This document shows positions 1-64,000 of a stretch of 64,000 bases of DNA, piece by piece; the first letter of the stretch is position 1; each line of letters starts with the position of its first letter. The stretch covers positions 160,001-224,000 of the forward strand of contig CBEVQO010000001.1 of assembly GCA_965552055.1 (NCBI GenBank), written 5' to 3'. The notes beneath the pieces are model-generated. The model saw only the letters and a list, made by a program, of their open reading frames with translations, was not told the origin of the DNA and searched no databases. Position numbers and translations under genes: made by a program. The stretch comes from an uncultured bacterium (GTDB lineage: Bacteria; Hydrothermota; UBA3073; NMUJ01; CBEVQO01).

Positions 1-1
1 A

Positions 2-841
2 TCTGGTGTTGCTACAAAAGCCTCTCGTTTCAGGAAGATAGCGGGCAAAGATAAAACTTTGTTAGATTTCGGTGCAAGGAGGATGCATCCTGCTTTGGCT
101 CCTATGCTTGCACGCAATGCATATATCGGTGGATTCGATGCAGTGTCAGCTATAAAAGGAGCAGAATTGATAGGAGCAGAGCCACAGGGAACGATGCCTC
201 ATGCACTCATACTTCTACTTGGAAATTCTCAAGAGGCGATAAAAGCATTTGACGAGATAATTGATAAAAAGGTTAAAAGAGTAGCATTAATTGACACTCT
301 GGAAGATGAAAAATGGGAAGCGATAAAGGTTTGTGAAACTTTAAAAGAAAAATTATTTGGGATAAGATTTGATACACCTGGAAGCAGGCGTGGCAATTTC
401 AAAGAGATTTTAAGAGAGGTTAGATGGGAACTTGATTACAGGGGATTTAAAGATGTTAAAATTGTTGTGAGCGGTGGGATAGACGAAAAAGAAGTTGCTG
501 AACTGCGGGATATCGTAGATGCTTTTGGAATAGGAACATCATTATGTAACTCTCCGGTTATAGATTTTGCAATGGATATCGTTGAAATCGAAGGCAAACC
601 TTTTGCCAAACGCGGTAAATGGTCGGGAAGAAAAAAGTTATTAAAATGTAAAAAATGCGGTAAAAGATTGATTTATCCTTATCATAAAGAAATTAAAAAG
701 TGTGAATGTGGTGGTGAATTTGAAAATTTATTAAAACCTGTGATTAAAGAAGGGAAAATAATTTGTGATTTGCCTTCTCCGAAAGAAATAAGGGAGTATG
801 TTTTAAATCAACTTGAAGAAATAAAAATGGAGGGGAGATGA
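2..841 (+). CDS. pncB: Nicotinate phosphoribosyltransferase, 5' partial (frame is open from the window edge)
   Basis: DFGARR, GTMPH, LIDT, GIRFDT, SGGI, FGIGT and KRGKWSG motifs; C-terminal Cys ribbon; frame reads SGVATKASR from position 2. Confidence 0.9.
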
Positions 842-1980
842 GGTATTATCTGACATCAGAATCTGTAGCAGAGGGTCATCCAGATAAAATCTGTGACCAG
901 ATATCGGATGCTGTTCTTGATGCTATTCTTGAGAAGGATAAATACGCAAGGGTCGCATGCGAATGCTTTGTCACAAGGGGACTCTGTGTGGTAGCAGGTG
1001 AGATAACAACAGAAAGCTATGTCGATATACCGACAATTGTGAGAGAAGTTTTAAAGGATATAGGTTACACTGACCCTGCTTATGGATTTGATTACAGGAG
1101 TTGTGCGATTCTAACAGCGATTCAAGAGCAGTCACCAGATATTGCACTTGGAGTGGATAAGGGAGGAGCAGGAGACCAGGGAATAATGTATGGATATGCT
1201 GTGAGAGAGACACCAGAATTGATGCCTTTACCCATAACCCTTGCCCATAAACTTGTAAGAAGATTGGCAGAAGTAAGAAAGACAGGTTTGCTCAGTTATT
1301 TGCGCCCAGATGGAAAATCACAGGTTACCGTTGAATATGAAGATGGAAAACCTTTAAGAGTTACGGCGGTTGTTCTCTCTGCACAGCATGACCCAGATGT
1401 TGATATCGAAAAATTGAGAAAAGATTTAAGAGAATATGTAATCGAAGAAGTTATTCCAAAGGATTTACTTTCGAAAGATACAAAATATTATATAAATCCG
1501 ACGGGCAAATTTGTTATAGGAGGTCCGCAGGGAGACACAGGGCTCACAGGCAGGAAAGTTACGATTGACACTTATGGAGGCGTTACCCGTCATGGTGGTG
1601 GTTGCTTCTCTGGAAAAGACCCAACAAAGGTGGACCGTTCTGCAGCATATATGGCACGCTACATTGCAAAAAACATAGTGAAAGCAGGATTAGCAGATAA
1701 ATGCGAGGTGCAACTTGCTTATGCAATCGGTGTCGCAGAACCTGTTGCGGTAAATATTGATACATACGGGACAGGGAAAATACCGGATGAAAAGCTCGCA
1801 AAAATAGTTAGAAAAGTATTTCCATTAACTCCAAGGGGCATAATCGAAGAATTAAAATTGTTACGCCCAATTTACAGAAGAACAGCATGTTATGGACACT
1901 TTGGAAGAGAGGAAGAAGGATTTACTTGGGAATTAACCGATAAAGTCCATACTTTAAAAGAACTGGCAGAAATAGATTAG
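838..1980 (+). CDS. metK: S-adenosylmethionine synthetase
   Basis: [40 protein letters not shown]. Confidence 0.98.
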
Positions 1981-1988
1981 GAGGGGCT

Positions 1989-3179
1989 ATGAAAACATGG
2001 GATTACATAAAATTAGAGGAAGATTTTGGAGCAAGGAATTATAAACCTTTGCCTGTTGTAATCTCGAAAGCAAAAGGTTGCTGGGTATGGGATGTTGAAG
2101 GAAAAAAATACCTTGATATGCTTAGCGCTTACTCTGCTGTAAATCAGGGGCATCTGCATCCAAAGATTGTGAAAGCAGCAGAAGAGCAGTTGAAAAGAGT
2201 AACCCTTACATCCCGTGCATTCTACAATGATAAATTACCTTTATTCTTAAAGAAAGTTTGCGAAGTTACAGGTATGGAGATGGCTCTTCCTATGAATACA
2301 GGAGCAGAAGCCGTTGAAACTGCTTTAAAGGCTGCAAGAAAATGGGGATACTATGTAAAGGGTGTAAAGAAAAACAGAGCAGAAATTATCGTAGCGCAAA
2401 ATAATTTCCATGGAAGAACTATAACCGTTATTTCTTTCTCTACGGAGGAGCAATACAGGGATGGATTCGGACCTTTTACTCCCGGGTTTGAGATTGTGCC
2501 TTTTGGTGATGCAGAAGCAATTGAAAAGCGTTTCACAGAGAATACAGTTGCTGTAATGCTTGAACCGATTCAGGCAGAAGGCGGTATAATAGTGCCGCCA
2601 GATGGATATTTGAGAGAAGTAAGGGATATTTGCAAGCGCCATAATGCACTTTTTATCCTTGATGAAATACAAACAGGTCTCGGCAGGACAGGGAAGATGT
2701 TTGCATGGGAATGGGATGATGCGAAGCCCGACATGATAATACTCGGTAAATCACTCGGAGGAGGTGTAATACCTGTATCTGTTGTTGCATCTTCAAAAGA
2801 AGTTTTAGGAGTTTTCCGTCCGGGTGACCATGGTTCCACATTTGGAGGAAATCCATTAGCTTCAGCAGTGGGAATCGCATCACTCGATGTAATAATTGAA
2901 GAAAAATTACCGGATAGAGCAAAAGAACTTGGTGAATACTTTATGAATAAACTGAAAGAACTGGAAGGTCATCCGGATATAAAAGAGATAAGAGGAAAGG
3001 GTTTACTCATCGGTATAGAACTTAAAAAGCCTGCAAGAGAATATGCAGAAAAATTGAAAGAAGAAGGGCTACTTTGTAAAGAAACTCACGAATATGTTTT
3101 AAGATTGGCACCTCCTCTTGTAATCAAAAAAGAAGAAATTGATTGGGCATTTGAACGGCTGAAAAAAGTATTTTCATAA
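1989..3179 (+). CDS. rocD: Ornithine aminotransferase
   Basis: [44 protein letters not shown]. Confidence 0.93.
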
Positions 3180-3878
3180 GAATCTTTTGTAAAACTCGAT
3201 TACTTCTGCAGGACTTCCTATTTTTTTCAAATAACCATCTTTAATTAGCATAACTCTATCGCAATACTTTTTAATTAAGTTGAGATTATGAGAGGCAAAA
3301 ATTATCGTTTTATTTTGTTTTTTTATTTCTTCAATCTTTTGGAAACATTTTTCCTGAAACTCTTCATCACCTACCACAAGCACTTCGTCAACTACAAGTA
3401 CATCAAAATCAGTATGTACTGCAACGGAAAAACCAAGACGAACGAACATTCCCGTAGACAAAAATTTAACAGGCATATCAAGAAACTGTCGCAGACCCGA
3501 AAAGTCTATTATTGAATCTATTTTATTTTTTATCTCACGCTGACTCATACCAAGAATTGTGCCAGATAAAAAGATATTTTCATAAACGGATAAATCTTCG
3601 TGAAAACCAACGCCAATTTCTATGAGATTTGAAACTTTACCCTTTACTATTACTCTACCTTTATCAGGTTTTAAAATTCCGGCAATTAATTTTAAAATTG
3701 TAGTTTTACCTGCTCCATTTGGACCTATTATTCCAAACATTTCTCCCTTATAAACTACAAAGCTAATATCTTTCAATGCCCAGATTATCTCTCCCCTTCC
3801 GAAAATATCACGCAAAGATGAATAAGGTCGCCTCCTGAAACATTCACTTACTTTATCAAAAATTACAACTTCATGCAT
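3174..3878 (-). CDS. Polysaccharide-export ABC transporter ATPase (Wzt/TagH-like)
   Basis: Walker [22 protein letters not shown] signature, DEVLVVGD; coupled to the permease gene. Confidence 0.9.
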
Positions 3879-4653
3879 TTTTAGGTAACAAATGTTCTAA
3901 TTTATGGAAAATACTTAGACCCAAAATGAAAGTAAAAAGCGCCCATAGAATAGCGGTAAAAGTAACATCAAAAGAAGGCAATTTTGAATTTATTAAAATA
4001 GAACGATGAAGAACACAGAGAGAGGATGCGGGATTTAAATAAAGCAAAAATTTAAATTTTTTCCCCCATAAAGATACAGGATAAAATACCGGAGTTAAAA
4101 AAAGCCATACAGTTGATAAAATGTTAAATGCAAAGCCAACATCCCTGAAAAAGAAGTTACCTAAGGATAATAATAAGCCTGCACCTATTGCAAATAAAAA
4201 AAGAAGTAAACCACAAAAAGGGAGGTAGAAAAGATTTAAACCTATCTTGATTTTATGAAATATAAGTAAAAAAATACTTATAACCCAGCCGACAAGCAAA
4301 TAATGGAATTTTGAGAGAACAGAACAGATAGGCAAAACCTCTCGGGGAAAATATACGCTTTTTATCAAAAAGGAATTAATTTTTAAAGATTCTGATGCTG
4401 AATTCAAAGAAGAAATTATAAAAAACCATGGTACAATACCTGATATCGCGAAAACAGGATAAGGTATTCCTTCAACTCCAAATCTTGGAAATCTGCTAAA
4501 AATTATTATGAATACAAAGAGAGTAAAAAGAGGGAGAAAAATAACCCATAAAAATGAAAATATGGCTCCTTTGTATCCTGCCTTTAAATCACGAAGAAAA
4601 ATATACCAGACTAAATCTTTGCGTTGAATTAACTCTTTTAAACTTTCAATCAT
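3871..4653 (-). CDS. Polysaccharide-export ABC-2 permease (Wzm/TagG-like)
   Basis: RDLKAGY, YFPRE, FFRD, TPVFYP, LNP motifs; several TM segments. Confidence 0.9.
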   Translation of the reverse strand: MIESLKELIQRKDLVWYIFLRDLKAGYKGAIFSFLWVIFLPLFTLFVFIIIFSRFPRFGVEGIPYPVFAISGIVPWFFIISSLNSASESLKINSFLIKSVYFPREVLPICSVLSKFHYLLVGWVISIFLLIFHKIKIGLNLFYLPFCGLLLFLFAIGAGLLLSLGNFFFRDVGFAFNILSTVWLFLTPVFYPVSLWGKKFKFLLYLNPASSLCVLHRSILINSKLPSFDVTFTAILWALFTFILGLSIFHKLEHLLPKNA

Positions 4654-4658
4654 CTGTA

Positions 4659-4685
4659 ATTATAATTCCTTTCAATATTTGTCAA
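4659..4685 (-). promoter_or_regulatory. sigma70-type promoter TTGACA-N15-TATAAT for wzm; ATG 5 nt downstream
   Basis: Perfect consensus hexamers in a divergent intergenic region. Confidence 0.8.
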
Positions 4686-4695
4686 TAATTTTTGC

Positions 4696-4722
4696 TTGAC
4701 ATTTCTGAAGGATAGGTAAAAT
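4696..4722 (+). promoter_or_regulatory. sigma70-type promoter TTGACA-N15-TAAAAT for recA
   Basis: Hexamers read directly; GGAGG RBS follows. Confidence 0.75.
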
Positions 4723-4739
4723 AAGTAATAGGAGGGAAT

Positions 4740-5765
4740 ATGTCTGATAAAAGTGACAAAAAGAAGATATTGGAGGAAGCCAGGAAGCAAATTGAGAAGC
4801 GTTTTGGCACGGGTGCAATAATTCGTTTTGGAGAAAAAAAGGTGTCAGAGATTTCTCCTGAAGATGTTATTCCTACGGGTGCGCTGTCGCTTGATATCGC
4901 ACTGGGAGTAGGCGGCTATCCCAGAGGCAGAATTATTGAAATATACGGTGCTGAAGCAACAGGCAAAACGACCCTTGTTTTACATGCAATAGCAGAGGTG
5001 CAAAAAAGAGGAGGAACAGCTGTTTTTGTAGATACCGAACATGCTTTCGACCCTTCTTATGCAAAAAGTATAGGAGTAAATGTAGATGAACTTTATCTTT
5101 CACAGCCAGATTATGCTGAACAGGCTCTTGAAATCGCAGAAACCATGATAAGAAGCGGTGCTGTTGATTTGATAGCCGTTGATTCAGTTGCAGCACTCGT
5201 ACCCGAAGCAGAAGTAAAAGGCGAAATGGGAGAGTCACAAATAGGTTTGCAGGCAAGATTAATGTCTCATGCACTGAGAAAATTAACAGGAGCTCTTAAT
5301 AAATCAAGGACATGTGCGATTTTTACAAATCAAATAAGATATAAAATTCAAACATGGGGATATGGAGGTGAGCAAACCACGACACCGGGCGGACTCGCAC
5401 TTAAATTTTATGCTTCTGTAAGAATTGAATTGAAAAGAATAACATCAATAAAAGATACAAAAGAAGATAGAGTTATAGGCAACAGGATAAAAATGAAAAT
5501 CGTCAAAAATAAAGTAGCACCACCTTATAGGGAAGCAGAAGTTGATATAATTTTTGGTGAAGGATTTAATAAAATTGGTGATGTGCTTGACCTTGCAGAA
5601 AAAGAAAAAATAGTTGCAAAATCAGGAGCATGGTATTCCTATGGAACCACAAAATTGGGTCAGGGAAGGGCAAATGCAATTGAATATCTCAAAAAACACC
5701 AGGAAATTTTAAAAGAAATAGAGAATAAATTAAGAGAAAAATACGGTTTACCAAAAATAGAGTGA
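4740..5765 (+). CDS. recA: Recombinase A
   Basis: [51 protein letters not shown]. Confidence 0.99.
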
Positions 5766-6496
5766 TAAAACTCCGGGATGTAAAATTTTTAAGAAAAAAT
5801 TTTGAGTTAAAAGTAAATTTTGAGATTAAAAAAGGGGAATTTCTCGGAATAATAGGCCCCAATGGTAGCGGTAAAACGACGCTTTTACTCTTAATGTGTA
5901 ATATTTTGAAGCCAAATGACGGAGAGATTTTTTTATTCGATAAAAGAATAGAAGAATACAGCAGGCTGGAGATAGGCAGGAGAATTGCATTTTTACCACA
6001 GAGGATAGATTTTATATACGATTTTAAAGTGTTTGATACGATACTTATGGGGCGATATCCTCATTCTGTTTATTGTAATAAAAAGGAAGATTTTGAGATT
6101 GCAGAAAAAGCATTGAAAGATTGTGGGATTTATCACTTGAAAGATAGATATTTGAGTGAGTTATCAGGAGGCGAACTCCAGCTTACCCGCATTGCCCGTG
6201 CTTTGGCGCAATCAACCCAGATATTACTGCTGGATGAACCTGCACAAAATCTGGATATAAATCACATAATACAGATATTTGAATTGCTCAAAAAATTAAA
6301 TGAAGAAGGTCTAACCATAATCTGTACTTCCCATGAGATAAATATAACTTTAAACTATTTTAAGAGGATTATTTTACTTGATGAAGGTAAAATAGTTTAT
6401 GATGGTGAACCTTCTTCCGAAGATTTAGCGCGAAATTTGCGAAAAACTTTTAAAATAAAAGATGAATTCTCATGGGTGCTTGGAGTTTTCGCTTGA
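5762..6496 (+). CDS. ABC transporter ATPase, iron-siderophore/cobalamin (FepC-like) family
   Basis: [25 protein letters not shown]. Confidence 0.85.
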
Positions 6497-6519
6497 CAAA
6501 TTGCTTTTTTCTTTAAATT
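6493..6519 (+). promoter_or_regulatory. sigma70-type promoter TTGACA-N15-TAAATT for the R-M pair; ATG 6 nt downstream
   Basis: Hexamers read directly. Confidence 0.6.
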
Positions 6520-6525
6520 ATTTTG

Positions 6526-7182
6526 ATGGAAGATTTTAAGAAATTTTTACAAAATATTCCTGACATTTATTCAGCTCAATCTAAATTTTATCCAACTATA
6601 ATACAGGAATTTTTATACTATCTTTTTAAAGATTTACTTGAGGATTTAAACAAAAGGTATAATGAGGATTCGAAGTATGAAATAATGATAGGTGCTGATG
6701 TGGATGCTTATACTAATCTTTATTTTGCTCCGCGCAGTTTTGCTTCCTTCAAGAAAGAAGCCAATGTAAGAATTAATGTCAAAAATCAGGATTTCGCAAT
6801 TTACAGAGAGGCTATTATTTCGGTGGACGAAGAGGAAAGTAAAAAAGTTAAAATACCTGTAGTTTGTATTGAGTGTAAAACATATCTCGATAAAACTATG
6901 TTAGAAGGTTCAATAGCTACCGCTGAAAAAATAAAAAGTGGAAATCCTTATTGCCTTTTTGTAGTATTATGTGAAACTTATGAAGTTACATATAATGTTG
7001 ACCCGGCATATTCAAGAATAGACCAAATTTTTGTGATGAGAAAACAAAAGAGAAGGAGCGTCAATTTAAATGCAATTCAAAATGATGTTATTTTAAAACT
7101 TTTTATTTTCATAAAGGAACATCTCGAAAGAGACTGGTCAGAGGTCGAGCAAAAATTAACGAAAGAAGGCATAATAATATGA
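6526..7182 (+). CDS. Bpu10I-family type II restriction endonuclease (possibly shortened at the N-terminus)
   Basis: SAQSKF..I.EF, KNQDFAI, IECKTYLDKTM PD-(D/E)XK-type motif; next to a methyltransferase. Confidence 0.8.
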   Translation: MEDFKKFLQNIPDIYSAQSKFYPTIIQEFLYYLFKDLLEDLNKRYNEDSKYEIMIGADVDAYTNLYFAPRSFASFKKEANVRINVKNQDFAIYREAIISVDEEESKKVKIPVVCIECKTYLDKTMLEGSIATAEKIKSGNPYCLFVVLCETYEVTYNVDPAYSRIDQIFVMRKQKRRSVNLNAIQNDVILKLFIFIKEHLERDWSEVEQKLTKEGIII

Positions 7183-8075
7183 AGGAAGAAAAAATAAAGA
7201 ATAAAGGGATTAAAGAGAAAATTCGCAAGGGAACCAAATTTGAGAAGCGTACCATAAAAGTGGAAGAACCAGAGGAAATTCAAAAGTTTATAAATACAAT
7301 AATATGCGGAGATGCAGAAAGGGTACTAAAAGATATTCCGCCAAATTCCATCGATTTAATAGTAACATCCCCTCCTTATAATTTTGGTCAGCATTATGTG
7401 GGAGACCCCTTTAATGACACTATGGAATGGAATGCTTATTTCGAGAAGTTAATGAGAATCTGGAAAGAATGTTATCGAGTTTTAAAACCCGGTGGTAGAA
7501 TTTGTATAAATGTACAACCTTTATTTTCTGATTATATACCAACTCATCATATTATTTCAAATCAGTTGTTAAAAATAGGTTTTCTATGGAAAGCAGAGAT
7601 TTTGTGGGAAAAAAGTAATTATAATGCAAAATACACAGCATGGGGAAGCTGGAAATCTCCTTCTATGCCGTATCTTAAATACACATGGGAATTCATCGAA
7701 ATATTCGATAAAGAAACGCATAAAAAAGCAGGTGAGCCAGAAAATATTGATATTACTGAAGAAGAATTTAAACAATGGGTTTACGCTAAATGGGAATTCC
7801 CAGGTGAAACAAGGATGAAAAAATTTGGACATCCAGCTATGTTCCCAGAAGAACTACCTAAAAGATTGATAAAATTATTTTCCTATAGAGGCGATATAGT
7901 GCTTGACCCTTTCAATGGTGTGGGTACAACAACTTTAGTAGCATTTCGACTACAGAGAAGATTTATTGGAATCGATATATCCTATGAATATTGTGAAAAA
8001 GCAATTGAAAGAATAAAGAAAGAATTTAATATGTTCTCGACTAATATAAGATTAATAGATTACAGGAATAAATAA
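7179..8075 (+). CDS. Site-specific DNA amino-methyltransferase, beta class (SPPY, probably m4C)
   Basis: DLIVTSPPY precedes HPAMFP and VLDPFNGVGTT. Confidence 0.9.
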   Translation: MKEEKIKNKGIKEKIRKGTKFEKRTIKVEEPEEIQKFINTIICGDAERVLKDIPPNSIDLIVTSPPYNFGQHYVGDPFNDTMEWNAYFEKLMRIWKECYRVLKPGGRICINVQPLFSDYIPTHHIISNQLLKIGFLWKAEILWEKSNYNAKYTAWGSWKSPSMPYLKYTWEFIEIFDKETHKKAGEPENIDITEEEFKQWVYAKWEFPGETRMKKFGHPAMFPEELPKRLIKLFSYRGDIVLDPFNGVGTTTLVAFRLQRRFIGIDISYEYCEKAIERIKKEFNMFSTNIRLIDYRNK

Positions 8076-8076
8076 C

Positions 8077-10161
8077 TTGGTTGTAAAAGTAGCAGTTGAT
8101 ACAGGTGAATTCGTTTATAAAGTCCCTGACGAATTAAAGGGAATTATAAAAATTGGAAGTGTGGTAAAAGTTAAATTACGAAAAAAAGAAAAAATCGGCT
8201 TTGTAACAGAGATAAATCCAGAATACAAAAAGGGTATTATTTTGAAATATGTGGACGATGTTATAAAGGAATTCATGCCTTTGCCTGAGCGCCTTATAAA
8301 ATTCGCAAAATGGTGCGCAAATTATTATGCAGGTGAAACAGGAAAAATATTGAAATCCGCCATTCCAAAATTGATAAAAGAAAAACTAAATGTATATGTG
8401 AAACTTAAAGAACTTCCCCAAATAGAATCGGAAAAAGAGAAAATCCTCGCAAAATTGCTTTTAACAAGGATATTTGGTGTAAAATTGAAAGAAATAGAAG
8501 GGAAAGATAGGCGGAAAATATCTTCTTTACCAGTTGAATACATTGTAAAAAGAGAATATAAATTGCCAGAAGTTAAATTCAAAACAGAAGAAAAGCCACC
8601 ACAAAAATTAACGAGTTATCAGGAAAAAGCCCTTGAGAAAATTTTACCGCAAATAAAAAAGCACGCTTTTAAAGTTTTTTTGTTACACGGAGTTAACGGC
8701 AGTGGCAAGACCGAAGTTTATATGAGGGTGATTGAAGAAGTTTTGAAAATGGGTAAAACTGCGATTTTACTTACTCCTGAAATCTCTCTAACAACCCAGA
8801 TGCTACAGCGCTTCGAAGCACGCTTTGGCGAAAAAGTAGGAGTATGGCATTCAAGATTGTCCGATAGAGAAAGATTCGACATTTATCACGAAATAGTATC
8901 CGGTAAAAAGAGGATAATAATAGGTGCAAGGAGTGTTATTTTCCTTCCATTAAAAGCTGTAGGTGTTATAATTTGTGATGAAGAACATGATACTTCTTAT
9001 AAGCATGAAGAGAGTCCTCGTTATAACGCAAGGGTATCCGCTGTTATGCGTGCAAGGGCAGAGAAATGCGTTTGCATACTGGGAACAGCAACACCTTCAC
9101 TCGAAACATATCAAAATGCCTTAAAAGGTAAATTTGAATTAATAGAACTACCAGAAAGAGTAGATGGTGCACCATTGCCAGAGATAAAAATAATTGATAT
9201 GAGAAAAGAAGAAAACAAGATAATTTCTGATTATCTACGCGAGAAAATCATAGAAAAAGTTAAAAAAGGCGAAAAAATAATTTTGTTTTTAAATAGAAGA
9301 GGTTATGCAAATTATCTCTTATGTCGTGATTGTGGATATGTGCCGAGATGCCAAAAATGTGACATCTCTTTGACTTTGCATTTAAAAGACAAAGTTTTGC
9401 GATGCCATTATTGTGGATATAGACAGGAACTACCCGACACATGCCCAGAATGTGGGTCAGCAGAATTTATCTATGCAGGTGCTGGAACAGAAAGGGTAGA
9501 GGAAGAGATAAAAAAAATTTTACCAAAAGTAAAACTCGTAAGGATGGATTTGGATACCGTCACTTATAAAGATGCTTACTGGGATAAAATACACGCATTT
9601 GAAAGCGGAGCTCAAATTTTGCTCGGAACTCAAATGGTGGTGCATGGTTTACATTTTCCAAAAGTATCTCTATGTGCGATTATAAATATCGATAATCTTT
9701 TGACATTACCAGATTTCAGGGCTTATGAGCGTGTATTCCAGCTTGTGATGCAAACTGCAGGAAGAGCAGGAAGAGGAGGGATACCTGGTGAAGTGATATT
9801 ACAAACTTTTATGCCAGAACACCCTTTGATGAAATTTATAAGAAATTATGACTATAAAGGATTTTTCAAATGGGAGATAAAAAGAAGAAAAGAATTGAAT
9901 TATCCGCCTTTCACACATTTAATCAGGATAGTGGTTGAAAGAAGGAAGCGTGATTCAGCAAAAGAAGTTTGCGAGAAATTAAAAGAAGAACTTGAAGACA
10001 AAGCAGATGTAATAGGGTATTCTATATGCCCGATTGAGAAGAGGTCAAATCTTTACCGCTATCATCTATTGTTGAGAACAGAAAATCCACTAAAGATAAC
10101 ACCATTTTTAAAAAATTTAAAAGGAGTAAAAATAGATGTAGACCCAATTGATATTATGTAA
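8077..10161 (+). CDS. priA: Primosomal protein N'
   Basis: GVNGSGKTEVY, DEEHD, LNRRGY, four CxxC pairs, AGRAGR, DVDP. Confidence 0.97.
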   Translation: MVVKVAVDTGEFVYKVPDELKGIIKIGSVVKVKLRKKEKIGFVTEINPEYKKGIILKYVDDVIKEFMPLPERLIKFAKWCANYYAGETGKILKSAIPKLIKEKLNVYVKLKELPQIESEKEKILAKLLLTRIFGVKLKEIEGKDRRKISSLPVEYIVKREYKLPEVKFKTEEKPPQKLTSYQEKALEKILPQIKKHAFKVFLLHGVNGSGKTEVYMRVIEEVLKMGKTAILLTPEISLTTQMLQRFEARFGEKVGVWHSRLSDRERFDIYHEIVSGKKRIIIGARSVIFLPLKAVGVIICDEEHDTSYKHEESPRYNARVSAVMRARAEKCVCILGTATPSLETYQNALKGKFELIELPERVDGAPLPEIKIIDMRKEENKIISDYLREKIIEKVKKGEKIILFLNRRGYANYLLCRDCGYVPRCQKCDISLTLHLKDKVLRCHYCGYRQELPDTCPECGSAEFIYAGAGTERVEEEIKKILPKVKLVRMDLDTVTYKDAYWDKIHAFESGAQILLGTQMVVHGLHFPKVSLCAIINIDNLLTLPDFRAYERVFQLVMQTAGRAGRGGIPGEVILQTFMPEHPLMKFIRNYDYKGFFKWEIKRRKELNYPPFTHLIRIVVERRKRDSAKEVCEKLKEELEDKADVIGYSICPIEKRSNLYRYHLLLRTENPLKITPFLKNLKGVKIDVDPIDIM

Positions 10162-10474
10162 TTTACAATTATTAGCCCTTTACCCGTGATAAAATGAGGT
10201 TATCCCTAACCACTTGGGGTGTAGCGAAATGCCTATATGTAACAGGACTTCGAGAACATTAAAAATTTAACACAAAAATTAAAAATTTTTATTACCTTAA
10301 TTGCCTAACACATCTGCGATATAAAGGGTATTGCCACTGCTTCAGCGAGATTGCCAGGCAAATTTGAAATCACATCACATGACACCGCTGAAACAGCTTA
10401 CATAAATGTAGATTCAGATTTTACAGTTAGTTGGTCAACTCCAACCTATACAAATTTTTATTCAATTTATTTTT

Positions 10475-10747
10475 ATAATATCCGAGGTGTTGATAGAAAC
10501 CCTTGCTCTGATATGGCGAAGAATAGGCAAAGATATGGCTAAAAAGATAGGTAAATGGTTGTTGGAAAATTTCAATGTATATTGGGTGATCGGAGATGAA
10601 TTTAAAGAAGTTCTTGAAAAATCCAATCAAAAAGGATTATCTTTTGTAGATTCTTTTTTACTGCACATTGCATTTAAAGAGAAAGGAAGCATCCTGACAT
10701 TCGACGAAAAGATGAAAGCAGCAGGTAGAGGCATAATCTTTATTTAA
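10475..10747 (+). pseudogene. PIN-domain (VapC-like) gene missing its N-terminus
   Basis: VLIET, LSFVDS and LTFD acidic motifs present; first PIN Asp strand absent; upstream DNA encodes an unrelated fragment. Confidence 0.6.
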
Positions 10748-10751
10748 AATT

Positions 10752-11183
10752 TTAAACCCAGAATTGAGGCGGGAAACTTTTTCTTAATTTTTGTTCGCCT
10801 CTGAAACGCCGGATTCCTTCACCAACATCTTCTATTGCTATTTTCAAAGCAGACGCCAGTTTATCACTTATTATAACTTCACGCTCATGGCTCATTATGG
10901 TGCAGATGCATTTTACTTCTTCCGTCTCTTTATCTTCTGTTATGATTTTCACCCAAACGGCATCGGGAATTGAATAACAACTTAACACCTCTCCACCAGC
11001 GATTTCATATTTTTCAATACGAGCGTTTTCTATTAACTGTGGATTTATATCAAGTTTTTCCGCTACTTTAAGAGGAATTATTACCTCTGGAGCATCACTC
11101 CTGAAGCCTGAATTCACAAGAGCAATAGTTTCAATTTCCTTACCAGTTTGAGATTTAATCTTTATTTTTATGTTTACCGCCAT
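10752..11183 (-). CDS. Retropepsin-like (clan AA) protein with NSG in place of the catalytic D(T/S)G
   Basis: ETIALVNSGF...IPLKVAEKL...EVIISD pattern resembles archaeal-type aspartyl-protease-fold proteins. Confidence 0.6.
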   Translation of the reverse strand: MAVNIKIKIKSQTGKEIETIALVNSGFRSDAPEVIIPLKVAEKLDINPQLIENARIEKYEIAGGEVLSCYSIPDAVWVKIITEDKETEEVKCICTIMSHEREVIISDKLASALKIAIEDVGEGIRRFRGEQKLRKSFPPQFWV

Positions 11184-11250
11184 CCTTTAAATGTGTAATT
11201 TTTAAAACTCTTTTCAAAATTATCTTGTAAATTTTGCCAACTCTTTTCAT
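11155..11250 (-). CDS. 31-aa leaderless mini-ORF (MKRVGKIYKIILKRVLKITHLKDGGKHKNKD), probably a remnant of a partner gene
   Basis: ATG lies 5 nt after a TAAAAT -10; 3' end overlaps the start of the retropepsin-like gene. Confidence 0.4.
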   Translation of the reverse strand: MKRVGKIYKIILKRVLKITHLKDGGKHKNKD

Positions 11251-11255
11251 CTTTA

Positions 11256-11282
11256 ATTTTATTGAAAAGAGAAAAATGTCAA
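11256..11282 (-). promoter_or_regulatory. sigma70-type promoter TTGACA-N15-TAAAAT
   Basis: Hexamers read directly. Confidence 0.7.
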
Positions 11283-11284
11283 GC

Positions 11285-11700
11285 TCGTATGGTGCCCCAA
11301 TCCCTTAAAAATTTTGTAAAACGCACGGGCACCGCCTTGTGAATATCCAAGGATATAAATCTTTTCTTCATCTATTGAATATCTTTCTTTCACAAAATTT
11401 AATGCACTCATTATTCTTTTTCATCGTCTTGCAAAGTGCTCCATGCGAAAGATGTTTTACTCTCACCTTTGTGGCATAAGGGCAACATAATATTAAGCCC
11501 AATTCCGTTAATTTCTGTAAGCCTTTTGAAAAATTATCGGGATTGCCACCATATCCGTGCAATGCTATCAACAAAGGATATTTTTACTTTTCTCGTATTT
11601 TTCTGGTAATTTCACAACAGGCAACCATTGTTTTCCTTTTTAATTTTTTGAGCTCCTCTTTTTGCTTTTTGCTCCAATTCCGCACATCCTAAATAAGGAA
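11285..11700 (-). pseudogene. Frameshifted alpha/beta-hydrolase (phospholipase/carboxylesterase) remnant
   Basis: VKLPEKYEKS, YPLLIALHGYGG and YSIDEEKIYILGYSQGG are separated by frameshifts; C-terminal half missing. Confidence 0.8.
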
Positions 11701-11848
11701 ATTGAGAAAACAGAGAGAAAAATTTACAAATTTTTCCTTAAGAATAAAACTACAAAATTATTAATGTCTGTTCCCGGGATAGGCAAAAGCGGTTTATTAC
11801 AGTACCGCCTTCAAATTTAGTTGTCCATTAGAAGAAGCATAAATTTTG

Positions 11849-11875
11849 TTGACTTTCGAATAATCTCGCTATAAT
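11849..11875 (+). promoter_or_regulatory. sigma70-type promoter TTGACT-N15-TATAAT for guaD; GTG 4 nt downstream
   Basis: Hexamers read directly; no SD before the start. Confidence 0.75.
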
Positions 11876-11879
11876 TTTT

Positions 11880-13106
11880 GTGATTAAAATATGTTCAAAA
11901 ATAATAAACCCAATTTCTTTCGAAAAACTCGAAATTTTAAACCCGGGAACTTTAATAATTGAAAACGGAAAAATAAAAGATTTAACAGAAAAACTACCAG
12001 AGAAGGATTTTTTAGATTACACGAATTATCTTATATTGCCCGGTTTTGTGGACATTCACACTCATTTATCCCAGATAAATATTACGGGAAAGGGCGAAGA
12101 AGACCTGATAATTTGGCTTAACAAGATAGTTTATCCTGAGGAAGGAAAATTTGAAGCTGAAAATTATGCAAAATCTATGGCGGAAAAATTCTTCGATAAA
12201 TTAATCGAAAACGGCATAACCACAGCCGTCATTTATGTTACAAGCCACTATAAAGCAACAGAAGTAGCATTTGAGATAGCACAACAGAAAGGCTTAAGAG
12301 CATTTATCGGTAAAGTAATGATGGATACAAATTGTTTGCAAAGTGTTAAAAAATCGACAAAAGAGAATTTGGAAGAAAGTTTAAAACTTTATCAGAAATG
12401 GCATGCCAAGGATGACAGATTGTTTTATATCTTTACTTTGAGATTTGCGCCAGTGTGCTCAATTGAACTTATGAAAGAAACAGGTAGAATAGCAAAGGAA
12501 TTGAACTGTTACATACAAACACATTTAGCAGAAAGCAAAAAAGAAATAGAACTGGTTAAAAAATTATTTCCAGAGTATAAATCTTACACCCATTTATATC
12601 ACAAATGTGGAATAACAGGTGAAAAAACAATTTTTGCTCATTGTATTCATTTATCTGATGAAGAGATGGAAATCTTAAAAGATACAAATTCGAAAATAGC
12701 GCATTGTCCTTATTCAAATAGATTTTTGAAGAGCGGTAAATTCAGGTACAAGAAATTTAAGGATCTTGGTATAAAAATCGGACTTGGTTCGGACATCGCA
12801 GGCGGACCTTCGCTTTCGCCGTTCCGCCAAATATCAGAAGCAATTTTGACATCCAGAGATTTAAAAGAAGAATTGAATTATGAAATGACGATCGAAGAAG
12901 CACTTTACCTCGCAACAATGGGAGGCGCAGAAGTTTTAAATCTTCAAGAAAAAATCGGTAACTTTAAAAAGGGTAAAGAAGCAGACTTTATCGTGATAGA
13001 GACAGAAGAAAAAGATCCTCAGAGAGCACTCGAAAAATTAATCTTTTGTGATGAAAAATGGAAAATAAAAGAAGTCTGGATAAAAGGCAAAAAGATTTAT
13101 CCCTGA
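11880..13106 (+). CDS. guaD: Guanine deaminase (amidohydrolase family)
   Basis: PGFVDIHTH, RFAPVCS, IQTHLAE, AHCIHL, GLGSDIAGG. Confidence 0.85.
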   Translation: MIKICSKIINPISFEKLEILNPGTLIIENGKIKDLTEKLPEKDFLDYTNYLILPGFVDIHTHLSQINITGKGEEDLIIWLNKIVYPEEGKFEAENYAKSMAEKFFDKLIENGITTAVIYVTSHYKATEVAFEIAQQKGLRAFIGKVMMDTNCLQSVKKSTKENLEESLKLYQKWHAKDDRLFYIFTLRFAPVCSIELMKETGRIAKELNCYIQTHLAESKKEIELVKKLFPEYKSYTHLYHKCGITGEKTIFAHCIHLSDEEMEILKDTNSKIAHCPYSNRFLKSGKFRYKKFKDLGIKIGLGSDIAGGPSLSPFRQISEAILTSRDLKEELNYEMTIEEALYLATMGGAEVLNLQEKIGNFKKGKEADFIVIETEEKDPQRALEKLIFCDEKWKIKEVWIKGKKIYP

Positions 13107-13496
13107 TTTATTCAAAAATAAAAAGCAAAATAGAAAAAAGGCTAAGAGAATTTAAAGAAATTTCCAAATCTTCGAATCATGATATTTTTTGTGAATTAGT
13201 TTTTTGCTTACTCACTCCTCAATCCCGCGCCAAGATATGCTGGCAGGCAGTCTTAAACCTTAAAAGAAAAAATCTACTACTAAAAGGGAATAAAGAAGAA
13301 ATTTTGAAAGAATTGAAAGGAGTAAGATTTAAAAATAAAAAAGCTCAGTATAGAAGAAATTCCTAAAAATTTGACAAAGAAAAATTACCTTGAGATTGAA
13401 AATAAGATGAAAAAATTTGCAAAAGAGATAGGTATCCCTTTACCTCATCTTGATTTTGTCTTATGGTATAAAGAGACAGGGGAAATTTTCAAGTGA
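13058..13496 (+). pseudogene. ogg: 8-oxoguanine DNA glycosylase/AP lyase with an internal deletion and frameshift
   Basis: N-part FCELVFCLLTPQS...GVRFKNKKAQY; C-part IEEIPKNLTKKNYLEIE...HLDFVLWYKETGEIFK in another frame (13350-13496); HhH core absent. Confidence 0.8.
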
Positions 13497-13514
13497 TAAT
13501 TTTTCAATTTTCCC

Positions 13515-13541
13515 TTGACCTTTGGACTTCATGGTTATAAT
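13515..13541 (+). promoter_or_regulatory. sigma70-type promoter TTGACC-N15-TATAAT for the PerR-like gene; ATG 5 nt downstream
   Basis: Hexamers read directly. Confidence 0.75.
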
Positions 13542-13546
13542 AAATT

Positions 13547-13948
13547 ATGAAGGAGATAAAAAAATTTTTGAAAAATATAGGAATTTATCCCACGCCCCAA
13601 AGGGTAAAAATCCTCGAATACCTGAGAAGCACAAAAGAGCATCCAACAGCAGATATTATCTACGAAAAACTGAAAAAAGAATTACCCTATCTATCGAAGA
13701 CCACAGTTTATAATACTTTGAAATTATTCAAAGAAAAAGGAATCATCCAGGAGTTAACAATTGACCCAGAAGAGCGTAGGTTCGACGGAAACCCAGAACC
13801 CCATGTCCACTTCAAATGTTTGAAATGCGGAAAGGTTTTCGACATAAAAGACGAAATCAAAATCCAGAAGAAAGAAAAAATAGAAGGACACATAATAAAG
13901 GAAGTGCATCTGTACCTTAAAGGAATATGCAAAAACTGCCAAAAGTAA
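13547..13948 (+). CDS. Fur-family repressor, PerR-like
   Basis: TPQR, HPTAD, TTVYNTL, HVHFKCLKC, C-terminal CxxC; directly upstream of SOR and rubrerythrin genes. Confidence 0.88.
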   Translation: MKEIKKFLKNIGIYPTPQRVKILEYLRSTKEHPTADIIYEKLKKELPYLSKTTVYNTLKLFKEKGIIQELTIDPEERRFDGNPEPHVHFKCLKCGKVFDIKDEIKIQKKEKIEGHIIKEVHLYLKGICKNCQK

Positions 13949-13965
13949 TTTTAAAAAATTTTCAC

Positions 13966-13992
13966 TTGACAATTTACAATTATGGTTATAAT
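13966..13992 (+). promoter_or_regulatory. sigma70-type promoter TTGACA-N15-TATAAT for the oxidative-stress operon, overlapped by a candidate operator
   Basis: Perfect hexamers; AGGAGG RBS downstream. Confidence 0.8.
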
Positions 13993-14019
13993 GATTTGTA
14001 ATGAATACAAGGAGGTAAG

Positions 14020-15111
14020 ATGGAGTTGTTGGGAGATAGGAGGAAAAGGGTTAAGGAGTTGTTGAGGAGTCTGCATCGTGGAGAAGATGTTGAGAAGCTT
14101 AAGGATGAGTTGAGGGATATTTTAAAGGAATTGGAGCTTTCTGAGATTGTGCAGATTGAGGAAGAGCTCATAAAGGAAGGGGTTTCGCCGCAAGTCATTC
14201 GGGAGATGTGTGATGTCCATCTAAAGTTGTTTGAAGAAGCGCTGAGCAAGGTGAAGATTGAAGTGGAAGAATGGCATCCCATTTTCATTTTGATGAAAGA
14301 ACATGAGATGATTCTTGAAAATGCAAAAGCAGTAAAAGAAAATCCCGAAAAAGTGAATTTATTATCCGATGAAGAACACTATTTGAGAGAGGAGAATGTG
14401 CTTTTCCCTTTCCTTGAAAAACACGGAGTTACTCAGCCACCGGCTATAATGTGGATGGAACATGAAAACATTAAACAATTGAAAAAGGAATTACTGAAAG
14501 AGAAAAGCAAAGAGGTGGCAAATAAATTGCTCGAATTCCTTATCCTGCATTTCACAAAAGAAAACAAGATTCTCTTCCCAACCGCTTTGAAACTTCTTTC
14601 AAAAGAAGAATGGCTCGAAATACGGCACCAATTTGATGAAATAGGATATCCAATCTATAAACCTGCAAAAGTGGACCTCAAAGAGAAAGAAAAGGTATCA
14701 ACGGATGTGGATAAAGTAACATTTGACACAGGGGATTTTACAAAAGAGGAGCTGGAAGCCGTTTTAAATTCTTTACCGTTTGACATTACATTTGTAGATA
14801 AAGAGGATACTGTGCGGTATTTCAATCAGACAAAAGATAGGATTTTTGTGCGCACAAAGGCGGTACTTGGGCGCAAAGTGCAACAATGTCATCCTCAAAA
14901 AAGTATTCATCTTGTGAATAAAATTCTCTCGGAATTCAAAGAGGGTAAAAGAGAAGTCGCAGAATTTTGGATAAATTTTAAAGGAAGATTGATTTATATA
15001 AGGTATTTCCCTGTTAGGGATAGAAATGGAAATTATCTTGGATGTATCGAAGTCACCCAAGACATCACCGATGTCAAAAAAATTGAGGGTGAAAAGAGAC
15101 TGTTAAAATAG
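14020..15111 (+). CDS. DUF438 / hemerythrin-like / PAS domain protein
   Basis: MCDVH, HPI..LMKEH, HYLREENVLFP, MWMEH, DITFVD...CHP...EFWI. Confidence 0.85.
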   Translation: MELLGDRRKRVKELLRSLHRGEDVEKLKDELRDILKELELSEIVQIEEELIKEGVSPQVIREMCDVHLKLFEEALSKVKIEVEEWHPIFILMKEHEMILENAKAVKENPEKVNLLSDEEHYLREENVLFPFLEKHGVTQPPAIMWMEHENIKQLKKELLKEKSKEVANKLLEFLILHFTKENKILFPTALKLLSKEEWLEIRHQFDEIGYPIYKPAKVDLKEKEKVSTDVDKVTFDTGDFTKEELEAVLNSLPFDITFVDKEDTVRYFNQTKDRIFVRTKAVLGRKVQQCHPQKSIHLVNKILSEFKEGKREVAEFWINFKGRLIYIRYFPVRDRNGNYLGCIEVTQDITDVKKIEGEKRLLK

Positions 15112-15119
15112 GAGGGGCA

Positions 15120-15500
15120 ATGGCTGATAGAATGCAAATATATAGATGTGAAATTTGTGGCAATATCGTCTGTGTTTTGCATGGAGGCAAGGGTGAGTTA
15201 TACTGTTGTGGCCAACCCATGAATCTGCTTCAAGCCAAAACAGAGGAAGAGGGCAAGGAAAAGCATTTACCGGTTGTGGAAATATCGGAAGATAGGGTGA
15301 AAGTCAAAGTTGGCTCTATATCTCATCCAATGGAAGATAGACATTTTATTGAATGGATTGAGATTATGACAGATAAAGGCTGTTGCATACAGTTTTTAAG
15401 TCCAGGCGATGCTCCTGAGGCTGAATTCACAGCAGAAGATGTAAAAGCAGTCCGCGCTTATTGCAATATACATGGGTTATGGAAAAAGGAAGTATCATGA
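15120..15500 (+). CDS. dfx: Desulfoferrodoxin (superoxide reductase)
   Basis: CEICGN...CCGQPM, EKH.P, HPM...HFIEWI, YCNIHGLW. Confidence 0.95.
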   Translation: MADRMQIYRCEICGNIVCVLHGGKGELYCCGQPMNLLQAKTEEEGKEKHLPVVEISEDRVKVKVGSISHPMEDRHFIEWIEIMTDKGCCIQFLSPGDAPEAEFTAEDVKAVRAYCNIHGLWKKEVS

Positions 15501-16192
15501 AAATTTTGAGAGTAAAAGCAGATGTAGAAGCTATTTTCAAAAAGAGATTGAATAAATTTTTAGGAATTGTTGAAATCGAAGGTATAGAAGAAAAAGTTCA
15601 TATTCATGACCCCGGTCGTCTGGAAGAACTTCTTTATTCGGGTAATAAAGTCTTATTGAAAAACGCTACAAATCCTTTACGCAAAACTAAGCGGGATATC
15701 GTAGCAGCACAAAATAATGACAAATGGGTATTCGTGCATTCAGGTTATCATGGGAAAATTGCATACAATATTTTGAAATCGGATATAAGTCCGTTTGGAA
15801 AATTAGATGAAATAATTCCCGAAGTTAATTTTGATGGCACTCGCATTGATTTTTTGCTTAAAAAAGATGATAGAAGAATTGCAGTAGAAGTGAAAGGATG
15901 CACACTCTCGCAAAATAATGTTGCTCTTTTCCCTGACGCTCCTACTTTGCGTGGCACACGGCATTTACAAAAACTAATAGAACTTCTCAATAAAGGTTTT
16001 GAATGTGCCGTCATTATATTGATTTTTAGAGAAGAAAGTAAATATTTTATTCCAAATGAAAAAATGGATAAAAATTTTGCAGATATTTTCTGGGAAGCGG
16101 TAAAAAGAGGGGTTAAAGTTTTCCCGATTCTATTGAGATATGATGGGGAGAATATTTTTTACCTTGGTAGAATAAATTTAAAGGGAGGGTGA
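15497..16192 (+). CDS. sfsA: SfsA DNA/RNA nuclease (start placed at the ATG overlapping the dfx stop)
   Basis: [33 protein letters not shown]. Confidence 0.92.
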
Positions 16193-16193
16193 G

Positions 16194-16769
16194 ATGAAAA
16201 GTTTAAAGGGCACCCGGACTGAGAAAAATTTATTGACGGCATTTGCAGGGGAGTCGCAGGCAAGAAACAGATACACTTTCTTCGCATCACAAGCACGCAA
16301 GGAAGGTTATGAGCAAATAGCTGCGATATTCCTCGAGACAGCGGATAATGAGAAAGAGCATGCCAAAAGATTATTCAAATTTCTCGAAGGAGGCGCTGTT
16401 GAGATAACAGGAACATTCCCGGCTGGCGTGATAGGAAATACGAAAGAAAACTTAAAATCTGCTGCTGAAGGTGAAAATTATGAGCATACGAAGATGTATC
16501 CCGAATTTGCCAAAATCGCAGAAGAAGAGGGCTTCCCGGAAATAGCAGCGGTATTCCGTGCCATTGCAGTAGCAGAAAAATATCATGAAAAGCGATTTTT
16601 AAAACTGCTCGAAAATATCGAGAAAGATAGAGTATTTAAGCGTGATGAAGTCGTAAAATGGAAATGCAGGAATTGCGGCTATGTATTTGAAGGTAAAGGA
16701 GCACCTGAAAAATGTCCAGCATGCCAACATCCGAAAGCATTCTTCGAGTTATATCACGAAAATTATTAA
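16194..16769 (+). CDS. rbr: Rubrerythrin
   Basis: [31 protein letters not shown]...CPAC. Confidence 0.96.
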
Positions 16770-17803
16770 TAGGTGAATTCTCTTAAAACTTTTGCAATGT
16801 AAGATACCTCTTTACATGTGAGTGAAGGATAAAGTGGAATTGATACTGCTTTTTTATAAATTTCCTCGGTAACTTCTAATTTTTCATTCTCAAAGTATAA
16901 ATGTAATGGTTTGTAAACCGGCTGCCGTGCTACAATGCCTCTTTCGTTTAGATAGCGCAGTAATTCTTCTTTTTTATCCGTTAAAACTATATATCTGAAA
17001 TATATATGTTCGCGAAAGGGCAAAGACATTGGCGGTTTTAATCCCTTTTCCAATAAAATTTCACTGTAACGCTTTGCTATCTCTTTTCTTCTTGATATAA
17101 ACCTTTTGAGCTTCTTAAACTGGCTTAAAATCAATGAAGCCTGAATATCTGTCATCTTATAATTGAATCTTATTTTATAATTTTCCTTTTCGTCATAATC
17201 TCTTAAATCTTTTATTTTTTCGATTAAATCCACATCGTTTGATAAAATTGCTCCTCCTTCTCCACCTGCTATCACTTTCGTCGCATAAAAAGATAAAATT
17301 GATACTCTTCCAAAAGTTCCGGTCAATCTACCTTTATAATGACAGCCTATTGAATGGGCACAGTCTTCAATTATTGGGATTTTCAATTTTAAAAATTCAT
17401 CGATATTAGCTGCGAGACCGAATAAGTGTGGCAAAATTATTGCCTTTGTATTCTCTTTTTTTCTTTTCGCAGCATCTTCAGGAGAAGGTGAAATTTCTTT
17501 TGCTATATCAAAAAATACAGGTTCTGCATTCAAATATTTCACTGCATTTAAAGGAGCAGAACACATAAAAGAGGGAAGTAACACGCTATCACCTGCTGAT
17601 ACCCCTAAAGAAAGCAAAGAGAGGTGCAGAGCAGCGGTACCAGATGATACGCAAACTGCTCCTCTTACTCCATAAAAATCCTTCAAAAAATTTTCCAGTT
17701 CTTTTACCTTTTTACCCTGAGAAAGACAACGCGATTTTAAAGCTATCACTACAGATTTTATATCTTTTTTATCTATATAGGGTCTTGAGTGAGGAATCTT
17801 CAT
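16766..17803 (-). CDS. DegT/DnrJ/EryC1/StrS sugar aminotransferase
   Basis: [32 protein letters not shown]. Confidence 0.92.
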
Positions 17804-18752
17804 AAGCAATCTCCCATGGATTTCTAGTTCGAGGTAATCCCATCAATTCGGATATTGTCACTATTTTGAAGCCTTCTTTTAACAAAAATCTTATTATTTT
17901 TGGAAGCTCTTTTGCTGTTCTTTCTGCACCTATATGCATAAGAATTATTTTTCCTTTTAAATCTGTTTTATACAGATTTTTAAATCTCACAAGACTTTTC
18001 TCATATAGTTCTGGTGTGCTCTTATCTGCCCAATCGATGATATCGTAAGACCACCCCACATGTATAAATCCTGCTTCCTCAGCCCATCCAGCTATTTCTG
18101 GATTTATCTCGCCGTATGGAGCACGCCAAAATGGTGCAAAATGTCTCCCTGTTATCGTATAAAACAAACTATCACATAACAATAATTCTTTTTGAACAAA
18201 TTTTTTATTTACCCCGGGAGCTGTATCAAATCTTCTGTTTATCTCATAAGTTGTAAAATGTGGATGAGAATAAGTATGGTTTGCTGGTTCGTGTCTGGAT
18301 GCGATATATCTCGTTACTTCGGGAAAATTTTTAATGAACTGACCTGTTAAAAACATTGTGCATCTCAAATTGTACTTATCAAGTATTTCAAAGATTTCTC
18401 TACATGGAACTGCGTATCCTCCGCAATCAAATGTTAAAGCTACACATTTTTTATCGGGGTCTCCACATTTAACATTAAAGGCTCTTTTAATCGCAAAAAC
18501 CCTGAATAACTCAGTTTCTTTGCATTCATCATAAAATATTTTTATTTTAAACTTAAAAATGCCGGGCTGTAATTTTATCCATGCAAAAAGTGTATCTCTT
18601 ATTATTCTTCCCATTGTGTAAAATCTTCCATTAACAAAAATCAAAAAAGCTTTGCCTTCCGGGGAATACAATTTTATAGAAAAATTATCAGAATAAAAGG
18701 TCGAATCGCATAATAGTTTTGTTATAAGAGTTAAACTAATGAGATATTGCAT
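17769..18752 (-). CDS. Polysaccharide deacetylase (NodB-like) with an N-terminal extension
   Basis: ALTFD, NHTYSHPH, WRAPYG, IILMH. Confidence 0.85.
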   Translation of the reverse strand: MQYLISLTLITKLLCDSTFYSDNFSIKLYSPEGKAFLIFVNGRFYTMGRIIRDTLFAWIKLQPGIFKFKIKIFYDECKETELFRVFAIKRAFNVKCGDPDKKCVALTFDCGGYAVPCREIFEILDKYNLRCTMFLTGQFIKNFPEVTRYIASRHEPANHTYSHPHFTTYEINRRFDTAPGVNKKFVQKELLLCDSLFYTITGRHFAPFWRAPYGEINPEIAGWAEEAGFIHVGWSYDIIDWADKSTPELYEKSLVRFKNLYKTDLKGKIILMHIGAERTAKELPKIIRFLLKEGFKIVTISELMGLPRTRNPWEIAYEDSSLKTLYR

Positions 18753-19689
18753 CTCTTATTTTTACAGCGAGCTCCTGAATAGCATCTCTCCATAGCTGAA
18801 TATCGTATTCTATTTCCTTTTCTTCTTCTATTTCCTTTACAAATTTTTTCTCTTTGAGAGAGAAAATTTTACATTTTATTTTAACAAGTTGATTTTCTTT
18901 TGATACCTCACCTGTGATTATATATTCCACTTCCAATCTTCTACCCAGGTTTAAAAGTTCATCTTCTGTAAATTCGTATCCGGGTTTAGTGAGGCTTAAA
19001 TTTTCTCTTTCTCTTGAGATATCTTCTTTTTCTGGTATAGCGAATCCTGAGGAAACGAGTGCAGTGCTTAAATATACGGGTATTTTTTCACTATAATTCT
19101 CTTCCTTTGCTTCTTCGTTTAATTCTTTAAATTCGAGCACAAGTATTTTTGTTCTCTTTTCAGGTTTTGCTACTCCTTTTTTCTCGTATTCGCTGTTCAA
19201 TTCTTCGATCACTCTATCCGTGAGGTCAAGGTCTGGCTTCGCATAAACAACACCCATTCCTGCTACATCAAGGATTATGGTGTAACCTTCTTCCTCTGCT
19301 ATTCTTTTTAATATTTCCGAAACTTTTTCAACAAGCGGTTGCATTATCAATTTGTTTTGCTTCTCTGCTTCTCCTCCCGGACCCCATATCCTCTGTATAA
19401 ACTCCTGATATTCTTTCTGTAATTCTTCTAACTCTTTTTCTCTCTCTTTCAATGCTTCTTCGGATAGAAGCAATCTTTGAGATTCTATTTCTCTGTATTT
19501 TTCTTCTATCTTTTTTCGCATTTCTGCTGCTTTTTGCTGCCATTCCTGTAATTTTTTGTTCCATTCCGCCTCTAATCTCGCTCTGCCTTTATATTCCTGA
19601 AATATCCTTTGAGAATCTATATATCCTATTTTAACCGCACCCATCAAATCTGAAGCAAAAAGCACCAAAATAAAAGAATATTTACGCAT
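18736..19689 (-). CDS. OmpH/Skp chaperone fused to a C-terminal alpha/beta (CsgG/FlgO-like) domain
   Basis: Signal peptide, KIGYIDSQRI, long coiled coil, YTIILD...DLTDRVI, then about 145 extra aa with LGRRLEVEYIITGEV. Confidence 0.8.
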   Translation of the reverse strand: MRKYSFILVLFASDLMGAVKIGYIDSQRIFQEYKGRARLEAEWNKKLQEWQQKAAEMRKKIEEKYREIESQRLLLSEEALKEREKELEELQKEYQEFIQRIWGPGGEAEKQNKLIMQPLVEKVSEILKRIAEEEGYTIILDVAGMGVVYAKPDLDLTDRVIEELNSEYEKKGVAKPEKRTKILVLEFKELNEEAKEENYSEKIPVYLSTALVSSGFAIPEKEDISRERENLSLTKPGYEFTEDELLNLGRRLEVEYIITGEVSKENQLVKIKCKIFSLKEKKFVKEIEEEKEIEYDIQLWRDAIQELAVKIRDAISH

Positions 19690-20290
19690 TATCCCTCCTT
19701 CTTAATTTGTTTTTAACATAAAAGAAGCGGTACAGGGCAGTCCAGTTTGATAAAAATGCTATTAATGCAACAAAGTAAGGAAAAATTTTTTGCCCACAAA
19801 ATAGTCCTATCATCAATAAAAATATTCTTACACCTCGCTGTGTGAAACCTACTTTGCATTCCTGACCAAGACCTTCTGCTCTCGCACGAGTATAACTCAC
19901 CATATAGGAACCAAGTAAAGCAAAAAATATCAAAATTAAAATCCATAATTTATCGCGATAGTACAAAAGAGCTCCGAAATATATAAAAAATTCGCCATAT
20001 CTATCGAGAACAGAATCGAGAAAAGCGCCAAAGAGAGAGGTTTTACCAGTAGCCCGTGCTACAACACCATCTATCCCATCAAGCGGGAAAGCAAGAAGCA
20101 AAAATATACCTGCAAGCCAGAATTTTGAAAGACAAATAAATAATCCACATAAGACATTTGTAAGAAATGCCAGAAAAGTTACAAAATTTGGATGTATCCC
20201 TGCTTTTATAAAAGGAAGTGCAAGTTTATACAAAATTACATCTCTGCCTGATTGGGTAAATAACTCCTGAATAATTTCTTTAATTTTCAT
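19682..20290 (-). CDS. CDP-alcohol phosphatidyltransferase
   Basis: PNFVT; DGIDGVVARATG...GAFLDSVLDR motif; SYTRARAE. Confidence 0.9.
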   Translation of the reverse strand: MKIKEIIQELFTQSGRDVILYKLALPFIKAGIHPNFVTFLAFLTNVLCGLFICLSKFWLAGIFLLLAFPLDGIDGVVARATGKTSLFGAFLDSVLDRYGEFFIYFGALLYYRDKLWILILIFFALLGSYMVSYTRARAEGLGQECKVGFTQRGVRIFLLMIGLFCGQKIFPYFVALIAFLSNWTALYRFFYVKNKLRRRDNA

Positions 20291-20865
20291 CTTCCGATTT
20301 TTGGTTCTTCTCCTTTTATCAATCTTTTGATATTTGGTGTATGTCTTAGAATTACGATTGCAGCTCCTATTCCTGTCGTTATTATCAGAATACCGGATTT
20401 ACCGAAAATATAGCATAGAAAAGGTAAAGATGCGGATGCTATCATTGAGGATAAAGAGACTATTCTTGATATTTTAAGTGAGATAAGCCATATTCCAAAA
20501 GCGATTCCTGCCTGTGCAGGTATGATACCGAGGAAAGAGCCGAGTCCAACGGCAACACCTCTTCCGCCTTTAAAACGCAAATAAGGGGTAAATGAATGAC
20601 CTAGAACCGCAGAAACAGCACTTATCCCAGCCCAGAATTCCCCATAAAACTGATTGCAAATTAAAACAGGGATAAATCCTTTAAGTAAATCAAGGATAAA
20701 TACAACGATACCCCATTTTTTGCCACATACACGCGAAACATTCGTAGCACCTATATTGCCACTGCCATATTGCCTTATATCAACACCTTTTACTGCTTTT
20801 GTAATTAAATAGCCAAAAGGAATAGCTGATATGAAAAAAGTAAGTATTGGGAAAATTATTCCCAT
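20287..20865 (-). CDS. plsY: Glycerol-3-phosphate acyltransferase
   Basis: GSGNIGATN, DLLKG, GHS...FKGGRGVA, RH..NI.RL. Confidence 0.95.
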   Translation of the reverse strand: MGIIFPILTFFISAIPFGYLITKAVKGVDIRQYGSGNIGATNVSRVCGKKWGIVVFILDLLKGFIPVLICNQFYGEFWAGISAVSAVLGHSFTPYLRFKGGRGVAVGLGSFLGIIPAQAGIAFGIWLISLKISRIVSLSSMIASASLPFLCYIFGKSGILIITTGIGAAIVILRHTPNIKRLIKGEEPKIGR

Positions 20866-22079
20866 TTTACAAGCCGTATAGGTAATCCCCAGAGCTCAAA
20901 CCTTTCTCTTATCGCCCTTTCTATATATTTTCGTTCATTCTCCTTTAAATCTTCAGTAACTTTCACTTTGAAAGTGAGTGGCTCTATCCCTATCTGTACC
21001 ATTTTTTTGACTTTTTTCAATCTAAGCGATTGCACTATTTCTTTCAGGTCATCATTTGGATATGTTCTTCTTGCTTTTTTGTAAAGTTCTATCGCTTTAT
21101 CCAGAGGTTCGTAAATTCTTTCTCCCTTCAATGCTGATATGTAAAAAAGTGGCACAAAATATGCAAAATCAAGTTGATTTGGATGGAATTTTACTTCTTC
21201 GAGGTCTATTTTATTAACAGCGAGTATAAGTCCTTTTCCTTTTTCGAGCACAAGATTTATCAATCTTTTATCCTGCCGTGTTAAATGCTCTGTGCAATCA
21301 AGGAGCTGTATAGCCACATTACATCTTTCTATGGCTGACTCTGAGCGTAAGCTGCTAAAGTATTCTACTGCCGAATCAACACGAGAGCGACGACGCAAAC
21401 CAGGAGTGTCAACAAGCTGAATCAATCTACCTTTATACTCAAATGTTATATCAATAGAATCAACCGTTGTGCCGGGTTTTTCATCAACAATAAGCCTATC
21501 TTCTCCTATTATTTTGTTTATGTAAGTAGATTTCCCGACATTTGGTCTTCCGATGATTGCAATTTTTATCTTCGCTTCAGCAACAGGCGCACCTTCTACC
21601 TCTTTTTCTATCCTTCGTAAAAGAGAACTTATCCCCCTACCATGCAATGCAGATATCGGATAGATATCAAAACCAAATTTTTGAAATTCATATGCCCTTT
21701 TCAACCGCGAGTCATTATCTACTTTATTAACAGCAAGAATTACCTTTTTGCCGTATTTCCTTAAAAATTCCGCTATCTCTTCATCACCGCCTGTTATTCC
21801 ATCTTTTACATCTGTCATGAATATCACAAGGTCTGTCTTTTCGAGAAATTTTATTATCTTTTCTTTTACTTTCTCCTTTATTCCAGATATTCCATGTAGA
21901 ATTAACCCGCCTGTATCAGCGAGCAAAATTATTTTTCCGTCAAGATTAAGGGGTTTTATGTTTATGTCACGGGTAACGCCGGGGGTGTAAGAAGTTACTG
22001 CCTCTCTTTCGCCTATCAATCTGTTAAAAAGTGTAGATTTACCTACATTTTCTCTCCCGATTATCGTTACTAATCCCAT
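20856..22079 (-). CDS. der: Ribosome biogenesis GTPase Der (short C-terminal domain)
   Basis: Two tandem G domains: GRENVGKS/DTGG/NKVD and GRPNVGKS/DTPG/NKID. Confidence 0.93.
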   Translation of the reverse strand: MGLVTIIGRENVGKSTLFNRLIGEREAVTSYTPGVTRDINIKPLNLDGKIILLADTGGLILHGISGIKEKVKEKIIKFLEKTDLVIFMTDVKDGITGGDEEIAEFLRKYGKKVILAVNKVDNDSRLKRAYEFQKFGFDIYPISALHGRGISSLLRRIEKEVEGAPVAEAKIKIAIIGRPNVGKSTYINKIIGEDRLIVDEKPGTTVDSIDITFEYKGRLIQLVDTPGLRRRSRVDSAVEYFSSLRSESAIERCNVAIQLLDCTEHLTRQDKRLINLVLEKGKGLILAVNKIDLEEVKFHPNQLDFAYFVPLFYISALKGERIYEPLDKAIELYKKARRTYPNDDLKEIVQSLRLKKVKKMVQIGIEPLTFKVKVTEDLKENERKYIERAIRERFELWGLPIRLVKWE

Positions 22080-22675
22080 CGGAGATTAAGAGAGTTTATG
22101 GTAGCCGGTTTTATCCCTCTTCTGGAAAGATAAGCGAATAATCTTCTCTTTTTGACTTCCTTTGGCAAATCTTTGTTCTTTTCGAGCCATCTCTTTGCTA
22201 ATCTTTCTGCAAGTTCTTTTTCCTCCTCATTATTGTTGGCATTCAAAACATCCTCTATTATCTTTTCAGATATACCTCTTTTAAGCAATTCAAATTTTAT
22301 TCTGTTTTTACCCATTTCTTCCCGCTTCTCTTCAAAGTATAATTCGGCAAATTTTCTATCATCTATCAAGCCCAACCTTTTATAATTCTTGATAACTTCA
22401 TTTATTATGTCTTTTGGAATTTTTGTGTATTTCAACCTTTCTCTGATTTCTTTTTCCGTTCTCATTCTCACTGATAGCAATCTTCCTATGTGATTTTCTG
22501 CAAGTTGTCGCCAGTTAAATCGTTTTATGGATTCTATTTGGGTTTCTTTAAGCTTTTGCCCTTCTCTCAGTCCAAATTCCTTTACCGTAACAGGCAAAAG
22601 ACTTAATTTTTCACCGTTTTTAAAATGAATAACATATTCCCTTATTTTGTTTTCTACTTTCTCTATTTCTTTCAT
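22070..22675 (-). CDS. recX: Regulatory protein RecX
   Basis: LSVRMRTEKE, GLIDDRKFA, ELLKRGI, YLSRRG. Confidence 0.88.
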   Translation of the reverse strand: MKEIEKVENKIREYVIHFKNGEKLSLLPVTVKEFGLREGQKLKETQIESIKRFNWRQLAENHIGRLLSVRMRTEKEIRERLKYTKIPKDIINEVIKNYKRLGLIDDRKFAELYFEEKREEMGKNRIKFELLKRGISEKIIEDVLNANNNEEEKELAERLAKRWLEKNKDLPKEVKKRRLFAYLSRRGIKPATINSLNLRWD

Positions 22676-23304
22676 TAAGATTTCTTTGGAGCTTTTGCCC
22701 GCCTTATAATGAGGTATCCTCCTTTTGGACCCGGCACTGCTCCTTTTACAATCAATATATTATTTTCTTTATCAACTTTAAAAACTTTCAGGTTCCTGAC
22801 GGTTACCTTTCGTCCTCCCATTCTTCCTGGCATCTTTGTTCCTTTTCTCACTTCACTTGGGTCGGTTCCTGCGCCTATTGACCCGGGTGCACGATGAAAA
22901 CGGGAGCCATGAGCAGCAGGACCGCCTGCAAAACCATGACGCTTAACAACACCCTGAAAGCCTTTAGCTTTGGAAATGCCTGTAACATCAACATATTCGC
23001 CTTCCTTGAAAATGTCAACCGTAACTGTATCCCCTACTTTCCATTCTCTCTCGGGGTCTCTTATCTCTCTTAAAATAGCGGTAGGTTCTACTCCTGCCTT
23101 TTTAAACACTCCACTGTAAGGCTTATTGGGATGCTTTTTCTTACCGAAACCTATAACTATTGCCCTGTATCCATCTGTTTCTTCGGTTTTAACATGAATC
23201 ACAGGACAAGGTCCTGCTTCTATAAGTGTGCATGGAACAGCTTCTCCTTTCTCATCGAATAATTGTGCCATCCCCAATTTTTTACCAATTATGCCATCCA
23301 TCAC
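22675..23304 (-). CDS. rplC: 50S ribosomal protein L3
   Basis: GKKLGM, KGFQGVVKRHGF, HRAPGSIG, KGAVPG. Confidence 0.97.
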   Translation of the reverse strand: MMDGIIGKKLGMAQLFDEKGEAVPCTLIEAGPCPVIHVKTEETDGYRAIVIGFGKKKHPNKPYSGVFKKAGVEPTAILREIRDPEREWKVGDTVTVDIFKEGEYVDVTGISKAKGFQGVVKRHGFAGGPAAHGSRFHRAPGSIGAGTDPSEVRKGTKMPGRMGGRKVTVRNLKVFKVDKENNILIVKGAVPGPKGGYLIIRRAKAPKKS

Positions 23305-23606
23305 ATCTGTTTCATTTCAATATCAACACCTTCCGGTATTGTTAGCTGCTCCATAACCCTTATTGTCTGCTCATTTGTATCTGTTACCTCTATCAACCTT
23401 TTATGTATCTTCAATTCGAATTGTTCAAACGATTTCTTATAAACATGTGGCGAGCGCAAAACAGAAATAAGCGTACGCTTAGTGGGAAGTGGTATAGGTC
23501 CCTTGACTTTCGCACCTGTTTTCTTTATAGCTTTCACGAGTTCTTCAACACATTTATCAAGCAGAGTATGGTCGTATGATTTCAATTTTATCCTTATTTT
23601 TTCCAT
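23301..23606 (-). CDS. rpsJ: 30S ribosomal protein S10
   Basis: IRIKLKSYDH, GPIPLPT, RSPHV, HKRLI. Confidence 0.97.
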   Translation of the reverse strand: MEKIRIKLKSYDHTLLDKCVEELVKAIKKTGAKVKGPIPLPTKRTLISVLRSPHVYKKSFEQFELKIHKRLIEVTDTNEQTIRVMEQLTIPEGVDIEMKQM

Positions 23607-24859
23607 TATTCTATTACTTCTGTTACCACACCTGCTCCTACTGTCCTTCCGCCTTCTCTTATTGCGAATCTCATCTGGGGCTCCAGAGCAACAGGATACA
23701 TAAGGTCAACTGTCATCTCCACATTATCGCCCGGCATCACCATCTCTACACCTTCTGGAAGCGTAATCTTACCCGTAACATCGCATGTCCTGAAATAGAA
23801 TTGCGGTGAATAGCCAGAATGGAAAGGTGTATGCCTTCCTCCTTCTTCTTTCTTCAGCACATAAACCTGTGCTTTGAACTTCTTATAAGGTTTTATCGTA
23901 CCGGGCGCTGCAACAACCATTCCTCTCTCTACTTCATCTTTGGCAATTCCTCTCAACAATATTCCAATATTATCACCTGCTCTCGCTTCATCAAGTGTCT
24001 TTCTAAACATCTCTATTGATGTCGCTACTGTTTCCTTAACAACCCCAAATCCCACAATTTCTACTTTATCACCTGGTCTCAATCTTCCTCTCTCCACCCT
24101 GCCCGTTACAACCGTTCCTCTTCCAGTTATGCTGAAAACATCTTCTACGCTCAAAAGAAATGGTTTATCTTCTTCACGAGTAGGATCCGGAATATATTCA
24201 TCTACTGCTTTTATCAAATCAAAAATTGGTTTAAATGGATCTCCTTCTTCCACTTCTCCTTCCAGCACCTTCTTTGCGTGGTCCTCCGATAATTCCGTTT
24301 CGAGTGCTTTTAAAGCGCTTCCCTTAATGATTGGCACTTCATCTCCCGGGAATTCGTATTTACTTAATAATTCTCTTACTTCCATTTCAACGAGTTCTAT
24401 CAGCTCGGGGTCATCCACCATATCTATTTTGTTGATAAATACCACCATCGCAGGTACATTCACCTGTCTTGCGAGAAGAACATGTTCTCTTGTCTGTGCC
24501 TGTGGACCTTCATTTGCAGATACCACGAGTATAGCGCCATCCATCTGTGCTGCACCTGTAATCATATTTTTAACATAGTCTGCGTGTCCAGGGCAGTCAA
24601 TGTGAGCATAGTGACGAGTAGGTGTCACATACTCTCCGTGCCACAACTGAATAGTCAATCCCCTTGCCTTCTCCTCAGGTGCTTTATCTATCTGGTCAAC
24701 AGGTGCATATTCCGCCCAGTAGCCCTTATCTCTCGCAGCCTGAGTAGAGAGCAGTTTCGTTATCGCAGATGTAAGCGTCGTCTTACCATGGTCAACATGA
24801 CCTATTGTACCTATGTTTACATGCTTTCTATCTCTCCATTTAAATGCTTCCCTTGACAT
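23606..24859 (-). CDS. tuf: Elongation factor Tu
   Basis: [45 protein letters not shown]. Confidence 0.98.
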
Positions 24860-24881
24860 AACCCCCCCTTAAGCACTTCTA

Positions 24882-24908
24882 TAAATATTCATTTTTTGAA
24901 TTTGTCAA
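24882..24908 (-). promoter_or_regulatory. Candidate internal tuf promoter TTGACA-N15-TATTTA
   Basis: Perfect -35 in the fusA-tuf gap; -10 imperfect. Confidence 0.5.
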
Positions 24909-24915
24909 CCCTTTT

Positions 24916-26964
24916 TCAAACATATTTTTCAAGTAATTTTTTAACCTCTTCTTCGGGCACATTATCATAAGAATCAAATTCTATCACAGGTATCGCTCTA
25001 CCCTGTGTTAAAGACCTCAACTTCGTTGCATAACCAAATAAATTTTTTAGCGGACACCTTGCTTTTATTATCTGGATACCTTTATCAACATACATCTCAT
25101 AAATTTTACCCCCTCTACTTTGCATATCTTCAATTATTGCACCGACATATTCCACTGGTGTGACGCATTCTACTCTCATTATAGGATGCAAAAGCGTTGG
25201 CTCTGCTTTCTGCAATCCATTCTGTATTGCAATGGAAGAAGCAACTTTAAACGCAAGAGCAGATTCCTCCTGCTTCCTGCTAATGGCATTCAAAAGCATA
25301 ACCTCGATATCTGTCACAGGATAGCCAAGCAAAACACCTATTTGTAAAGCTTCCATCACCCCATCTTTAATAGCTTCAAAATGCGGGGTCTCTATCTGGC
25401 TCTTGAACTTTACACCCGCTCCCCTTTTCAAAGGTCTCAACAAGAACTCAACTTCTGCATAAAATTTCTTCCCGGATAACTCTTTATCAAAAACACCTTT
25501 ACAGCGAACTTCTTTTTTAATGGTTTCTCTATATGATACTCTTGGATTTTTGAGCGATGTATTCAAATTAAAATCTTCTCTCATCCTTTTCACGAGAACA
25601 TCTAAATGCAGTTCTCCCATTCCGCTTATAATCCACTCACCTGTTTCGGAATCTAACCTGTATTTAAAAGACGGGTCATCAAGTGATAACCTTTCCAAAA
25701 CCTCTTTCAACCTTTCTTCATCCTGCTTTGTTGCCACTCTTAAAGTTGCATCAATTACTGTTTCAAACTGCCTTGGTTTTTCAAATAAAATTTTAAAATT
25801 AGTATCGCAAATTGTATCTCCTGCTTTTATATCTTTAAAGCCATAAATCCCAACGATATTACCTGCTTCTGCTTCCCTTATCCTCTGTCTTTTATTTGCA
25901 TGCATCTGATAAATTGAATGTACTCTCTCCTTCTTGCCTGTTGAAACATTCAAAACATATTCTCCTTCTTTTATTTTCCCGGAATAAACTCTTGTAAATG
26001 CAAGTTTGCCATGTGCATCAACCTGGATTTTAAAAATCAACCCAGTAAACGGCTTATCAGGTAACTGTTCTACACATTTTTCTTCTCCTGTTTCAGGGTC
26101 TTTGCCTTTTATTATTTTTCTATCAAGGGGAGATGGTAGATATTCGCAAACAGCATCGAGCAAAGGTTGCACCCCTATATTACGCAGAGCAGCACCATAA
26201 AATACTGGAAAGAGAACGCAACCTATACAAAGGCGTCTTATAACCTGATGGATTAATTCTTCGGGTATTTCTTTATCTTCGAGATAAAGTTCCGCAATCT
26301 TATCATCATAAGTTGCAAGTATCTCAAGCAATTCTTTTCTCTTCTCTTCTGCTTCCATTTTTAAATCATCAGGGATATCAACAACATCATAATGTGAGCC
26401 ATCTGTACCTCTATACCATTTATAATATTTCATCTTTATGAGGTCACATACTCCATCGAATTTTTCTTCTATTCCCACGGGTATTTGCATCTGAAGGGGT
26501 TTAGCTCCCAATCTTTCTTCCATCATTTTTATACACCTTTCGGGTGATGCTCCCAATCTATCGAGTTTATTTATGAAAACAATTCTCGGAACATTATACC
26601 TATCTGCCTGACGCCAAACGGTCTCAGATTGTGATTCCACTCCTTCAACTGCACTGAAAATAACTATCGCACCATCAAGCACCCTTAATGACCGCTCTAC
26701 TTCTGCTGTAAAATCAACATGCCCTGGTGTATCAATTATGTTTATCTTTTTGCCTTTCCAGTAGCATGTTGTAGCAGCAGCTGTAATTGATATACCTCTT
26801 TCTTTTTCCTGTTGCATCCAATCCATTTGTGCTGAACCTTCGTCAACTTCTCCCATTCTATGTATCTTACCGGTATAATATAAAATTCTCTCTGTGGTAG
26901 TTGTCTTACCTGCGTCTATATGTGCAATTATTCCTATGTTTCGTACAGATGATAAGTCCTCCAT
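24916..26964 (-). CDS. fusA: Elongation factor G with divergent domains III-IV
   Basis: AHIDAGKTT, DTPGHVDF, NKLD, GMGELHL, GYATKLRSLTQG; str-operon position. Confidence 0.93.
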   Translation of the reverse strand: MEDLSSVRNIGIIAHIDAGKTTTTERILYYTGKIHRMGEVDEGSAQMDWMQQEKERGISITAAATTCYWKGKKINIIDTPGHVDFTAEVERSLRVLDGAIVIFSAVEGVESQSETVWRQADRYNVPRIVFINKLDRLGASPERCIKMMEERLGAKPLQMQIPVGIEEKFDGVCDLIKMKYYKWYRGTDGSHYDVVDIPDDLKMEAEEKRKELLEILATYDDKIAELYLEDKEIPEELIHQVIRRLCIGCVLFPVFYGAALRNIGVQPLLDAVCEYLPSPLDRKIIKGKDPETGEEKCVEQLPDKPFTGLIFKIQVDAHGKLAFTRVYSGKIKEGEYVLNVSTGKKERVHSIYQMHANKRQRIREAEAGNIVGIYGFKDIKAGDTICDTNFKILFEKPRQFETVIDATLRVATKQDEERLKEVLERLSLDDPSFKYRLDSETGEWIISGMGELHLDVLVKRMREDFNLNTSLKNPRVSYRETIKKEVRCKGVFDKELSGKKFYAEVEFLLRPLKRGAGVKFKSQIETPHFEAIKDGVMEALQIGVLLGYPVTDIEVMLLNAISRKQEESALAFKVASSIAIQNGLQKAEPTLLHPIMRVECVTPVEYVGAIIEDMQSRGGKIYEMYVDKGIQIIKARCPLKNLFGYATKLRSLTQGRAIPVIEFDSYDNVPEEEVKKLLEKYV

Positions 26965-27437
26965 TACCACTTATAGTGAGCGAATGCTTTATTAGCTTCC
27001 GCCATCTTATGGGTATCTTCCTTTTTCTTAAACGCTGCTCCTTCTTTTTTGCTTGCCAAAATTATTTCATCCGCTAACCTCTGATACATTGGCTTACCTT
27101 TCTTTGCTCTAGCAGCTTCTAAAATCCATTTAATTGCTAGAAAAATTCTGCGATGCGGTGGCACCTGCACCGGAACCTGATAGGTAGCACCTCCCACCCT
27201 TCTTGGTCTAACTTCCATCAATGGTTTACAATTTTCTATAGCTTTATTAAAAATCGTCATCGCATCCTGATTTGTCCTTTTTTCTATTTCTTCCATTGCT
27301 TTATAAAAAATCTTTTGTGCAAGATACTTTTTGCCATCTTTCATCAAACAATTTATGAATTTGCCAACGACTTCGCTACCGTATTTGGGGTCACGATAAG
27401 GCTCTCTTTTCTTTATGTATCTCTTTTTTCTCGCCAT
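26964..27437 (-). CDS. rpsG: 30S ribosomal protein S7
   Basis: RRVGGATYQVP, HKMAEANKAFAH. Confidence 0.98.
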   Translation of the reverse strand: MARKKRYIKKREPYRDPKYGSEVVGKFINCLMKDGKKYLAQKIFYKAMEEIEKRTNQDAMTIFNKAIENCKPLMEVRPRRVGGATYQVPVQVPPHRRIFLAIKWILEAARAKKGKPMYQRLADEIILASKKEGAAFKKKEDTHKMAEANKAFAHYKW

Positions 27438-27445
27438 TTTACCTC

Positions 27446-28138
27446 CTATTTAAAATAATCACTCGCTTCTTCCAATCCCCTTATTATTTTTACACCCAAT
27501 TTAGATGCATATTCAAAAACTTCTGGATAGGTAAATATTGCAACTATTATCTTATCTGTAAGTTTTTCGTTTTCTACCTTTTCGTAAAATTTTGTACATT
27601 TCAAAAAATTTTCAAGTTCGCCGAGTGTCAGAGAAGATTTCACTTCTATTGCTATTTTTTTATCGTCTCTTATTATAATGTCAATTTCGGCATCCCTGGG
27701 AAACATAAAAACTTCTGCCTTTTCATCTTTCTTACGCCATTTTATAACTTTATAACCTAACTCTGATAAAACATCTTCAAAACCTTTTCTGAAAGCTTCT
27801 TCAGCACCCATCCCCCACCTCGAACCCATCGCAGAAATAGCATCCCTTAAAAGCTTAAATCCCTTATCCATACGAGTGATAACTTCCTCAAATCTTTTGT
27901 TTACTTCTTCAAATCTCTTATCAACTTTTTCAAATCTCCTATTAATTTCCTCAAATCTCTTTTCGTATTCTTCTCTCATTTTTTTCAATTCAAGGAGTAT
28001 AGCTTTTATATCATCTTTGGTTGCAGCAGTTTTTTCAACTATTTCTTCTATTGCCATCCGTACTTCAGGATGTTCTTTTATAATTTTAGGCAATTCCTTC
28101 TTTATAAAAGTAATTATCTCATCTTTTGATAGTTTCAA
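27446..28138 (-). CDS. Coiled-coil plus PD-(D/E)XK protein (DUF3782-like, archaeal type)
   Basis: RFEE heptads, AMGSRWG..AEEAFR, EIDIII...IEVKS. Confidence 0.75.
   Translation of the reverse strand: MKLSKDEIITFIKKELPKIIKEHPEVRMAIEEIVEKTAATKDDIKAILLELKKMREEYEKRFEEINRRFEKVDKRFEEVNKRFEEVITRMDKGFKLLRDAISAMGSRWGMGAEEAFRKGFEDVLSELGYKVIKWRKKDEKAEVFMFPRDAEIDIIIRDDKKIAIEVKSSLTLGELENFLKCTKFYEKVENEKLTDKIIVAIFTYPEVFEYASKLGVKIIRGLEEASDYFK
27878..27963 (-). repeat. Four imperfect 21-bp tandem repeats (AGATTTGA core) encoding the RFEEINR/RFEKVDK/RFEEVNK/RFEEVIT heptads
   Basis: tcaaatct recurs every 21 nt on the + strand. Confidence 0.75.
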
Positions 28139-28152
28139 TATTCCTCCTTATT

Positions 28153-28542
28153 TTATTCTTTCTTCTGTTCTTTTGGTCTTTTGGTTCCGTATTTCGAGCG
28201 AGATGTCCTTCTTCCTTCCACTCCTGCGCAATCATACGCTCCCCTTACGATATGGTATTTCACACCCGGTAAATCTTTAACTCTACCTCCCCTCACCAGT
28301 ACAACAGAGTGCTCCTGCAGATTATGACCCTCACCCGGAATATACGCTATTACCTCCCTGCCCGTACTCAACCTTACTTTCGCAACCTTTCTTTGCGCAG
28401 AATTCGGCTTTTTAGGCGTAGTAGTATAAACTTTTACGCAAACTCCCCTCTTCTGAGGACAGCCCTCAAGTGCCGGGGATTTCGACTTCCTTTTCTTCTT
28501 TTTTCTCCCCTTCCTTATCAACTGATTTATCGTGGGCGGCAT
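28153..28542 (-). CDS. rpsL: 30S ribosomal protein S12
   Basis: [32 protein letters not shown]. Confidence 0.98.
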
Positions 28543-31500
28543 AAACCACCTCCTCTTTAAATTTCCTAAAGCCCGTACCAGCAGGTATCAAACACCCTGT
28601 TATCACATTTTCTTTAATGCCTCTCAAATAATCTACTCTCCCTTTAATTGCTGCATCCGTCAAAACATTTACAGTCTCCTGGAATGAAGCAGCAGCTATA
28701 AAGCTCTCACTACTAACAGCGGCTTTTGCTATACCAAGAAGTAAAGGCTCATAAGATGCAGGTTGTTTGCCTTCGCCTTTCACACGCTCATTTTCTTCCA
28801 TAACTTCCCATATGTTTACAACTTCTCCTTCTATAAACCTCGTATCACCTGCGTCTTTTATTTTAACCTTCGACAGCATCTGCCTGACTATTATCTCAAA
28901 ATGCTTGTCGTTAATTTTAACTCCCTGCATTCTATAAATCTTCTGTATTTCATCAACAAGGTAATTCCTAACCTCATGCACTCCTTTTGTCTTCAATATA
29001 TCATGGGGATCTATGATTCCATCTGTCAATTTCTCTCCTGCTCTTACGAAATCACCATCTCTAACAATTATATGTTTACCAACAGGCACTTTATATTTCT
29101 TTTCTTCATGCTCTCCTTTCACTATTATGTATCTTTCGCCCTTCTCTGATACAATTTTAACATATCCATCAATTTCTGGCACAAGGGCTTTATCTTTTGG
29201 ATGCCTTGCTTCAAACAGGTCTATAGCCTTGGGAAGACCTCCTGTTATATCTTTCACTTTCGCTATAACTTTGGGCTTCCTTGCGAGTATGTCACCAGGA
29301 TATACATATTGACCTTCTTTTACAAATACATAAGCACCATTCGGCAATGTATAGCTTGCAACAGTTTTTCCATCTTTGATTATATCGATAGATGGCTGAA
29401 CCCTTTTATGTGTAGTAACAACAGGTTGCTTTGCTCCTGTTTTCTCATCATATTCAAGACGATAAGAAACATTTTCCTCCCAATTATTGAAATGAACTTC
29501 GCCTTCCACTTCCGATATTATAAGGAAAGAGTAAGGGTCCCATTCAAATAAATCATCATCTTTTTTAACTTTCTGTCCCTCTTCAACAAATACTATTGCA
29601 CCATAAGGCAATTTATAATGTTTTTTCTCATCACCGTGTTCCAGAATAATTTTACCTTTCCTGCCAAGGAAAATCTTTTTACCATCTTTTCTTGTATGCA
29701 ACTTAACATTCTCAAATTTTATCTCACCATCAAAGTGTGCTTTCATCTTCGTCTCTTTAACTTCACCTGCTACTGCTCCTCCCACATGGAATGTCCTCAG
29801 TGTAAGCTGAGTACCGGGTTCTCCTATTGATTGTGCAGCAACGATACCAACCGCTTCTCCTAATTCCACAAGTCTACCTGTTCCGGGATGTATTCCATAA
29901 CATTTTTGACAAACCCCTCTCTTAGTTTCACATGTAAGCACAGACCTTATTAAAACTTTCTCAATACCGGCAGACTCTATCTCTTTTGCCTTCTCAGGGG
30001 TTATCAATTCACCTGCAAATACAATAACTTCTCCTGTTATTGGATTCACAATATCTTCAAGTGCATACCTCCCTGCTATTCTTTCGGATAGAGGCTCAAT
30101 TATTTCTTCTCCCTCCATTAAAGCAGTTACTTCCCTTCCGAGTATCGTCCCGCAGTCTTCTTCTGTAACTATTACATCCTGAGCTACATCGACCAATCGC
30201 CTTGTAAGATAACCAGCCTGTGCAGTCTTCAAAGCAGTATCCGTTAAACCTTTCCTTGCACCATGAGTAGAAATGAAATATTCAACAACTGTTAATCCTT
30301 CTTTCAAACTACTATTTATCGGTGTCTCAATGGCTCCTTTGCCCGGACGCGTCATTAAACCTCTCTGCGCCGTTATCTGCCTCACCTGGTCGATATTACC
30401 TCTCGCACCTGAAATCGCCATCATATAAAGTGGATTAAAACCTTCTCTATCCTTCTGCAATGTCTTTACAGCATCCCTCTCTATCTGAGCCGTCGCTTTA
30501 CCCCAAATATCAACTATTCTGTTATAACGCTCTCTCTCTGTTATCCAACCTTTTCTATAGCTTTCATTTATCATCGCTACTTCTCTCTTTGCCCTCTCTA
30601 TAATTTGCTCCTTAGTCGGAGGCGTTTTCATGTCGTCTATCCCAATAGTAACACCCGCGAGTGTCGCCATTTCAAACCCAAACTCCTTTACAGCATCGAG
30701 AAATTCACATGTCCTGAAATTACCATAACGCTTGTGAATCTCTGCTATCAGCCTGTTTAAAACTTTTTTATCAACAACTTCATTACAAAATCTCAAATCT
30801 TCTGGTAGCAATTCATTAAATAAAACTCTACCTGGTGTTGTTTCTATGATTTTATCTTTAAACCTATATTTTATGATAGTATTCCATGTCACTACTTCTT
30901 CATCCAGCGCCATTTTCACCTCTTCTGGTGTGCCAAAATATTTACCCTCTCCCTTTTCTCCTTTCTTCGGCAAAGTAACATAATAAACACCCATTATCAT
31001 ATCCTGTGTTGGAACGGAAATCGGCTCTCCACTTGCGGGCGATAAAATATTGTTAGTCGATAGCATTAATAGCATGGCTTCGAGCTGCGCCTTCGTGGAA
31101 ATAGGTACATGAATCGCCATCTGATCTCCATCAAAATCGGCATTAAATGGTTTACATATCAAAGGAGATATCATAATGGCTTTACCATCAACCAGTTTAG
31201 GATAAAATGCCTGAATGGATAACCTATGCAAAGTAGGTGCTCTATTTAGCAATACAGGATGATTCTTAACAACTTCTTCCAGCAATTCCCATATCTTGCT
31301 TGCTCCTTTTTCTATCATTTTTTTCGCAACTTTCGCTGATTGAGCATAACCCCTTCTTTGCAGTTCCCTCATCACCATGGGCTTAAACAGCTCAATAGCC
31401 ATTGTCTTTGGCACACCGCATTCATGTATCTTAAGGGTAGGGTCTACTATTATCACTGCTCTACCTGAATAATCAACCCTCTTACCGAGCAAATTCTGTC

Positions 31501-32500
31501 TGAAACGCCCACGCTTACCACTCAGTGCATCAGATAATGATTTCAAAGGTCTATCACCCCTTCCTTTAACGGGTTTTGATTTCCTCCTATTATCAAGTAA
31601 AGCATCAACTGCTTCCTGAAGCATTCTTTTTTCATTCCTGATAATTATTTCGGGTGCCTTCATTGCGATTAAATTCTTAAGCCTGTTATTCCTGGTAATA
31701 ACTCTCCTGTAAAGGTCATTAAGGTCTGTTGTAGCATATCTACCGCCTTCAAGAGGCACAAGTGGTCTCAAGTCCGGAGGTATTACTGGCAAAACCCTCA
31801 AAACCATCCACTCGGGCTTAACACCAGATGTCCTGAATGCCTCTATTATCTGTAATTTCCTGAAAAGCTTCCTGTAACGCTCTGTAAAACGGTCTTTAAC
31901 TTCTCCAAGCGCTAACTGAGTGCGAAGCTCTGCTGCCATTTTATCAAGATCAAGTTCTTTTAAAAGCAAATAAATGGCTTCTGCTCCTGTTTCTGCTTTA
32001 AAGCCATCAGGCGGATTCTCCATTATCTTCTCATATTCTTCAATGGGAATCAATTCTCCCTTTTTGAAATCAGATTCCCCGGGTTCTATAACGACATAAG
32101 AATTGTAATAGATTATTTGTTCGAGCTTTGATAACGGCATATCCAGCAAAACACCTATTCTTGATGGTTGTACCTTATAAAACCATATATGGACAACGGG
32201 TGCAGCAAGCTCAATATGACCCATCCTTTTCCTTCTTACATCAGCAGTCGTAACCTCCACACCGCATCTCTCACAAACAACACCTTTATATTTCGGTCCC
32301 CTATACTTTCCACAATTACACTCATAATCTTTAACCGGACCGAAAATCCTCTCACAGAAAAGACCATCTCTCTCGGGTTTTTGTGTCTTATAGTTTATCG
32401 TATCTGCTTTTTTTACTTCACCATGCGACCAGCTTCTTATCGTCTCCGGGGATGCTAATTTTACTCTAATGCCTTTTAAATCAAGAAGATTTAGTTCCAT
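28466..32500 (-). CDS. rpoC: RNA polymerase beta' subunit
   Basis: [27 protein letters not shown], zinc-binding Cys. Confidence 0.99.
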
Positions 32501-35500
32501 CTTCTTCCTCCCTATCTCTTATTATCTCGGGGTCAAGACAAAGACCCCTCAATTCACTTAGTAAAACACCCAGGGATGTGGGAACCCCGGGTTCCGGTAA
32601 TTTCTCACCTTTTAAAAGTGCTTCATATGTTTTCTTCCTTCCAACGATATCATCCGATTTTACGGTTATCATCTCCTGCAAAGTATACGCTGCACCATAT
32701 GCCTCGAGTGCCCATACCTCCATCTCTCCGAACCTCTGACCGCCTGCACGAGCTTTACCACCAAGTGGCTGCTGGGTTATCAAAGAGTATCTGCCAATAG
32801 CTCTCGCATGTATCTTATCTTCTGCCATATGTATTAGTTTTAGCATATACATGTATCCCACAGTCACTTTCTCCTTAAAGGGCTTTCCTGTTCTACCATC
32901 GTATAACTTTACCTTTCCATCTTCTGGAATTTTTGCTTCCTTCATCGCTTCTTTTATCTCTTTAATAGAAGCTCCGGAAAAAACAGGGGTTATTGCTCTA
33001 AACTTTAATTTGGCTGCTGCCCAGCCAAGATGTGTCTCGAGAATTTGACCAACATTCATTCTCGATGGAACACCCAGAGGATTTAGCACCATATCAACAG
33101 GCGTACCATCTTCAAGGTAAGGCATATCCTCTTCCGGAACTATTTTGGCTATAGTACCTTTATTCCCGTGTCTTCCCGATAATTTATCTCCAAGTGTAAG
33201 ATTCCTCTTCTGTGCAACAAATACTCTTACTGCTTTTAAAACACCGGGGTCAAGTGGGTCTCCTTCTTCTGCTTTTATCATCTCCTCTTGCTCCTTTTCT
33301 TTCAACTCTTCTATTTTCTCCCTATACAAACCGAGTAATTCTTTTTCTTTTTGCTTATCTTTGCAATCTTTCAAAAGGTTATTCAATTCTTCTTTTAATC
33401 TTTTTCTCATCTTCGAATATTTCTTTTTGATCTTCTCCTGTCTCCTTTCTACTTCTCTCCAGAAGATAGGGTCATCGCTTTTCCTTGATAACACCTGAAC
33501 ATCAACAACAACCCCTCTGAAACCCGGTGGCACCCTCAAAGATGTATTCTTTACATCTGTGGACTTCTCTGCAAATATCGCTCTCAACAAACGCTCCTCA
33601 GGAGCAAGTTCTTTTTCTCCCCTCGGAGTAATTTTACCAACAAGAATATCACCTTCATCAACATAAGCACCAATTCTTACAATACCAAATTCATCGAGAT
33701 TTGCAAGGTCTTCTTCGGGTACATCGGGCAATTCCCTTGTTATCTGCTCGGGACCCAATTTCGTATCTCTAACTTCGACATAAAATTCTTTTATCGTGAC
33801 AGATGTGTAAATATCATCTTTCACAAGCCTTTCACTTATCACAATGGCATCCTCATAATTATATCCCCTCCATGGCATAAATGCAACGAGCACATTCTTA
33901 CCAAGAGCAAGTTCACCCTGAGATGTAGCAGGACCATCCGCTATAACTTCTCCAGCCTTTACTTTTTGACCTACTTTAACTATTGGTCTCTGATTTATAA
34001 CTGTATCCTGATTTGTTCTCAAAAATTTCTTCAAAGGATAATAATCGAACTCAAGAATAGCATCATCGGGTTTTATAACAATTTCATCGGAAGAGACCGA
34101 CACAACTGTTCCCGCTCTTTTCGCCAGCACAACATAAGCACTATCTCTTGCTATCCTCTTCTCCATACCAGTTGCTATTAACGGTGGCTCAGTATAAAGC
34201 AGTGGCACAGCTTGACGCTGCATGTTAGAACCCATCAAAGCTCTATTAGCATCGTCATGCTCAAGAAACGGAATTAAAGAACTGGATAAACTTACAAGTT
34301 GCTTCGGCGAAACATCCATGTAATCAACTTCGTCAACCTTTACAAGAGGATATTCTCCTTTCCTTCGAGCAAGTACAAGCGGACCTTTTAATCTACCATT
34401 TTCATCTACAGGTGCATTTGCCTGAGCAATGGTATGTTTGTCTTCTTCATCTGGTGACATATAAACTATCTCATCCGTAACTTTGCCCTTAACTACTTTC
34501 CTGTAAGGCGTCCTTATAAATCCCATCTCATCTATCCTCGCATAAACCGCAAGTGAATTTATAACACCGATATTTGGACCCTCAGGCGTCTCAATCGGAC
34601 ATATTTTACCGTAATGTGAATAATGAACATCCCTCTGCTCAAGACCAGCTGTCTCCCTGGTTAAACCTCCCGGACCCATCTTCGATAATCTTCTCTTATG
34701 CGTCAGCTCCGATAAAGGATTCGTCTGTTCAAGAAACTGAGAAAGAGGATTCGTAGCAAAGAAACTTTCAATCACACTTTGAACAATTTTAACATTTATC
34801 AAACTCTGAGGCGTTATTTTCCTATCACGGGGTGATAAAAGTGTCATCTTCTCTTTTATACCAATTACAAGTCTCCTCAATGCTATTCTATATTGCTCTT
34901 CCAGTAATTCACAAACTCTTCTTACTCTTTTATTTGAAATGTGTTCTTCATCATCCGGCAAAATCTCCGCTCGTGATAGTTTTAAAATACCTTTCACAAC
35001 ATCAATTATATCCTGAGGAGTTAAACAAAATGCTTTTATATCCCTCCCGAATCTTCTGTTCATTTTGTATCTTCCCATCTCACCTAGATAAAAGCGGTCA
35101 GGATTAAAGTAATTTGTATTAAGTAAGTCTTCTGCAAGCTTAACATTTTGAGGTTCTGTGCCTCTTAATACACGATGAATCTTCTTCAAAGCACCTATCC
35201 TTGTTGATGTCTTATCAGCCTGCAAAGTTTTTATTATATAAACATTTTCCTTATCCCCTATCACTTCGATCTCTTCTTTCTCTCCCTTTTCGAGTAATGC
35301 ATCAACATGCTCTTTTGTAATCTCCTCACCTACTTTTATAAACACCTCGTTATTTATCTTTACTTCTTCAGCCGAAATTTCACCCACAGCATCTTTTACT
35401 TTAACTTTTTTAATCTTATGAAACTCCTCCACCATTTGCCTATCGGTATATCCAAGGGCTCTCAAAAATGTTGTTATCGGTACTTTACGATGCCTGTCAA

Positions 35501-36086
35501 GATAAATTACCATCCTATCATTGCCTGTTGTCTGTATCTTTATCCATGCACCCCTTTCCGGGATTATCTCACCTATATAAATCCTTCTGCCTTCTTTTTC
35601 TACTTCTTCCTTGAAATAAACACCAGGACCTTTCCTTATCTGCATCACAAGTGTTCTTTCCACACCATTTATTATGAAACTACCCGTGGGTGTCATAAGC
35701 GGTATCTCACCGAGATATGTCCATTGCTCCTGGGTGCCTTTCAATTTTCCATCTTCCATAAAGTGAAGCCTGAATTTAACTCGCAAAGGCGCACCATAAG
35801 TTATGCCTTTCTCAAGCGCCTCCTCAGGAGTGTATTTGGGCTCACCAACCTGATACTCCACAAACTCAAGACGAAATCTACCATGTTGGTCCTCCACAGG
35901 AAATTCCTCATTAAAGACCTTCTGCAAGCCCCTGTTCTTCCTTTCGGAAGGCTTTACCTCTTTTTGCAGAAACATCTTAAAAGATTCCAGCTGAGGCTCT
36001 ATGAGAAAAGGAGGCTCTGTAACATCTTTTATCTTGGAATAGTCTCTAATAGTAAATTCCTCTATTTTTAAATCTTTCCTATACAT
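32481..36086 (-). CDS. rpoB: RNA polymerase beta subunit
   Basis: ETPEGPNIG, HDDANRALMGSNMQRQ, GDKLSGRHGNKG, GQRFGEME. Confidence 0.99.
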   Translation of the reverse strand: MYRKDLKIEEFTIRDYSKIKDVTEPPFLIEPQLESFKMFLQKEVKPSERKNRGLQKVFNEEFPVEDQHGRFRLEFVEYQVGEPKYTPEEALEKGITYGAPLRVKFRLHFMEDGKLKGTQEQWTYLGEIPLMTPTGSFIINGVERTLVMQIRKGPGVYFKEEVEKEGRRIYIGEIIPERGAWIKIQTTGNDRMVIYLDRHRKVPITTFLRALGYTDRQMVEEFHKIKKVKVKDAVGEISAEEVKINNEVFIKVGEEITKEHVDALLEKGEKEEIEVIGDKENVYIIKTLQADKTSTRIGALKKIHRVLRGTEPQNVKLAEDLLNTNYFNPDRFYLGEMGRYKMNRRFGRDIKAFCLTPQDIIDVVKGILKLSRAEILPDDEEHISNKRVRRVCELLEEQYRIALRRLVIGIKEKMTLLSPRDRKITPQSLINVKIVQSVIESFFATNPLSQFLEQTNPLSELTHKRRLSKMGPGGLTRETAGLEQRDVHYSHYGKICPIETPEGPNIGVINSLAVYARIDEMGFIRTPYRKVVKGKVTDEIVYMSPDEEDKHTIAQANAPVDENGRLKGPLVLARRKGEYPLVKVDEVDYMDVSPKQLVSLSSSLIPFLEHDDANRALMGSNMQRQAVPLLYTEPPLIATGMEKRIARDSAYVVLAKRAGTVVSVSSDEIVIKPDDAILEFDYYPLKKFLRTNQDTVINQRPIVKVGQKVKAGEVIADGPATSQGELALGKNVLVAFMPWRGYNYEDAIVISERLVKDDIYTSVTIKEFYVEVRDTKLGPEQITRELPDVPEEDLANLDEFGIVRIGAYVDEGDILVGKITPRGEKELAPEERLLRAIFAEKSTDVKNTSLRVPPGFRGVVVDVQVLSRKSDDPIFWREVERRQEKIKKKYSKMRKRLKEELNNLLKDCKDKQKEKELLGLYREKIEELKEKEQEEMIKAEEGDPLDPGVLKAVRVFVAQKRNLTLGDKLSGRHGNKGTIAKIVPEEDMPYLEDGTPVDMVLNPLGVPSRMNVGQILETHLGWAAAKLKFRAITPVFSGASIKEIKEAMKEAKIPEDGKVKLYDGRTGKPFKEKVTVGYMYMLKLIHMAEDKIHARAIGRYSLITQQPLGGKARAGGQRFGEMEVWALEAYGAAYTLQEMITVKSDDIVGRKKTYEALLKGEKLPEPGVPTSLGVLLSELRGLCLDPEIIRDREEEDGTKSS

Positions 36087-36103
36087 GGTTTTTACTTAAA
36101 ATT

Positions 36104-36487
36104 TTATTTAATTTCACAAACTGCGCCTGCGCCCTCTAATTTTTTCTTTATCGATTCGGCTTCCTCTTTCGATACTTTCTCCTTAACAGCTTTTGGCGCT
36201 CCATCAACCAGTGCTTTCGCTTCTTTCAAACCGAGTCCCGTTATCTCTCTTACAGCTTTTATAACAGCAATCTTATTATCTCCCACTTCCTTAAGTATTA
36301 CATCGAATTCCGTCTTCTCAGCTGCTTCTTCTTTTGCAGCAGGTGCAGCCCCGGGAGCAGCAACAGCAACAGGAGCAGCTTTCACACCAAAACGCTCCTC
36401 TAACTCCTTCACAAGCTCGGCAAGCTCCATCACCGACATGTTTTCTATTAACTCAATCACCTTTTCTTTTGCTGTTTTTTCAGCCAT
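36104..36487 (-). CDS. rplL: 50S ribosomal protein L7/L12
   Basis: [27 protein letters not shown]. Confidence 0.98.
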
Positions 36488-36490
36488 TTT

Positions 36491-37033
36491 TCACCCCTCT
36501 TTTTCTTTCTTCTCTTTTATTTGATTTAAAACCAAAACAAAGTTCTGTAAAACACCCCTCAATGTAAAAATAAGCCCCGATAAGGGAGAAGCAATCCCTG
36601 CAACTACCTTTGCTATTAACTCATCACGCGAAGGTAACCTCGACAATTCATTTATAGCTCTCGCATCATAAACTTTGCCCTCTATAATCCCTCCTTTTAT
36701 TTTCAATTTACCCGTATCACTCGCTATTTTTGTTAACAATTTCGAAGCAGAAACAGGGTCATCTCCAAAGCAAATACCAGTTGGTCCCTTCACAAATTCC
36801 TTCATCTGCTCCCAGCCAAGTTTATCAAAAATTCTTTTTATTATCGTATTCTTCAAAACCTTATACTGCAATCGCTGTTCCTTTATCTTTTTTCGCATAT
36901 CCATCATCTCATTGGCTGTAAGCCCAGTGAAATCCGTAAGTATTACCGATGCAGAATTTCTAAATTTCTCACTGAATTCTTCCACCATCTTTGCTTTTTG
37001 CTCCTTCTTTATTATCTTCTTCTTAGGAGGCAC
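36491..37033 (-). CDS. rplJ: 50S ribosomal protein L10
   Basis: KVLKNT, GPT, LPSRDEL; synteny. Confidence 0.95.
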   Translation of the reverse strand: MPPKKKIIKKEQKAKMVEEFSEKFRNSASVILTDFTGLTANEMMDMRKKIKEQRLQYKVLKNTIIKRIFDKLGWEQMKEFVKGPTGICFGDDPVSASKLLTKIASDTGKLKIKGGIIEGKVYDARAINELSRLPSRDELIAKVVAGIASPLSGLIFTLRGVLQNFVLVLNQIKEKKEKEG

Positions 37034-37724
37034 TATGCACCTCCTTCATTAACTTCAGCAAATCTAGTTTAACACTCGGACTCATAGTCGTTGATAGATG
37101 AACACTCTGAATATATGTTCCTTTAAAATCACCGGGTTTTGCATCAAGTATTGCCCTCATAAATTCTTTAACATTCTCACACAAATGCTCGGTAGGAAAA
37201 TTTACTTTTCCAACAGGTCCATGAATGCATCCTGTTTTATCAATTTTGAAATCTATTTTACCTTTCTTTGCCTGAGAAACTGCTTCTTTCACATTATCCG
37301 TCACTGTGCCGGTTTTCGGGGAAGGCATTAAGCCCCTTGGACCCAGTATCTTACCGAGTTTCGCTACCTTCCTCATTATATCAGGTGTTGCTATAACATA
37401 ATCAAATTCTAACCAGCCTTTTTCAATCTTTGAGATATATTCATCGCCTCCAACATAATCAGCACCAGCTTCCTGGGCATCTTTCACCTTAGACTCAGTC
37501 AAAACAAGGACTTTCTTCTCCTTACCAGTACCATAGGGCAGAACAACCGAACCCCTCACGGAATATCTCCTTGGGTCTACACCTAATTTCACCGAAAGCT
37601 CAACTGTTTCAACAAATTTCGCACTCTGCAAACCTTTTAATGTCTCAATTGCTTCCCTTAATTCATATAGCTTTGTTCTGTCAACTTTTTCCAGCAATGC
37701 CCTATATCTTTTGCCACGCTTCAT
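37023..37724 (-). CDS. rplA: 50S ribosomal protein L1
   Basis: [26 protein letters not shown]. Confidence 0.97.
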
Positions 37725-38152
37725 TATCCCTCCACTACTTCAATCCCCATACTTCTAGCTGTACCCTCAATTATTTTTATCGCTTTTTCAAGATCAGTTG
37801 TATTCAAATCTTTCATCTTCATCTTCGCAATTTCCTCAACCTGTTTTCTTGTCACTTTCCCAACCATTTTCCTTTTAGCCTCACCAGAACCCTTTGCAAG
37901 ACCGGCAGCGCGCTTCAGAAGAACAGAAGCAGGAGGTGATTTCAAGGTTATATCAAAACTCCTATCCTCATAAATCGTAACGATGACAGGAATAATAAGG
38001 TCTTCCTGACCCTTTGTCTTTTCATTAAATTCTTTACAGAATTGCATTATGTTTATGCCATGAGGTCCAAGAGATGTACCAACAGGCGGAGCAGGAGTGG
38101 CATTACCCCCCTGTATCTGCAACTTAACAACTGCTTTTACTCTTTTAGCCAT
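37724..38152 (-). CDS. rplK: 50S ribosomal protein L11
   Basis: [21 protein letters not shown]. Confidence 0.98.
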
Positions 38153-38685
38153 CAGTAAACTGGCTCAACCTGCCAGAAATTTACTTCAACAGGAGTCTTC
38201 CTGCCAAACACAGTAATAACCACCCTCAACCTCTGCCTGTCTCTGTAAACCGCCTCTATCTCGCCACAAAAATCAGCAAAAGGCCCATCAATTATCCTGA
38301 CAGAATCACCTTCTTTAAAAGGTACCTCTGCAACAGGCGCTCCCTCTTTCTCCTTGCCAGACAAACTCAAAACAACAGCCATCTCTTCGTCCTTAACAGG
38401 TTGAGGACCCCTGCCTTTACCAGCAAAATATAAAACACCTCTTACACCAGAAATTACCTTCATAAGCTCTTCTTTATCTTCCATCTTAATCCATATATAC
38501 CCCGGATATAAACGCTTGTCAACGGTAACTTTGCCCTTTTTGCTCATTTTCGCAACTTTCTTTGTGGGAATAAAAACTTCATCAACATATTCATCTAGCC
38601 CATGAGCAGATATCTCTTCCTCTATCAATTTTTTAATAATATGCTCCCTGCCTGTCTGAACCCTAACCACAAACCACTTTTTCAT
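38152..38685 (-). CDS. nusG: Transcription factor NusG (start moved to MKKWFVV, overlapping the secE stop)
   Basis: WFVV..GRE, YPGY, KOW motif [15 protein letters not shown]. Confidence 0.95.
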
Positions 38686-38870
38686 CTTAAAATACCTCTC
38701 ATTAAAAATGCAAAGAGGTTGTCCATTAAACCAATGATAATAGCAAAGATAATAGAAAGTACAATAACTATCCATGTAGATGTCCAGACACTTTCCCTTG
38801 AAGGCCAATCCATCCTCTTTAATTCGGTCACCATCTCCCTGAAAAATATTTTCACTTTATCCCACTTCAT
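38682..38870 (-). CDS. secE: Preprotein translocase SecE
   Basis: ELKRMDWPSR plus one TM helix; synteny. Confidence 0.93.
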   Translation of the reverse strand: MKWDKVKIFFREMVTELKRMDWPSRESVWTSTWIVIVLSIIFAIIIGLMDNLFAFLMRGILR

Positions 38871-38876
38871 AATAAA

Positions 38877-38949
38877 CAGGCCCGGGAGGATTTGAACCCC
38901 CAGCCTTCGGATTTGGAGTCCGACGCTCTGCCACTTGAGCTACGGGCCC
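38877..38949 (-). tRNA. tRNA-Trp (CCA), no encoded CCA end
   Basis: Acceptor stem GGGCCCG/CGGGCCT, anticodon loop CTCCAAA, TTCAAAT T-loop. Confidence 0.93.
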
Positions 38950-39101
38950 TAAACCTTAACCTCCTGATGAACAGTATGCTTCCTGCATACAGGACAATAC
39001 TTCCTGAATTGCAACTTCTTTTGCCTCATCTCCTTCTTCTTCGTAGTAGTGTAATTCCTGCTCTTACACTCCTTACACTGTAATGCCACTATAATCCTCA
39101 T
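38949..39101 (-). CDS. rpmG: 50S ribosomal protein L33, zinc-binding form (50 aa, absent from the ORF track)
   Basis: [21 protein letters not shown]...[15 protein letters not shown]. Confidence 0.96.
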
Positions 39102-39111
39102 CACATCCCCC

Positions 39112-39184
39112 AGCCCATGGCCGGATTCGAACCGGCGACCTCTGCCTTACCAAGGCAGCGCTCTAACCCCTGAGCTACATGGGC
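39112..39184 (-). tRNA. tRNA-Thr (GGT)
   Basis: GCCCATG/CATGGGC stem; loop CTTGGTAA; GTTCGAATC. Confidence 0.94.
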
Positions 39185-39257
39185 AGCGGGCGACGGGGCT
39201 CGAACCCGCGACCTCCGGCTTGGAAGGCCGGTGCTCTACCAGCTGAGCTACGCCCGC
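39185..39257 (-). tRNA. tRNA-Gly (TCC)
   Basis: GCGGGCG/CGCCCGC stem; loop CTTCCAA. Confidence 0.94.
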
Positions 39258-39258
39258 A

Positions 39259-39342
39259 TGGGGAGGGAAGGATTCGAACCTTCGAAGGCACTCGGCCAGC
39301 AGATTTACAGTCTGCCCCCTTTGTCCACTCGGGCACCTCCCC
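39259..39342 (-). tRNA. tRNA-Tyr (GTA)
   Basis: GGGGAGG/CCTCCCC stem; loop CTGTAAA; long variable arm. Confidence 0.94.
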
Positions 39343-39343
39343 A

Positions 39344-39415
39344 AGCCACCGGTGGGACTCGAACCCACAACCTGCTGATTACAAATCAGCCGCTCTTCCA
39401 TTGAGCTACGGCGGC
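39344..39415 (-). tRNA. tRNA-Thr (TGT)
   Basis: GCCGCCG/CGGTGGC stem; loop TTTGTAA. Confidence 0.94.
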
Positions 39416-39428
39416 CTTTCCAATCCTA

Positions 39429-39455
39429 TTTATATCCAAAATGCTAATTTGTCAA
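39429..39455 (-). promoter_or_regulatory. Candidate promoter TTGACA-N15-TATAAA(T) for the tRNA/ribosomal superoperon
   Basis: Immediately upstream of the first tRNA. Confidence 0.65.
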
Positions 39456-39508
39456 GCTAAAATTTTAAAAATTTTTAATTGACAAAAATGAATTTAAGGA
39501 TATTAATT

Positions 39509-39832
39509 ATGATGAACTTTGTCGAAAAAATAAAAAAGTTGGGAGGCGATAAACTCCTCCTAAAATTCGGCGAATCTTTTGACTTAAGTGAAGACATCGT
39601 ATTTGTCGTTAAAACCGATAGGGGATGCGAAGTTCTATTATCTCCCGAAAGAATCCGCAAAATAATTGTAACGGGAATCCCTTATTTTAACCCAAAATAC
39701 GGATGGGTAAGAGAAAAAGAATGTGCAGATGCATTGCTAAACTGGAGGATAAAAAGGTTACAGGGACCAACTGCAATGGAGCCAGTTGAAAGAAAACATG
39801 GTATGGCTAAGAATAAAAATAAAAGTAGGTGA
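39509..39832 (+). CDS. Hypothetical protein (start probably ATG 39509 or 39512, downstream of TTGACA at 39479)
   Basis: Open frame with host-like composition; no family recognised. Confidence 0.5.
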   Translation: MMNFVEKIKKLGGDKLLLKFGESFDLSEDIVFVVKTDRGCEVLLSPERIRKIIVTGIPYFNPKYGWVREKECADALLNWRIKRLQGPTAMEPVERKHGMAKNKNKSR

Positions 39833-39902
39833 AAAAGAAATTGAAACATCCGCTATCGAACATCCCAAACTTCGTGAAAGTGCATCAGAGGAATACTGGT
39901 AA
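39798..39902 (+). pseudogene. Internally deleted paralog of the retropepsin-like gene (34 aa)
   Basis: MVWLRIKIKVGEKEIETSAI and EHPKLRESASEEYW match the two ends of 10752..11183 (MAVNIKIKIKSQTGKEIETIAL and EQKLRKSFPPQFW). Confidence 0.6.
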
Positions 39903-39911
39903 AATTTTTGA

Positions 39912-39938
39912 TTGACATATCCATACTTTCATTATCTT
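39912..39938 (+). promoter_or_regulatory. sigma70-type promoter TTGACA-N15-TATCTT for murA; GTG 5 nt downstream
   Basis: Hexamers read directly; the GTG gives a typical MurA N-terminus. Confidence 0.7.
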
Positions 39939-39943
39939 ATTAT

Positions 39944-41197
39944 GTGGAAAAATTCGTAATCGAAGGAGGTCACAAATTAAAAGGCAAAATCAAAATATCA
40001 GGCTCTAAAAATGCAACCCTCCCCATAATGGCAGCTTCCCTCCTATGCTCAGACGAAATAATATTGCATAATGTGCCTCATCTTCGTGATGTAAAAACGA
40101 TGTCAAAAATATTACAGAAAATAGGAGCAAAAGTTCAATTTGATGAAAACACTTTAATCATAAACTCAAAAGATGCAAACCTGCCTGAGGCACCTTATGA
40201 ACTCGTCTCTCAAATGAGGGCATCCTTCCTTGTAGCAGGTCCTCTCATCGCCCGCTTCGGATACGCCAAAGTATCAAGACCGGGAGGATGTGTAATCGGT
40301 GCAAGACCGATTGATGAACATCTGCACGGGCTCAAAGCACTTGGAGCAGATATAAAAGAAGAGCACGGTTACTTAATCTTCAGAACAAATTCCTTAAAAG
40401 GTGCAAAAATTTACATGAACGAAAAATCGGTTACAGCAACAGAAAATATAATAATGGCAGCAGTGAAGGCAAAAGGAAAAACCGAAATAATAAATCCTGC
40501 AATAGAACCCCATGTACAGGAATTGATAAAATTCTTAAATAAAATGGGTGCAAAAATTCATTTTGATACTGAAAAAATCGAAATCGAGGGAGTTGAAAAA
40601 TTAAATCCAGTTGAATTTACAATAACTTCGGATTACATTGAAGCAGGCACTTTTATGATGGCAACAGCTATAACACAGGGAGATGTGTTCCTTGATGGCG
40701 CTATTTATGAGCATTCCATTGCAGAAATAACGAAATTGCAGGAAATGGGAGTCGAAATCAAAAAAGAGAGTACAGGAATTAGAGTGAAATGCACAAAAAG
40801 GGTTAAACCTGTAAATGTTAAAACTGCACCTTTCCCGGGTTTCCCGACAGACCTTCAACCCCAAATATGCGCTTTATTAACATGTGCAGATGGAGTAAGT
40901 ATAGTTGAAGAAGCTATGTACGAAAACAGATTCAGTCATATACCAGAATTACAAAGGATGGGTGCAAAAATTGAATTAGCGGAAAGGAAAATAATAATTG
41001 AAGGTGTAAAAAGGTTATCGGGTGCAAAGGTCATGGCATCGGATATAAGAGCAGGAGCTGCCCTCACAATAGCAGGCTTGCAGGCAGAAGGCGAAACAGA
41101 AGTTTTGAGAGTTTATCACATTGACAGAGGATATGAAAAATTAGATGAAAAATTAAAATCACTTGGTGCAAAGATAAGAAGGGAGCATTATGACTAA
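39944..41197 (+). CDS. murA: UDP-N-acetylglucosamine 1-carboxyvinyltransferase (start moved to GTG 39944, MEKFVIEGG)
   Basis: SGSKNA, MRAS, PGGCVIGARP, FPTDLQ, DIRAG, HIDRGYE. Confidence 0.97.
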   Translation: MEKFVIEGGHKLKGKIKISGSKNATLPIMAASLLCSDEIILHNVPHLRDVKTMSKILQKIGAKVQFDENTLIINSKDANLPEAPYELVSQMRASFLVAGPLIARFGYAKVSRPGGCVIGARPIDEHLHGLKALGADIKEEHGYLIFRTNSLKGAKIYMNEKSVTATENIIMAAVKAKGKTEIINPAIEPHVQELIKFLNKMGAKIHFDTEKIEIEGVEKLNPVEFTITSDYIEAGTFMMATAITQGDVFLDGAIYEHSIAEITKLQEMGVEIKKESTGIRVKCTKRVKPVNVKTAPFPGFPTDLQPQICALLTCADGVSIVEEAMYENRFSHIPELQRMGAKIELAERKIIIEGVKRLSGAKVMASDIRAGAALTIAGLQAEGETEVLRVYHIDRGYEKLDEKLKSLGAKIRREHYD

Positions 41198-42224
41198 AAA
41201 AGTAAAAATAGGAAATGTGGTAATCGGAGGCGGAGAAAGGATAAAAATACAATCCATGACAAAATCATTAACACAGGATAAAGAAGAAACTTTAAAACAA
41301 ATCAAAAATCTCGAAAGAGCGGGATGTGATATTTGCAGGATAGCAATTCCCGATGAGGAATCGGCCAGATTGATAAAATATTATAAAGAAAGGACTACTC
41401 TTCCAATAGTGGCAGATATACATTTTGACTATAGATTGGCGATTTTATCGATAAAAGAAGGCGCCGATAAAGTAAGGATAAATCCCGGAAATATTTCAAA
41501 GGATAAGATAAAGGAAATAATAAAATGTGCAAAGGATTATGGAATACCAATAAGGATAGGAGTAAATGCGGGCTCACTTGAGAAGGATATTTTGGAGAAG
41601 TATGGCAAACCAACGCCCGATGCACTTTTTGAGAGCATCAAAAGGAATGTTGAATTTTTCCTTGAAAATGATTTTGATAATCTTGTGCTATCTGCAAAAT
41701 CCTCAAATGTTCTTGATACTATTAAAGTTTACAGGAAGATACATAAACATTTTGATTTCCCGTTGCATATAGGAGTCACTGAGGCAGGTCCTTCTTATAT
41801 TGGAGTTACGAAATCTGCAATAGGTATTTCTTCTCTTTTGATGGAAGGAATAGGAGACACGATAAGGGTTTCGCTTTCTGCCCCACCTGAAGAAGAGGTT
41901 TATGTTGCAAAGGAGATTTTGAAAGCAGTTGGTTTACTCAAAGGTCCTGAAATTATATCATGTCCAATGTGCGGTAGAGCAGAATTCGACGTTGAGCGAG
42001 TAGCAAAAGAATTAATGGAGCGACTTATTAACTTTGAAAAGCAGGTAAAGATAGCTATTATGGGATGTGTTGTGAATGGACCTGGTGAAGCCAAAGAGGC
42101 AGATGTCGGGGTTACAGGAAGCAAAGGAGTTGGTGTAATCTTTAAACATGGCAAAATAATAAAAAGAGTGAGAGAAAAAGATTTATTAGATGAATTAATA
42201 AAAATAATATGCGAGGAATTGTGA
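41190..42224 (+). CDS. ispG: HMBPP synthase
   Basis: IQSMT, ADIHFD, RINPGN, HIGVTEAG, SCPMCGR, MGCVVNGPGE. Confidence 0.97.
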   Translation: MTKKVKIGNVVIGGGERIKIQSMTKSLTQDKEETLKQIKNLERAGCDICRIAIPDEESARLIKYYKERTTLPIVADIHFDYRLAILSIKEGADKVRINPGNISKDKIKEIIKCAKDYGIPIRIGVNAGSLEKDILEKYGKPTPDALFESIKRNVEFFLENDFDNLVLSAKSSNVLDTIKVYRKIHKHFDFPLHIGVTEAGPSYIGVTKSAIGISSLLMEGIGDTIRVSLSAPPEEEVYVAKEILKAVGLLKGPEIISCPMCGRAEFDVERVAKELMERLINFEKQVKIAIMGCVVNGPGEAKEADVGVTGSKGVGVIFKHGKIIKRVREKDLLDELIKIICEEL

Positions 42225-43354
42225 TTACAAAAATAGAGATAGAAAATTTTAAAAGCATCGAAAAGGCAGTAATTAATCTTTCAAATCTTAATATTTTGAT
42301 AGGACCAAATGGTGCGGGTAAAAGTAATCTTATAGATTGCTTTAGATTTTTGAAAGAAATCCTTATTTACAGTGAATTCAAAAGGAGATTTGACGAAATC
42401 GTGTTCAACTCCGAAATTAAACGGAAAGTTAAAATTCATCTTTACGGCAAGTATAATGATAAGCCATGGGAATATTTAATACAAATTAAGGGCGATGAAA
42501 GAAGAGAATGTATTCTTGCGAAAGAGGAATTAAAATATGATAACGAAAATTACATCATTTATCCCGCAGAAAATAATACAGCTGAAATAAAGACCCAGTC
42601 AGGAAAACCTAAAATGAGTTATCAAGGCACTTTATTTTTATACTTCGCAAAACACGAATATTGGGAATTCTCATGGATTTTACATCAATTTATAAAAAAC
42701 TGGCTCATTTTCTTTTTATATCCTGAATCTTTGAAGAAAATATCGGAAATTAAAAAAATTGACCACTTCAAAGAAAAAGGAGACTTATTCTCATCTTATA
42801 TTCATCACCTATTTACACGATATCCTGAACATTTTAAAGAACTTCTTGATTACATGAAAGAAGTTTTCACAGAAATTGAAAATATAAAAATTGAAATCAT
42901 TGAAGGTAAGCCTGCTCTTTGCTATCTTTTATTTAAAGAAAAAGAGATAGAAAACGAAATCCCACAATGGAATTATTCTGATGGCATTTTAGCCTTCTTC
43001 GCATTTGCTTCTTTATTATATTCGCCATTTGAACACCCATTGATATTGATTGAAGAGCCTGAAAATTATATCCATCACTCAAAATGGACCCACCTTGCTG
43101 ATATTTTTATGAACCTTGCGGAAAAATCTCAACTTATCATAACTACACATTCACCTTATTTCTTGAATCATTTTTCGCCCGAAAATGTATTTGTTGTTAA
43201 AAAATACAAAGGCAGGACAAAGTTTATAAAAGCAAGCGATATTAAAGGAATAAGAAAAGCCCTAAAAGAATTTAGACTCGGGGAAATATGGTACTCAAAG
43301 GAACTGGAGGTTGAAGATGAAAAAGAGGGAAATAGCCATGATTGTGGAAGATAA
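42221..43354 (+). CDS. ABC-type ATPase (AAA_21-like)
   Basis: [34 protein letters not shown]. Confidence 0.85.
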   Translation: MITKIEIENFKSIEKAVINLSNLNILIGPNGAGKSNLIDCFRFLKEILIYSEFKRRFDEIVFNSEIKRKVKIHLYGKYNDKPWEYLIQIKGDERRECILAKEELKYDNENYIIYPAENNTAEIKTQSGKPKMSYQGTLFLYFAKHEYWEFSWILHQFIKNWLIFFLYPESLKKISEIKKIDHFKEKGDLFSSYIHHLFTRYPEHFKELLDYMKEVFTEIENIKIEIIEGKPALCYLLFKEKEIENEIPQWNYSDGILAFFAFASLLYSPFEHPLILIEEPENYIHHSKWTHLADIFMNLAEKSQLIITTHSPYFLNHFSPENVFVVKKYKGRTKFIKASDIKGIRKALKEFRLGEIWYSKELEVEDEKEGNSHDCGR

Positions 43355-43832
43355 AAATAATGAACCTTTTAAAATAATAGCACAAAAAATAAAACCACAT
43401 ATTTCAATAATTGTGAGAAATCTTCCGCGAGGAGATTTGCAAAAAGAAGAAAAAGTCGTAAGTTTTATAAAAAATATCCTCAACAAATACCGTGTTAAAA
43501 AAATTATTATTTGCATAGATTCGGAATGCTATAATTATAATCTACGCCTAAAAATAAATAACATTTTGAGAAGGTTAAGAAAAACATTTAAAAAACAGGT
43601 TATCCATTATATTATAATACAGTGTGCTTTTGAAAGCTGGATTTACGAAATCATCACAAATAAAACCGCTCCACAAGTGAATTCAGCTAAATTGAAAAAC
43701 GAGATAAGAAAACTCAAAAGGAGATACGATATTAAAGTTGTAAGGGAGATTATTGAAAATATGAACATCTCAATGCTTCGGCAAATTAATCATAGTTTTG
43801 ATGATTTTGTGAAAGCAGTGAGGGACCCATGA
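43317..43832 (+). CDS. Small TOPRIM-like partner protein (DUF4276-like)
   Basis: IVED, ICIDSE, FESW, HSF motifs; overlaps the ATPase 3' end. Confidence 0.6.
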   Translation: MKKREIAMIVEDKNNEPFKIIAQKIKPHISIIVRNLPRGDLQKEEKVVSFIKNILNKYRVKKIIICIDSECYNYNLRLKINNILRRLRKTFKKQVIHYIIIQCAFESWIYEIITNKTAPQVNSAKLKNEIRKLKRRYDIKVVREIIENMNISMLRQINHSFDDFVKAVRDP

Positions 43833-44167
43833 AAAAATACCTAAAATCCAAAATTCATGGAATTAAGGTTACAGCTAAAAAAATAGATTATGAAGGTTCA
43901 ATTGTAATAGACAACAAAATCATGGATGAAGCCGAGATTGAGCCCTATGAAATTGTCTATGTCGTTGATGTATGTAATGGTGAGCGCTTTGAGACCTATG
44001 CTTTACCTGGTGAAGAAGGTGAATGCACGCTACTTGGCGGTGCTGCACGCAGAGTAGAAATCGGCGATAAACTCCTCGTATTCTCTTACATTTATGCAGA
44101 AAAAAGAGAAAAAACAAAAATCCTGATAATCGAAGATAACAAAATAAAAGAGATAAAATGTCTTTAG
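43829..44167 (+). CDS. panD: Aspartate 1-decarboxylase
   Basis: KSKIH, YEG/SI cleavage site, NGERFETY, GGAAR. Confidence 0.93.
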   Translation: MKKYLKSKIHGIKVTAKKIDYEGSIVIDNKIMDEAEIEPYEIVYVVDVCNGERFETYALPGEEGECTLLGGAARRVEIGDKLLVFSYIYAEKREKTKILIIEDNKIKEIKCL

Positions 44168-45132
44168 ATTATTTAATACTGGCTGCTGGACTCGGAACAA
44201 GGATGAAGTCAGAGATACCAAAAGTGTTACATAAAATACTTGGCAAACCCATGCTTTATTATCTTTTGAAAACGATAGATAAATTACGAAAGGAAATGAA
44301 TGGCAGAAAAATAGTTGTCATAGGTTATAAAGGCGAACTTGTTAAAAAGGAATTTGAAAATGAAGGTTTGATTTTTGTTGAACAAAATCCTCCTCTTGGC
44401 ACGGGTCATGCCGTTATGTGTGCGAAAGATGTCTTGAAAAATGGTGCAGAAAACACAATGGTGCTCGTGGGAGATGCACCGCTTTTATCCCATGAAACCC
44501 TTAAAAACCTCTATGAATTGCATAAAAAAGAAAAAGCAAGTTGCACAATTTTGACAGCAGAATTTGAAAATCCAGGAAGATATGGAAGAATAGTAAGAGA
44601 AGGTAAAAATGTAAAAAAAATAGTAGAAGCAGTAGATGCATCACCTGAAGAACTTAAAATAAAAGAGATAAACTCTGGAATTTATGTATTCAATACGAAA
44701 AAATTACTTGAAAATCTCACCAAAATAAAGCCCGACAATGTCAAAAAAGAATATTATTTAACGGATGTTGTGGAAATTTTGACAGAAAAAGGCGAAAAGG
44801 TTTGTGCATATAAAACCGAAAATCCAGAAGAGATAATCGGAATAAACGACAGAAAGACACTATCAAATGTTGAGAAAATAATTTTAAAGAAAATAGTTGA
44901 AAAATTTCAATTAGAAGGTGTTACTTTTGAAAATCCAGAAACCGTTTATATTGAGCCGGATGTTAAAATAGGCGAAGACACTTTTATTGGACAGGGAGTG
45001 CGTTTACTTGGTAACACCGAGATAGGTAAAGGATGCAAGATTGGTGCTTTTACGACGATAAAAGATTCAAAAATTTCGGATAATTCTGAAATAGGTTCAT
45101 TTTGCTATATTGAGAATGCTGAATTACTTTGA
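44158..45132 (+). CDS. glmU: GlmU-like uridyltransferase with a truncated beta-helix
   Basis: LAAGLGTRMKS..PKVLH, LGTGHA, YGRI, EINSG, EYYLTD, GIN; ends at 324 aa. Confidence 0.8.
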   Translation: MSLDYLILAAGLGTRMKSEIPKVLHKILGKPMLYYLLKTIDKLRKEMNGRKIVVIGYKGELVKKEFENEGLIFVEQNPPLGTGHAVMCAKDVLKNGAENTMVLVGDAPLLSHETLKNLYELHKKEKASCTILTAEFENPGRYGRIVREGKNVKKIVEAVDASPEELKIKEINSGIYVFNTKKLLENLTKIKPDNVKKEYYLTDVVEILTEKGEKVCAYKTENPEEIIGINDRKTLSNVEKIILKKIVEKFQLEGVTFENPETVYIEPDVKIGEDTFIGQGVRLLGNTEIGKGCKIGAFTTIKDSKISDNSEIGSFCYIENAELL

Positions 45133-45135
45133 GAT

Positions 45136-45522
45136 ATGAAAAGAGGACTTATTTCTTTTGGAATATTGGTCCTTTTAATTTTTGCAATACTTTTTGCTGT
45201 ATCGACTTTTAAAAACATTTATGACCTAAAAAAGCGTGTCAAAACGATAAGGGTGGAGGTCCTGAATGGCACATCCCGTCAGGGTCTTGCTTTTAGAGTA
45301 TCGGAATATCTGAGAAAACGGGGATTCGATGTCCTTTATTACGGAAATGCGGATTCTTCGCTTCAGAAAACCGTTATATTTGACAGAACAGACAGGGATT
45401 GTAGAAACGCCAGGATAATAAAAAAATATTTAAAATGCGGGATAATAGCTTATGAACCTCATCCTGCAAAGATAGTAGATGTGAGCGTAATCCTTGGATA
45501 TGATTTTCCTGAAAAATGGTAG
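45136..45522 (+). CDS. Membrane protein with a LytR C-terminal domain
   Basis: N-terminal TM, VEVLNGT..GLA...L...GF, DVSVILGYD. Confidence 0.85.
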   Translation: MKRGLISFGILVLLIFAILFAVSTFKNIYDLKKRVKTIRVEVLNGTSRQGLAFRVSEYLRKRGFDVLYYGNADSSLQKTVIFDRTDRDCRNARIIKKYLKCGIIAYEPHPAKIVDVSVILGYDFPEKW

Positions 45523-45857
45523 AGATTGTTAAATTCTTATGTGATATTTTATACGACAAAAAGGCAGAAGACATAGTTATACTTGATTTGCGCGAACTTA
45601 CAGATTTTACGAGTTATTTTATCATTTGCACAGCACTTTCTGACATTCATGCGAAAGCAGTAGCAGATGCTGTTATCGAAAAGATGAAAAAGGAAAAGGG
45701 ACAATTACCTTCTTCTCTTGAAGGATATGACTTTGGACACTGGGTGCTTATTGATTATAGCGATGTGATAGTCCACATTTTCCTTGAAAAAGAAAGAGAA
45801 TATTATAACCTCGAATTACTGTGGGCTGATGCCAAGAAAGAGAATTATAAAAAATAA
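45516..45857 (+). CDS. rsfS: Ribosome silencing factor
   Basis: DKKAEDI, WVLIDYSDVIVHIF...REYYNLE.LW. Confidence 0.96.
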   Translation: MVEIVKFLCDILYDKKAEDIVILDLRELTDFTSYFIICTALSDIHAKAVADAVIEKMKKEKGQLPSSLEGYDFGHWVLIDYSDVIVHIFLEKEREYYNLELLWADAKKENYKK

Positions 45858-45944
45858 AATTACATCTTTATGAGATATCGAGAGTGACAGTTGAACTTTC
45901 TTTGGGATTCAATAATCTGCGCTCCGCCCTTCCAGCGATTTTTA

Positions 45945-46835
45945 TTATTTCATCTTGAACAGAAAGTCAAGTTTGTGAGTGTTTTTGAACTCCGGATGTG
46001 TTGAGTAGGCATAGTTTATGCCGAAATTCCTGTAATTAAGCCCAAGACCGCAGGTAAATTTGCCATTATCGAGTCCAAATCTCAACTTCGCTTCTTTAAT
46101 CATGCTCCACTCGATGCCAGTGTGAAATGTAAAGGGATAACCTGAAGAAAGTATCCTCGATGTCTGCAATGACAAAATCAACACATCGTATCCTTTCCAG
46201 TAAGAGAGAGCTAATCCCACATCTGCAGAAGGTTTGAGTTTATCCGTATATCCTGTGTTCCACTTTATCCTTGTGAAAATGTCAGAAATCCTTATTCCCG
46301 TATAAATTCGCAGAGCAGAAGCAAGTAAATGTATTTTTGGCGCAGAATAGAAAATGCCAAAGTTAAAACCAGCTCCCCAGCCTTTTGACTTATGTAATTC
46401 CATTCTGTAAAATTTAAAAGTGATTCCCGCAGAAAAATCTTTAATCTTGTGTCCAAAACTTAGGCTATATTCCTCTGTTAAAAACTTTGCAGTACCAAGA
46501 TAGACAATCTCCGGGTAGTTTGTTCCGGGTAAGGTATCGCCAGATGTGGTCTGCTGCCATTCTGTGCTTACCCTTATTAGTCCAAATCCCATAGGTATAT
46601 TTTTAAATCTTTTACAGATAGCGATATAATCATATTTTGTCTGTGCAGGAAGCTCTGTATGCATGTAAAGTATTTCTCCGTGATAAAGTTGAGTTAATGC
46701 GGATGGATTGAAGATTACGGAGTTTACATCATAAAGTGCACAGAATGCATTGCCGAGTGCCGAAGGTCTTGCTCCTGTCCCCACATTCAAATAATCAAAA
46801 TTTGTTCCCCATGCTATCAAAAATATCAATAACAT
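45945..46835 (-). CDS. PorV/PorQ-family (UPF0164-like) outer-membrane beta-barrel
   Basis: L.VG.GAR..ALG.A....D...IFNPSAL N-terminus; alternating beta strands; GIEW...LRFG...GLG. Confidence 0.8.
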   Translation of the reverse strand: MLLIFLIAWGTNFDYLNVGTGARPSALGNAFCALYDVNSVIFNPSALTQLYHGEILYMHTELPAQTKYDYIAICKRFKNIPMGFGLIRVSTEWQQTTSGDTLPGTNYPEIVYLGTAKFLTEEYSLSFGHKIKDFSAGITFKFYRMELHKSKGWGAGFNFGIFYSAPKIHLLASALRIYTGIRISDIFTRIKWNTGYTDKLKPSADVGLALSYWKGYDVLILSLQTSRILSSGYPFTFHTGIEWSMIKEAKLRFGLDNGKFTCGLGLNYRNFGINYAYSTHPEFKNTHKLDFLFKMK

Positions 46836-46844
46836 ATCACCTCC

Positions 46845-49800
46845 TTACTTTATAACCGCTATCTTCCAGATTGATTCTGCACTTTCCTCCTCTGTCTTCG
46901 CTATCACTTTACAGATGTAAACTCCATTGAGCACGATGTCGCCAGCAAAGTTCCTGCCATCCCATGTAATATCCAGCCTGCCACTTAATACGGGTATTTC
47001 CTCGCTCCATATGAGATTGCCTGCAAGTGTATAAATCTTAACTTTCACCTCTGCTGGCTTATTCACCTTCACCGCTATTTTGGCTGTATTTCTCAATGGA
47101 TTGAATGGATTTGGATAACTCGCAACTTCAACATTCAAAGGCTCATCCACTGTGAATATAGAAATCGGCATTTTTACAGCTCCAAATTCAGGTAATTTGA
47201 AGCGCTGAACCCTGTCATTGTTTCTGTCTGCTACATAAATCTCTTTTACAACATCACCTTCATAGCAAAGCGAAATGCCACAGGGTTTGTTGAATCGCCC
47301 CGGTTCTTTTCCAAATTCTCCAAATATCAGTAACCTGTTTCCAAATCTATCGCACATAACAATTCTATCCGCATTCCTTTCGCAAATCCATATATTCTTA
47401 TGTCTTGAGATTTCAACATCTGCGGGATAATCAAAATTCTCTATCTCCATAACCCTGAACGCCGTATCAAATAAGTTCACATAGTATTTAACGACTTTGC
47501 CACTGCAGACAAGGCATGTGAAGATGTAAGGGCTGTCAACTCCAATACCTTCACATTTATGTGCAGGAATCGTAAATACGATATTTGCAGAGTCGTCAAG
47601 GAATGTTAGCCTATCCCAATTTCTTTCTGCCACAACTATGTAATCACCATAAAAGTTTATTCCTTTTGGATGATTTAGTCCCGTTGCTGAATAAACTTCA
47701 TTCCCCGATAAATCAAATCCAAGCACAGTAAGATGCGTATGACCCCACCACAATGTCGTATAAATTATTTCTCCATTGAACCTTACAGCATTTGGATGAT
47801 GCAAACCTGTTATTTCTCCAACAAAATTACCCCAGTAATCAAAGTATGCAATCCTCTTATTGTTTCTGTCTGCTACATAAATCCATGAGTTTCCATCTGG
47901 TAAAATGTGCACACCTTCAGGTTTATGCAGACCTGTTATTGCGAGGTCAAATTGTGGCTCACAGCGAAAGATTATCCTTCGAAATTCAGAAGTGTTTAAC
48001 ACAACATCCTGTGCTGTTAATCTCAAAACATAAATTCCGTCGGATAAATCTTTTGCATTGAACCAGCCAAGGATTGTATCTATCATCTGCTTTTTGCCTT
48101 CGGAGATGGTTATCCAGTCAGATGGTGAAATTCCTTCTCCATACTCTAATTTCCACCATCCAAAGTGAACATCCCTTACCCTTCCATAAACAGGCACATT
48201 CTGATTTACCATGCAGGATTCTGTCGGTGAGATTATGAAGCATTCAGGTGGAGTGTCATCAAGTATAAATTCATGAGATTTAACATCTTCTTTATTTTCC
48301 ACATTATCAATTGCATAATGGGAGATTGTGTGCATGCCATCCTGTCCTTGCAAGCCCCAATCTTCCAGAGTGAATACAAAGTGAGTATCAGGTATTTCCT
48401 GCCATGGCATGGAATCCACTCTATAAACTATTTTCTGCACGCCCGATGCTACTCCTGCGGATAATGGGTCTTCTGCTCTCAATGTGAAATCTGTATGCGA
48501 TGTGATAATCGTTGAATCTCCGTAACTATAAGAAGGTGTGCCAGTTATCAGTTCAGAAACAGGTTTTGTATCATCGACTGCGAGTAATTTTTCTTTTGTG
48601 GGTTCACGATTGCCAAGCTTATCAACTCCATAATAGTAAAGTGTATGCAAGCCTTCTCCCCATTCGGCGAGTGTAAATGTGGTCTCTGCAACATAAATCC
48701 TCTTTTGAGAAGCATCACACCACCAGTAGCCAGTATCTACTCCACATCCTTCGTCTGTTATTGTGAGAGTTAAATCCGTATGTGATGTTATATACATTGG
48801 ATTATCACTGTATTTGGGTTCGCCGATTGTCAGTTGGCTTACAGGCGGTGTGTTATCGAGGTAAACCGTGATTATTTTGTGTCCTTCTTCATTTCCAATG
48901 TTATCAATTGCCCAGTATTCAATTGTGTATTCTCCATCTTCTCCTGTTATTGTGAATGCCACGCTATCGCCTGAAATTACATTTTCCAAACCATTTATCA
49001 TGTAGTGAATTTCTTTTACTCCGCTGGATGCATAACTTATCACTGGGTCTTCCGCTTTAAGTGTTATTTTAGTGCTTGATGTTAGCCACAGTTTACCTTC
49101 CTCATCCTGATATTTTGGTTCACCGAATGTGATTTGTGTTTGTGGTGGTGTGTTATCGACATAAATCGTTTCACATTTCTGTGGCTCTGTGTTTCCGAGA
49201 TTATCCACAGCATAGTATTTTACATTGTAAACTCCATCTGATGGTAGGGTGAATTCTCCTCCCTCTACCCAGTACCCTGCAAAGTTGTAGTATCTGCTTT
49301 TTACTCCGCAACCTTCATCTATTGAGAAAATCATAATTAGTGAATTAGAAGTCACAAATCTTTTACCATCAATCAAAATAGTAGGTGGCTCGAAAGTAAG
49401 ATGTGAAGAGGGTGGTGTATTGTCGAGGTAAACAATGGTATCAATGGTTAAACTTCTATGTCCGAGATTGTCGAAAGTCCAACAAATTATTGAATACTTG
49501 CCGTCTTTCCTTGCAATAATGTTATAAACAATGCTATCAGAAAATGTTGAATCAGCATCAATCTTTGTCGTATTATAATAAACTTCGTAATTAATTTCTT
49601 TTACACCGCTTGCAATTCCATTTATAATGAGGTCTTCCGCTTTCATGATAATATCTGTTTGAGAAGTAATCCACATTTTATCGCTTACATATTTTGGCAA
49701 GGTTATTGTGATTTGTGCAACAGGAGAAGTATTGTCAATCCTTACAATTTGTGATTTTATATCTTCTCTGTTTTTCGCTCTATCAACGCTATTGTAATAA

Positions 49801-52800
49801 ATTGTGTATTCCCCATCAGGATATTGTAATTTGAAGGAATAAGGCAACAAATCAGTGGTAAGTGCATGAGTTATGCCATTTATCTTGTAGTATGTTGTAT
49901 CAACTCCGCTTTTATCATCCCATGCGGAAATTGTTATTTGAGTCGTAGAGTCTATATAAGGTGGTGAGCCGTAATTTGGTGTGCCAATGGATATCTCCGT
50001 AACAGGTGGAACAGTATCTTCTATTATTTCAATTGAGAATGCAATTGTTTGATAATTTTCTGCATAATCCCTGGCTGTAATGTGGCACATGTAAATCCCT
50101 GCTGGTAAAACCTTTCCAGAAAAATCTTTACCATCCCAGATTTCGGTATAGCTGCCTTCTTTTAGATCAAAATAAGATTTATGATAAACACCTGCTCCTA
50201 TCGGGTTCTCAATCATAATTTCTACAATTTTACATGATTCGGATAAAGTGAAATGGATATAGGTTTCTTCTCCTGTTGAAGGCATAAAAGTAGTGGGTTC
50301 TGCATAAGCAGTTATTTGAGGAGGCACCCTATCCACCAGCCAGTAGCCTGTCACTTCATTTGACTTATTGCCGAGAGAATCAATTAAGAATGATATGAAT
50401 CGATAGTAACCATCGGGTAACAACCTTCCAGCATCATCGTATTTTTCCCACACGAAACAAATTGTGTCAGCCTTAAATACCTTTTTCTTAGTAAATTTAT
50501 CTGTTACCTGATAATAAAGCATTCCTGCAGTAAAAGAGAATATTCGTAATGTCTCCTCATAAGTTTTGTTCACAATTAACAGAGTTTTTTCTGCTTCTAA
50601 TTTAGGCACTGATAATTTCCTCCATCCTACAGGTGCATTCTTTATTGCTGGTTCTGTTGGCTCTGGTGGTTCCGGTGGCTCCTCTGGTGGCTCTTCACGA
50701 GGTTCTTGCCAGCCTGCTATTGCAGAGATTGATGAAGATGAAGTCATTATTTTCTTCTTTAAGTTCTCAAAAGCTTCTAATTTTGTAACAAAGATTACTA
50801 TTTCTCCTGGCTTCACTTTTATCAAATGACTGAATTTACCTTCTGCATCGGTAGCCACTCGATAAATACCGATTAATTCGCTTTCGTCATTTATATCAAA
50901 TTTTCGTGCAGATAATGTTAAAGTAGAAGTGGGATTATAATTAGCAACAACTTCTCTTGCAACTTCATATATGTTCCTAAGAGGATTTGTAACTGCGATA
51001 ATAAGAGAATCCAATGGTTTAGCGTGTCCTTTAATTTTTGCTGTGGTATCGTTTATAGTAATGAAAGAGTCAATAACAGGCTTCACTGTTTCCGTTTCTG
51101 TGTAATATAAAGGTGCAAATACTGGGAAATCACCACCTGGAAAGGAGTCAAGCGCTGCTTCTATTGTAAGAATTCCATCCGCTTCAGGCTGACAGGGAAA
51201 TGTTGTTAAATCAACTATATCTCCAGAAGGTGAGATACCATATAATTTCAACTTTGAAGTATCTATGTTGCATTTTTCAATATCCCGGGGCGTATAATGG
51301 AATTTTAAAGTTGGTCTTTTTGTAGTATCGAACTTAGCACCTGCTGGCTGCATCAATAACACAGGTCCATAGTTGCCCGTTATTATGGGAGTGCCATACC
51401 CTAACCCAGCATCTTCTATTAGAACAGGTGAAATTTTAGCAATCGTATCAGTTGGGAACGCTCCTTCTTTAAAAATTATCTCTGCTCTACAATAAGGAGA
51501 GTGCGCCTCCGATACATTATCATGTGAGATAAAATCACCTACATAAATGTCTTTGTAATAAACTTTCACAGGAGTTTTCGAACTTTTGCTTTCAAACAAT
51601 TTAAGCATTAATCTGTATTTTCCATAAGCGTGTATTGAGTTCCAGTAGCAAAGTGTTTGGAAGCCTCCAACAGGTGTTTTCCTTTTTGTCAACTGATAGA
51701 GATTCTTTCCGTCATATGCCCATAATTCGTAATAATGACCTTCAGGGTCTCCCTGAATTTCTATAAATGCTTTTGGCAAACTATCTAAATTAAGAGTATG
51801 AACAGGAATAAAGGAATCTAAGGCACTGTAACCAAATAAAGAATCGTGATAGCTGATAACAAGTGTATCGAGGTCATAATTATTTTGGTCGTTAATGTAT
51901 TTTAGATTAATATTCCAGTTTGTGATTTTGAGGTAAGGGTTTGAGTTATTATCCCAAAAAGTAGCGGTATAATCGTTCTGCTGGGCAACAACCTCTGCCG
52001 TTGCATTAAATTCAATCGGATTTATTACTTTACATGTTGATATTATGCCACTCTTAGAAAGGAAATTAACAGAAGTGGTTAGTTTAACACCTCCTGTAAT
52101 TAAAGAAACTGCCATCCAATTGACATATGCGCCAATTTCTTTTGCGACGATTTTATCGCCTACTTTTAATTTGCAGATACATTTAGTGACATCATAATCT
52201 GGAGGTACATTGACATTCCAACTAGTAAATCCAAATGTGGATTTTTCCGTTAAATAAAGTTCCTTTTGAGTAGAAAAGGTATCCGTTACATACAAAGTAC
52301 AAAGTCTTGGACGACCATCAATACCGGGATCTTCTTCCTCTATAATCATTTTTTGAGCAACAAAACTTGCTTCAAATGTAACTTTCCTTTTAAGAGAGTT
52401 AGAGTACCAGTCTATGAAACCAACCTGTTCACCTTTCCCATAAGGCTTAAATTCGTCTTTTGTAAATATGATGGGCATAGAGAATATTTTTCCCTGTTTA
52501 AGGTTTGTATCCATAGTTGTTTGCCATGCTAAAGTTTCAGCCACTACTCGTATAGAGTCCTCCCAAGGTGGAATTAATCTCACATTTTCTCCTGCTATTA
52601 AATGTGGTGTTTGGTATCCACCAATTTGCACTACTTTTGGATTGACAGGAAATAGCTCATCGTAAGATATAATGTCCGTATAATAAACGGTATCAGAATG
52701 TAATTTTATTAATAAGGTATCAAAAATTGACTTGAGGTCATTCGAAGGCACACTAATAATTTTGCCACTTTGAATGCGTGAATAAAGAGTACTATAAGTA

Positions 52801-55800
52801 AAAAACTTAAAAGTCACTCCTCCAATAGATATACTGTCGTAACATCCACCGCTGGAAATTTTTGAAGAATCTTTAAATTCGACTTTGTAGCTTATATTTT
52901 GTATTTCTACACTATCCAAAGTATCCCCAAAACTAATCGTCCAAATTAGAGTGTCATTAAAAATTCCTATTCTATTAACGAAAGATTTTGTTGAATAAAG
53001 TGTCGCGTCTAGATAAATGGCATAGACAGTTCGATAACTTCCGGTGCCCAAAAACCAAGTAGTAACATCATCACTGCCTTTAGCTTTAACTAAGTACCAG
53101 TTACCGTTACTGCAATGTTGCCAATACGCATAATCTCTTTCCAATAAAATACTAATACTGCTAGGTCCGCCTGAATAGGGATTATTCACGACAGCCCATG
53201 TTGGGTCGCCAGCCCAATAAAAGTCAGGAGTGGCGAATATCGGAAAATCTTCATAATCTTCCACCTTCGCCTGTATTGTGACGCTAACCAAAGGTTTACC
53301 TCCTTTACCGATTGCGGTATCAACCAATGTATAAGGTTGAGGCGGGCAATACTCCCCCTCTGCACTTGCTTCAAATTTAAATTCTGCAAGTTCTTTATAA
53401 ACAGTATCTCCCAAAACTCCTACTTTATATCTATCTGGTATCACAATATTTCCATAAACTACAGAAAATGCGCCTGTATCTGCTTTAAATGTTTCACTTC
53501 TCGTGGTATCATAATCTTTCCCATCCAGTGAAGTCGCCTTTATCACAAAATAATATTCTCCTGTATCTGCTCCCGTGCCCTCCCATGTGTAATATGTTTG
53601 CCAGTTGCCCGCTGCAAAAAGATTTGTAACCAGAGTTTTTAAATATGCATCTTCATGATATAGATCAATTTGAACATTCGCATCTCTGTTTACTTTGAAA
53701 CTCAAAGTCACAAGTCTCTGCACGCTATCTTCATGGAAAGGATAAAAGACATCGGGACTAACATTGACATCCGTGATTTCAAATTTTGTCTTTACATTCA
53801 CAAATGCACTATCAATTGCTATGCCTTTGTAATCCTCTGCAATCGCCATCAATAGCACTTTATACCTGTCACTGCCTACATCTTCGCCTTCATTATTCTT
53901 TCCAAACCATAACACTTCTTTTATAGTATCTCCAAGGTCTATGACACACGGATTCTGGCACAATAAAGTATCTTTTCCAAGCCACAATCTATCTGTAAGT
54001 ACATCATTTTCATAAAAGGCAAATTCAAGTCTTCTGCTTTCTGACTTAAATGACAAATATTTTGTCCCGGTGTCCGCCATATAAATCATTCCAATTAATG
54101 AATCTTCGTAATTTTGGATAAAGAAATCAGTTGGATAAACTGTAAAGCCAGGTTCACTTTGCGCTCTTATGATGCACTTAGCAACCGTTACTCCATTTTC
54201 GTTCCTGAAAGCAATCTTCCATGTATCTTCTATCATATAAAGATAAAAGCCATGATGCAGTATGGCAGGCACACCTTTATATGGATAAATCACTCCGAGA
54301 TCTATATCATTAATATTTTTGCCATTCTCATCAAGGATATTTATTCTAATATGGGAAACTTTACCCTGAACCAGATAATTGATTTTCAATGTATCTCTTT
54401 CTCCCTGAATATTTAATGTGTCATCTTCTCCTGTTAATTGTGTTAAAAGTGTAACCTTAGGCAAAACACCTGTAAACGGCTTAACATAAACTGTCTCAAT
54501 ATCACAAAGATAATTTCCATTTTTCTCATAACTTATTAGTTTCAATTCACAGGTGTTATCTGCAAGTCCAGATACATCCCAGTATGCCAACATGTCAGGA
54601 GTTTCTACCTGTTTTATTCCAATATTTGCAGAATCACCTCGAAGCTCCGGTAATACTTCAATTCCTGTTTTTTGCCATATTCCTCCAGTTGTTCTCCACC
54701 ATATTTCAAATCTGTCAAATCCAGATGTGTTTCGCATATCAGGGTCAGATGCCCTCCCGAATATTGCTACTCTTACAGCCTCTACTGTATCTTTTGGATA
54801 AACGATTTCTGCACCAAATGTGCGTTTCAAAACCTGATCTTGCTTCCAGCTTACATTGCCCCATTTGTCCTTTAAAACAAGTTTAACATTATGGCAGCCG
54901 TTTGGTAAAGGAGTTAAATCTATTAATGCCTTGCCAGAAACTACGGAGCTACCAGGCTTAACTACAGTATCAAGTTGCAACAAAGTATCCACATAAATTT
55001 TAAGCGTACAAATACCTCTATTTTGTGCGATGTCTTTTCTTTCGGATACTTTGAAATAAACTTCCGCTGTGTCATTTATCGGAATAAGTGGCAATACATA
55101 AAGGTCAATTATTTCTGGTGCTGTTCTATCCACTCGCAATGTCTCTCCACCGAGGGGTTCTGGTACAATCGCTTCATTACCTGCTTTATCCCGTGCTATT
55201 ATCTCTGCTTTATAAAGACCATCGGGTAAATATTCGCCAAACCAATTTTTACCCCAATATATGATGTTTGTATCTTCTTTTTCACCTGTGTAATATCTCT
55301 TCTCGGTATAACCACTGACATAATCTGTAAAAGTAACTTCCATCTCTGTCCATTCATCTGTTAAGTATTTCATTATAATTGCAGTATCTTTTGATGTGAA
55401 AATAAGTGGCGTAAATGTTTGTGTAATCTCTATTTGCGGAGGCTTTGTATCAACTATGAAATAACCAGTATCACTCGAAACATTCCCTGCCTTATCCTTT
55501 ACAAATACTTTTACGATGTATTTGCCACCAGAAAGAGTATCCACATACCCGTATCTTCTTATACTTTCAAAATAGCAGAATTTAATAGTGTCGTGCACAA
55601 CTGTATCTCTCAATGAGTCATAAACCTCGAACCATACTGATTTTGGTACAAATAACATGTTTTCGAGGTTATCGGATGGTTTAAATATTATATTTAATGC
55701 AGGATGTGCTTTCCATGACCATAAAGTGGAATCGGGCTGATAAACTTCTACAACAGGAGGTGTGGTATCCCTATAGAAAAACCAATCATATTTTTCAGAA

Positions 55801-58757
55801 TTTTTGACACGCACTTTGTCAACGAGTTTTGCAAGAATTATGTATCTGCCTTCAGGGAGAGGTAAGTAAATTGTGTCAATTATAAAATCAGTTGCCAGAG
55901 GTTCATAGTCTCCATCGGTTTCTATAGTTTCGATTTTCATTTTATAAAAAGGAAAACTAACTTCGATCATATTTGTATCTTTACCGCATATAAAGATGGT
56001 ATCTGTATCCGGGGTTATAACCCAGAGAGAGCAACATTTCACACCTGACCTGTCAACTCCTTTAAATTTGATTTTGACGGTATCTTTGTTTGTAGCGAAA
56101 TTAGGCTTAGGTTCTATAATCACAATTTCAGGAGGTTCGAAATCCGGAATTCCAGGTGAAATTGACGCTATTCCTTCACCCCAATGCCTTCTTCGCTCAC
56201 ATATTTTCTTAAAACCACTATTGGTTTTTACTCCAAAATACGTCCACTGATCGTTTTCTTTTATCCTAATTTCTCCATCTTCTTCAGGTTTAAATACATT
56301 GGATTTCAATAAATTCGCAATAGAATCTCGTACTTCTCGCGCTTCCAGATCGTAAGGGGACAATCCTCCCACTCCATCACCACAAATGCCTATCAAAACG
56401 GTATCACCTACGGATAATGATTTTAGGTAATTGTATAAACGGTCGGCTTCTATTTTTCCTGAATCGGGGAATTGAGGATTATAATAAGTTCTAAATCTTT
56501 CGGTATCTACAGGTATTCCATTTCTTATGACGACTACCCAGATGCCAGGTTTATCTTCAAAGTTTATCACATTTCCAGCTGCAAGGAACTTTATGTAGTT
56601 TCCATCTTTGCTTCCTGCTGATTCTATTGCATTTAAATACCCTCGACCTGCAGCTAAAATCGGTCTTTTAACTTGATATTCTCTCGGGAAGCGCCAAGAT
56701 TGACCTATTGCGTGATCGGGAACAAAGCTATTATAAGTATTATATAAAGTATCCATATGGATTCTGCATCCTTTGATCCCTTTTATTTTTACGCTTTCTA
56801 TACCTTTAACCAAAAAAGGTTCAAATGAAGTGGTGTAAAATTTAGAACCATTGCAGTCTAACTGTAAATGAAAACCATAAAAATTGGTATCCAATGGGAA
56901 AGGTATGGTATAACTTTTTCTACCTTTTTCAATTAGGCTTTTTAAACCCATTTCTTTTAAATTACAGGTTATTGTTGTCTCCTTAACTATGGGTTTATTA
57001 AAATAATTTAAATACGGATCATCTCCTATTATTTTAATTTTTAAAGTTAACTTTTTATCAAAATTATAGGTAGGAGATAGCAGAAATACTTTCACACTAC
57101 AGGGAGCTCCTTGAAAGAAGAATGAATCAGGAAAAAACCACTTTACTTGTTGCACTAATAATTCATAAGGTTGAGAGGAAAAATCTCCGCATTCGCTCAA
57201 ACTATGTATAACGGCGTTCGTCCTCGTAATATTTAATGTCTTGTCCCATAATTCTTTCATTGTATTACAAAAATCTAAGTTTCCGTCCCCGTTAAGGAAA
57301 TTAAATATTTTTTTATTACAAAGAAGAAGCATTTTTTTAAGTACTTCAAAATTCCAGTGCGTGAAAGGTTCCTTTGACTCCCAAAATTCCGATGCAAATG
57401 TATAGTTTTTTAACAATCTTTCTTTCATTATGCAGTATTCTATATTTGTTCTTAACTCATAAGGCATTTGAGCTTCTAAGGGAGGGGCTTCTGCTGCTTC
57501 ATCGTACAAAGGTTCTGTGAAATTAAGCCATTCATTGGATAACAACAAATTTGCATATACGATAGCATCCATATCACTTTTAATTGGAAGCGAACATACT
57601 TTTTTTATGTGTTTAATGGTGAAATATATCCACCTTGTTGTTATTTCTGCTTCCATTTTATTTTCTTCCCAGTTCGCATAAACTCTGCAATCAGCAGGCA
57701 ATAAATAAAACCATACAGGTATTACCGCTAATAAAAAGCGTGAACCGCCATCTCTTCTCTTTGCAAAATAAGAATAAATCATCCTATATATCAACGCTCT
57801 TAAATATTTTTTATTTGATGTCAATATATCTCCGATTTTACAATTTGCAATTACTATTTTAGCAAGAGTTTTTATTAAACCTTCTTTCCAATTATTTGGT
57901 TTGCTCTTTTCTATTTCTTTTCCTATGTTTTCTTTAACCATAACTTCAAACAATTCTGAAAAATCATCTAAACTTTTATATGCTCGCGAATATTTAACAA
58001 ATAAAAAGAATTCTTCATAGCTCTTTCTAATCTCATCAGCAGGTATACTTGAGTCTATTGAGTGAATAAAATTTGCTAAATCGAAATGCACTATCAAAGG
58101 AGGGACTTCAAATAATAAACCTCCGTCGTTCCGCACAATCATTCTAAAAATATGGGCTGCATCTAAAATAATCCTTGCGGATGGTAATAGATACAGTGGC
58201 GGTAAAGGAGCGAATTTATCAAGGAATGCCTCTACGAACCATTCTAATTGTTTAAACCTTTCTTTTTCAATGTGAGGAAACCCGATATCGCCTACCTTTA
58301 AGTATTTACACAAAAATGGCAAAAGAATATTATCAATGTGAAAATCCATAAGGAAATGATTTAAGTATCCCAAAGCAAAGCAAACTTTTTCTATTGAAGG
58401 ATCATTTTTATAAGTTATAAAATCTTCATAAGCCTTTTCAAGTAATTGAACAGCGAATTCTGGGCTATGTAAAGATATCAGCGAAGGGTTCACTGAACGA
58501 ACATCTGGTGCGATGCATCCTGCTATAAAGGCGTTTCTGAATCTTAAATATCGCATATATTTATGAGTATCGCTAACACTGGGAATCACAATAGGAGGTT
58601 TTTCTCCTAAATCTACTCCGAACTGTCCCTCTATTTGATTCTTTAAACTATCCCATATTACAAAACCCATCCTTCCATGAGTTATTGGACCATATCCTAA
58701 AAGTGTATTTGCAAGTATTATTAAAATACCCACAGCTATTACTTTATCCCCCTTCAT
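46845..58757 (-). CDS. 3970-aa secreted multidomain protein: Zn-phospholipase-C-like head, ILEI/GG-like domain, many Ig-like/FlgD repeats, NHL propeller, YPNPF C-terminal sorting-like domain
   Basis: Signal peptide; YGPITH/GCIAPD/GYLNHFLMD; IESAG...GIWVVVI; repeated D.TPP and D..GN; VADRNN; YPNPFNP...WDGRN...NGVY. Confidence 0.85.
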   Translation of the reverse strand: MKGDKVIAVGILIILANTLLGYGPITHGRMGFVIWDSLKNQIEGQFGVDLGEKPPIVIPSVSDTHKYMRYLRFRNAFIAGCIAPDVRSVNPSLISLHSPEFAVQLLEKAYEDFITYKNDPSIEKVCFALGYLNHFLMDFHIDNILLPFLCKYLKVGDIGFPHIEKERFKQLEWFVEAFLDKFAPLPPLYLLPSARIILDAAHIFRMIVRNDGGLLFEVPPLIVHFDLANFIHSIDSSIPADEIRKSYEEFFLFVKYSRAYKSLDDFSELFEVMVKENIGKEIEKSKPNNWKEGLIKTLAKIVIANCKIGDILTSNKKYLRALIYRMIYSYFAKRRDGGSRFLLAVIPVWFYLLPADCRVYANWEENKMEAEITTRWIYFTIKHIKKVCSLPIKSDMDAIVYANLLLSNEWLNFTEPLYDEAAEAPPLEAQMPYELRTNIEYCIMKERLLKNYTFASEFWESKEPFTHWNFEVLKKMLLLCNKKIFNFLNGDGNLDFCNTMKELWDKTLNITRTNAVIHSLSECGDFSSQPYELLVQQVKWFFPDSFFFQGAPCSVKVFLLSPTYNFDKKLTLKIKIIGDDPYLNYFNKPIVKETTITCNLKEMGLKSLIEKGRKSYTIPFPLDTNFYGFHLQLDCNGSKFYTTSFEPFLVKGIESVKIKGIKGCRIHMDTLYNTYNSFVPDHAIGQSWRFPREYQVKRPILAAGRGYLNAIESAGSKDGNYIKFLAAGNVINFEDKPGIWVVVIRNGIPVDTERFRTYYNPQFPDSGKIEADRLYNYLKSLSVGDTVLIGICGDGVGGLSPYDLEAREVRDSIANLLKSNVFKPEEDGEIRIKENDQWTYFGVKTNSGFKKICERRRHWGEGIASISPGIPDFEPPEIVIIEPKPNFATNKDTVKIKFKGVDRSGVKCCSLWVITPDTDTIFICGKDTNMIEVSFPFYKMKIETIETDGDYEPLATDFIIDTIYLPLPEGRYIILAKLVDKVRVKNSEKYDWFFYRDTTPPVVEVYQPDSTLWSWKAHPALNIIFKPSDNLENMLFVPKSVWFEVYDSLRDTVVHDTIKFCYFESIRRYGYVDTLSGGKYIVKVFVKDKAGNVSSDTGYFIVDTKPPQIEITQTFTPLIFTSKDTAIIMKYLTDEWTEMEVTFTDYVSGYTEKRYYTGEKEDTNIIYWGKNWFGEYLPDGLYKAEIIARDKAGNEAIVPEPLGGETLRVDRTAPEIIDLYVLPLIPINDTAEVYFKVSERKDIAQNRGICTLKIYVDTLLQLDTVVKPGSSVVSGKALIDLTPLPNGCHNVKLVLKDKWGNVSWKQDQVLKRTFGAEIVYPKDTVEAVRVAIFGRASDPDMRNTSGFDRFEIWWRTTGGIWQKTGIEVLPELRGDSANIGIKQVETPDMLAYWDVSGLADNTCELKLISYEKNGNYLCDIETVYVKPFTGVLPKVTLLTQLTGEDDTLNIQGERDTLKINYLVQGKVSHIRINILDENGKNINDIDLGVIYPYKGVPAILHHGFYLYMIEDTWKIAFRNENGVTVAKCIIRAQSEPGFTVYPTDFFIQNYEDSLIGMIYMADTGTKYLSFKSESRRLEFAFYENDVLTDRLWLGKDTLLCQNPCVIDLGDTIKEVLWFGKNNEGEDVGSDRYKVLLMAIAEDYKGIAIDSAFVNVKTKFEITDVNVSPDVFYPFHEDSVQRLVTLSFKVNRDANVQIDLYHEDAYLKTLVTNLFAAGNWQTYYTWEGTGADTGEYYFVIKATSLDGKDYDTTRSETFKADTGAFSVVYGNIVIPDRYKVGVLGDTVYKELAEFKFEASAEGEYCPPQPYTLVDTAIGKGGKPLVSVTIQAKVEDYEDFPIFATPDFYWAGDPTWAVVNNPYSGGPSSISILLERDYAYWQHCSNGNWYLVKAKGSDDVTTWFLGTGSYRTVYAIYLDATLYSTKSFVNRIGIFNDTLIWTISFGDTLDSVEIQNISYKVEFKDSSKISSGGCYDSISIGGVTFKFFTYSTLYSRIQSGKIISVPSNDLKSIFDTLLIKLHSDTVYYTDIISYDELFPVNPKVVQIGGYQTPHLIAGENVRLIPPWEDSIRVVAETLAWQTTMDTNLKQGKIFSMPIIFTKDEFKPYGKGEQVGFIDWYSNSLKRKVTFEASFVAQKMIIEEEDPGIDGRPRLCTLYVTDTFSTQKELYLTEKSTFGFTSWNVNVPPDYDVTKCICKLKVGDKIVAKEIGAYVNWMAVSLITGGVKLTTSVNFLSKSGIISTCKVINPIEFNATAEVVAQQNDYTATFWDNNSNPYLKITNWNINLKYINDQNNYDLDTLVISYHDSLFGYSALDSFIPVHTLNLDSLPKAFIEIQGDPEGHYYELWAYDGKNLYQLTKRKTPVGGFQTLCYWNSIHAYGKYRLMLKLFESKSSKTPVKVYYKDIYVGDFISHDNVSEAHSPYCRAEIIFKEGAFPTDTIAKISPVLIEDAGLGYGTPIITGNYGPVLLMQPAGAKFDTTKRPTLKFHYTPRDIEKCNIDTSKLKLYGISPSGDIVDLTTFPCQPEADGILTIEAALDSFPGGDFPVFAPLYYTETETVKPVIDSFITINDTTAKIKGHAKPLDSLIIAVTNPLRNIYEVAREVVANYNPTSTLTLSARKFDINDESELIGIYRVATDAEGKFSHLIKVKPGEIVIFVTKLEAFENLKKKIMTSSSSISAIAGWQEPREEPPEEPPEPPEPTEPAIKNAPVGWRKLSVPKLEAEKTLLIVNKTYEETLRIFSFTAGMLYYQVTDKFTKKKVFKADTICFVWEKYDDAGRLLPDGYYRFISFLIDSLGNKSNEVTGYWLVDRVPPQITAYAEPTTFMPSTGEETYIHFTLSESCKIVEIMIENPIGAGVYHKSYFDLKEGSYTEIWDGKDFSGKVLPAGIYMCHITARDYAENYQTIAFSIEIIEDTVPPVTEISIGTPNYGSPPYIDSTTQITISAWDDKSGVDTTYYKINGITHALTTDLLPYSFKLQYPDGEYTIYYNSVDRAKNREDIKSQIVRIDNTSPVAQITITLPKYVSDKMWITSQTDIIMKAEDLIINGIASGVKEINYEVYYNTTKIDADSTFSDSIVYNIIARKDGKYSIICWTFDNLGHRSLTIDTIVYLDNTPPSSHLTFEPPTILIDGKRFVTSNSLIMIFSIDEGCGVKSRYYNFAGYWVEGGEFTLPSDGVYNVKYYAVDNLGNTEPQKCETIYVDNTPPQTQITFGEPKYQDEEGKLWLTSSTKITLKAEDPVISYASSGVKEIHYMINGLENVISGDSVAFTITGEDGEYTIEYWAIDNIGNEEGHKIITVYLDNTPPVSQLTIGEPKYSDNPMYITSHTDLTLTITDEGCGVDTGYWWCDASQKRIYVAETTFTLAEWGEGLHTLYYYGVDKLGNREPTKEKLLAVDDTKPVSELITGTPSYSYGDSTIITSHTDFTLRAEDPLSAGVASGVQKIVYRVDSMPWQEIPDTHFVFTLEDWGLQGQDGMHTISHYAIDNVENKEDVKSHEFILDDTPPECFIISPTESCMVNQNVPVYGRVRDVHFGWWKLEYGEGISPSDWITISEGKKQMIDTILGWFNAKDLSDGIYVLRLTAQDVVLNTSEFRRIIFRCEPQFDLAITGLHKPEGVHILPDGNSWIYVADRNNKRIAYFDYWGNFVGEITGLHHPNAVRFNGEIIYTTLWWGHTHLTVLGFDLSGNEVYSATGLNHPKGINFYGDYIVVAERNWDRLTFLDDSANIVFTIPAHKCEGIGVDSPYIFTCLVCSGKVVKYYVNLFDTAFRVMEIENFDYPADVEISRHKNIWICERNADRIVMCDRFGNRLLIFGEFGKEPGRFNKPCGISLCYEGDVVKEIYVADRNNDRVQRFKLPEFGAVKMPISIFTVDEPLNVEVASYPNPFNPLRNTAKIAVKVNKPAEVKVKIYTLAGNLIWSEEIPVLSGRLDITWDGRNFAGDIVLNGVYICKVIAKTEEESAESIWKIAVIK
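50650..50710 (-). repeat. Low-complexity Pro/Glu linker (EPREEPPEEPPEPPEPTEPA)
   Basis: Short imperfect ggctctggt-type repeats. Confidence 0.7.
55219..56107. repeat. 889-bp direct repeat, copy 1 (no mismatch seen versus 60231..61119)
   Basis: Constant offset of 5012; the ORF track shows identical peptides at 55419 and 60431. Confidence 0.9.
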
Positions 58758-58758
58758 T

Positions 58759-60062
58759 TTAACCTCCTATTTTGCATATTTTTTTCTTAAAAAATTTTTC
58801 TCCTCTTTTTACTACCAAAAAATATATTCCTTTAGATAATCCCGAAAAGTCTATTTGAAAATTCTGCCTGCCTGTGCCTATCAGGCGAAGTATTCTCTTT
58901 ATCCTCAATCTCCCCATTACATCATAAACCCTTACATCAACATCTTCGTCTCCAATAGCTATTAATTGCAGATTTATAAAACCTCTGCATGGATTGGGAT
59001 AGACAACAAAATGCTCCCTGCACGCCTGAACATCCCAAACTATCCTGCCAAATATCCTGCTACTTTGCCAATCAGATGAAATTCTGCGTGTATAAACGAT
59101 CAAAAATTGACCTTGAGAACCGCTTATTTGATATCCATAACGGATAGGAATTTCTATTTCGGCTATTCTTGTGCCTGTTTCGTCTATTATTACGGCATGT
59201 CCTGACCAGATTATCATATAATTATTTCCGTTAAATGCGCAGGGAGGCGATAAGCCTATCTCGTCAGTTAATAAAATTTTAGTAATAAAATTACCCTCAT
59301 TTGAATAAATTTTAGCTACTATTGACTGTGCAAGAGTGGCGTAAGATACACAAAAAGTGTTATTTCCTTTTACACTATACTCCCCTTTCATCGTCCCTTC
59401 GGAAATGCTCGGATCATCAGCTATCGCAAATGACTTTATTTTTTCCAATTGTTCGTTTAACTCAATTCCGTAAAGATTTGACTCATAATATCCTTCGATC
59501 CCATAAACTATAAAATACCTTTCATTGACACATACAATGGCAGGCCCACACAAAATGTACCCTGTCCTCACAAGCACTTTTGGCTCTCCGAGGACTTTGC
59601 CTTCAGGCGATACCTTCACTACTCTCAACTCATCACCTGACCCCCTCTTGCAAATCCAGCAAACAACAAAATTTTCACCATCGAAAGTACAAGCTGCTGG
59701 ACCTATTGTGGTATCTATTATAGTTTCATTTGATAATTTTTTACCTTCGGATGTAAACCATAACCCCATTGTTTTATGTTTTTTTGCAATGACGACCAAG
59801 AATAAAGAATCCCCATAACAAACTGCATAAAGTCCTCCTGTATCAACAGAAATCGGTTCCATATCTAATAATACGCCTTGAGGCGTTACTCTTGCTCCTT
59901 TTATGTAAGCTCCATTTTCTGTCCACAATACAAAATAAATTCCATCTCCATATGCTACTTTTGGACCAGTTTGAAGATTTTCACTCAACCCAATTCTAAA
60001 CTCGTCCCCCACTATTATTTTTGCTGTATCAGTGAAGAAAATTAGTGCTAAAACTACCCCAT
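58759..60062 (-). CDS. Beta-rich repeat protein with a YPNP C-terminal sorting-like domain; probable true start at ATG 60062 is out of frame by 1 nt (longest open frame starts at 60012)
   Basis: Repeats of P.VA....YFV.W / GEN(F/Y).V.W; VYPNP...VYDVMGR...LSKGIYF. Confidence 0.75.
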
Positions 60063-60067
60063 CGTAA

Positions 60068-60094
60068 ATTTTAATCCAATTATCGGAGTGTCAA
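60068..60094 (-). promoter_or_regulatory. sigma70-type promoter TTGACA-N15-TAAAAT; ATG 5 nt downstream
   Basis: Hexamers read directly; lies at the truncation point of the 1247-aa ORF. Confidence 0.75.
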
Positions 60095-63000
60095 GAAAAA
60101 ATTCAAAACATAAAGGTCAACTATTTCTGGTGCTGTTCTATCCACTCGCAATGTCTCTCCACCAAGGGGCTCTGGTACAATCGCTTCGTTACCTGCTTTA
60201 TCTCTTGCTATTATCTTTGCTTTATAAAGGCCATCGGGTAAATATTCGCCAAACCAATTTTTACCCCAATATATGATGTTTGTATCTTCTTTTTCACCTG
60301 TGTAATATCTCTTCTCGGTATAACCACTGACATAATCTGTAAAAGTAACTTCCATCTCTGTCCATTCATCTGTTAAGTATTTCATTATAATTGCAGTATC
60401 TTTTGATGTGAAAATAAGTGGCGTAAATGTTTGTGTAATCTCTATTTGCGGAGGCTTTGTATCAACTATGAAATAACCAGTATCACTCGAAACATTCCCT
60501 GCCTTATCCTTTACAAATACTTTTACGATGTATTTGCCACCAGAAAGAGTATCCACATACCCGTATCTTCTTATACTTTCAAAATAGCAGAATTTAATAG
60601 TGTCGTGCACAACTGTATCTCTCAATGAGTCATAAACCTCGAACCATACTGATTTTGGTACAAATAACATGTTTTCGAGGTTATCGGATGGTTTAAATAT
60701 TATATTTAATGCAGGATGTGCTTTCCATGACCATAAAGTGGAATCGGGCTGATAAACTTCTACAACAGGAGGTGTGGTATCCCTATAGAAAAACCAATCA
60801 TATTTTTCAGAATTTTTGACACGCACTTTGTCAACGAGTTTTGCAAGAATTATGTATCTGCCTTCAGGGAGAGGTAAGTAAATTGTGTCAATTATAAAAT
60901 CAGTTGCCAGAGGTTCATAGTCTCCATCGGTTTCTATAGTTTCGATTTTCATTTTATAAAAAGGAAAACTAACTTCGATCATATTTGTATCTTTACCGCA
61001 TATAAAGATGGTATCTGTATCCGGGGTTATAACCCAGAGAGAGCAACATTTCACACCTGACCTGTCAACTCCTTTAAATTTGATTTTGACGGTATCTTTG
61101 TTTGTAGCGAAATTAGGCTCTGGTTCTATAATCACGATTTCAGGTGGCTCATAGTCAGGAGGAGTGGTGGGCAGAGCAATCGCAACACCTTCTCCCCAGT
61201 GCCTTCTCTGCTCATAAATCTTCTTAAAACCACTATTAGTCCTTACACCTAAATATGACCATGAATCGTTAAGCTTAATTCGTATCTCTCCCTCCGCTAT
61301 GGGCATTAGACAATCACTACTTAGCAAATTACCTAATTTTTTTCGTATATTTCTAGCATCTGGGTCCTCTGATTTTAATCCTCCCACTCCATCACCACAA
61401 ATACCTATCAAAACGGTATCACCTGTAGATAATGATTTTAGATAATTGTATAAACATTTGGCTTCTTCTATTGGATCAATCCCTCCGGGCGGATTTTTAT
61501 AAGTGTGAAATCTTTCGGTATCTACTGGGGTTCCATTTCTTATCACGACTACCCAGATGCCTGGCTTATCTTCAAAGTTTATCACATTTCCAGCTGCAAG
61601 GAACTTTATGTAGTTTCCATCTTTGCTTCCTGCTGACTCTATTGCGTGGGGATACGCTGCTGAGCCTAATGGAAGTTTACGCCCTCTATTTAAATCAATA
61701 TTTCTAAAAGAATGCACTACATCATCATAAGTGGTATAAAGTGTATCCATATGTTCTCTTGTATAATATCTGCCTCTGAAAAATACTCTCTCTATCGCTT
61801 TTGTGCGCACTGGCTCTAAATCCGTCGTAAAGAAAAGTTTATCACTATTCCAGCATACCGCTATATGATAGCCATAATATTGAGTATCAATTTCAAAAGA
61901 TACAGGTATTTTTATTCTCTTTCCTTGATTGTTTTCAATTAAACTTTTCATTGAAATTGAACTTAAATTCATTGCAATAGAAGTGTCTTTTACGACACTA
62001 TCTTCTCTCCATGAAGAATAAGGTTTGTCTCCCATTATTTTTACTTTCAAAGTTCCTTCTTCATCCGGCAATGTCCAGTAAGGAGAATAAACTTCAAGAG
62101 TGCAGATATTACTTTCATAGAATGTAGGAATAGTTAAAACTTTGTGATCAATGCGAAATGAACCCTTTAAAATTTTTAACATGGATTTTTTGATTGCAAT
62201 ATCGTAGATTTTTTGATTTTCAGACCAATAATTCTCATTTAGCCATTTATTAGAAATATTCCCAGTCTCACAATAATTGATAGCATCAGATAAGCACCGT
62301 AATATAAATTCTTTTTGAGTATTTGCATTTATGGGCAGAGTGTTTTCCCAGAAGCCTTTAAACAAATTGGAATATGGATTAAGTAAGTCGTTTCCTCCAA
62401 ATTTGTGAAATTCTGGATTATTTTTAAAATATTTTTCAAAGTTTGTCCTGGGTTTAAGGAAACTCAGGATAACTATATTTTCAAAAACTCCCAACGGTAT
62501 TTCTACGGTATCTACTTCGAAATAAGTCACTGTTTCATAGCCAAACGCCGGTATAATCGGCTCGATCACTTCTTTTGTTTTAGTAGTACAGACTATTCCC
62601 GGAAGTGTATAATCTGCCCAAATTTTGCAAGAATAATGAATGCTTCCCAAGAGTCTTAATGCGGTTCCTACCCCCGCAAAAGCCAAGCCTATAAAAGAGA
62701 GAAGTGCATTTTGAGATACCACACCTATGAAAGTAAGCCAGTAACCTACCTCCATAAGTATAATACCCCATTCCTCAGCCGGAAAATCAACGCTTATTGT
62801 CAATATATGTTTCCGAGGGTTATCCCCAAAATAATATTCCAATACTCCTTCACTATATCTTTTAATCACTCCTGCAGTGAAAGAAAGTAAAAATCGCTTT
62901 AAATCCTCGTCAAGATTATGAAAATATAATTCACAATATTCTTTTTCTTTAAAATGATTATATGCTCCCAATATTTGTTTTAGCGTTGGTGCTAATTTCA

Positions 63001-63823
63001 TTACTACCATTGGAACGAAGAAATAATTTCTCGTTATCATTAATAGAGTAATATCGGGGAAAAGGGAAACAAATGTTTCGTTAAAACCCCAATTTGTAAT
63101 GTCTCCAGCTGTAATTTTCTCCTTATCAATTGGAGTAACTTCGCGTAATCTATCAAATATATCCACCACAATTGGGGCAACGCATAATCTCTTACTTACT
63201 TCTTGTTTTTCCTCCTCATCGTCCTCTATAATGTTAATCCCTATATTGTCAGCTAGAAATTTTCCTAAAATCTCTGCTGTATCGAATGTTATTTGCATAT
63301 CAGATGCAACTTCAGTATTTGGATAAGCTTTGCAATAATAAAAATCTGTAATCCATCCGATGTTATCAAGCATTTTGTTGGACAAAGCTGATATAGCAGG
63401 GAGTGAAGGATTCCCTACACACGCATACTCACACAGCCAAGGTCTTATCAAAATATCTAAATACCTGTCTTGTAAAATATGAGTTAAATATCCACAGGAA
63501 AAACATAGTTTCATTAAATTTTCCTGAGAAGGAGAATTTTCGCAAGCATCCCATGCAGATTTAATTAATGCCAATGCTCTAGGTCTTTCATGTAATGTAT
63601 TATGAACTTCTTCATCGTCATGATATAAATCAGGAGCAATGCAACCTAATAAGAAACTCTGTTTATAGACATCATTATTTAATGCCACATTTAATTTCTT
63701 TTCAAGTGTATCTTTAAAGCTTTCCCAAATCATTTTTCCATGCCCAATATGCGTTACGAAGCCGTATCCAAATAAAGTTTTATGAAAGAACAAACCCATT
63801 ATCAAAAAGAAAAACCTTTTCAT
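60080..63823 (-). CDS. 1247-aa C-terminally truncated paralog of the giant protein with a different Zn-PLC-like head (orphan cassette or pseudogene)
   Basis: YGFVTH/GCIAPD/GYLTHILQD head; ILEI-like domain; matches the giant protein up to DLYVL, then NFFLTLR-stop. Confidence 0.85.
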   Translation of the reverse strand: MKRFFFLIMGLFFHKTLFGYGFVTHIGHGKMIWESFKDTLEKKLNVALNNDVYKQSFLLGCIAPDLYHDDEEVHNTLHERPRALALIKSAWDACENSPSQENLMKLCFSCGYLTHILQDRYLDILIRPWLCEYACVGNPSLPAISALSNKMLDNIGWITDFYYCKAYPNTEVASDMQITFDTAEILGKFLADNIGINIIEDDEEEKQEVSKRLCVAPIVVDIFDRLREVTPIDKEKITAGDITNWGFNETFVSLFPDITLLMITRNYFFVPMVVMKLAPTLKQILGAYNHFKEKEYCELYFHNLDEDLKRFLLSFTAGVIKRYSEGVLEYYFGDNPRKHILTISVDFPAEEWGIILMEVGYWLTFIGVVSQNALLSFIGLAFAGVGTALRLLGSIHYSCKIWADYTLPGIVCTTKTKEVIEPIIPAFGYETVTYFEVDTVEIPLGVFENIVILSFLKPRTNFEKYFKNNPEFHKFGGNDLLNPYSNLFKGFWENTLPINANTQKEFILRCLSDAINYCETGNISNKWLNENYWSENQKIYDIAIKKSMLKILKGSFRIDHKVLTIPTFYESNICTLEVYSPYWTLPDEEGTLKVKIMGDKPYSSWREDSVVKDTSIAMNLSSISMKSLIENNQGKRIKIPVSFEIDTQYYGYHIAVCWNSDKLFFTTDLEPVRTKAIERVFFRGRYYTREHMDTLYTTYDDVVHSFRNIDLNRGRKLPLGSAAYPHAIESAGSKDGNYIKFLAAGNVINFEDKPGIWVVVIRNGTPVDTERFHTYKNPPGGIDPIEEAKCLYNYLKSLSTGDTVLIGICGDGVGGLKSEDPDARNIRKKLGNLLSSDCLMPIAEGEIRIKLNDSWSYLGVRTNSGFKKIYEQRRHWGEGVAIALPTTPPDYEPPEIVIIEPEPNFATNKDTVKIKFKGVDRSGVKCCSLWVITPDTDTIFICGKDTNMIEVSFPFYKMKIETIETDGDYEPLATDFIIDTIYLPLPEGRYIILAKLVDKVRVKNSEKYDWFFYRDTTPPVVEVYQPDSTLWSWKAHPALNIIFKPSDNLENMLFVPKSVWFEVYDSLRDTVVHDTIKFCYFESIRRYGYVDTLSGGKYIVKVFVKDKAGNVSSDTGYFIVDTKPPQIEITQTFTPLIFTSKDTAIIMKYLTDEWTEMEVTFTDYVSGYTEKRYYTGEKEDTNIIYWGKNWFGEYLPDGLYKAKIIARDKAGNEAIVPEPLGGETLRVDRTAPEIVDLYVLNFFLTLR
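60231..61119. repeat. 889-bp direct repeat, copy 2
   Basis: See copy 1. Confidence 0.9.
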
Positions 63824-63824
63824 T

Positions 63825-64000
63825 TTACCCTCCTATTTTACATATCTTTTTCTTAAAGAGTTTCTCTCCTCTTTTTACTATCAAAAAATATATTCCCTCC
63901 GATAATCCGGAGAAATTTATTCGAAAATTCTGCCTCCCTGTGCCTACCAGCTGAAATATCTTCTTCATTCTCAGTCTCCCCATTACATCATAAAGTTTTA
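63825..64000 (-). CDS. 3' end of a paralog of the 58759..60062 gene (partial)
   Basis: YDVMGRLRMKKIFQLVGTGRQNFRINFSGLSEGIYFLIVKRGEKLFKKKICKIGG-stop; same 1-nt gap to the next ATG. Confidence 0.88.
   Translation of the reverse strand, partial: KLYDVMGRLRMKKIFQLVGTGRQNFRINFSGLSEGIYFLIVKRGEKLFKKKICKIGG

Follow-up and report, generated by a model that had tools for sequence, protein, structure and literature searches.

A 15-nucleotide spacer as the promoter rule of one WOR-3 order, and its possible basis in the RNA polymerase holoenzyme

Introduction

The distance between the -35 and -10 hexamers of promoters is usually taken as a constant of bacterial transcription. The window considered here, by which we mean the whole 64,000-nucleotide stretch of DNA that was analysed, raises the question of whether this constant can be set differently in a bacterial lineage. 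An initial annotation of the window had reported nine promoters with exactly 15 nt between their hexamers and had read them as a sign of a lineage-wide rule and of a changed holoenzyme geometry. We asked (i) whether the 15-nt spacing is the rule of the genome, (ii) how it is distributed across the phylum, and (iii) which part of the transcription machinery may be responsible for it.

In the available text of the ProFinder preprint (2026, 10.64898/2026.09.23.753901) the canonical spacer is concluded to hold domain-wide: each of the 49 TSS-mapped genomes has a median of 17, 99.2% fall within 16-18, and in 0 of 67 phyla is 17 used significantly less than an equal-use baseline. The catalogue is based on the 49-genome panel; the predictor has a gate that admits only spacers of 16-18 bp and is therefore blind to the order described below. 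For E. coli, the parts of the publications available to us report 17 as the optimum in a promoter library (Kuo et al., PMC12641261), 15-bp spacers as functional but below 17 (Klein et al., PMC8695583), and 16-bp spacers as about 20% of an early E. coli/phage promoter set (PMC2613000). A literature search that had most subscription journals outside its reach turned up no account of a housekeeping promoter rule with 15-nt spacers and no match for WOR-3 combined with promoter and sigma factor.

Materials and methods

The genome containing the window (G000; 2.23 Mb, 97% complete) belongs to the phylum WOR-3, as judged from the source names of its nearest sigma proteins. Its open reading frames (ORFs; 1924) were obtained with a simple caller of our own, and the upstream regions of the 674 operon-leading ORFs were scanned for promoters with generic hexamer weights that had been set by hand and without a prior on the spacer. 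The motif TTGACA-N-TAWWAT was counted at spacers of 15, 16, 17 and 18 nt in 161 WOR-3 genomes; for 111 further genomes the count at 15 only was taken. RpoD residues are given in E. coli numbers, which were set by the offset from R451.

Results and discussion

Promoters in the window

All nine promoters were recovered with the coordinates, hexamers and 15-nt spacer that had been described for them (Table 1), and the promoters of tuf and of the tRNA-Thr cluster have, as claimed, TA in the 15 register (TATTTA and TATAAA). The site at 39479, which had been singled out as fitting 16 rather than 15, does fit 16, albeit imperfectly, its -10 box being TATTAA. The statement that no TANNNT is present at 17 stood for all the sites except guaD (11849), where such a box overlaps the TATAAT at 15. 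The 15-nt spacing is commoner in the window than chance would give: TTGAC[ATC] is followed by TANNNT 10 times at a spacer of 15, never at 16, 4 times at 17 and 0-6 times at the other spacers.

Table 1. Promoters, the minority-class site and the genes of the large core subunits in the window.
Feature	Position	Strand	Remarks
KpsM/Wzm-like ABC permease promoter	4659..4685	-	TTGACA-15-TATAAT; ATG 5 nt past the -10 box
recA promoter	4696..4722	+	TTGACA-15-TAAAAT; leadered, SD-like sequence downstream
Bpu10I-family endonuclease gene promoter	6493..6519	+	TTGACA-15-TAAATT; ATG 6 nt past the -10 box
Promoter, downstream ORF 10752-11183	11256..11282	-	TTGACA-15-TAAAAT; ATG 5 nt past the -10 box
guaD promoter	11849..11875	+	TTGACT-15-TATAAT; TANNNT at 17 too
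PerR/Fur-like gene promoter	13515..13541	+	TTGACC-15-TATAAT; ATG 5 nt past the -10 box
DUF438-hemerythrin-PAS operon promoter	13966..13992	+	TTGACA-15-TATAAT
tuf promoter	24882..24908	-	TTGACA-15-TATTTA; without the -7 T
rpoC	28466-32500	-	Core subunit, checked as candidate carrier of the spacer shift
rpoB	32481-36086	-	Core subunit, checked as candidate carrier of the spacer shift
tRNA-Thr cluster promoter	39429..39455	-	TTGACA-15-TATAAA; 12 nt upstream of the tRNA
Minority-class site	39479..39506	+	TTGACA-16-TATTAA
murA promoter	39912..39938	+	TTGACA-15-TATCTT; in-frame GTG 5 nt past the -10 box
Promoter before T9SS-sorted protein genes	60068..60094	-	TTGACA-15-TAAAAT; overlaps the end of ORF 60080-63823

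The names given to the downstream genes fared unevenly: recA, guaD and murA scored above the NCBIfam cut-offs, the PerR-like gene and the KpsM/Wzm-like permease below theirs. Family matches made two further names more specific, the REase belonging to the Bpu10I family and the gene of the "redox" operon being of the DUF438-hemerythrin-PAS type, and the family search gave no match for the ORF behind the promoter at 11256..11282. Positions 46845-60012 (minus strand) of the window encode a protein of 3970 aa that combines OmpL47-type barrels with a PorU-like C-terminus, and the preceding gene carries a T9SS type A sorting domain.

The spacer across the genome

The 1818 TTGACA sites of G000 are followed by TANNNT at spacers of 14, 15, 16, 17 and 18 nt in 45, 416, 93, 106 and 48 cases, respectively, and by TATAAT in 7, 121, 27, 7 and 4 cases. 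The genome-wide histogram has the sharp peak at 15 that had been predicted from the window, and no peak at 17. TTGACA with TANNNT at 15 was found at 342 of the 645 sites close to gene starts and at 74 of the 1173 elsewhere. The promoter scan made an assignment for 388 of the 674 operon-leading ORFs, with a spacer of 15 in 287, 16 in 46, 17 in 10 and 18 in 8 of them; shuffled upstream regions subjected to the same scan gave 32 assignments with a flat spread over the spacers.

These promoter-type sites are oriented and precede housekeeping genes and the first genes of operons, and their -10 boxes, mostly TAAAAT (132), TATAAT (121) and TAAATT (38) at spacer 15, have T-12, A-11 and T-7. The -35 box is near invariant: among its 18 single-base variants only TTGACT was clearly enriched at 15 (30 versus a background of 2.4). 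The spacers contain phased A- and T-rich positions, and since their composition is the same at the TAWWAT (275) and TAWWTT (73) sites we treat both as one promoter class. A division into two promoter classes was considered for G000 and dropped, the shared spacer composition giving it no support; a search for a second motif in the 260 upstream regions without a 15-type site found none.

A small shoulder at 17 (the 106 of 1818 TTGACA sites given above) would be expected if the register had been misread and the true -10 box lay at 17. However, the position that would open a 17-register box is A in 54% and T in 46% of cases, start codons would sit merely 3 nt behind such a box, and 49 of the 81 TAWWWT sites at 17 also match TANNNT at 15. 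Behind the 15-register box, the first in-frame ATG or GTG (n = 348 sites) is found at 5 nt in 83 cases, at 6 nt in 38, at 2 nt in 23, at 8 nt in 15, at 7 nt in 14 and at 3 nt in 10, which is the pattern of leaderless transcripts. The start-codon mode is also 5 nt (17 of 52) in G034, a relative with 16-nt spacers, so that only the gap between the -35 and -10 boxes changes. TTGAC is present within 75 nt of 26 of the 46 tRNA genes, 22 of these 26 have TA in the 15 register, and in 19 of the 22 the distance from the box to the mature 5' end is 5-9 nt. As proxies, the leaderless starts and the tRNA ends, which follow at about 5-9 nt, support the 15-register box as the true -10 box and are consistent with a transcription start about 5-7 nt after it. 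An artefact is further contradicted by the occurrence of the 15-nt peak in four separate assemblies. We consider it highly improbable that the register was misread, or that the motif is the site of a regulator or a product of assembly.

Leaderless transcripts appear to be heavily used in G000, where 276 of the 1924 ORFs have a full promoter immediately before the start codon. The tRNA leaders of this genome are very short.

Distribution across WOR-3

The counts of TTGACA-N-TAWWAT at 15/16/17/18 nt were 275/55/40/16 in G000. Family f2, comprising the three other genomes of its order, likewise peaks at 15, with a -10 box of the TAWWTT type; TAWWWT occurs at 15/16/17 in 62/18/6, 48/14/5 and 39/10/3 cases in these three genomes. 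The other WOR-3 families have a modal spacer of 16, 17 or 17-18. A sharp peak at 17 is found in f4 (G009, 5/13/284/13) and sharp peaks at 16 in f17 and f24 (G034, 6/248/24/18; G074, 3/263/31/46), where 16 exceeds 17 by about 9:1, and G088 of f29 peaks at 18 (3/9/36/52). The 16-nt mode extends over much of the phylum, including f17, f24, f27, f34, f37, f9, f10, f13, f15 and others.

Among the 272 genomes of the phylum (at least 50% complete) the highest counts at 15 were those of G000 and f2 (348, 62, 48 and 39), followed by G004 with 34 at 15 but 78 at 16; in the 111 added genomes the count at 15 was at most 18 throughout. The 15-nt peak is restricted to one WOR-3 order among these 272 genomes. 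As it is limited to G000 and f2 while the other families have spacers of 16-18, it represents one order's rule in a phylum of varying optimum. The rule postulated from the window was borne out in that the peak is genome-wide and common to the whole order, and it is a real departure from a supposed constant, a sigma70-like housekeeping promoter that fails the spacer rule of its own family.

DNA topology

Two base pairs of B-DNA correspond to about 7 Å and about 70 degrees, which have to be absorbed at a 15-nt optimum. One way in which this could happen is through the DNA itself: if it were relaxed or positively supercoiled, owing to the presence of reverse gyrase and the lack of an active gyrase, the spacer would be overwound and a normal holoenzyme would then prefer a shorter one. 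Reverse gyrase was found in G000, G001 and G002, and the only GyrA of G000 is without the GyrA-box and scores below the gyrA cut-off, a combination which we take to be Aquifex-like. Against this, the GyrA-box is intact in G001 and G002, which still peak at 15. Genomes with reverse gyrase in f12, f25, f29, f33 and f20 have their peak at 17 or higher, no reverse gyrase match was found in the strong-16 families f17, f24 and f27, and f28 combines reverse gyrase with a degenerate box but has no 15-nt peak. Physiological changes in topology amount, by our own estimate, to about 10-30 degrees and not to 70. Spacer length is also described as having a minor effect on supercoiling sensitivity in the available text of PMC8695583. 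Given the intact GyrA-box of G001 and G002 and the frequency of reverse gyrase in 17-nt families, topology is unlikely to be the main cause, and we give this explanation, which the initial annotation had offered as the alternative to a changed holoenzyme, a low probability: the spacer tracks neither reverse gyrase nor the GyrA-box. Topology could contribute in G000.

The genes for GyrA and reverse gyrase of G000 lie outside the window (G000:C1:27269-29566 and G000:C4:82901-86113). An altered GyrA-box was seen in the f28 genomes and in G064 (f19).

Core subunits and accessory factors

According to the available text of PMC2613000, how far apart sigma regions 2 and 4 lie in the holoenzyme fixes the spacer optimum, in part through the beta flap. 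The core comparison took in the whole of RpoB, together with RpoC up to residue ~620, from about 40 genomes picked by hand. No indel specific to the 15-nt genomes was found among these ~40 genomes in the beta flap, the beta' zipper, the Zn-binding domain, the lid, the clamp helices or the dock, and the order-specific substitutions are five conservative ones (one in RpoC and four in RpoB, with one at the flap base). A core indel that was considered as the cause, a shortened insertion after the flap, was rejected since it is also present in f3, f5, f6 and f7, which peak at 16-17. The spacing of FliA-type and sigma54 motifs, which was used as a core-versus-sigma test, showed no clear peak and was uninformative on this point.

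The ordinary appearance of the core subunits would agree with an order-specific accessory factor that attaches to the polymerase or to the spacer and, by bending the DNA, lets an ordinary holoenzyme accommodate 15 bp, much like MerR in reverse. The phased A- and T-rich positions in the spacers of G000 would suit such a factor, as would the circumstance that two different sigmas may read one spacing within one order. The spacers of G001, however, contain little conserved sequence, and no stand-alone CarD was found, PF02559 matching once in each of 154 of the 161 genomes and the matches listed lying in frames of Mfd size. We regard an accessory factor of this kind as unlikely.

In f2, rpoB and rpoC are on separate contigs and the genes after rpoB are unrelated. 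An rpoB-rpoC fusion is suggested in G024 (C37, around 7138-8754), where the RpoB match lies inside a 2612-aa open frame.

RpoD and the spacer TG

The sigma factors of G000 are RpoD (575 aa, C7), a short sigma of 272 aa (C5), a FliA-like sigma and two ECF-size sigmas; rpoD is located behind dnaG, and the short sigma gene in a run of htrA, sigma and M23 peptidase genes. G000 RpoD keeps the melting and -35 residues (Y430, W433, W434, Q437, R451, H455 and the region 4.2 helix) and has the substitutions S428G, A438Q, T440M, R441K, V454P and E458N. The check for indels in the region 3-4 linker that the initial annotation had suggested gave only three one-residue indels in RpoD, whose clearer changes are substitutions in regions 2.4-3.0. 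Beyond these indels and the conservative core substitutions, no structural change able to move sigma domain 4 was identified.

RpoD of G000 departs from 17% of the phylum-conserved columns (median 2.3%), compared with 5.9% for RpoB (3.5%) and 5.0% for RpoC (3.3%). It has a long branch (0.77) in the sigma tree, it fell, as the one WOR-3 RpoD that was scored, below the cut-off of TIGR02393 (284.8 versus 354), and no relatives between 54% and 100% identity were found. The RpoDs of f15 and f32 depart even more (18-32%), yet these families peak at 16. In f15 and f32 (L059-L061, L065) regions 2.4-3.0 of RpoD are independently degenerate and R451 is lost, with a conserved short sigma beside it; these are possible further handovers from RpoD to the short sigma.

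A preference for a short spacer is within the reach of an RpoD holoenzyme, since f9 and f31 have a single sigma match each and peak at 16. E458 and R441 contact the -14 pair of the extended -10 element according to the available text of PMC4593229 and PMC2613000. In a survey of 61 RpoDs, which were hand-picked to span the spacer classes and come from related families so that the counts are not independent, E458 is kept in 28 of 28 RpoDs from genomes with 17 above 15 and 16, whereas the 23 RpoDs without it all come from 16- or 15-peaked genomes. The loss of E458 is not required for a short spacer, since it is still present in 10 of the 33 genomes that have their peak below 17, all 10 of them 16-peaked. 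The TG of the spacer is at -15/-14 in 18 of 40 sites and at -16/-15 in 0 of 40 in f4 (17-nt), at -16/-15 in 17 of 52 and at -15/-14 in 1 of 52 in G034 (16-nt), and in G000 at -16/-15 in 105 of 348 and at the canonical -15/-14 in 15 of 348. G000 therefore departs from the canonical extended -10 arrangement, in which TG at -15/-14 is read by E458 and R441, and has N and K at these residues. No preference for a spacer TG was found in G001 (f2), and in G014, which keeps E458, inspection by eye found TG at -16/-15 in 0 of the 28 listed 16-nt sites.

Ribosomal protein S14 of G000 (101 aa; L007:1366-1671, minus strand, C2) contains, at residues 20-57, an insert whose match to sigma70 region 3 exceeds the Pfam cut-off (E 1.2e-11) and whose sequence is similar to region 3 of the RpoD of the same genome.

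Family f2 and the reader of the 15-nt promoters

No RpoD was found in the three f2 genomes (99, 87 and 66% complete), either behind dnaG or elsewhere (L089, L090, L111, L112, L191-L193), and the only sigmas matched in all three were the short Bacteroidota-type sigma and ECF-size sigmas. In G001 and G002 a gene other than rpoD follows dnaG. The short sigmas of G000 and f2 group together (81/76 support), with the Bacteroidota sigmas in the same clade. The gene order htrA, short sigma, M23-like peptidase is common to G000 (L005) and G001 (L109).

These data raise the possibility that the short sigma serves as housekeeping factor throughout the order and that the 15-nt ruler resides in it, RpoD decaying in G000 and being already lost in f2. 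A single change would then account for both families, in a parallel with Bacteroidota, and the grouping of the short sigmas, the want of any other group 1/2 sigma among those found in f2 (3 of 3 genomes), and the long branch and low TIGR02393 score of the G000 RpoD would all fit. The fast evolution of RpoD in G000 agrees equally well with decay. On the other hand, the promoters of G000 (TAWAAT, displaced TG) are unlike those of f2 (TAWWTT, no TG), only 8 of 62 sites being TAWWAT in G001 with its short sigma alone, and the G000 RpoD retains its melting and -35 residues as well as its position behind dnaG. The short sigma is, moreover, present in most of the phylum, including 16- and 17-nt families, yet no further genome among the 272 peaks at 15. 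We consider the short sigma a possible but rather doubtful carrier of the ruler.

For the dominant motif of G000, TTGACA-15 nt-TAWAAT, we see roughly even chances that it is read by a holoenzyme with a shortened ruler and with the diverged RpoD as its reader. RpoD is favoured because the -10 box and the spacer signature resemble those of RpoD lineages and not those of f2, and judged from the sequences it is the more likely reader in G000, at close to even probability, than the short sigma. As f2 peaks at 15 without RpoD, the changes in the G000 RpoD cannot explain the whole order, and the use of another sigma at the same spacing in f2 points either to a shared cause in the core or in an accessory factor, or to parallel tuning to an already re-spaced genome.

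A changed holoenzyme geometry, as proposed initially from the window, is the best remaining explanation, and it is one that we infer. Sigma domain 4 is predicted to be held about two base pairs nearer to domain 2 than in other bacteria, a shift that would be built into the proteins. The spacer would have gone from 17 to 16 to 15 within WOR-3, and the shift may have been accompanied by sigma 2.4/3.0 losing its extended -10 contacts (N at the E458 and K at the R441 equivalent) and by a heavier reliance on the almost invariant -35 box. We rate at about one in two the more general proposition that the -35/-10 ruler is an evolvable trait at the level of lineages, which in WOR-3 ranges from 17-18 to 16 and, in a single order, to 15, with hundreds of promoters re-spaced jointly there, and that a remodelled RpoD in one family and an RpoD-replacing short sigma of the Bacteroidota type in the other share this 15-bp geometry by means of a holoenzyme arrangement new to known structures.

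The presence of 15-, 16- and 17-nt lineages in one phylum provides a natural series for testing which part sets the ruler (sigma 2.4/3.0, the sigma 4-flap contact or the core), and makes it testable in what way the spacing of hundreds of promoters changes jointly in a genome. If there is a holoenzyme adapted to 15 bp, it could, speculatively, define a class of promoters that is orthogonal in part, and foreign DNA entering the cell might be less well expressed.

Comparison with known promoter systems

With the canonical sigma70/sigmaA system (TTGACA-17+/-1-TATAAT) the G000 promoters share both hexamers, an A/T-rich tract upstream of the -35 box and the position at operon and tRNA starts, together with an RpoD that has the melting and -35 residues; going by the proxies, transcription would also begin some 5-7 nt behind the -10 box. 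They differ in that the modal spacer is 15 in place of the canonical 16-18 with its optimum at 17, a spacing almost unused in G000 (10 of 388), in the near invariance of the -35 box and in the TG at -16/-15 instead of -15/-14. The promoters with 16-bp spacers in the early E. coli/phage set and in the 16-nt WOR-3 families are similar in that a spacer below 17 is read by a sigma70 holoenzyme, and 16 is the genome-wide mode in f17 and f24; short-spacer promoters of E. coli are individual and weaker, whereas 15 is the rule of the genome in G000.

Promoters of the Bacteroidota primary sigma have the elements TTTG and TAnnTTTG; this sigma and its promoters were reportedly described by Vingadassalom in 2005. 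The order resembles that system in the short sigma, which falls in its clade, and in f2, which seems to rely on the short sigma alone and has a -10 box of the TAnnTT type. In f2 no group 1/2 sigma besides the short one was found, whereas G000 retains RpoD and a TAWAAT -10 box. The -35 box remains TTGACA in both families and the TTTG tail is absent, the motifs being TTGACA/TAWAAT in G000 and TTGACA/TAWWTT without a TTG tail in G001.

Follow-up and report, generated by a model that had tools for sequence, protein, structure and literature searches.

Polymorphic toxin systems such as Rhs, CDI and MafB carry a C-terminal toxin with the immunity gene and detached (orphan) tips downstream, and most of the orphans are startless according to the parts of the reports available to us (PMC3482391, PMC2935791). 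As the available text of the latter describes, an incoming Rhs tip displaces the resident one, and displaced tips accumulate in detached form with a piece of the core (PMC2935791). Other described systems make use of type IX secretion (T9SS). In Tannerella forsythia, KLIKK enzymes of unrelated N-terminal classes share one type of T9SS tail, and each enzyme gene lies immediately downstream of the co-transcribed gene of its cognate inhibitor, a potempin (PMC9890683; PMC4404884). The accessible text presents them as parallel full-length genes, describes neither truncated enzyme orphans nor a common arm, and gives potempins as lipoproteins of 98-132 residues with host-protein targets (PMC9890683). 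The large TANFOR polymorphic toxins of Bacteroidetes, for which T9SS use has been hypothesized, have a conserved N-terminal TANFOR domain, a C-terminal toxin and downstream immunity, with the T9SS tails on neighbors, in the portion of the report available (PMC7073777). The same portion describes T9SS cargo as having an N-terminal signal and a C-terminal tail, so the tail end of such cargo cannot vary. Very large proteins with cell-wall-degrading domains have also been linked to predation in the uncultured phylum Omnitrophota; they are much larger than the giant reported here, and the words "polymorphic", "type IX" and "recombination" are absent from the text available (bioRxiv 10.1101/2023.11.21.568195).

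The window analyzed here is a 64,000-nt stretch of DNA (C1:160001-224000) from a 2.2-Mb genome (G000) that is 97% complete. Relatives in the same phylum set carry the name candidate division WOR-3, and hydrothermal vent metagenomes are among the runs that contain the stretch. The locus is a tandem of cassettes, each composed of a promoter, a partner gene, an enzyme-like head and an arm, and only the last one is fused to a giant trunk with a secretion tail. As in the available descriptions of Rhs, CDI and MafB, a constant trunk carries an exchangeable enzyme tip, detached tips form arrays with a near-identical trunk piece, the tips are low in GC and decoupled from trunk history, and there is one partner gene per tip (PMC3482391, PMC2935791). 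Unlike in those systems, the head is N-terminal and the partner and orphans lie upstream; the orphans keep a start codon, a signal-like N-terminus and a promoter and lose the export tail, and the identified heads are all predicted to be envelope-directed. Several features that define polymorphic toxin systems (PMC3482391) were found, namely a constant trafficking part with a variable effector domain, cassettes with trunk homology and a co-varying adjacent gene (here upstream), and the variable domain was not at the C-terminus. The locus also departs from the KLIKK/potempin pattern: partner1 is a 417-aa protein with a T9SS tail, the giant has no KLIKK ending, the head is no peptidase, and the partners are larger than potempins (276-581 aa). 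On the basis of its sequence, the locus is probably a polymorphic effector-immunity system of reversed polarity. Searches for polymorphic toxins target variable C-termini and downstream immunity, so an inverted system would be missed by design. The layout was not found described in the literature searched, which left most subscription papers outside and whose supplements could hold similar loci, and "WOR-3" and "type IX secretion" occurred together in no paper of that literature.

Organization of the locus

The features of the locus are as follows, all on the minus strand.

45945..46835, minus: PorV/PorQ-like gene for a 296-aa beta-barrel, next after the giant (NF033709, E 1.7e-22; 80 bits against a cut-off of 90)
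46845..58757, minus: full-length giant, 3,970 aa (ORF and profile matches)
46887..47117, minus: C-terminal sorting-domain-like tail, giant aa 3881-3957 (TIGR04183, 23.6 bits, cut-off 23; PF18962, E 0.018, below cut-off)
55092..55218, minus: shared-arm end in the giant, differing from the orphan copy at 9/127 nt
55219..56107, minus: arm copy 1 (in the giant), 889 nt identical to 60231-61119
56108..56643, minus: ILEI-containing block (PF15711; four-way DNA alignment)
56661..58697, minus: variable head1, giant aa 21-699 (PF00882, E 4e-6; Atlas 0.93)
58759..60012, minus: partner1, 417 aa from GTG (PF18962, E 3e-13)
59981..60106, minus: promoter and partner-start block, 126 nt (TTGACA at 60094, -10 box at 60073, ATG at 60062)
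60080..63823, minus: orphan head2, ILEI and arm, 1,247 aa, no secretion tail (ORF, alignment and profiles)
60104..60230, minus: orphan arm end and junction to the promoter block (alignment; bridged by a 232-nt contig of run X3)
60231..61119, minus: arm copy 2 (in the orphan), 889 nt identical to copy 1
63825..64000, minus: 3' end of partner', 446 aa in full, reaching window-equivalent position 65165

From the N- to the C-terminus, the giant consists of a signal-like N-terminus, head1 of the zinc-dependent phospholipase C (Zn-PLC) family, ILEI and the arm, followed by Ig/FlgD/OmpL47-type repeats, an NHL propeller and a T9SS type-A-like tail. The reading frame of the orphan is intact over 1,247 codons, with no stop or frameshift, and ends inside the promoter of the next cassette. 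The ORFs matched the gene order of the initial annotation, which had been made from the letters alone (partner', head2 with arm, promoter, partner, head1 giant and PorV-like gene). Its suggestion that more cassettes lie past position 64000 did not hold: upstream of partner' are a second promoter block and then a 790-aa gene of outer-membrane type with a weak SprA match (65255-67627), and the locus has a single orphan.

Two neighboring regions were also recorded, with gene names given by eye. A low-GC AAA-ATPase gene and a small partner gene lie between ispG-like and panD-like genes (window 42209-43832), and Cmr-like (type III-B) CRISPR genes with a repeat array lie approximately 12-23 kb past the window end (G000:C1:236235-246900).

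Zinc-dependent phospholipase C-like heads

The two heads had been described as sharing only scattered motifs, and they proved to be true homologues, both matching PF00882 (27.2 and 34.7 bits; cut-off, 26.8), with which Atlas agrees. Their identity is 21-30% over aa 1-600, 38% over aa 601-700 and 66-77% over the ILEI block, and the sequences are 100% identical over aa 901-1100. The head1 region comprises a Zn-PLC-type helical domain with a large insertion, followed by a beta-sandwich. The candidate metal-site residues H7, D65, H77, H114 and D118 were invariant in 6/6 homologous sequences, and the later metal ligands were not. The heads have in common with the Zn-PLC family (PF00882; Bacillus cereus PLC, 1AH7; Listeria PLC, 8CQM) the N-terminal His, Asp, His, His, Asp pattern and the helical fold, but differ from it in approximately 300 inserted residues and in later metal ligands that are not clearly conserved.

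The structural model of head1 was of low confidence (mean pLDDT, 51.6). Its residues 2-473 aligned to three solved Zn-PLCs (Z 6.2-6.6), the only ones of 50 structure matches to cover these residues, most of the others covering just the beta-sandwich (aa 508-626). A Foldseek search with the model gave no match in the PDB at E 0.001, and the PLC-head sequences gave no meaningful match in the PDB either. The model comparison modestly backs a Zn-PLC fold of head1. S1/P1 nuclease and GPI-phospholipase D are activities related to this family and are alternatives for the heads.

A word-index search for relatives of head2 returned head2 alone, and an exhaustive search added three. PLC-type heads with ILEI also occur elsewhere as stand-alone proteins of 909-1,071 aa, so head and ILEI form a mobile unit.

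Arm repeat and promoter blocks

The whole arm repeat measured 1,549 nt at 90.8% identity. The 889-bp identical direct repeat noted initially at a distance of 5012 bp was confirmed, as the longest identical run at offset 5,012 was exactly 889 nt. Since both copies are in the same frame, a crossover between them would, by arithmetic, yield a 3,988-aa product. The proposal that such a crossover fuses head2 to the body thus stands as in-frame geometry; the event itself would leave no new junction inside the identical 889-nt repeat, so the 5,012-bp deletion or circle would be invisible in contigs. In a four-way DNA alignment, the ILEI block proved to be a patchwork: some stretches are identical and others have diverged when head1, head2 and a third head of this genome (head3, below) are compared.

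The 126-nt block of promoter and partner start is repeated at 65134-65259 with 99% identity, a repeat missed in the initial annotation, and also precedes partner3, the partner of head3. The cassette promoter fits the genome's own type of TTGACA, 15-nt spacer and -10 box. Over the whole genome, TTGACA with a 15-nt spacer was found at 302 sites with 299 distinct spacers, versus 8-54 sites at spacers of 12-14 and 16-21 nt. A generic scan for promoters with a 16-18-nt spacer did not pick up the cassette promoter and gave counts at shuffle level; cassette promoters of related genomes have a spacer of 16-17 nt. At many promoters of this genome an ATG lies 5-7 nt past the -10 box, which suggests widespread leaderless mRNA.

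Partner genes

Partner1 contains a repeat-rich domain, probably propeller-like judging from its sequence, and a T9SS tail (TIGR04183, 45.4 bits; cut-off, 23), and is a candidate immunity protein for head1. It is 47-50% identical to partner' and partner3. Across the loci, the partners comprised NHL or other propellers, TolB-like lipoproteins, HEAT-repeat proteins and some proteins without a family match. Partners outlast heads: G253 retains a head remnant of 82 aa, and the head is absent in G047.

In all three PLC-type partners and in a contig of a sister strain, the ATG beside the promoter is one base off the partner frame (window 60062-60012 in partner1), so these partners may be without a signal peptide. 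This ATG lies 5 nt past the -10 box, as is usual in this genome. A hydrophobic leader precedes the GTG in frame. Initiation at a near-cognate codon, or a slip of one base, would provide the PLC-type partners with a signal peptide; otherwise they would have no envelope access. Run X2 holds an allele of a PLC-type partner with an in-frame ATG. The same short ATG-Gly-stop start was seen in an unrelated gene on contig C12. A public protein (P0004) is 99% identical to the N-terminal 330 aa of partner1 and ends in another C-terminal tail, which suggests that recombination has occurred within the partner gene.

Candidate secretion machinery

When tested as T9SS type A cargo, both the giant and partner1 showed a C-terminal sorting domain above the TIGR04183 cut-off, and the head N-termini are basic-hydrophobic and signal-like by eye. 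The genome encodes a PorU sortase above cut-off, an SprA-like frame of 1,768 aa and a PorV-like gene below cut-off, and ComEC. The GldK match was below cut-off and GldM was not found by a profile search run without a positive control, so that the export machine is at most a putative T9SS. Contig C2 carries a second giant, likewise followed by a PorV-like gene, 97% identical to that of the window.

The 790-aa gene with a weak SprA match (L001:3256-5628, L026-L039) was present in 22/272 genomes of the phylum, usually in the order giant, PorV-like gene, NHL-like protein and 790-aa gene, and is possibly a dedicated export or anchoring module for giants. The L090 genome had no match to it.

Second array and strain variation

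Another complete locus lies on contig C2 of the same genome, flanked as at the first locus by the 790-aa gene (91-94% identical) and the PorV-like gene (97%). Its order is partner, M23 head (248 aa), partner, M23 head (256 aa), partner, and M23 head with trunk, with a 159-nt promoter block at 96% identity and head-end repeats of 172 and 101 nt. The two trunks are 95-98% identical in DNA over the last 4.4 kb and the C-terminal 500 aa of the two giants are 98% identical, leaving aa 1-700 as the variable part. The C2 giant (~4,045 codons) has a single in-frame stop in an acidic linker (L003/L004, G000:C2:50178-50180), because of which it slipped past a control on 12 ORFs of at least 900 aa with a tail motif. 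In that control, an upstream truncated paralogue was scored only for the window's giant; the genome's 10 other long ORFs with a tail had none. Two further pairs of partner and M23 head were seen on C2, at 1-1631 and 25857-30442; one of the two extends past the contig end, and the other includes a complete protein of 1,129 aa whose C-terminus resembles a tail.

A remote third pair, partner3 and head3, lies 170 kb away, and head3 (829 aa) ends after ILEI. The metagenome contig L054, from a sister strain, is 99.8% identical to this pair over 3,867 nt, and its head3 runs in frame into an arm 97% identical to that of the window. Three heads are thus common to one arm within the species, in line with the expected head diversity between strains, with L054 ending before the trunk. 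GTDB holds no same-family relative of the genome, and the strain comparison consisted of L054 and contig loose ends; the latter revealed a fourth partner allele and a different sequence after the 790-aa gene in other strains.

The sequence was also compared with contigs of five runs, each of which contained at most 66% of the window by word content; one may be close to the source sample. Run X1 covered 1,781 nt of head1 with zero differences, run X2 covered head2 and the head2-arm join, and run X3 covered the arm-trunk join. A 232-nt contig of run X3 (depth 7) bridged the arm end, promoter and partner start with three differences. Joints of 5,456, 2,298 and 560 nt fit the remote third cassette and were left out of any count of recombinants, and joints with 20-21-nt sides were taken as chance.

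Arrays in other genomes

Of the 272 phylum genomes searched, 14 contained the trunk end of the window and 20 contained a second arm, of Big_5 type; L090 was added by a scan of all GTDB contigs. Orphans had been predicted to lie upstream on account of the C-terminal export signal, and 18 giants were inspected. Upstream orphans were present at nine loci in eight genomes (this genome twice, G264, G047, G022, G269, G052, G253 and L090) and absent at five; one locus was ambiguous and three were at a contig edge. No downstream orphans were seen at the inspected giants where that side was visible. The array is real and recurrent. Promoter boxes lie at or just past the orphan ends in G047, G022, G269 and G264. 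In G264, two orphans whose head classes differ share one out-of-frame tail, and in G022 two orphans likewise end in a common one, indicating that the arm-promoter junction travels as a unit.

The anticipated variable N-terminal effector on a constant trunk was borne out by the head classes. The window's trunk family carries Zn-PLC, M23, lipase and alpha/alpha-barrel heads, the Big_5-arm family carries M23, NlpC/P60 and other heads, and unrelated classes share one arm in G269, G022 and L090. Classes were assigned as M23 (Pfam), NlpC/P60 (MepS/Spr and RipA matches; best E, 2e-4), PGAP1-like lipase and alpha/alpha barrel. Two more classes had no database match, and from their motifs we take them to be caspase-like and permuted papain-like, labels with no Pfam support; the His-Gly/Cys class gave nothing meaningful against the PDB by sequence. 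Heads of the same class within one locus are 21-37% identical. In L090, the GC content of the cassettes is 0.30-0.49, versus mostly 0.56-0.73 in the distal trunk.

The partner family tracks the head family. In a set of 33 head-partner pairs hand-picked from the loci retrieved, reduced to 25 from 18 genomes by keeping one per genome and head class, the partner cluster was the same in 36/36 same-head-cluster comparisons (permutation mean, 4.5; 0/20,000). An exception found later is the NlpC/P60 head of G047, whose partner is of an M23-associated family, and the giant of G022 has no separate partner. Within the NlpC/P60 class, head and partner similarity were correlated (Mantel rho 0.48, p 0.002) and nearest neighbors agreed in 8/10 cases. 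Neighboring genes would be expected to co-vary through co-inheritance by itself, and related genomes do not count as independent cases. In a 20-sequence arm tree, head class was not clustered (11 changes; shuffled mean, 12.3; 42/200 as low). Co-inheritance is enough to account for the pairing but leaves unexplained the repeated joint switching of head and partner on a common arm.

Proposed mechanism and alternative explanations

We propose that a T9SS-like route carries the giant out of the cell, where it stays attached to the surface and forms a stalk tipped by the head. The head would damage the envelopes of rival cells, acting as a phospholipase C-like enzyme here and as a peptidoglycan hydrolase or lipase elsewhere, and the partner would bind and block its own head. 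Incoming DNA from another strain would recombine at the arm and take the trunk. The resident partner and head may then be pushed upstream, where they would form an orphan that lacks the tail but still has its promoter, and the old immunity would thereby be retained. An arm-arm crossover is predicted from the arithmetic to return head2 to the trunk in frame. By analogy with Rhs, the favored reading is that orphans are displaced former heads rather than a purpose-built reservoir.

A different role for the same proteins, which we regard as rather unlikely, is that of hydrolases at the cell surface with which the organism feeds on cell debris or prey. The partner would then be a transit inhibitor or folding chaperone that guards the cell's own envelope during passage of the enzyme through the periplasm, as potempins do for KLIKK peptidases. 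Cassette exchange would then alter substrate range, and orphans would be leftovers. An upstream inhibitor with a T9SS-exported N-terminal enzyme is established in Tannerella, according to the available text of PMC9890683; moreover, all identified head classes here are degradative enzymes with no nuclease among them, and some, such as the alpha/alpha barrel of G262, are atypical as antibacterial toxins. However, the divergence of same-class heads within one locus indicates turnover beyond what substrate switching needs. Partners also remain intact, mostly with their own promoter box, where the head is reduced to 82-256 aa or missing, which fits protection from the enzymes of other cells.

The organization could also have arisen if the 5' end of a gene for a giant adhesin had simply been duplicated in tandem, with one copy now decaying and the arm kept alike by gene conversion. 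The junction of arm end to promoter does resemble an illegitimate join, and the patchwork ILEI block shows gene conversion. We consider this origin very improbable and largely refuted, since the orphan head is 70-79% diverged yet open over 1,247 codons, unrelated head classes sit on one arm in several arrays (G269, G022 and L090), and 0/10 other long tail-bearing ORFs have an upstream truncated paralogue. It is still harder to credit that the assembly is a strain chimera in which two alleles were joined through the arm repeat. No piece spanned the 889-nt repeat in the contigs of the five runs, and the populations hold several alleles; against this, the 232-nt X3 contig runs from the arm end through the promoter into the partner start, 9 sites distinguish the two arm ends, and the same layout occurs in eight separately assembled genomes.

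Biological significance

The reversed-polarity effector-immunity reading leads to a broader proposal, which we hold at about even chance. These loci may represent a new class of WOR-3 interbacterial weapon, in which T9SS-type stalks carry swappable cassettes of head and immunity gene, the upstream stack serves both as an expressed immunity memory and as a reservoir rearmed by crossover, and polarity is set by the C-terminal export signal. If real, the system would indicate that the polarity of such a locus follows its export signal, and would be a concrete case of T9SS-type secretion in interbacterial conflict outside Bacteroidota. It would also offer at least nine candidate inhibitor families against peptidoglycan hydrolases, lipases and phospholipase C, in pairs that would be testable as small recombinants with no culturing of the organism, and would supply a rule by which Bacteroidota and other phyla that use C-terminal sorting could be searched.
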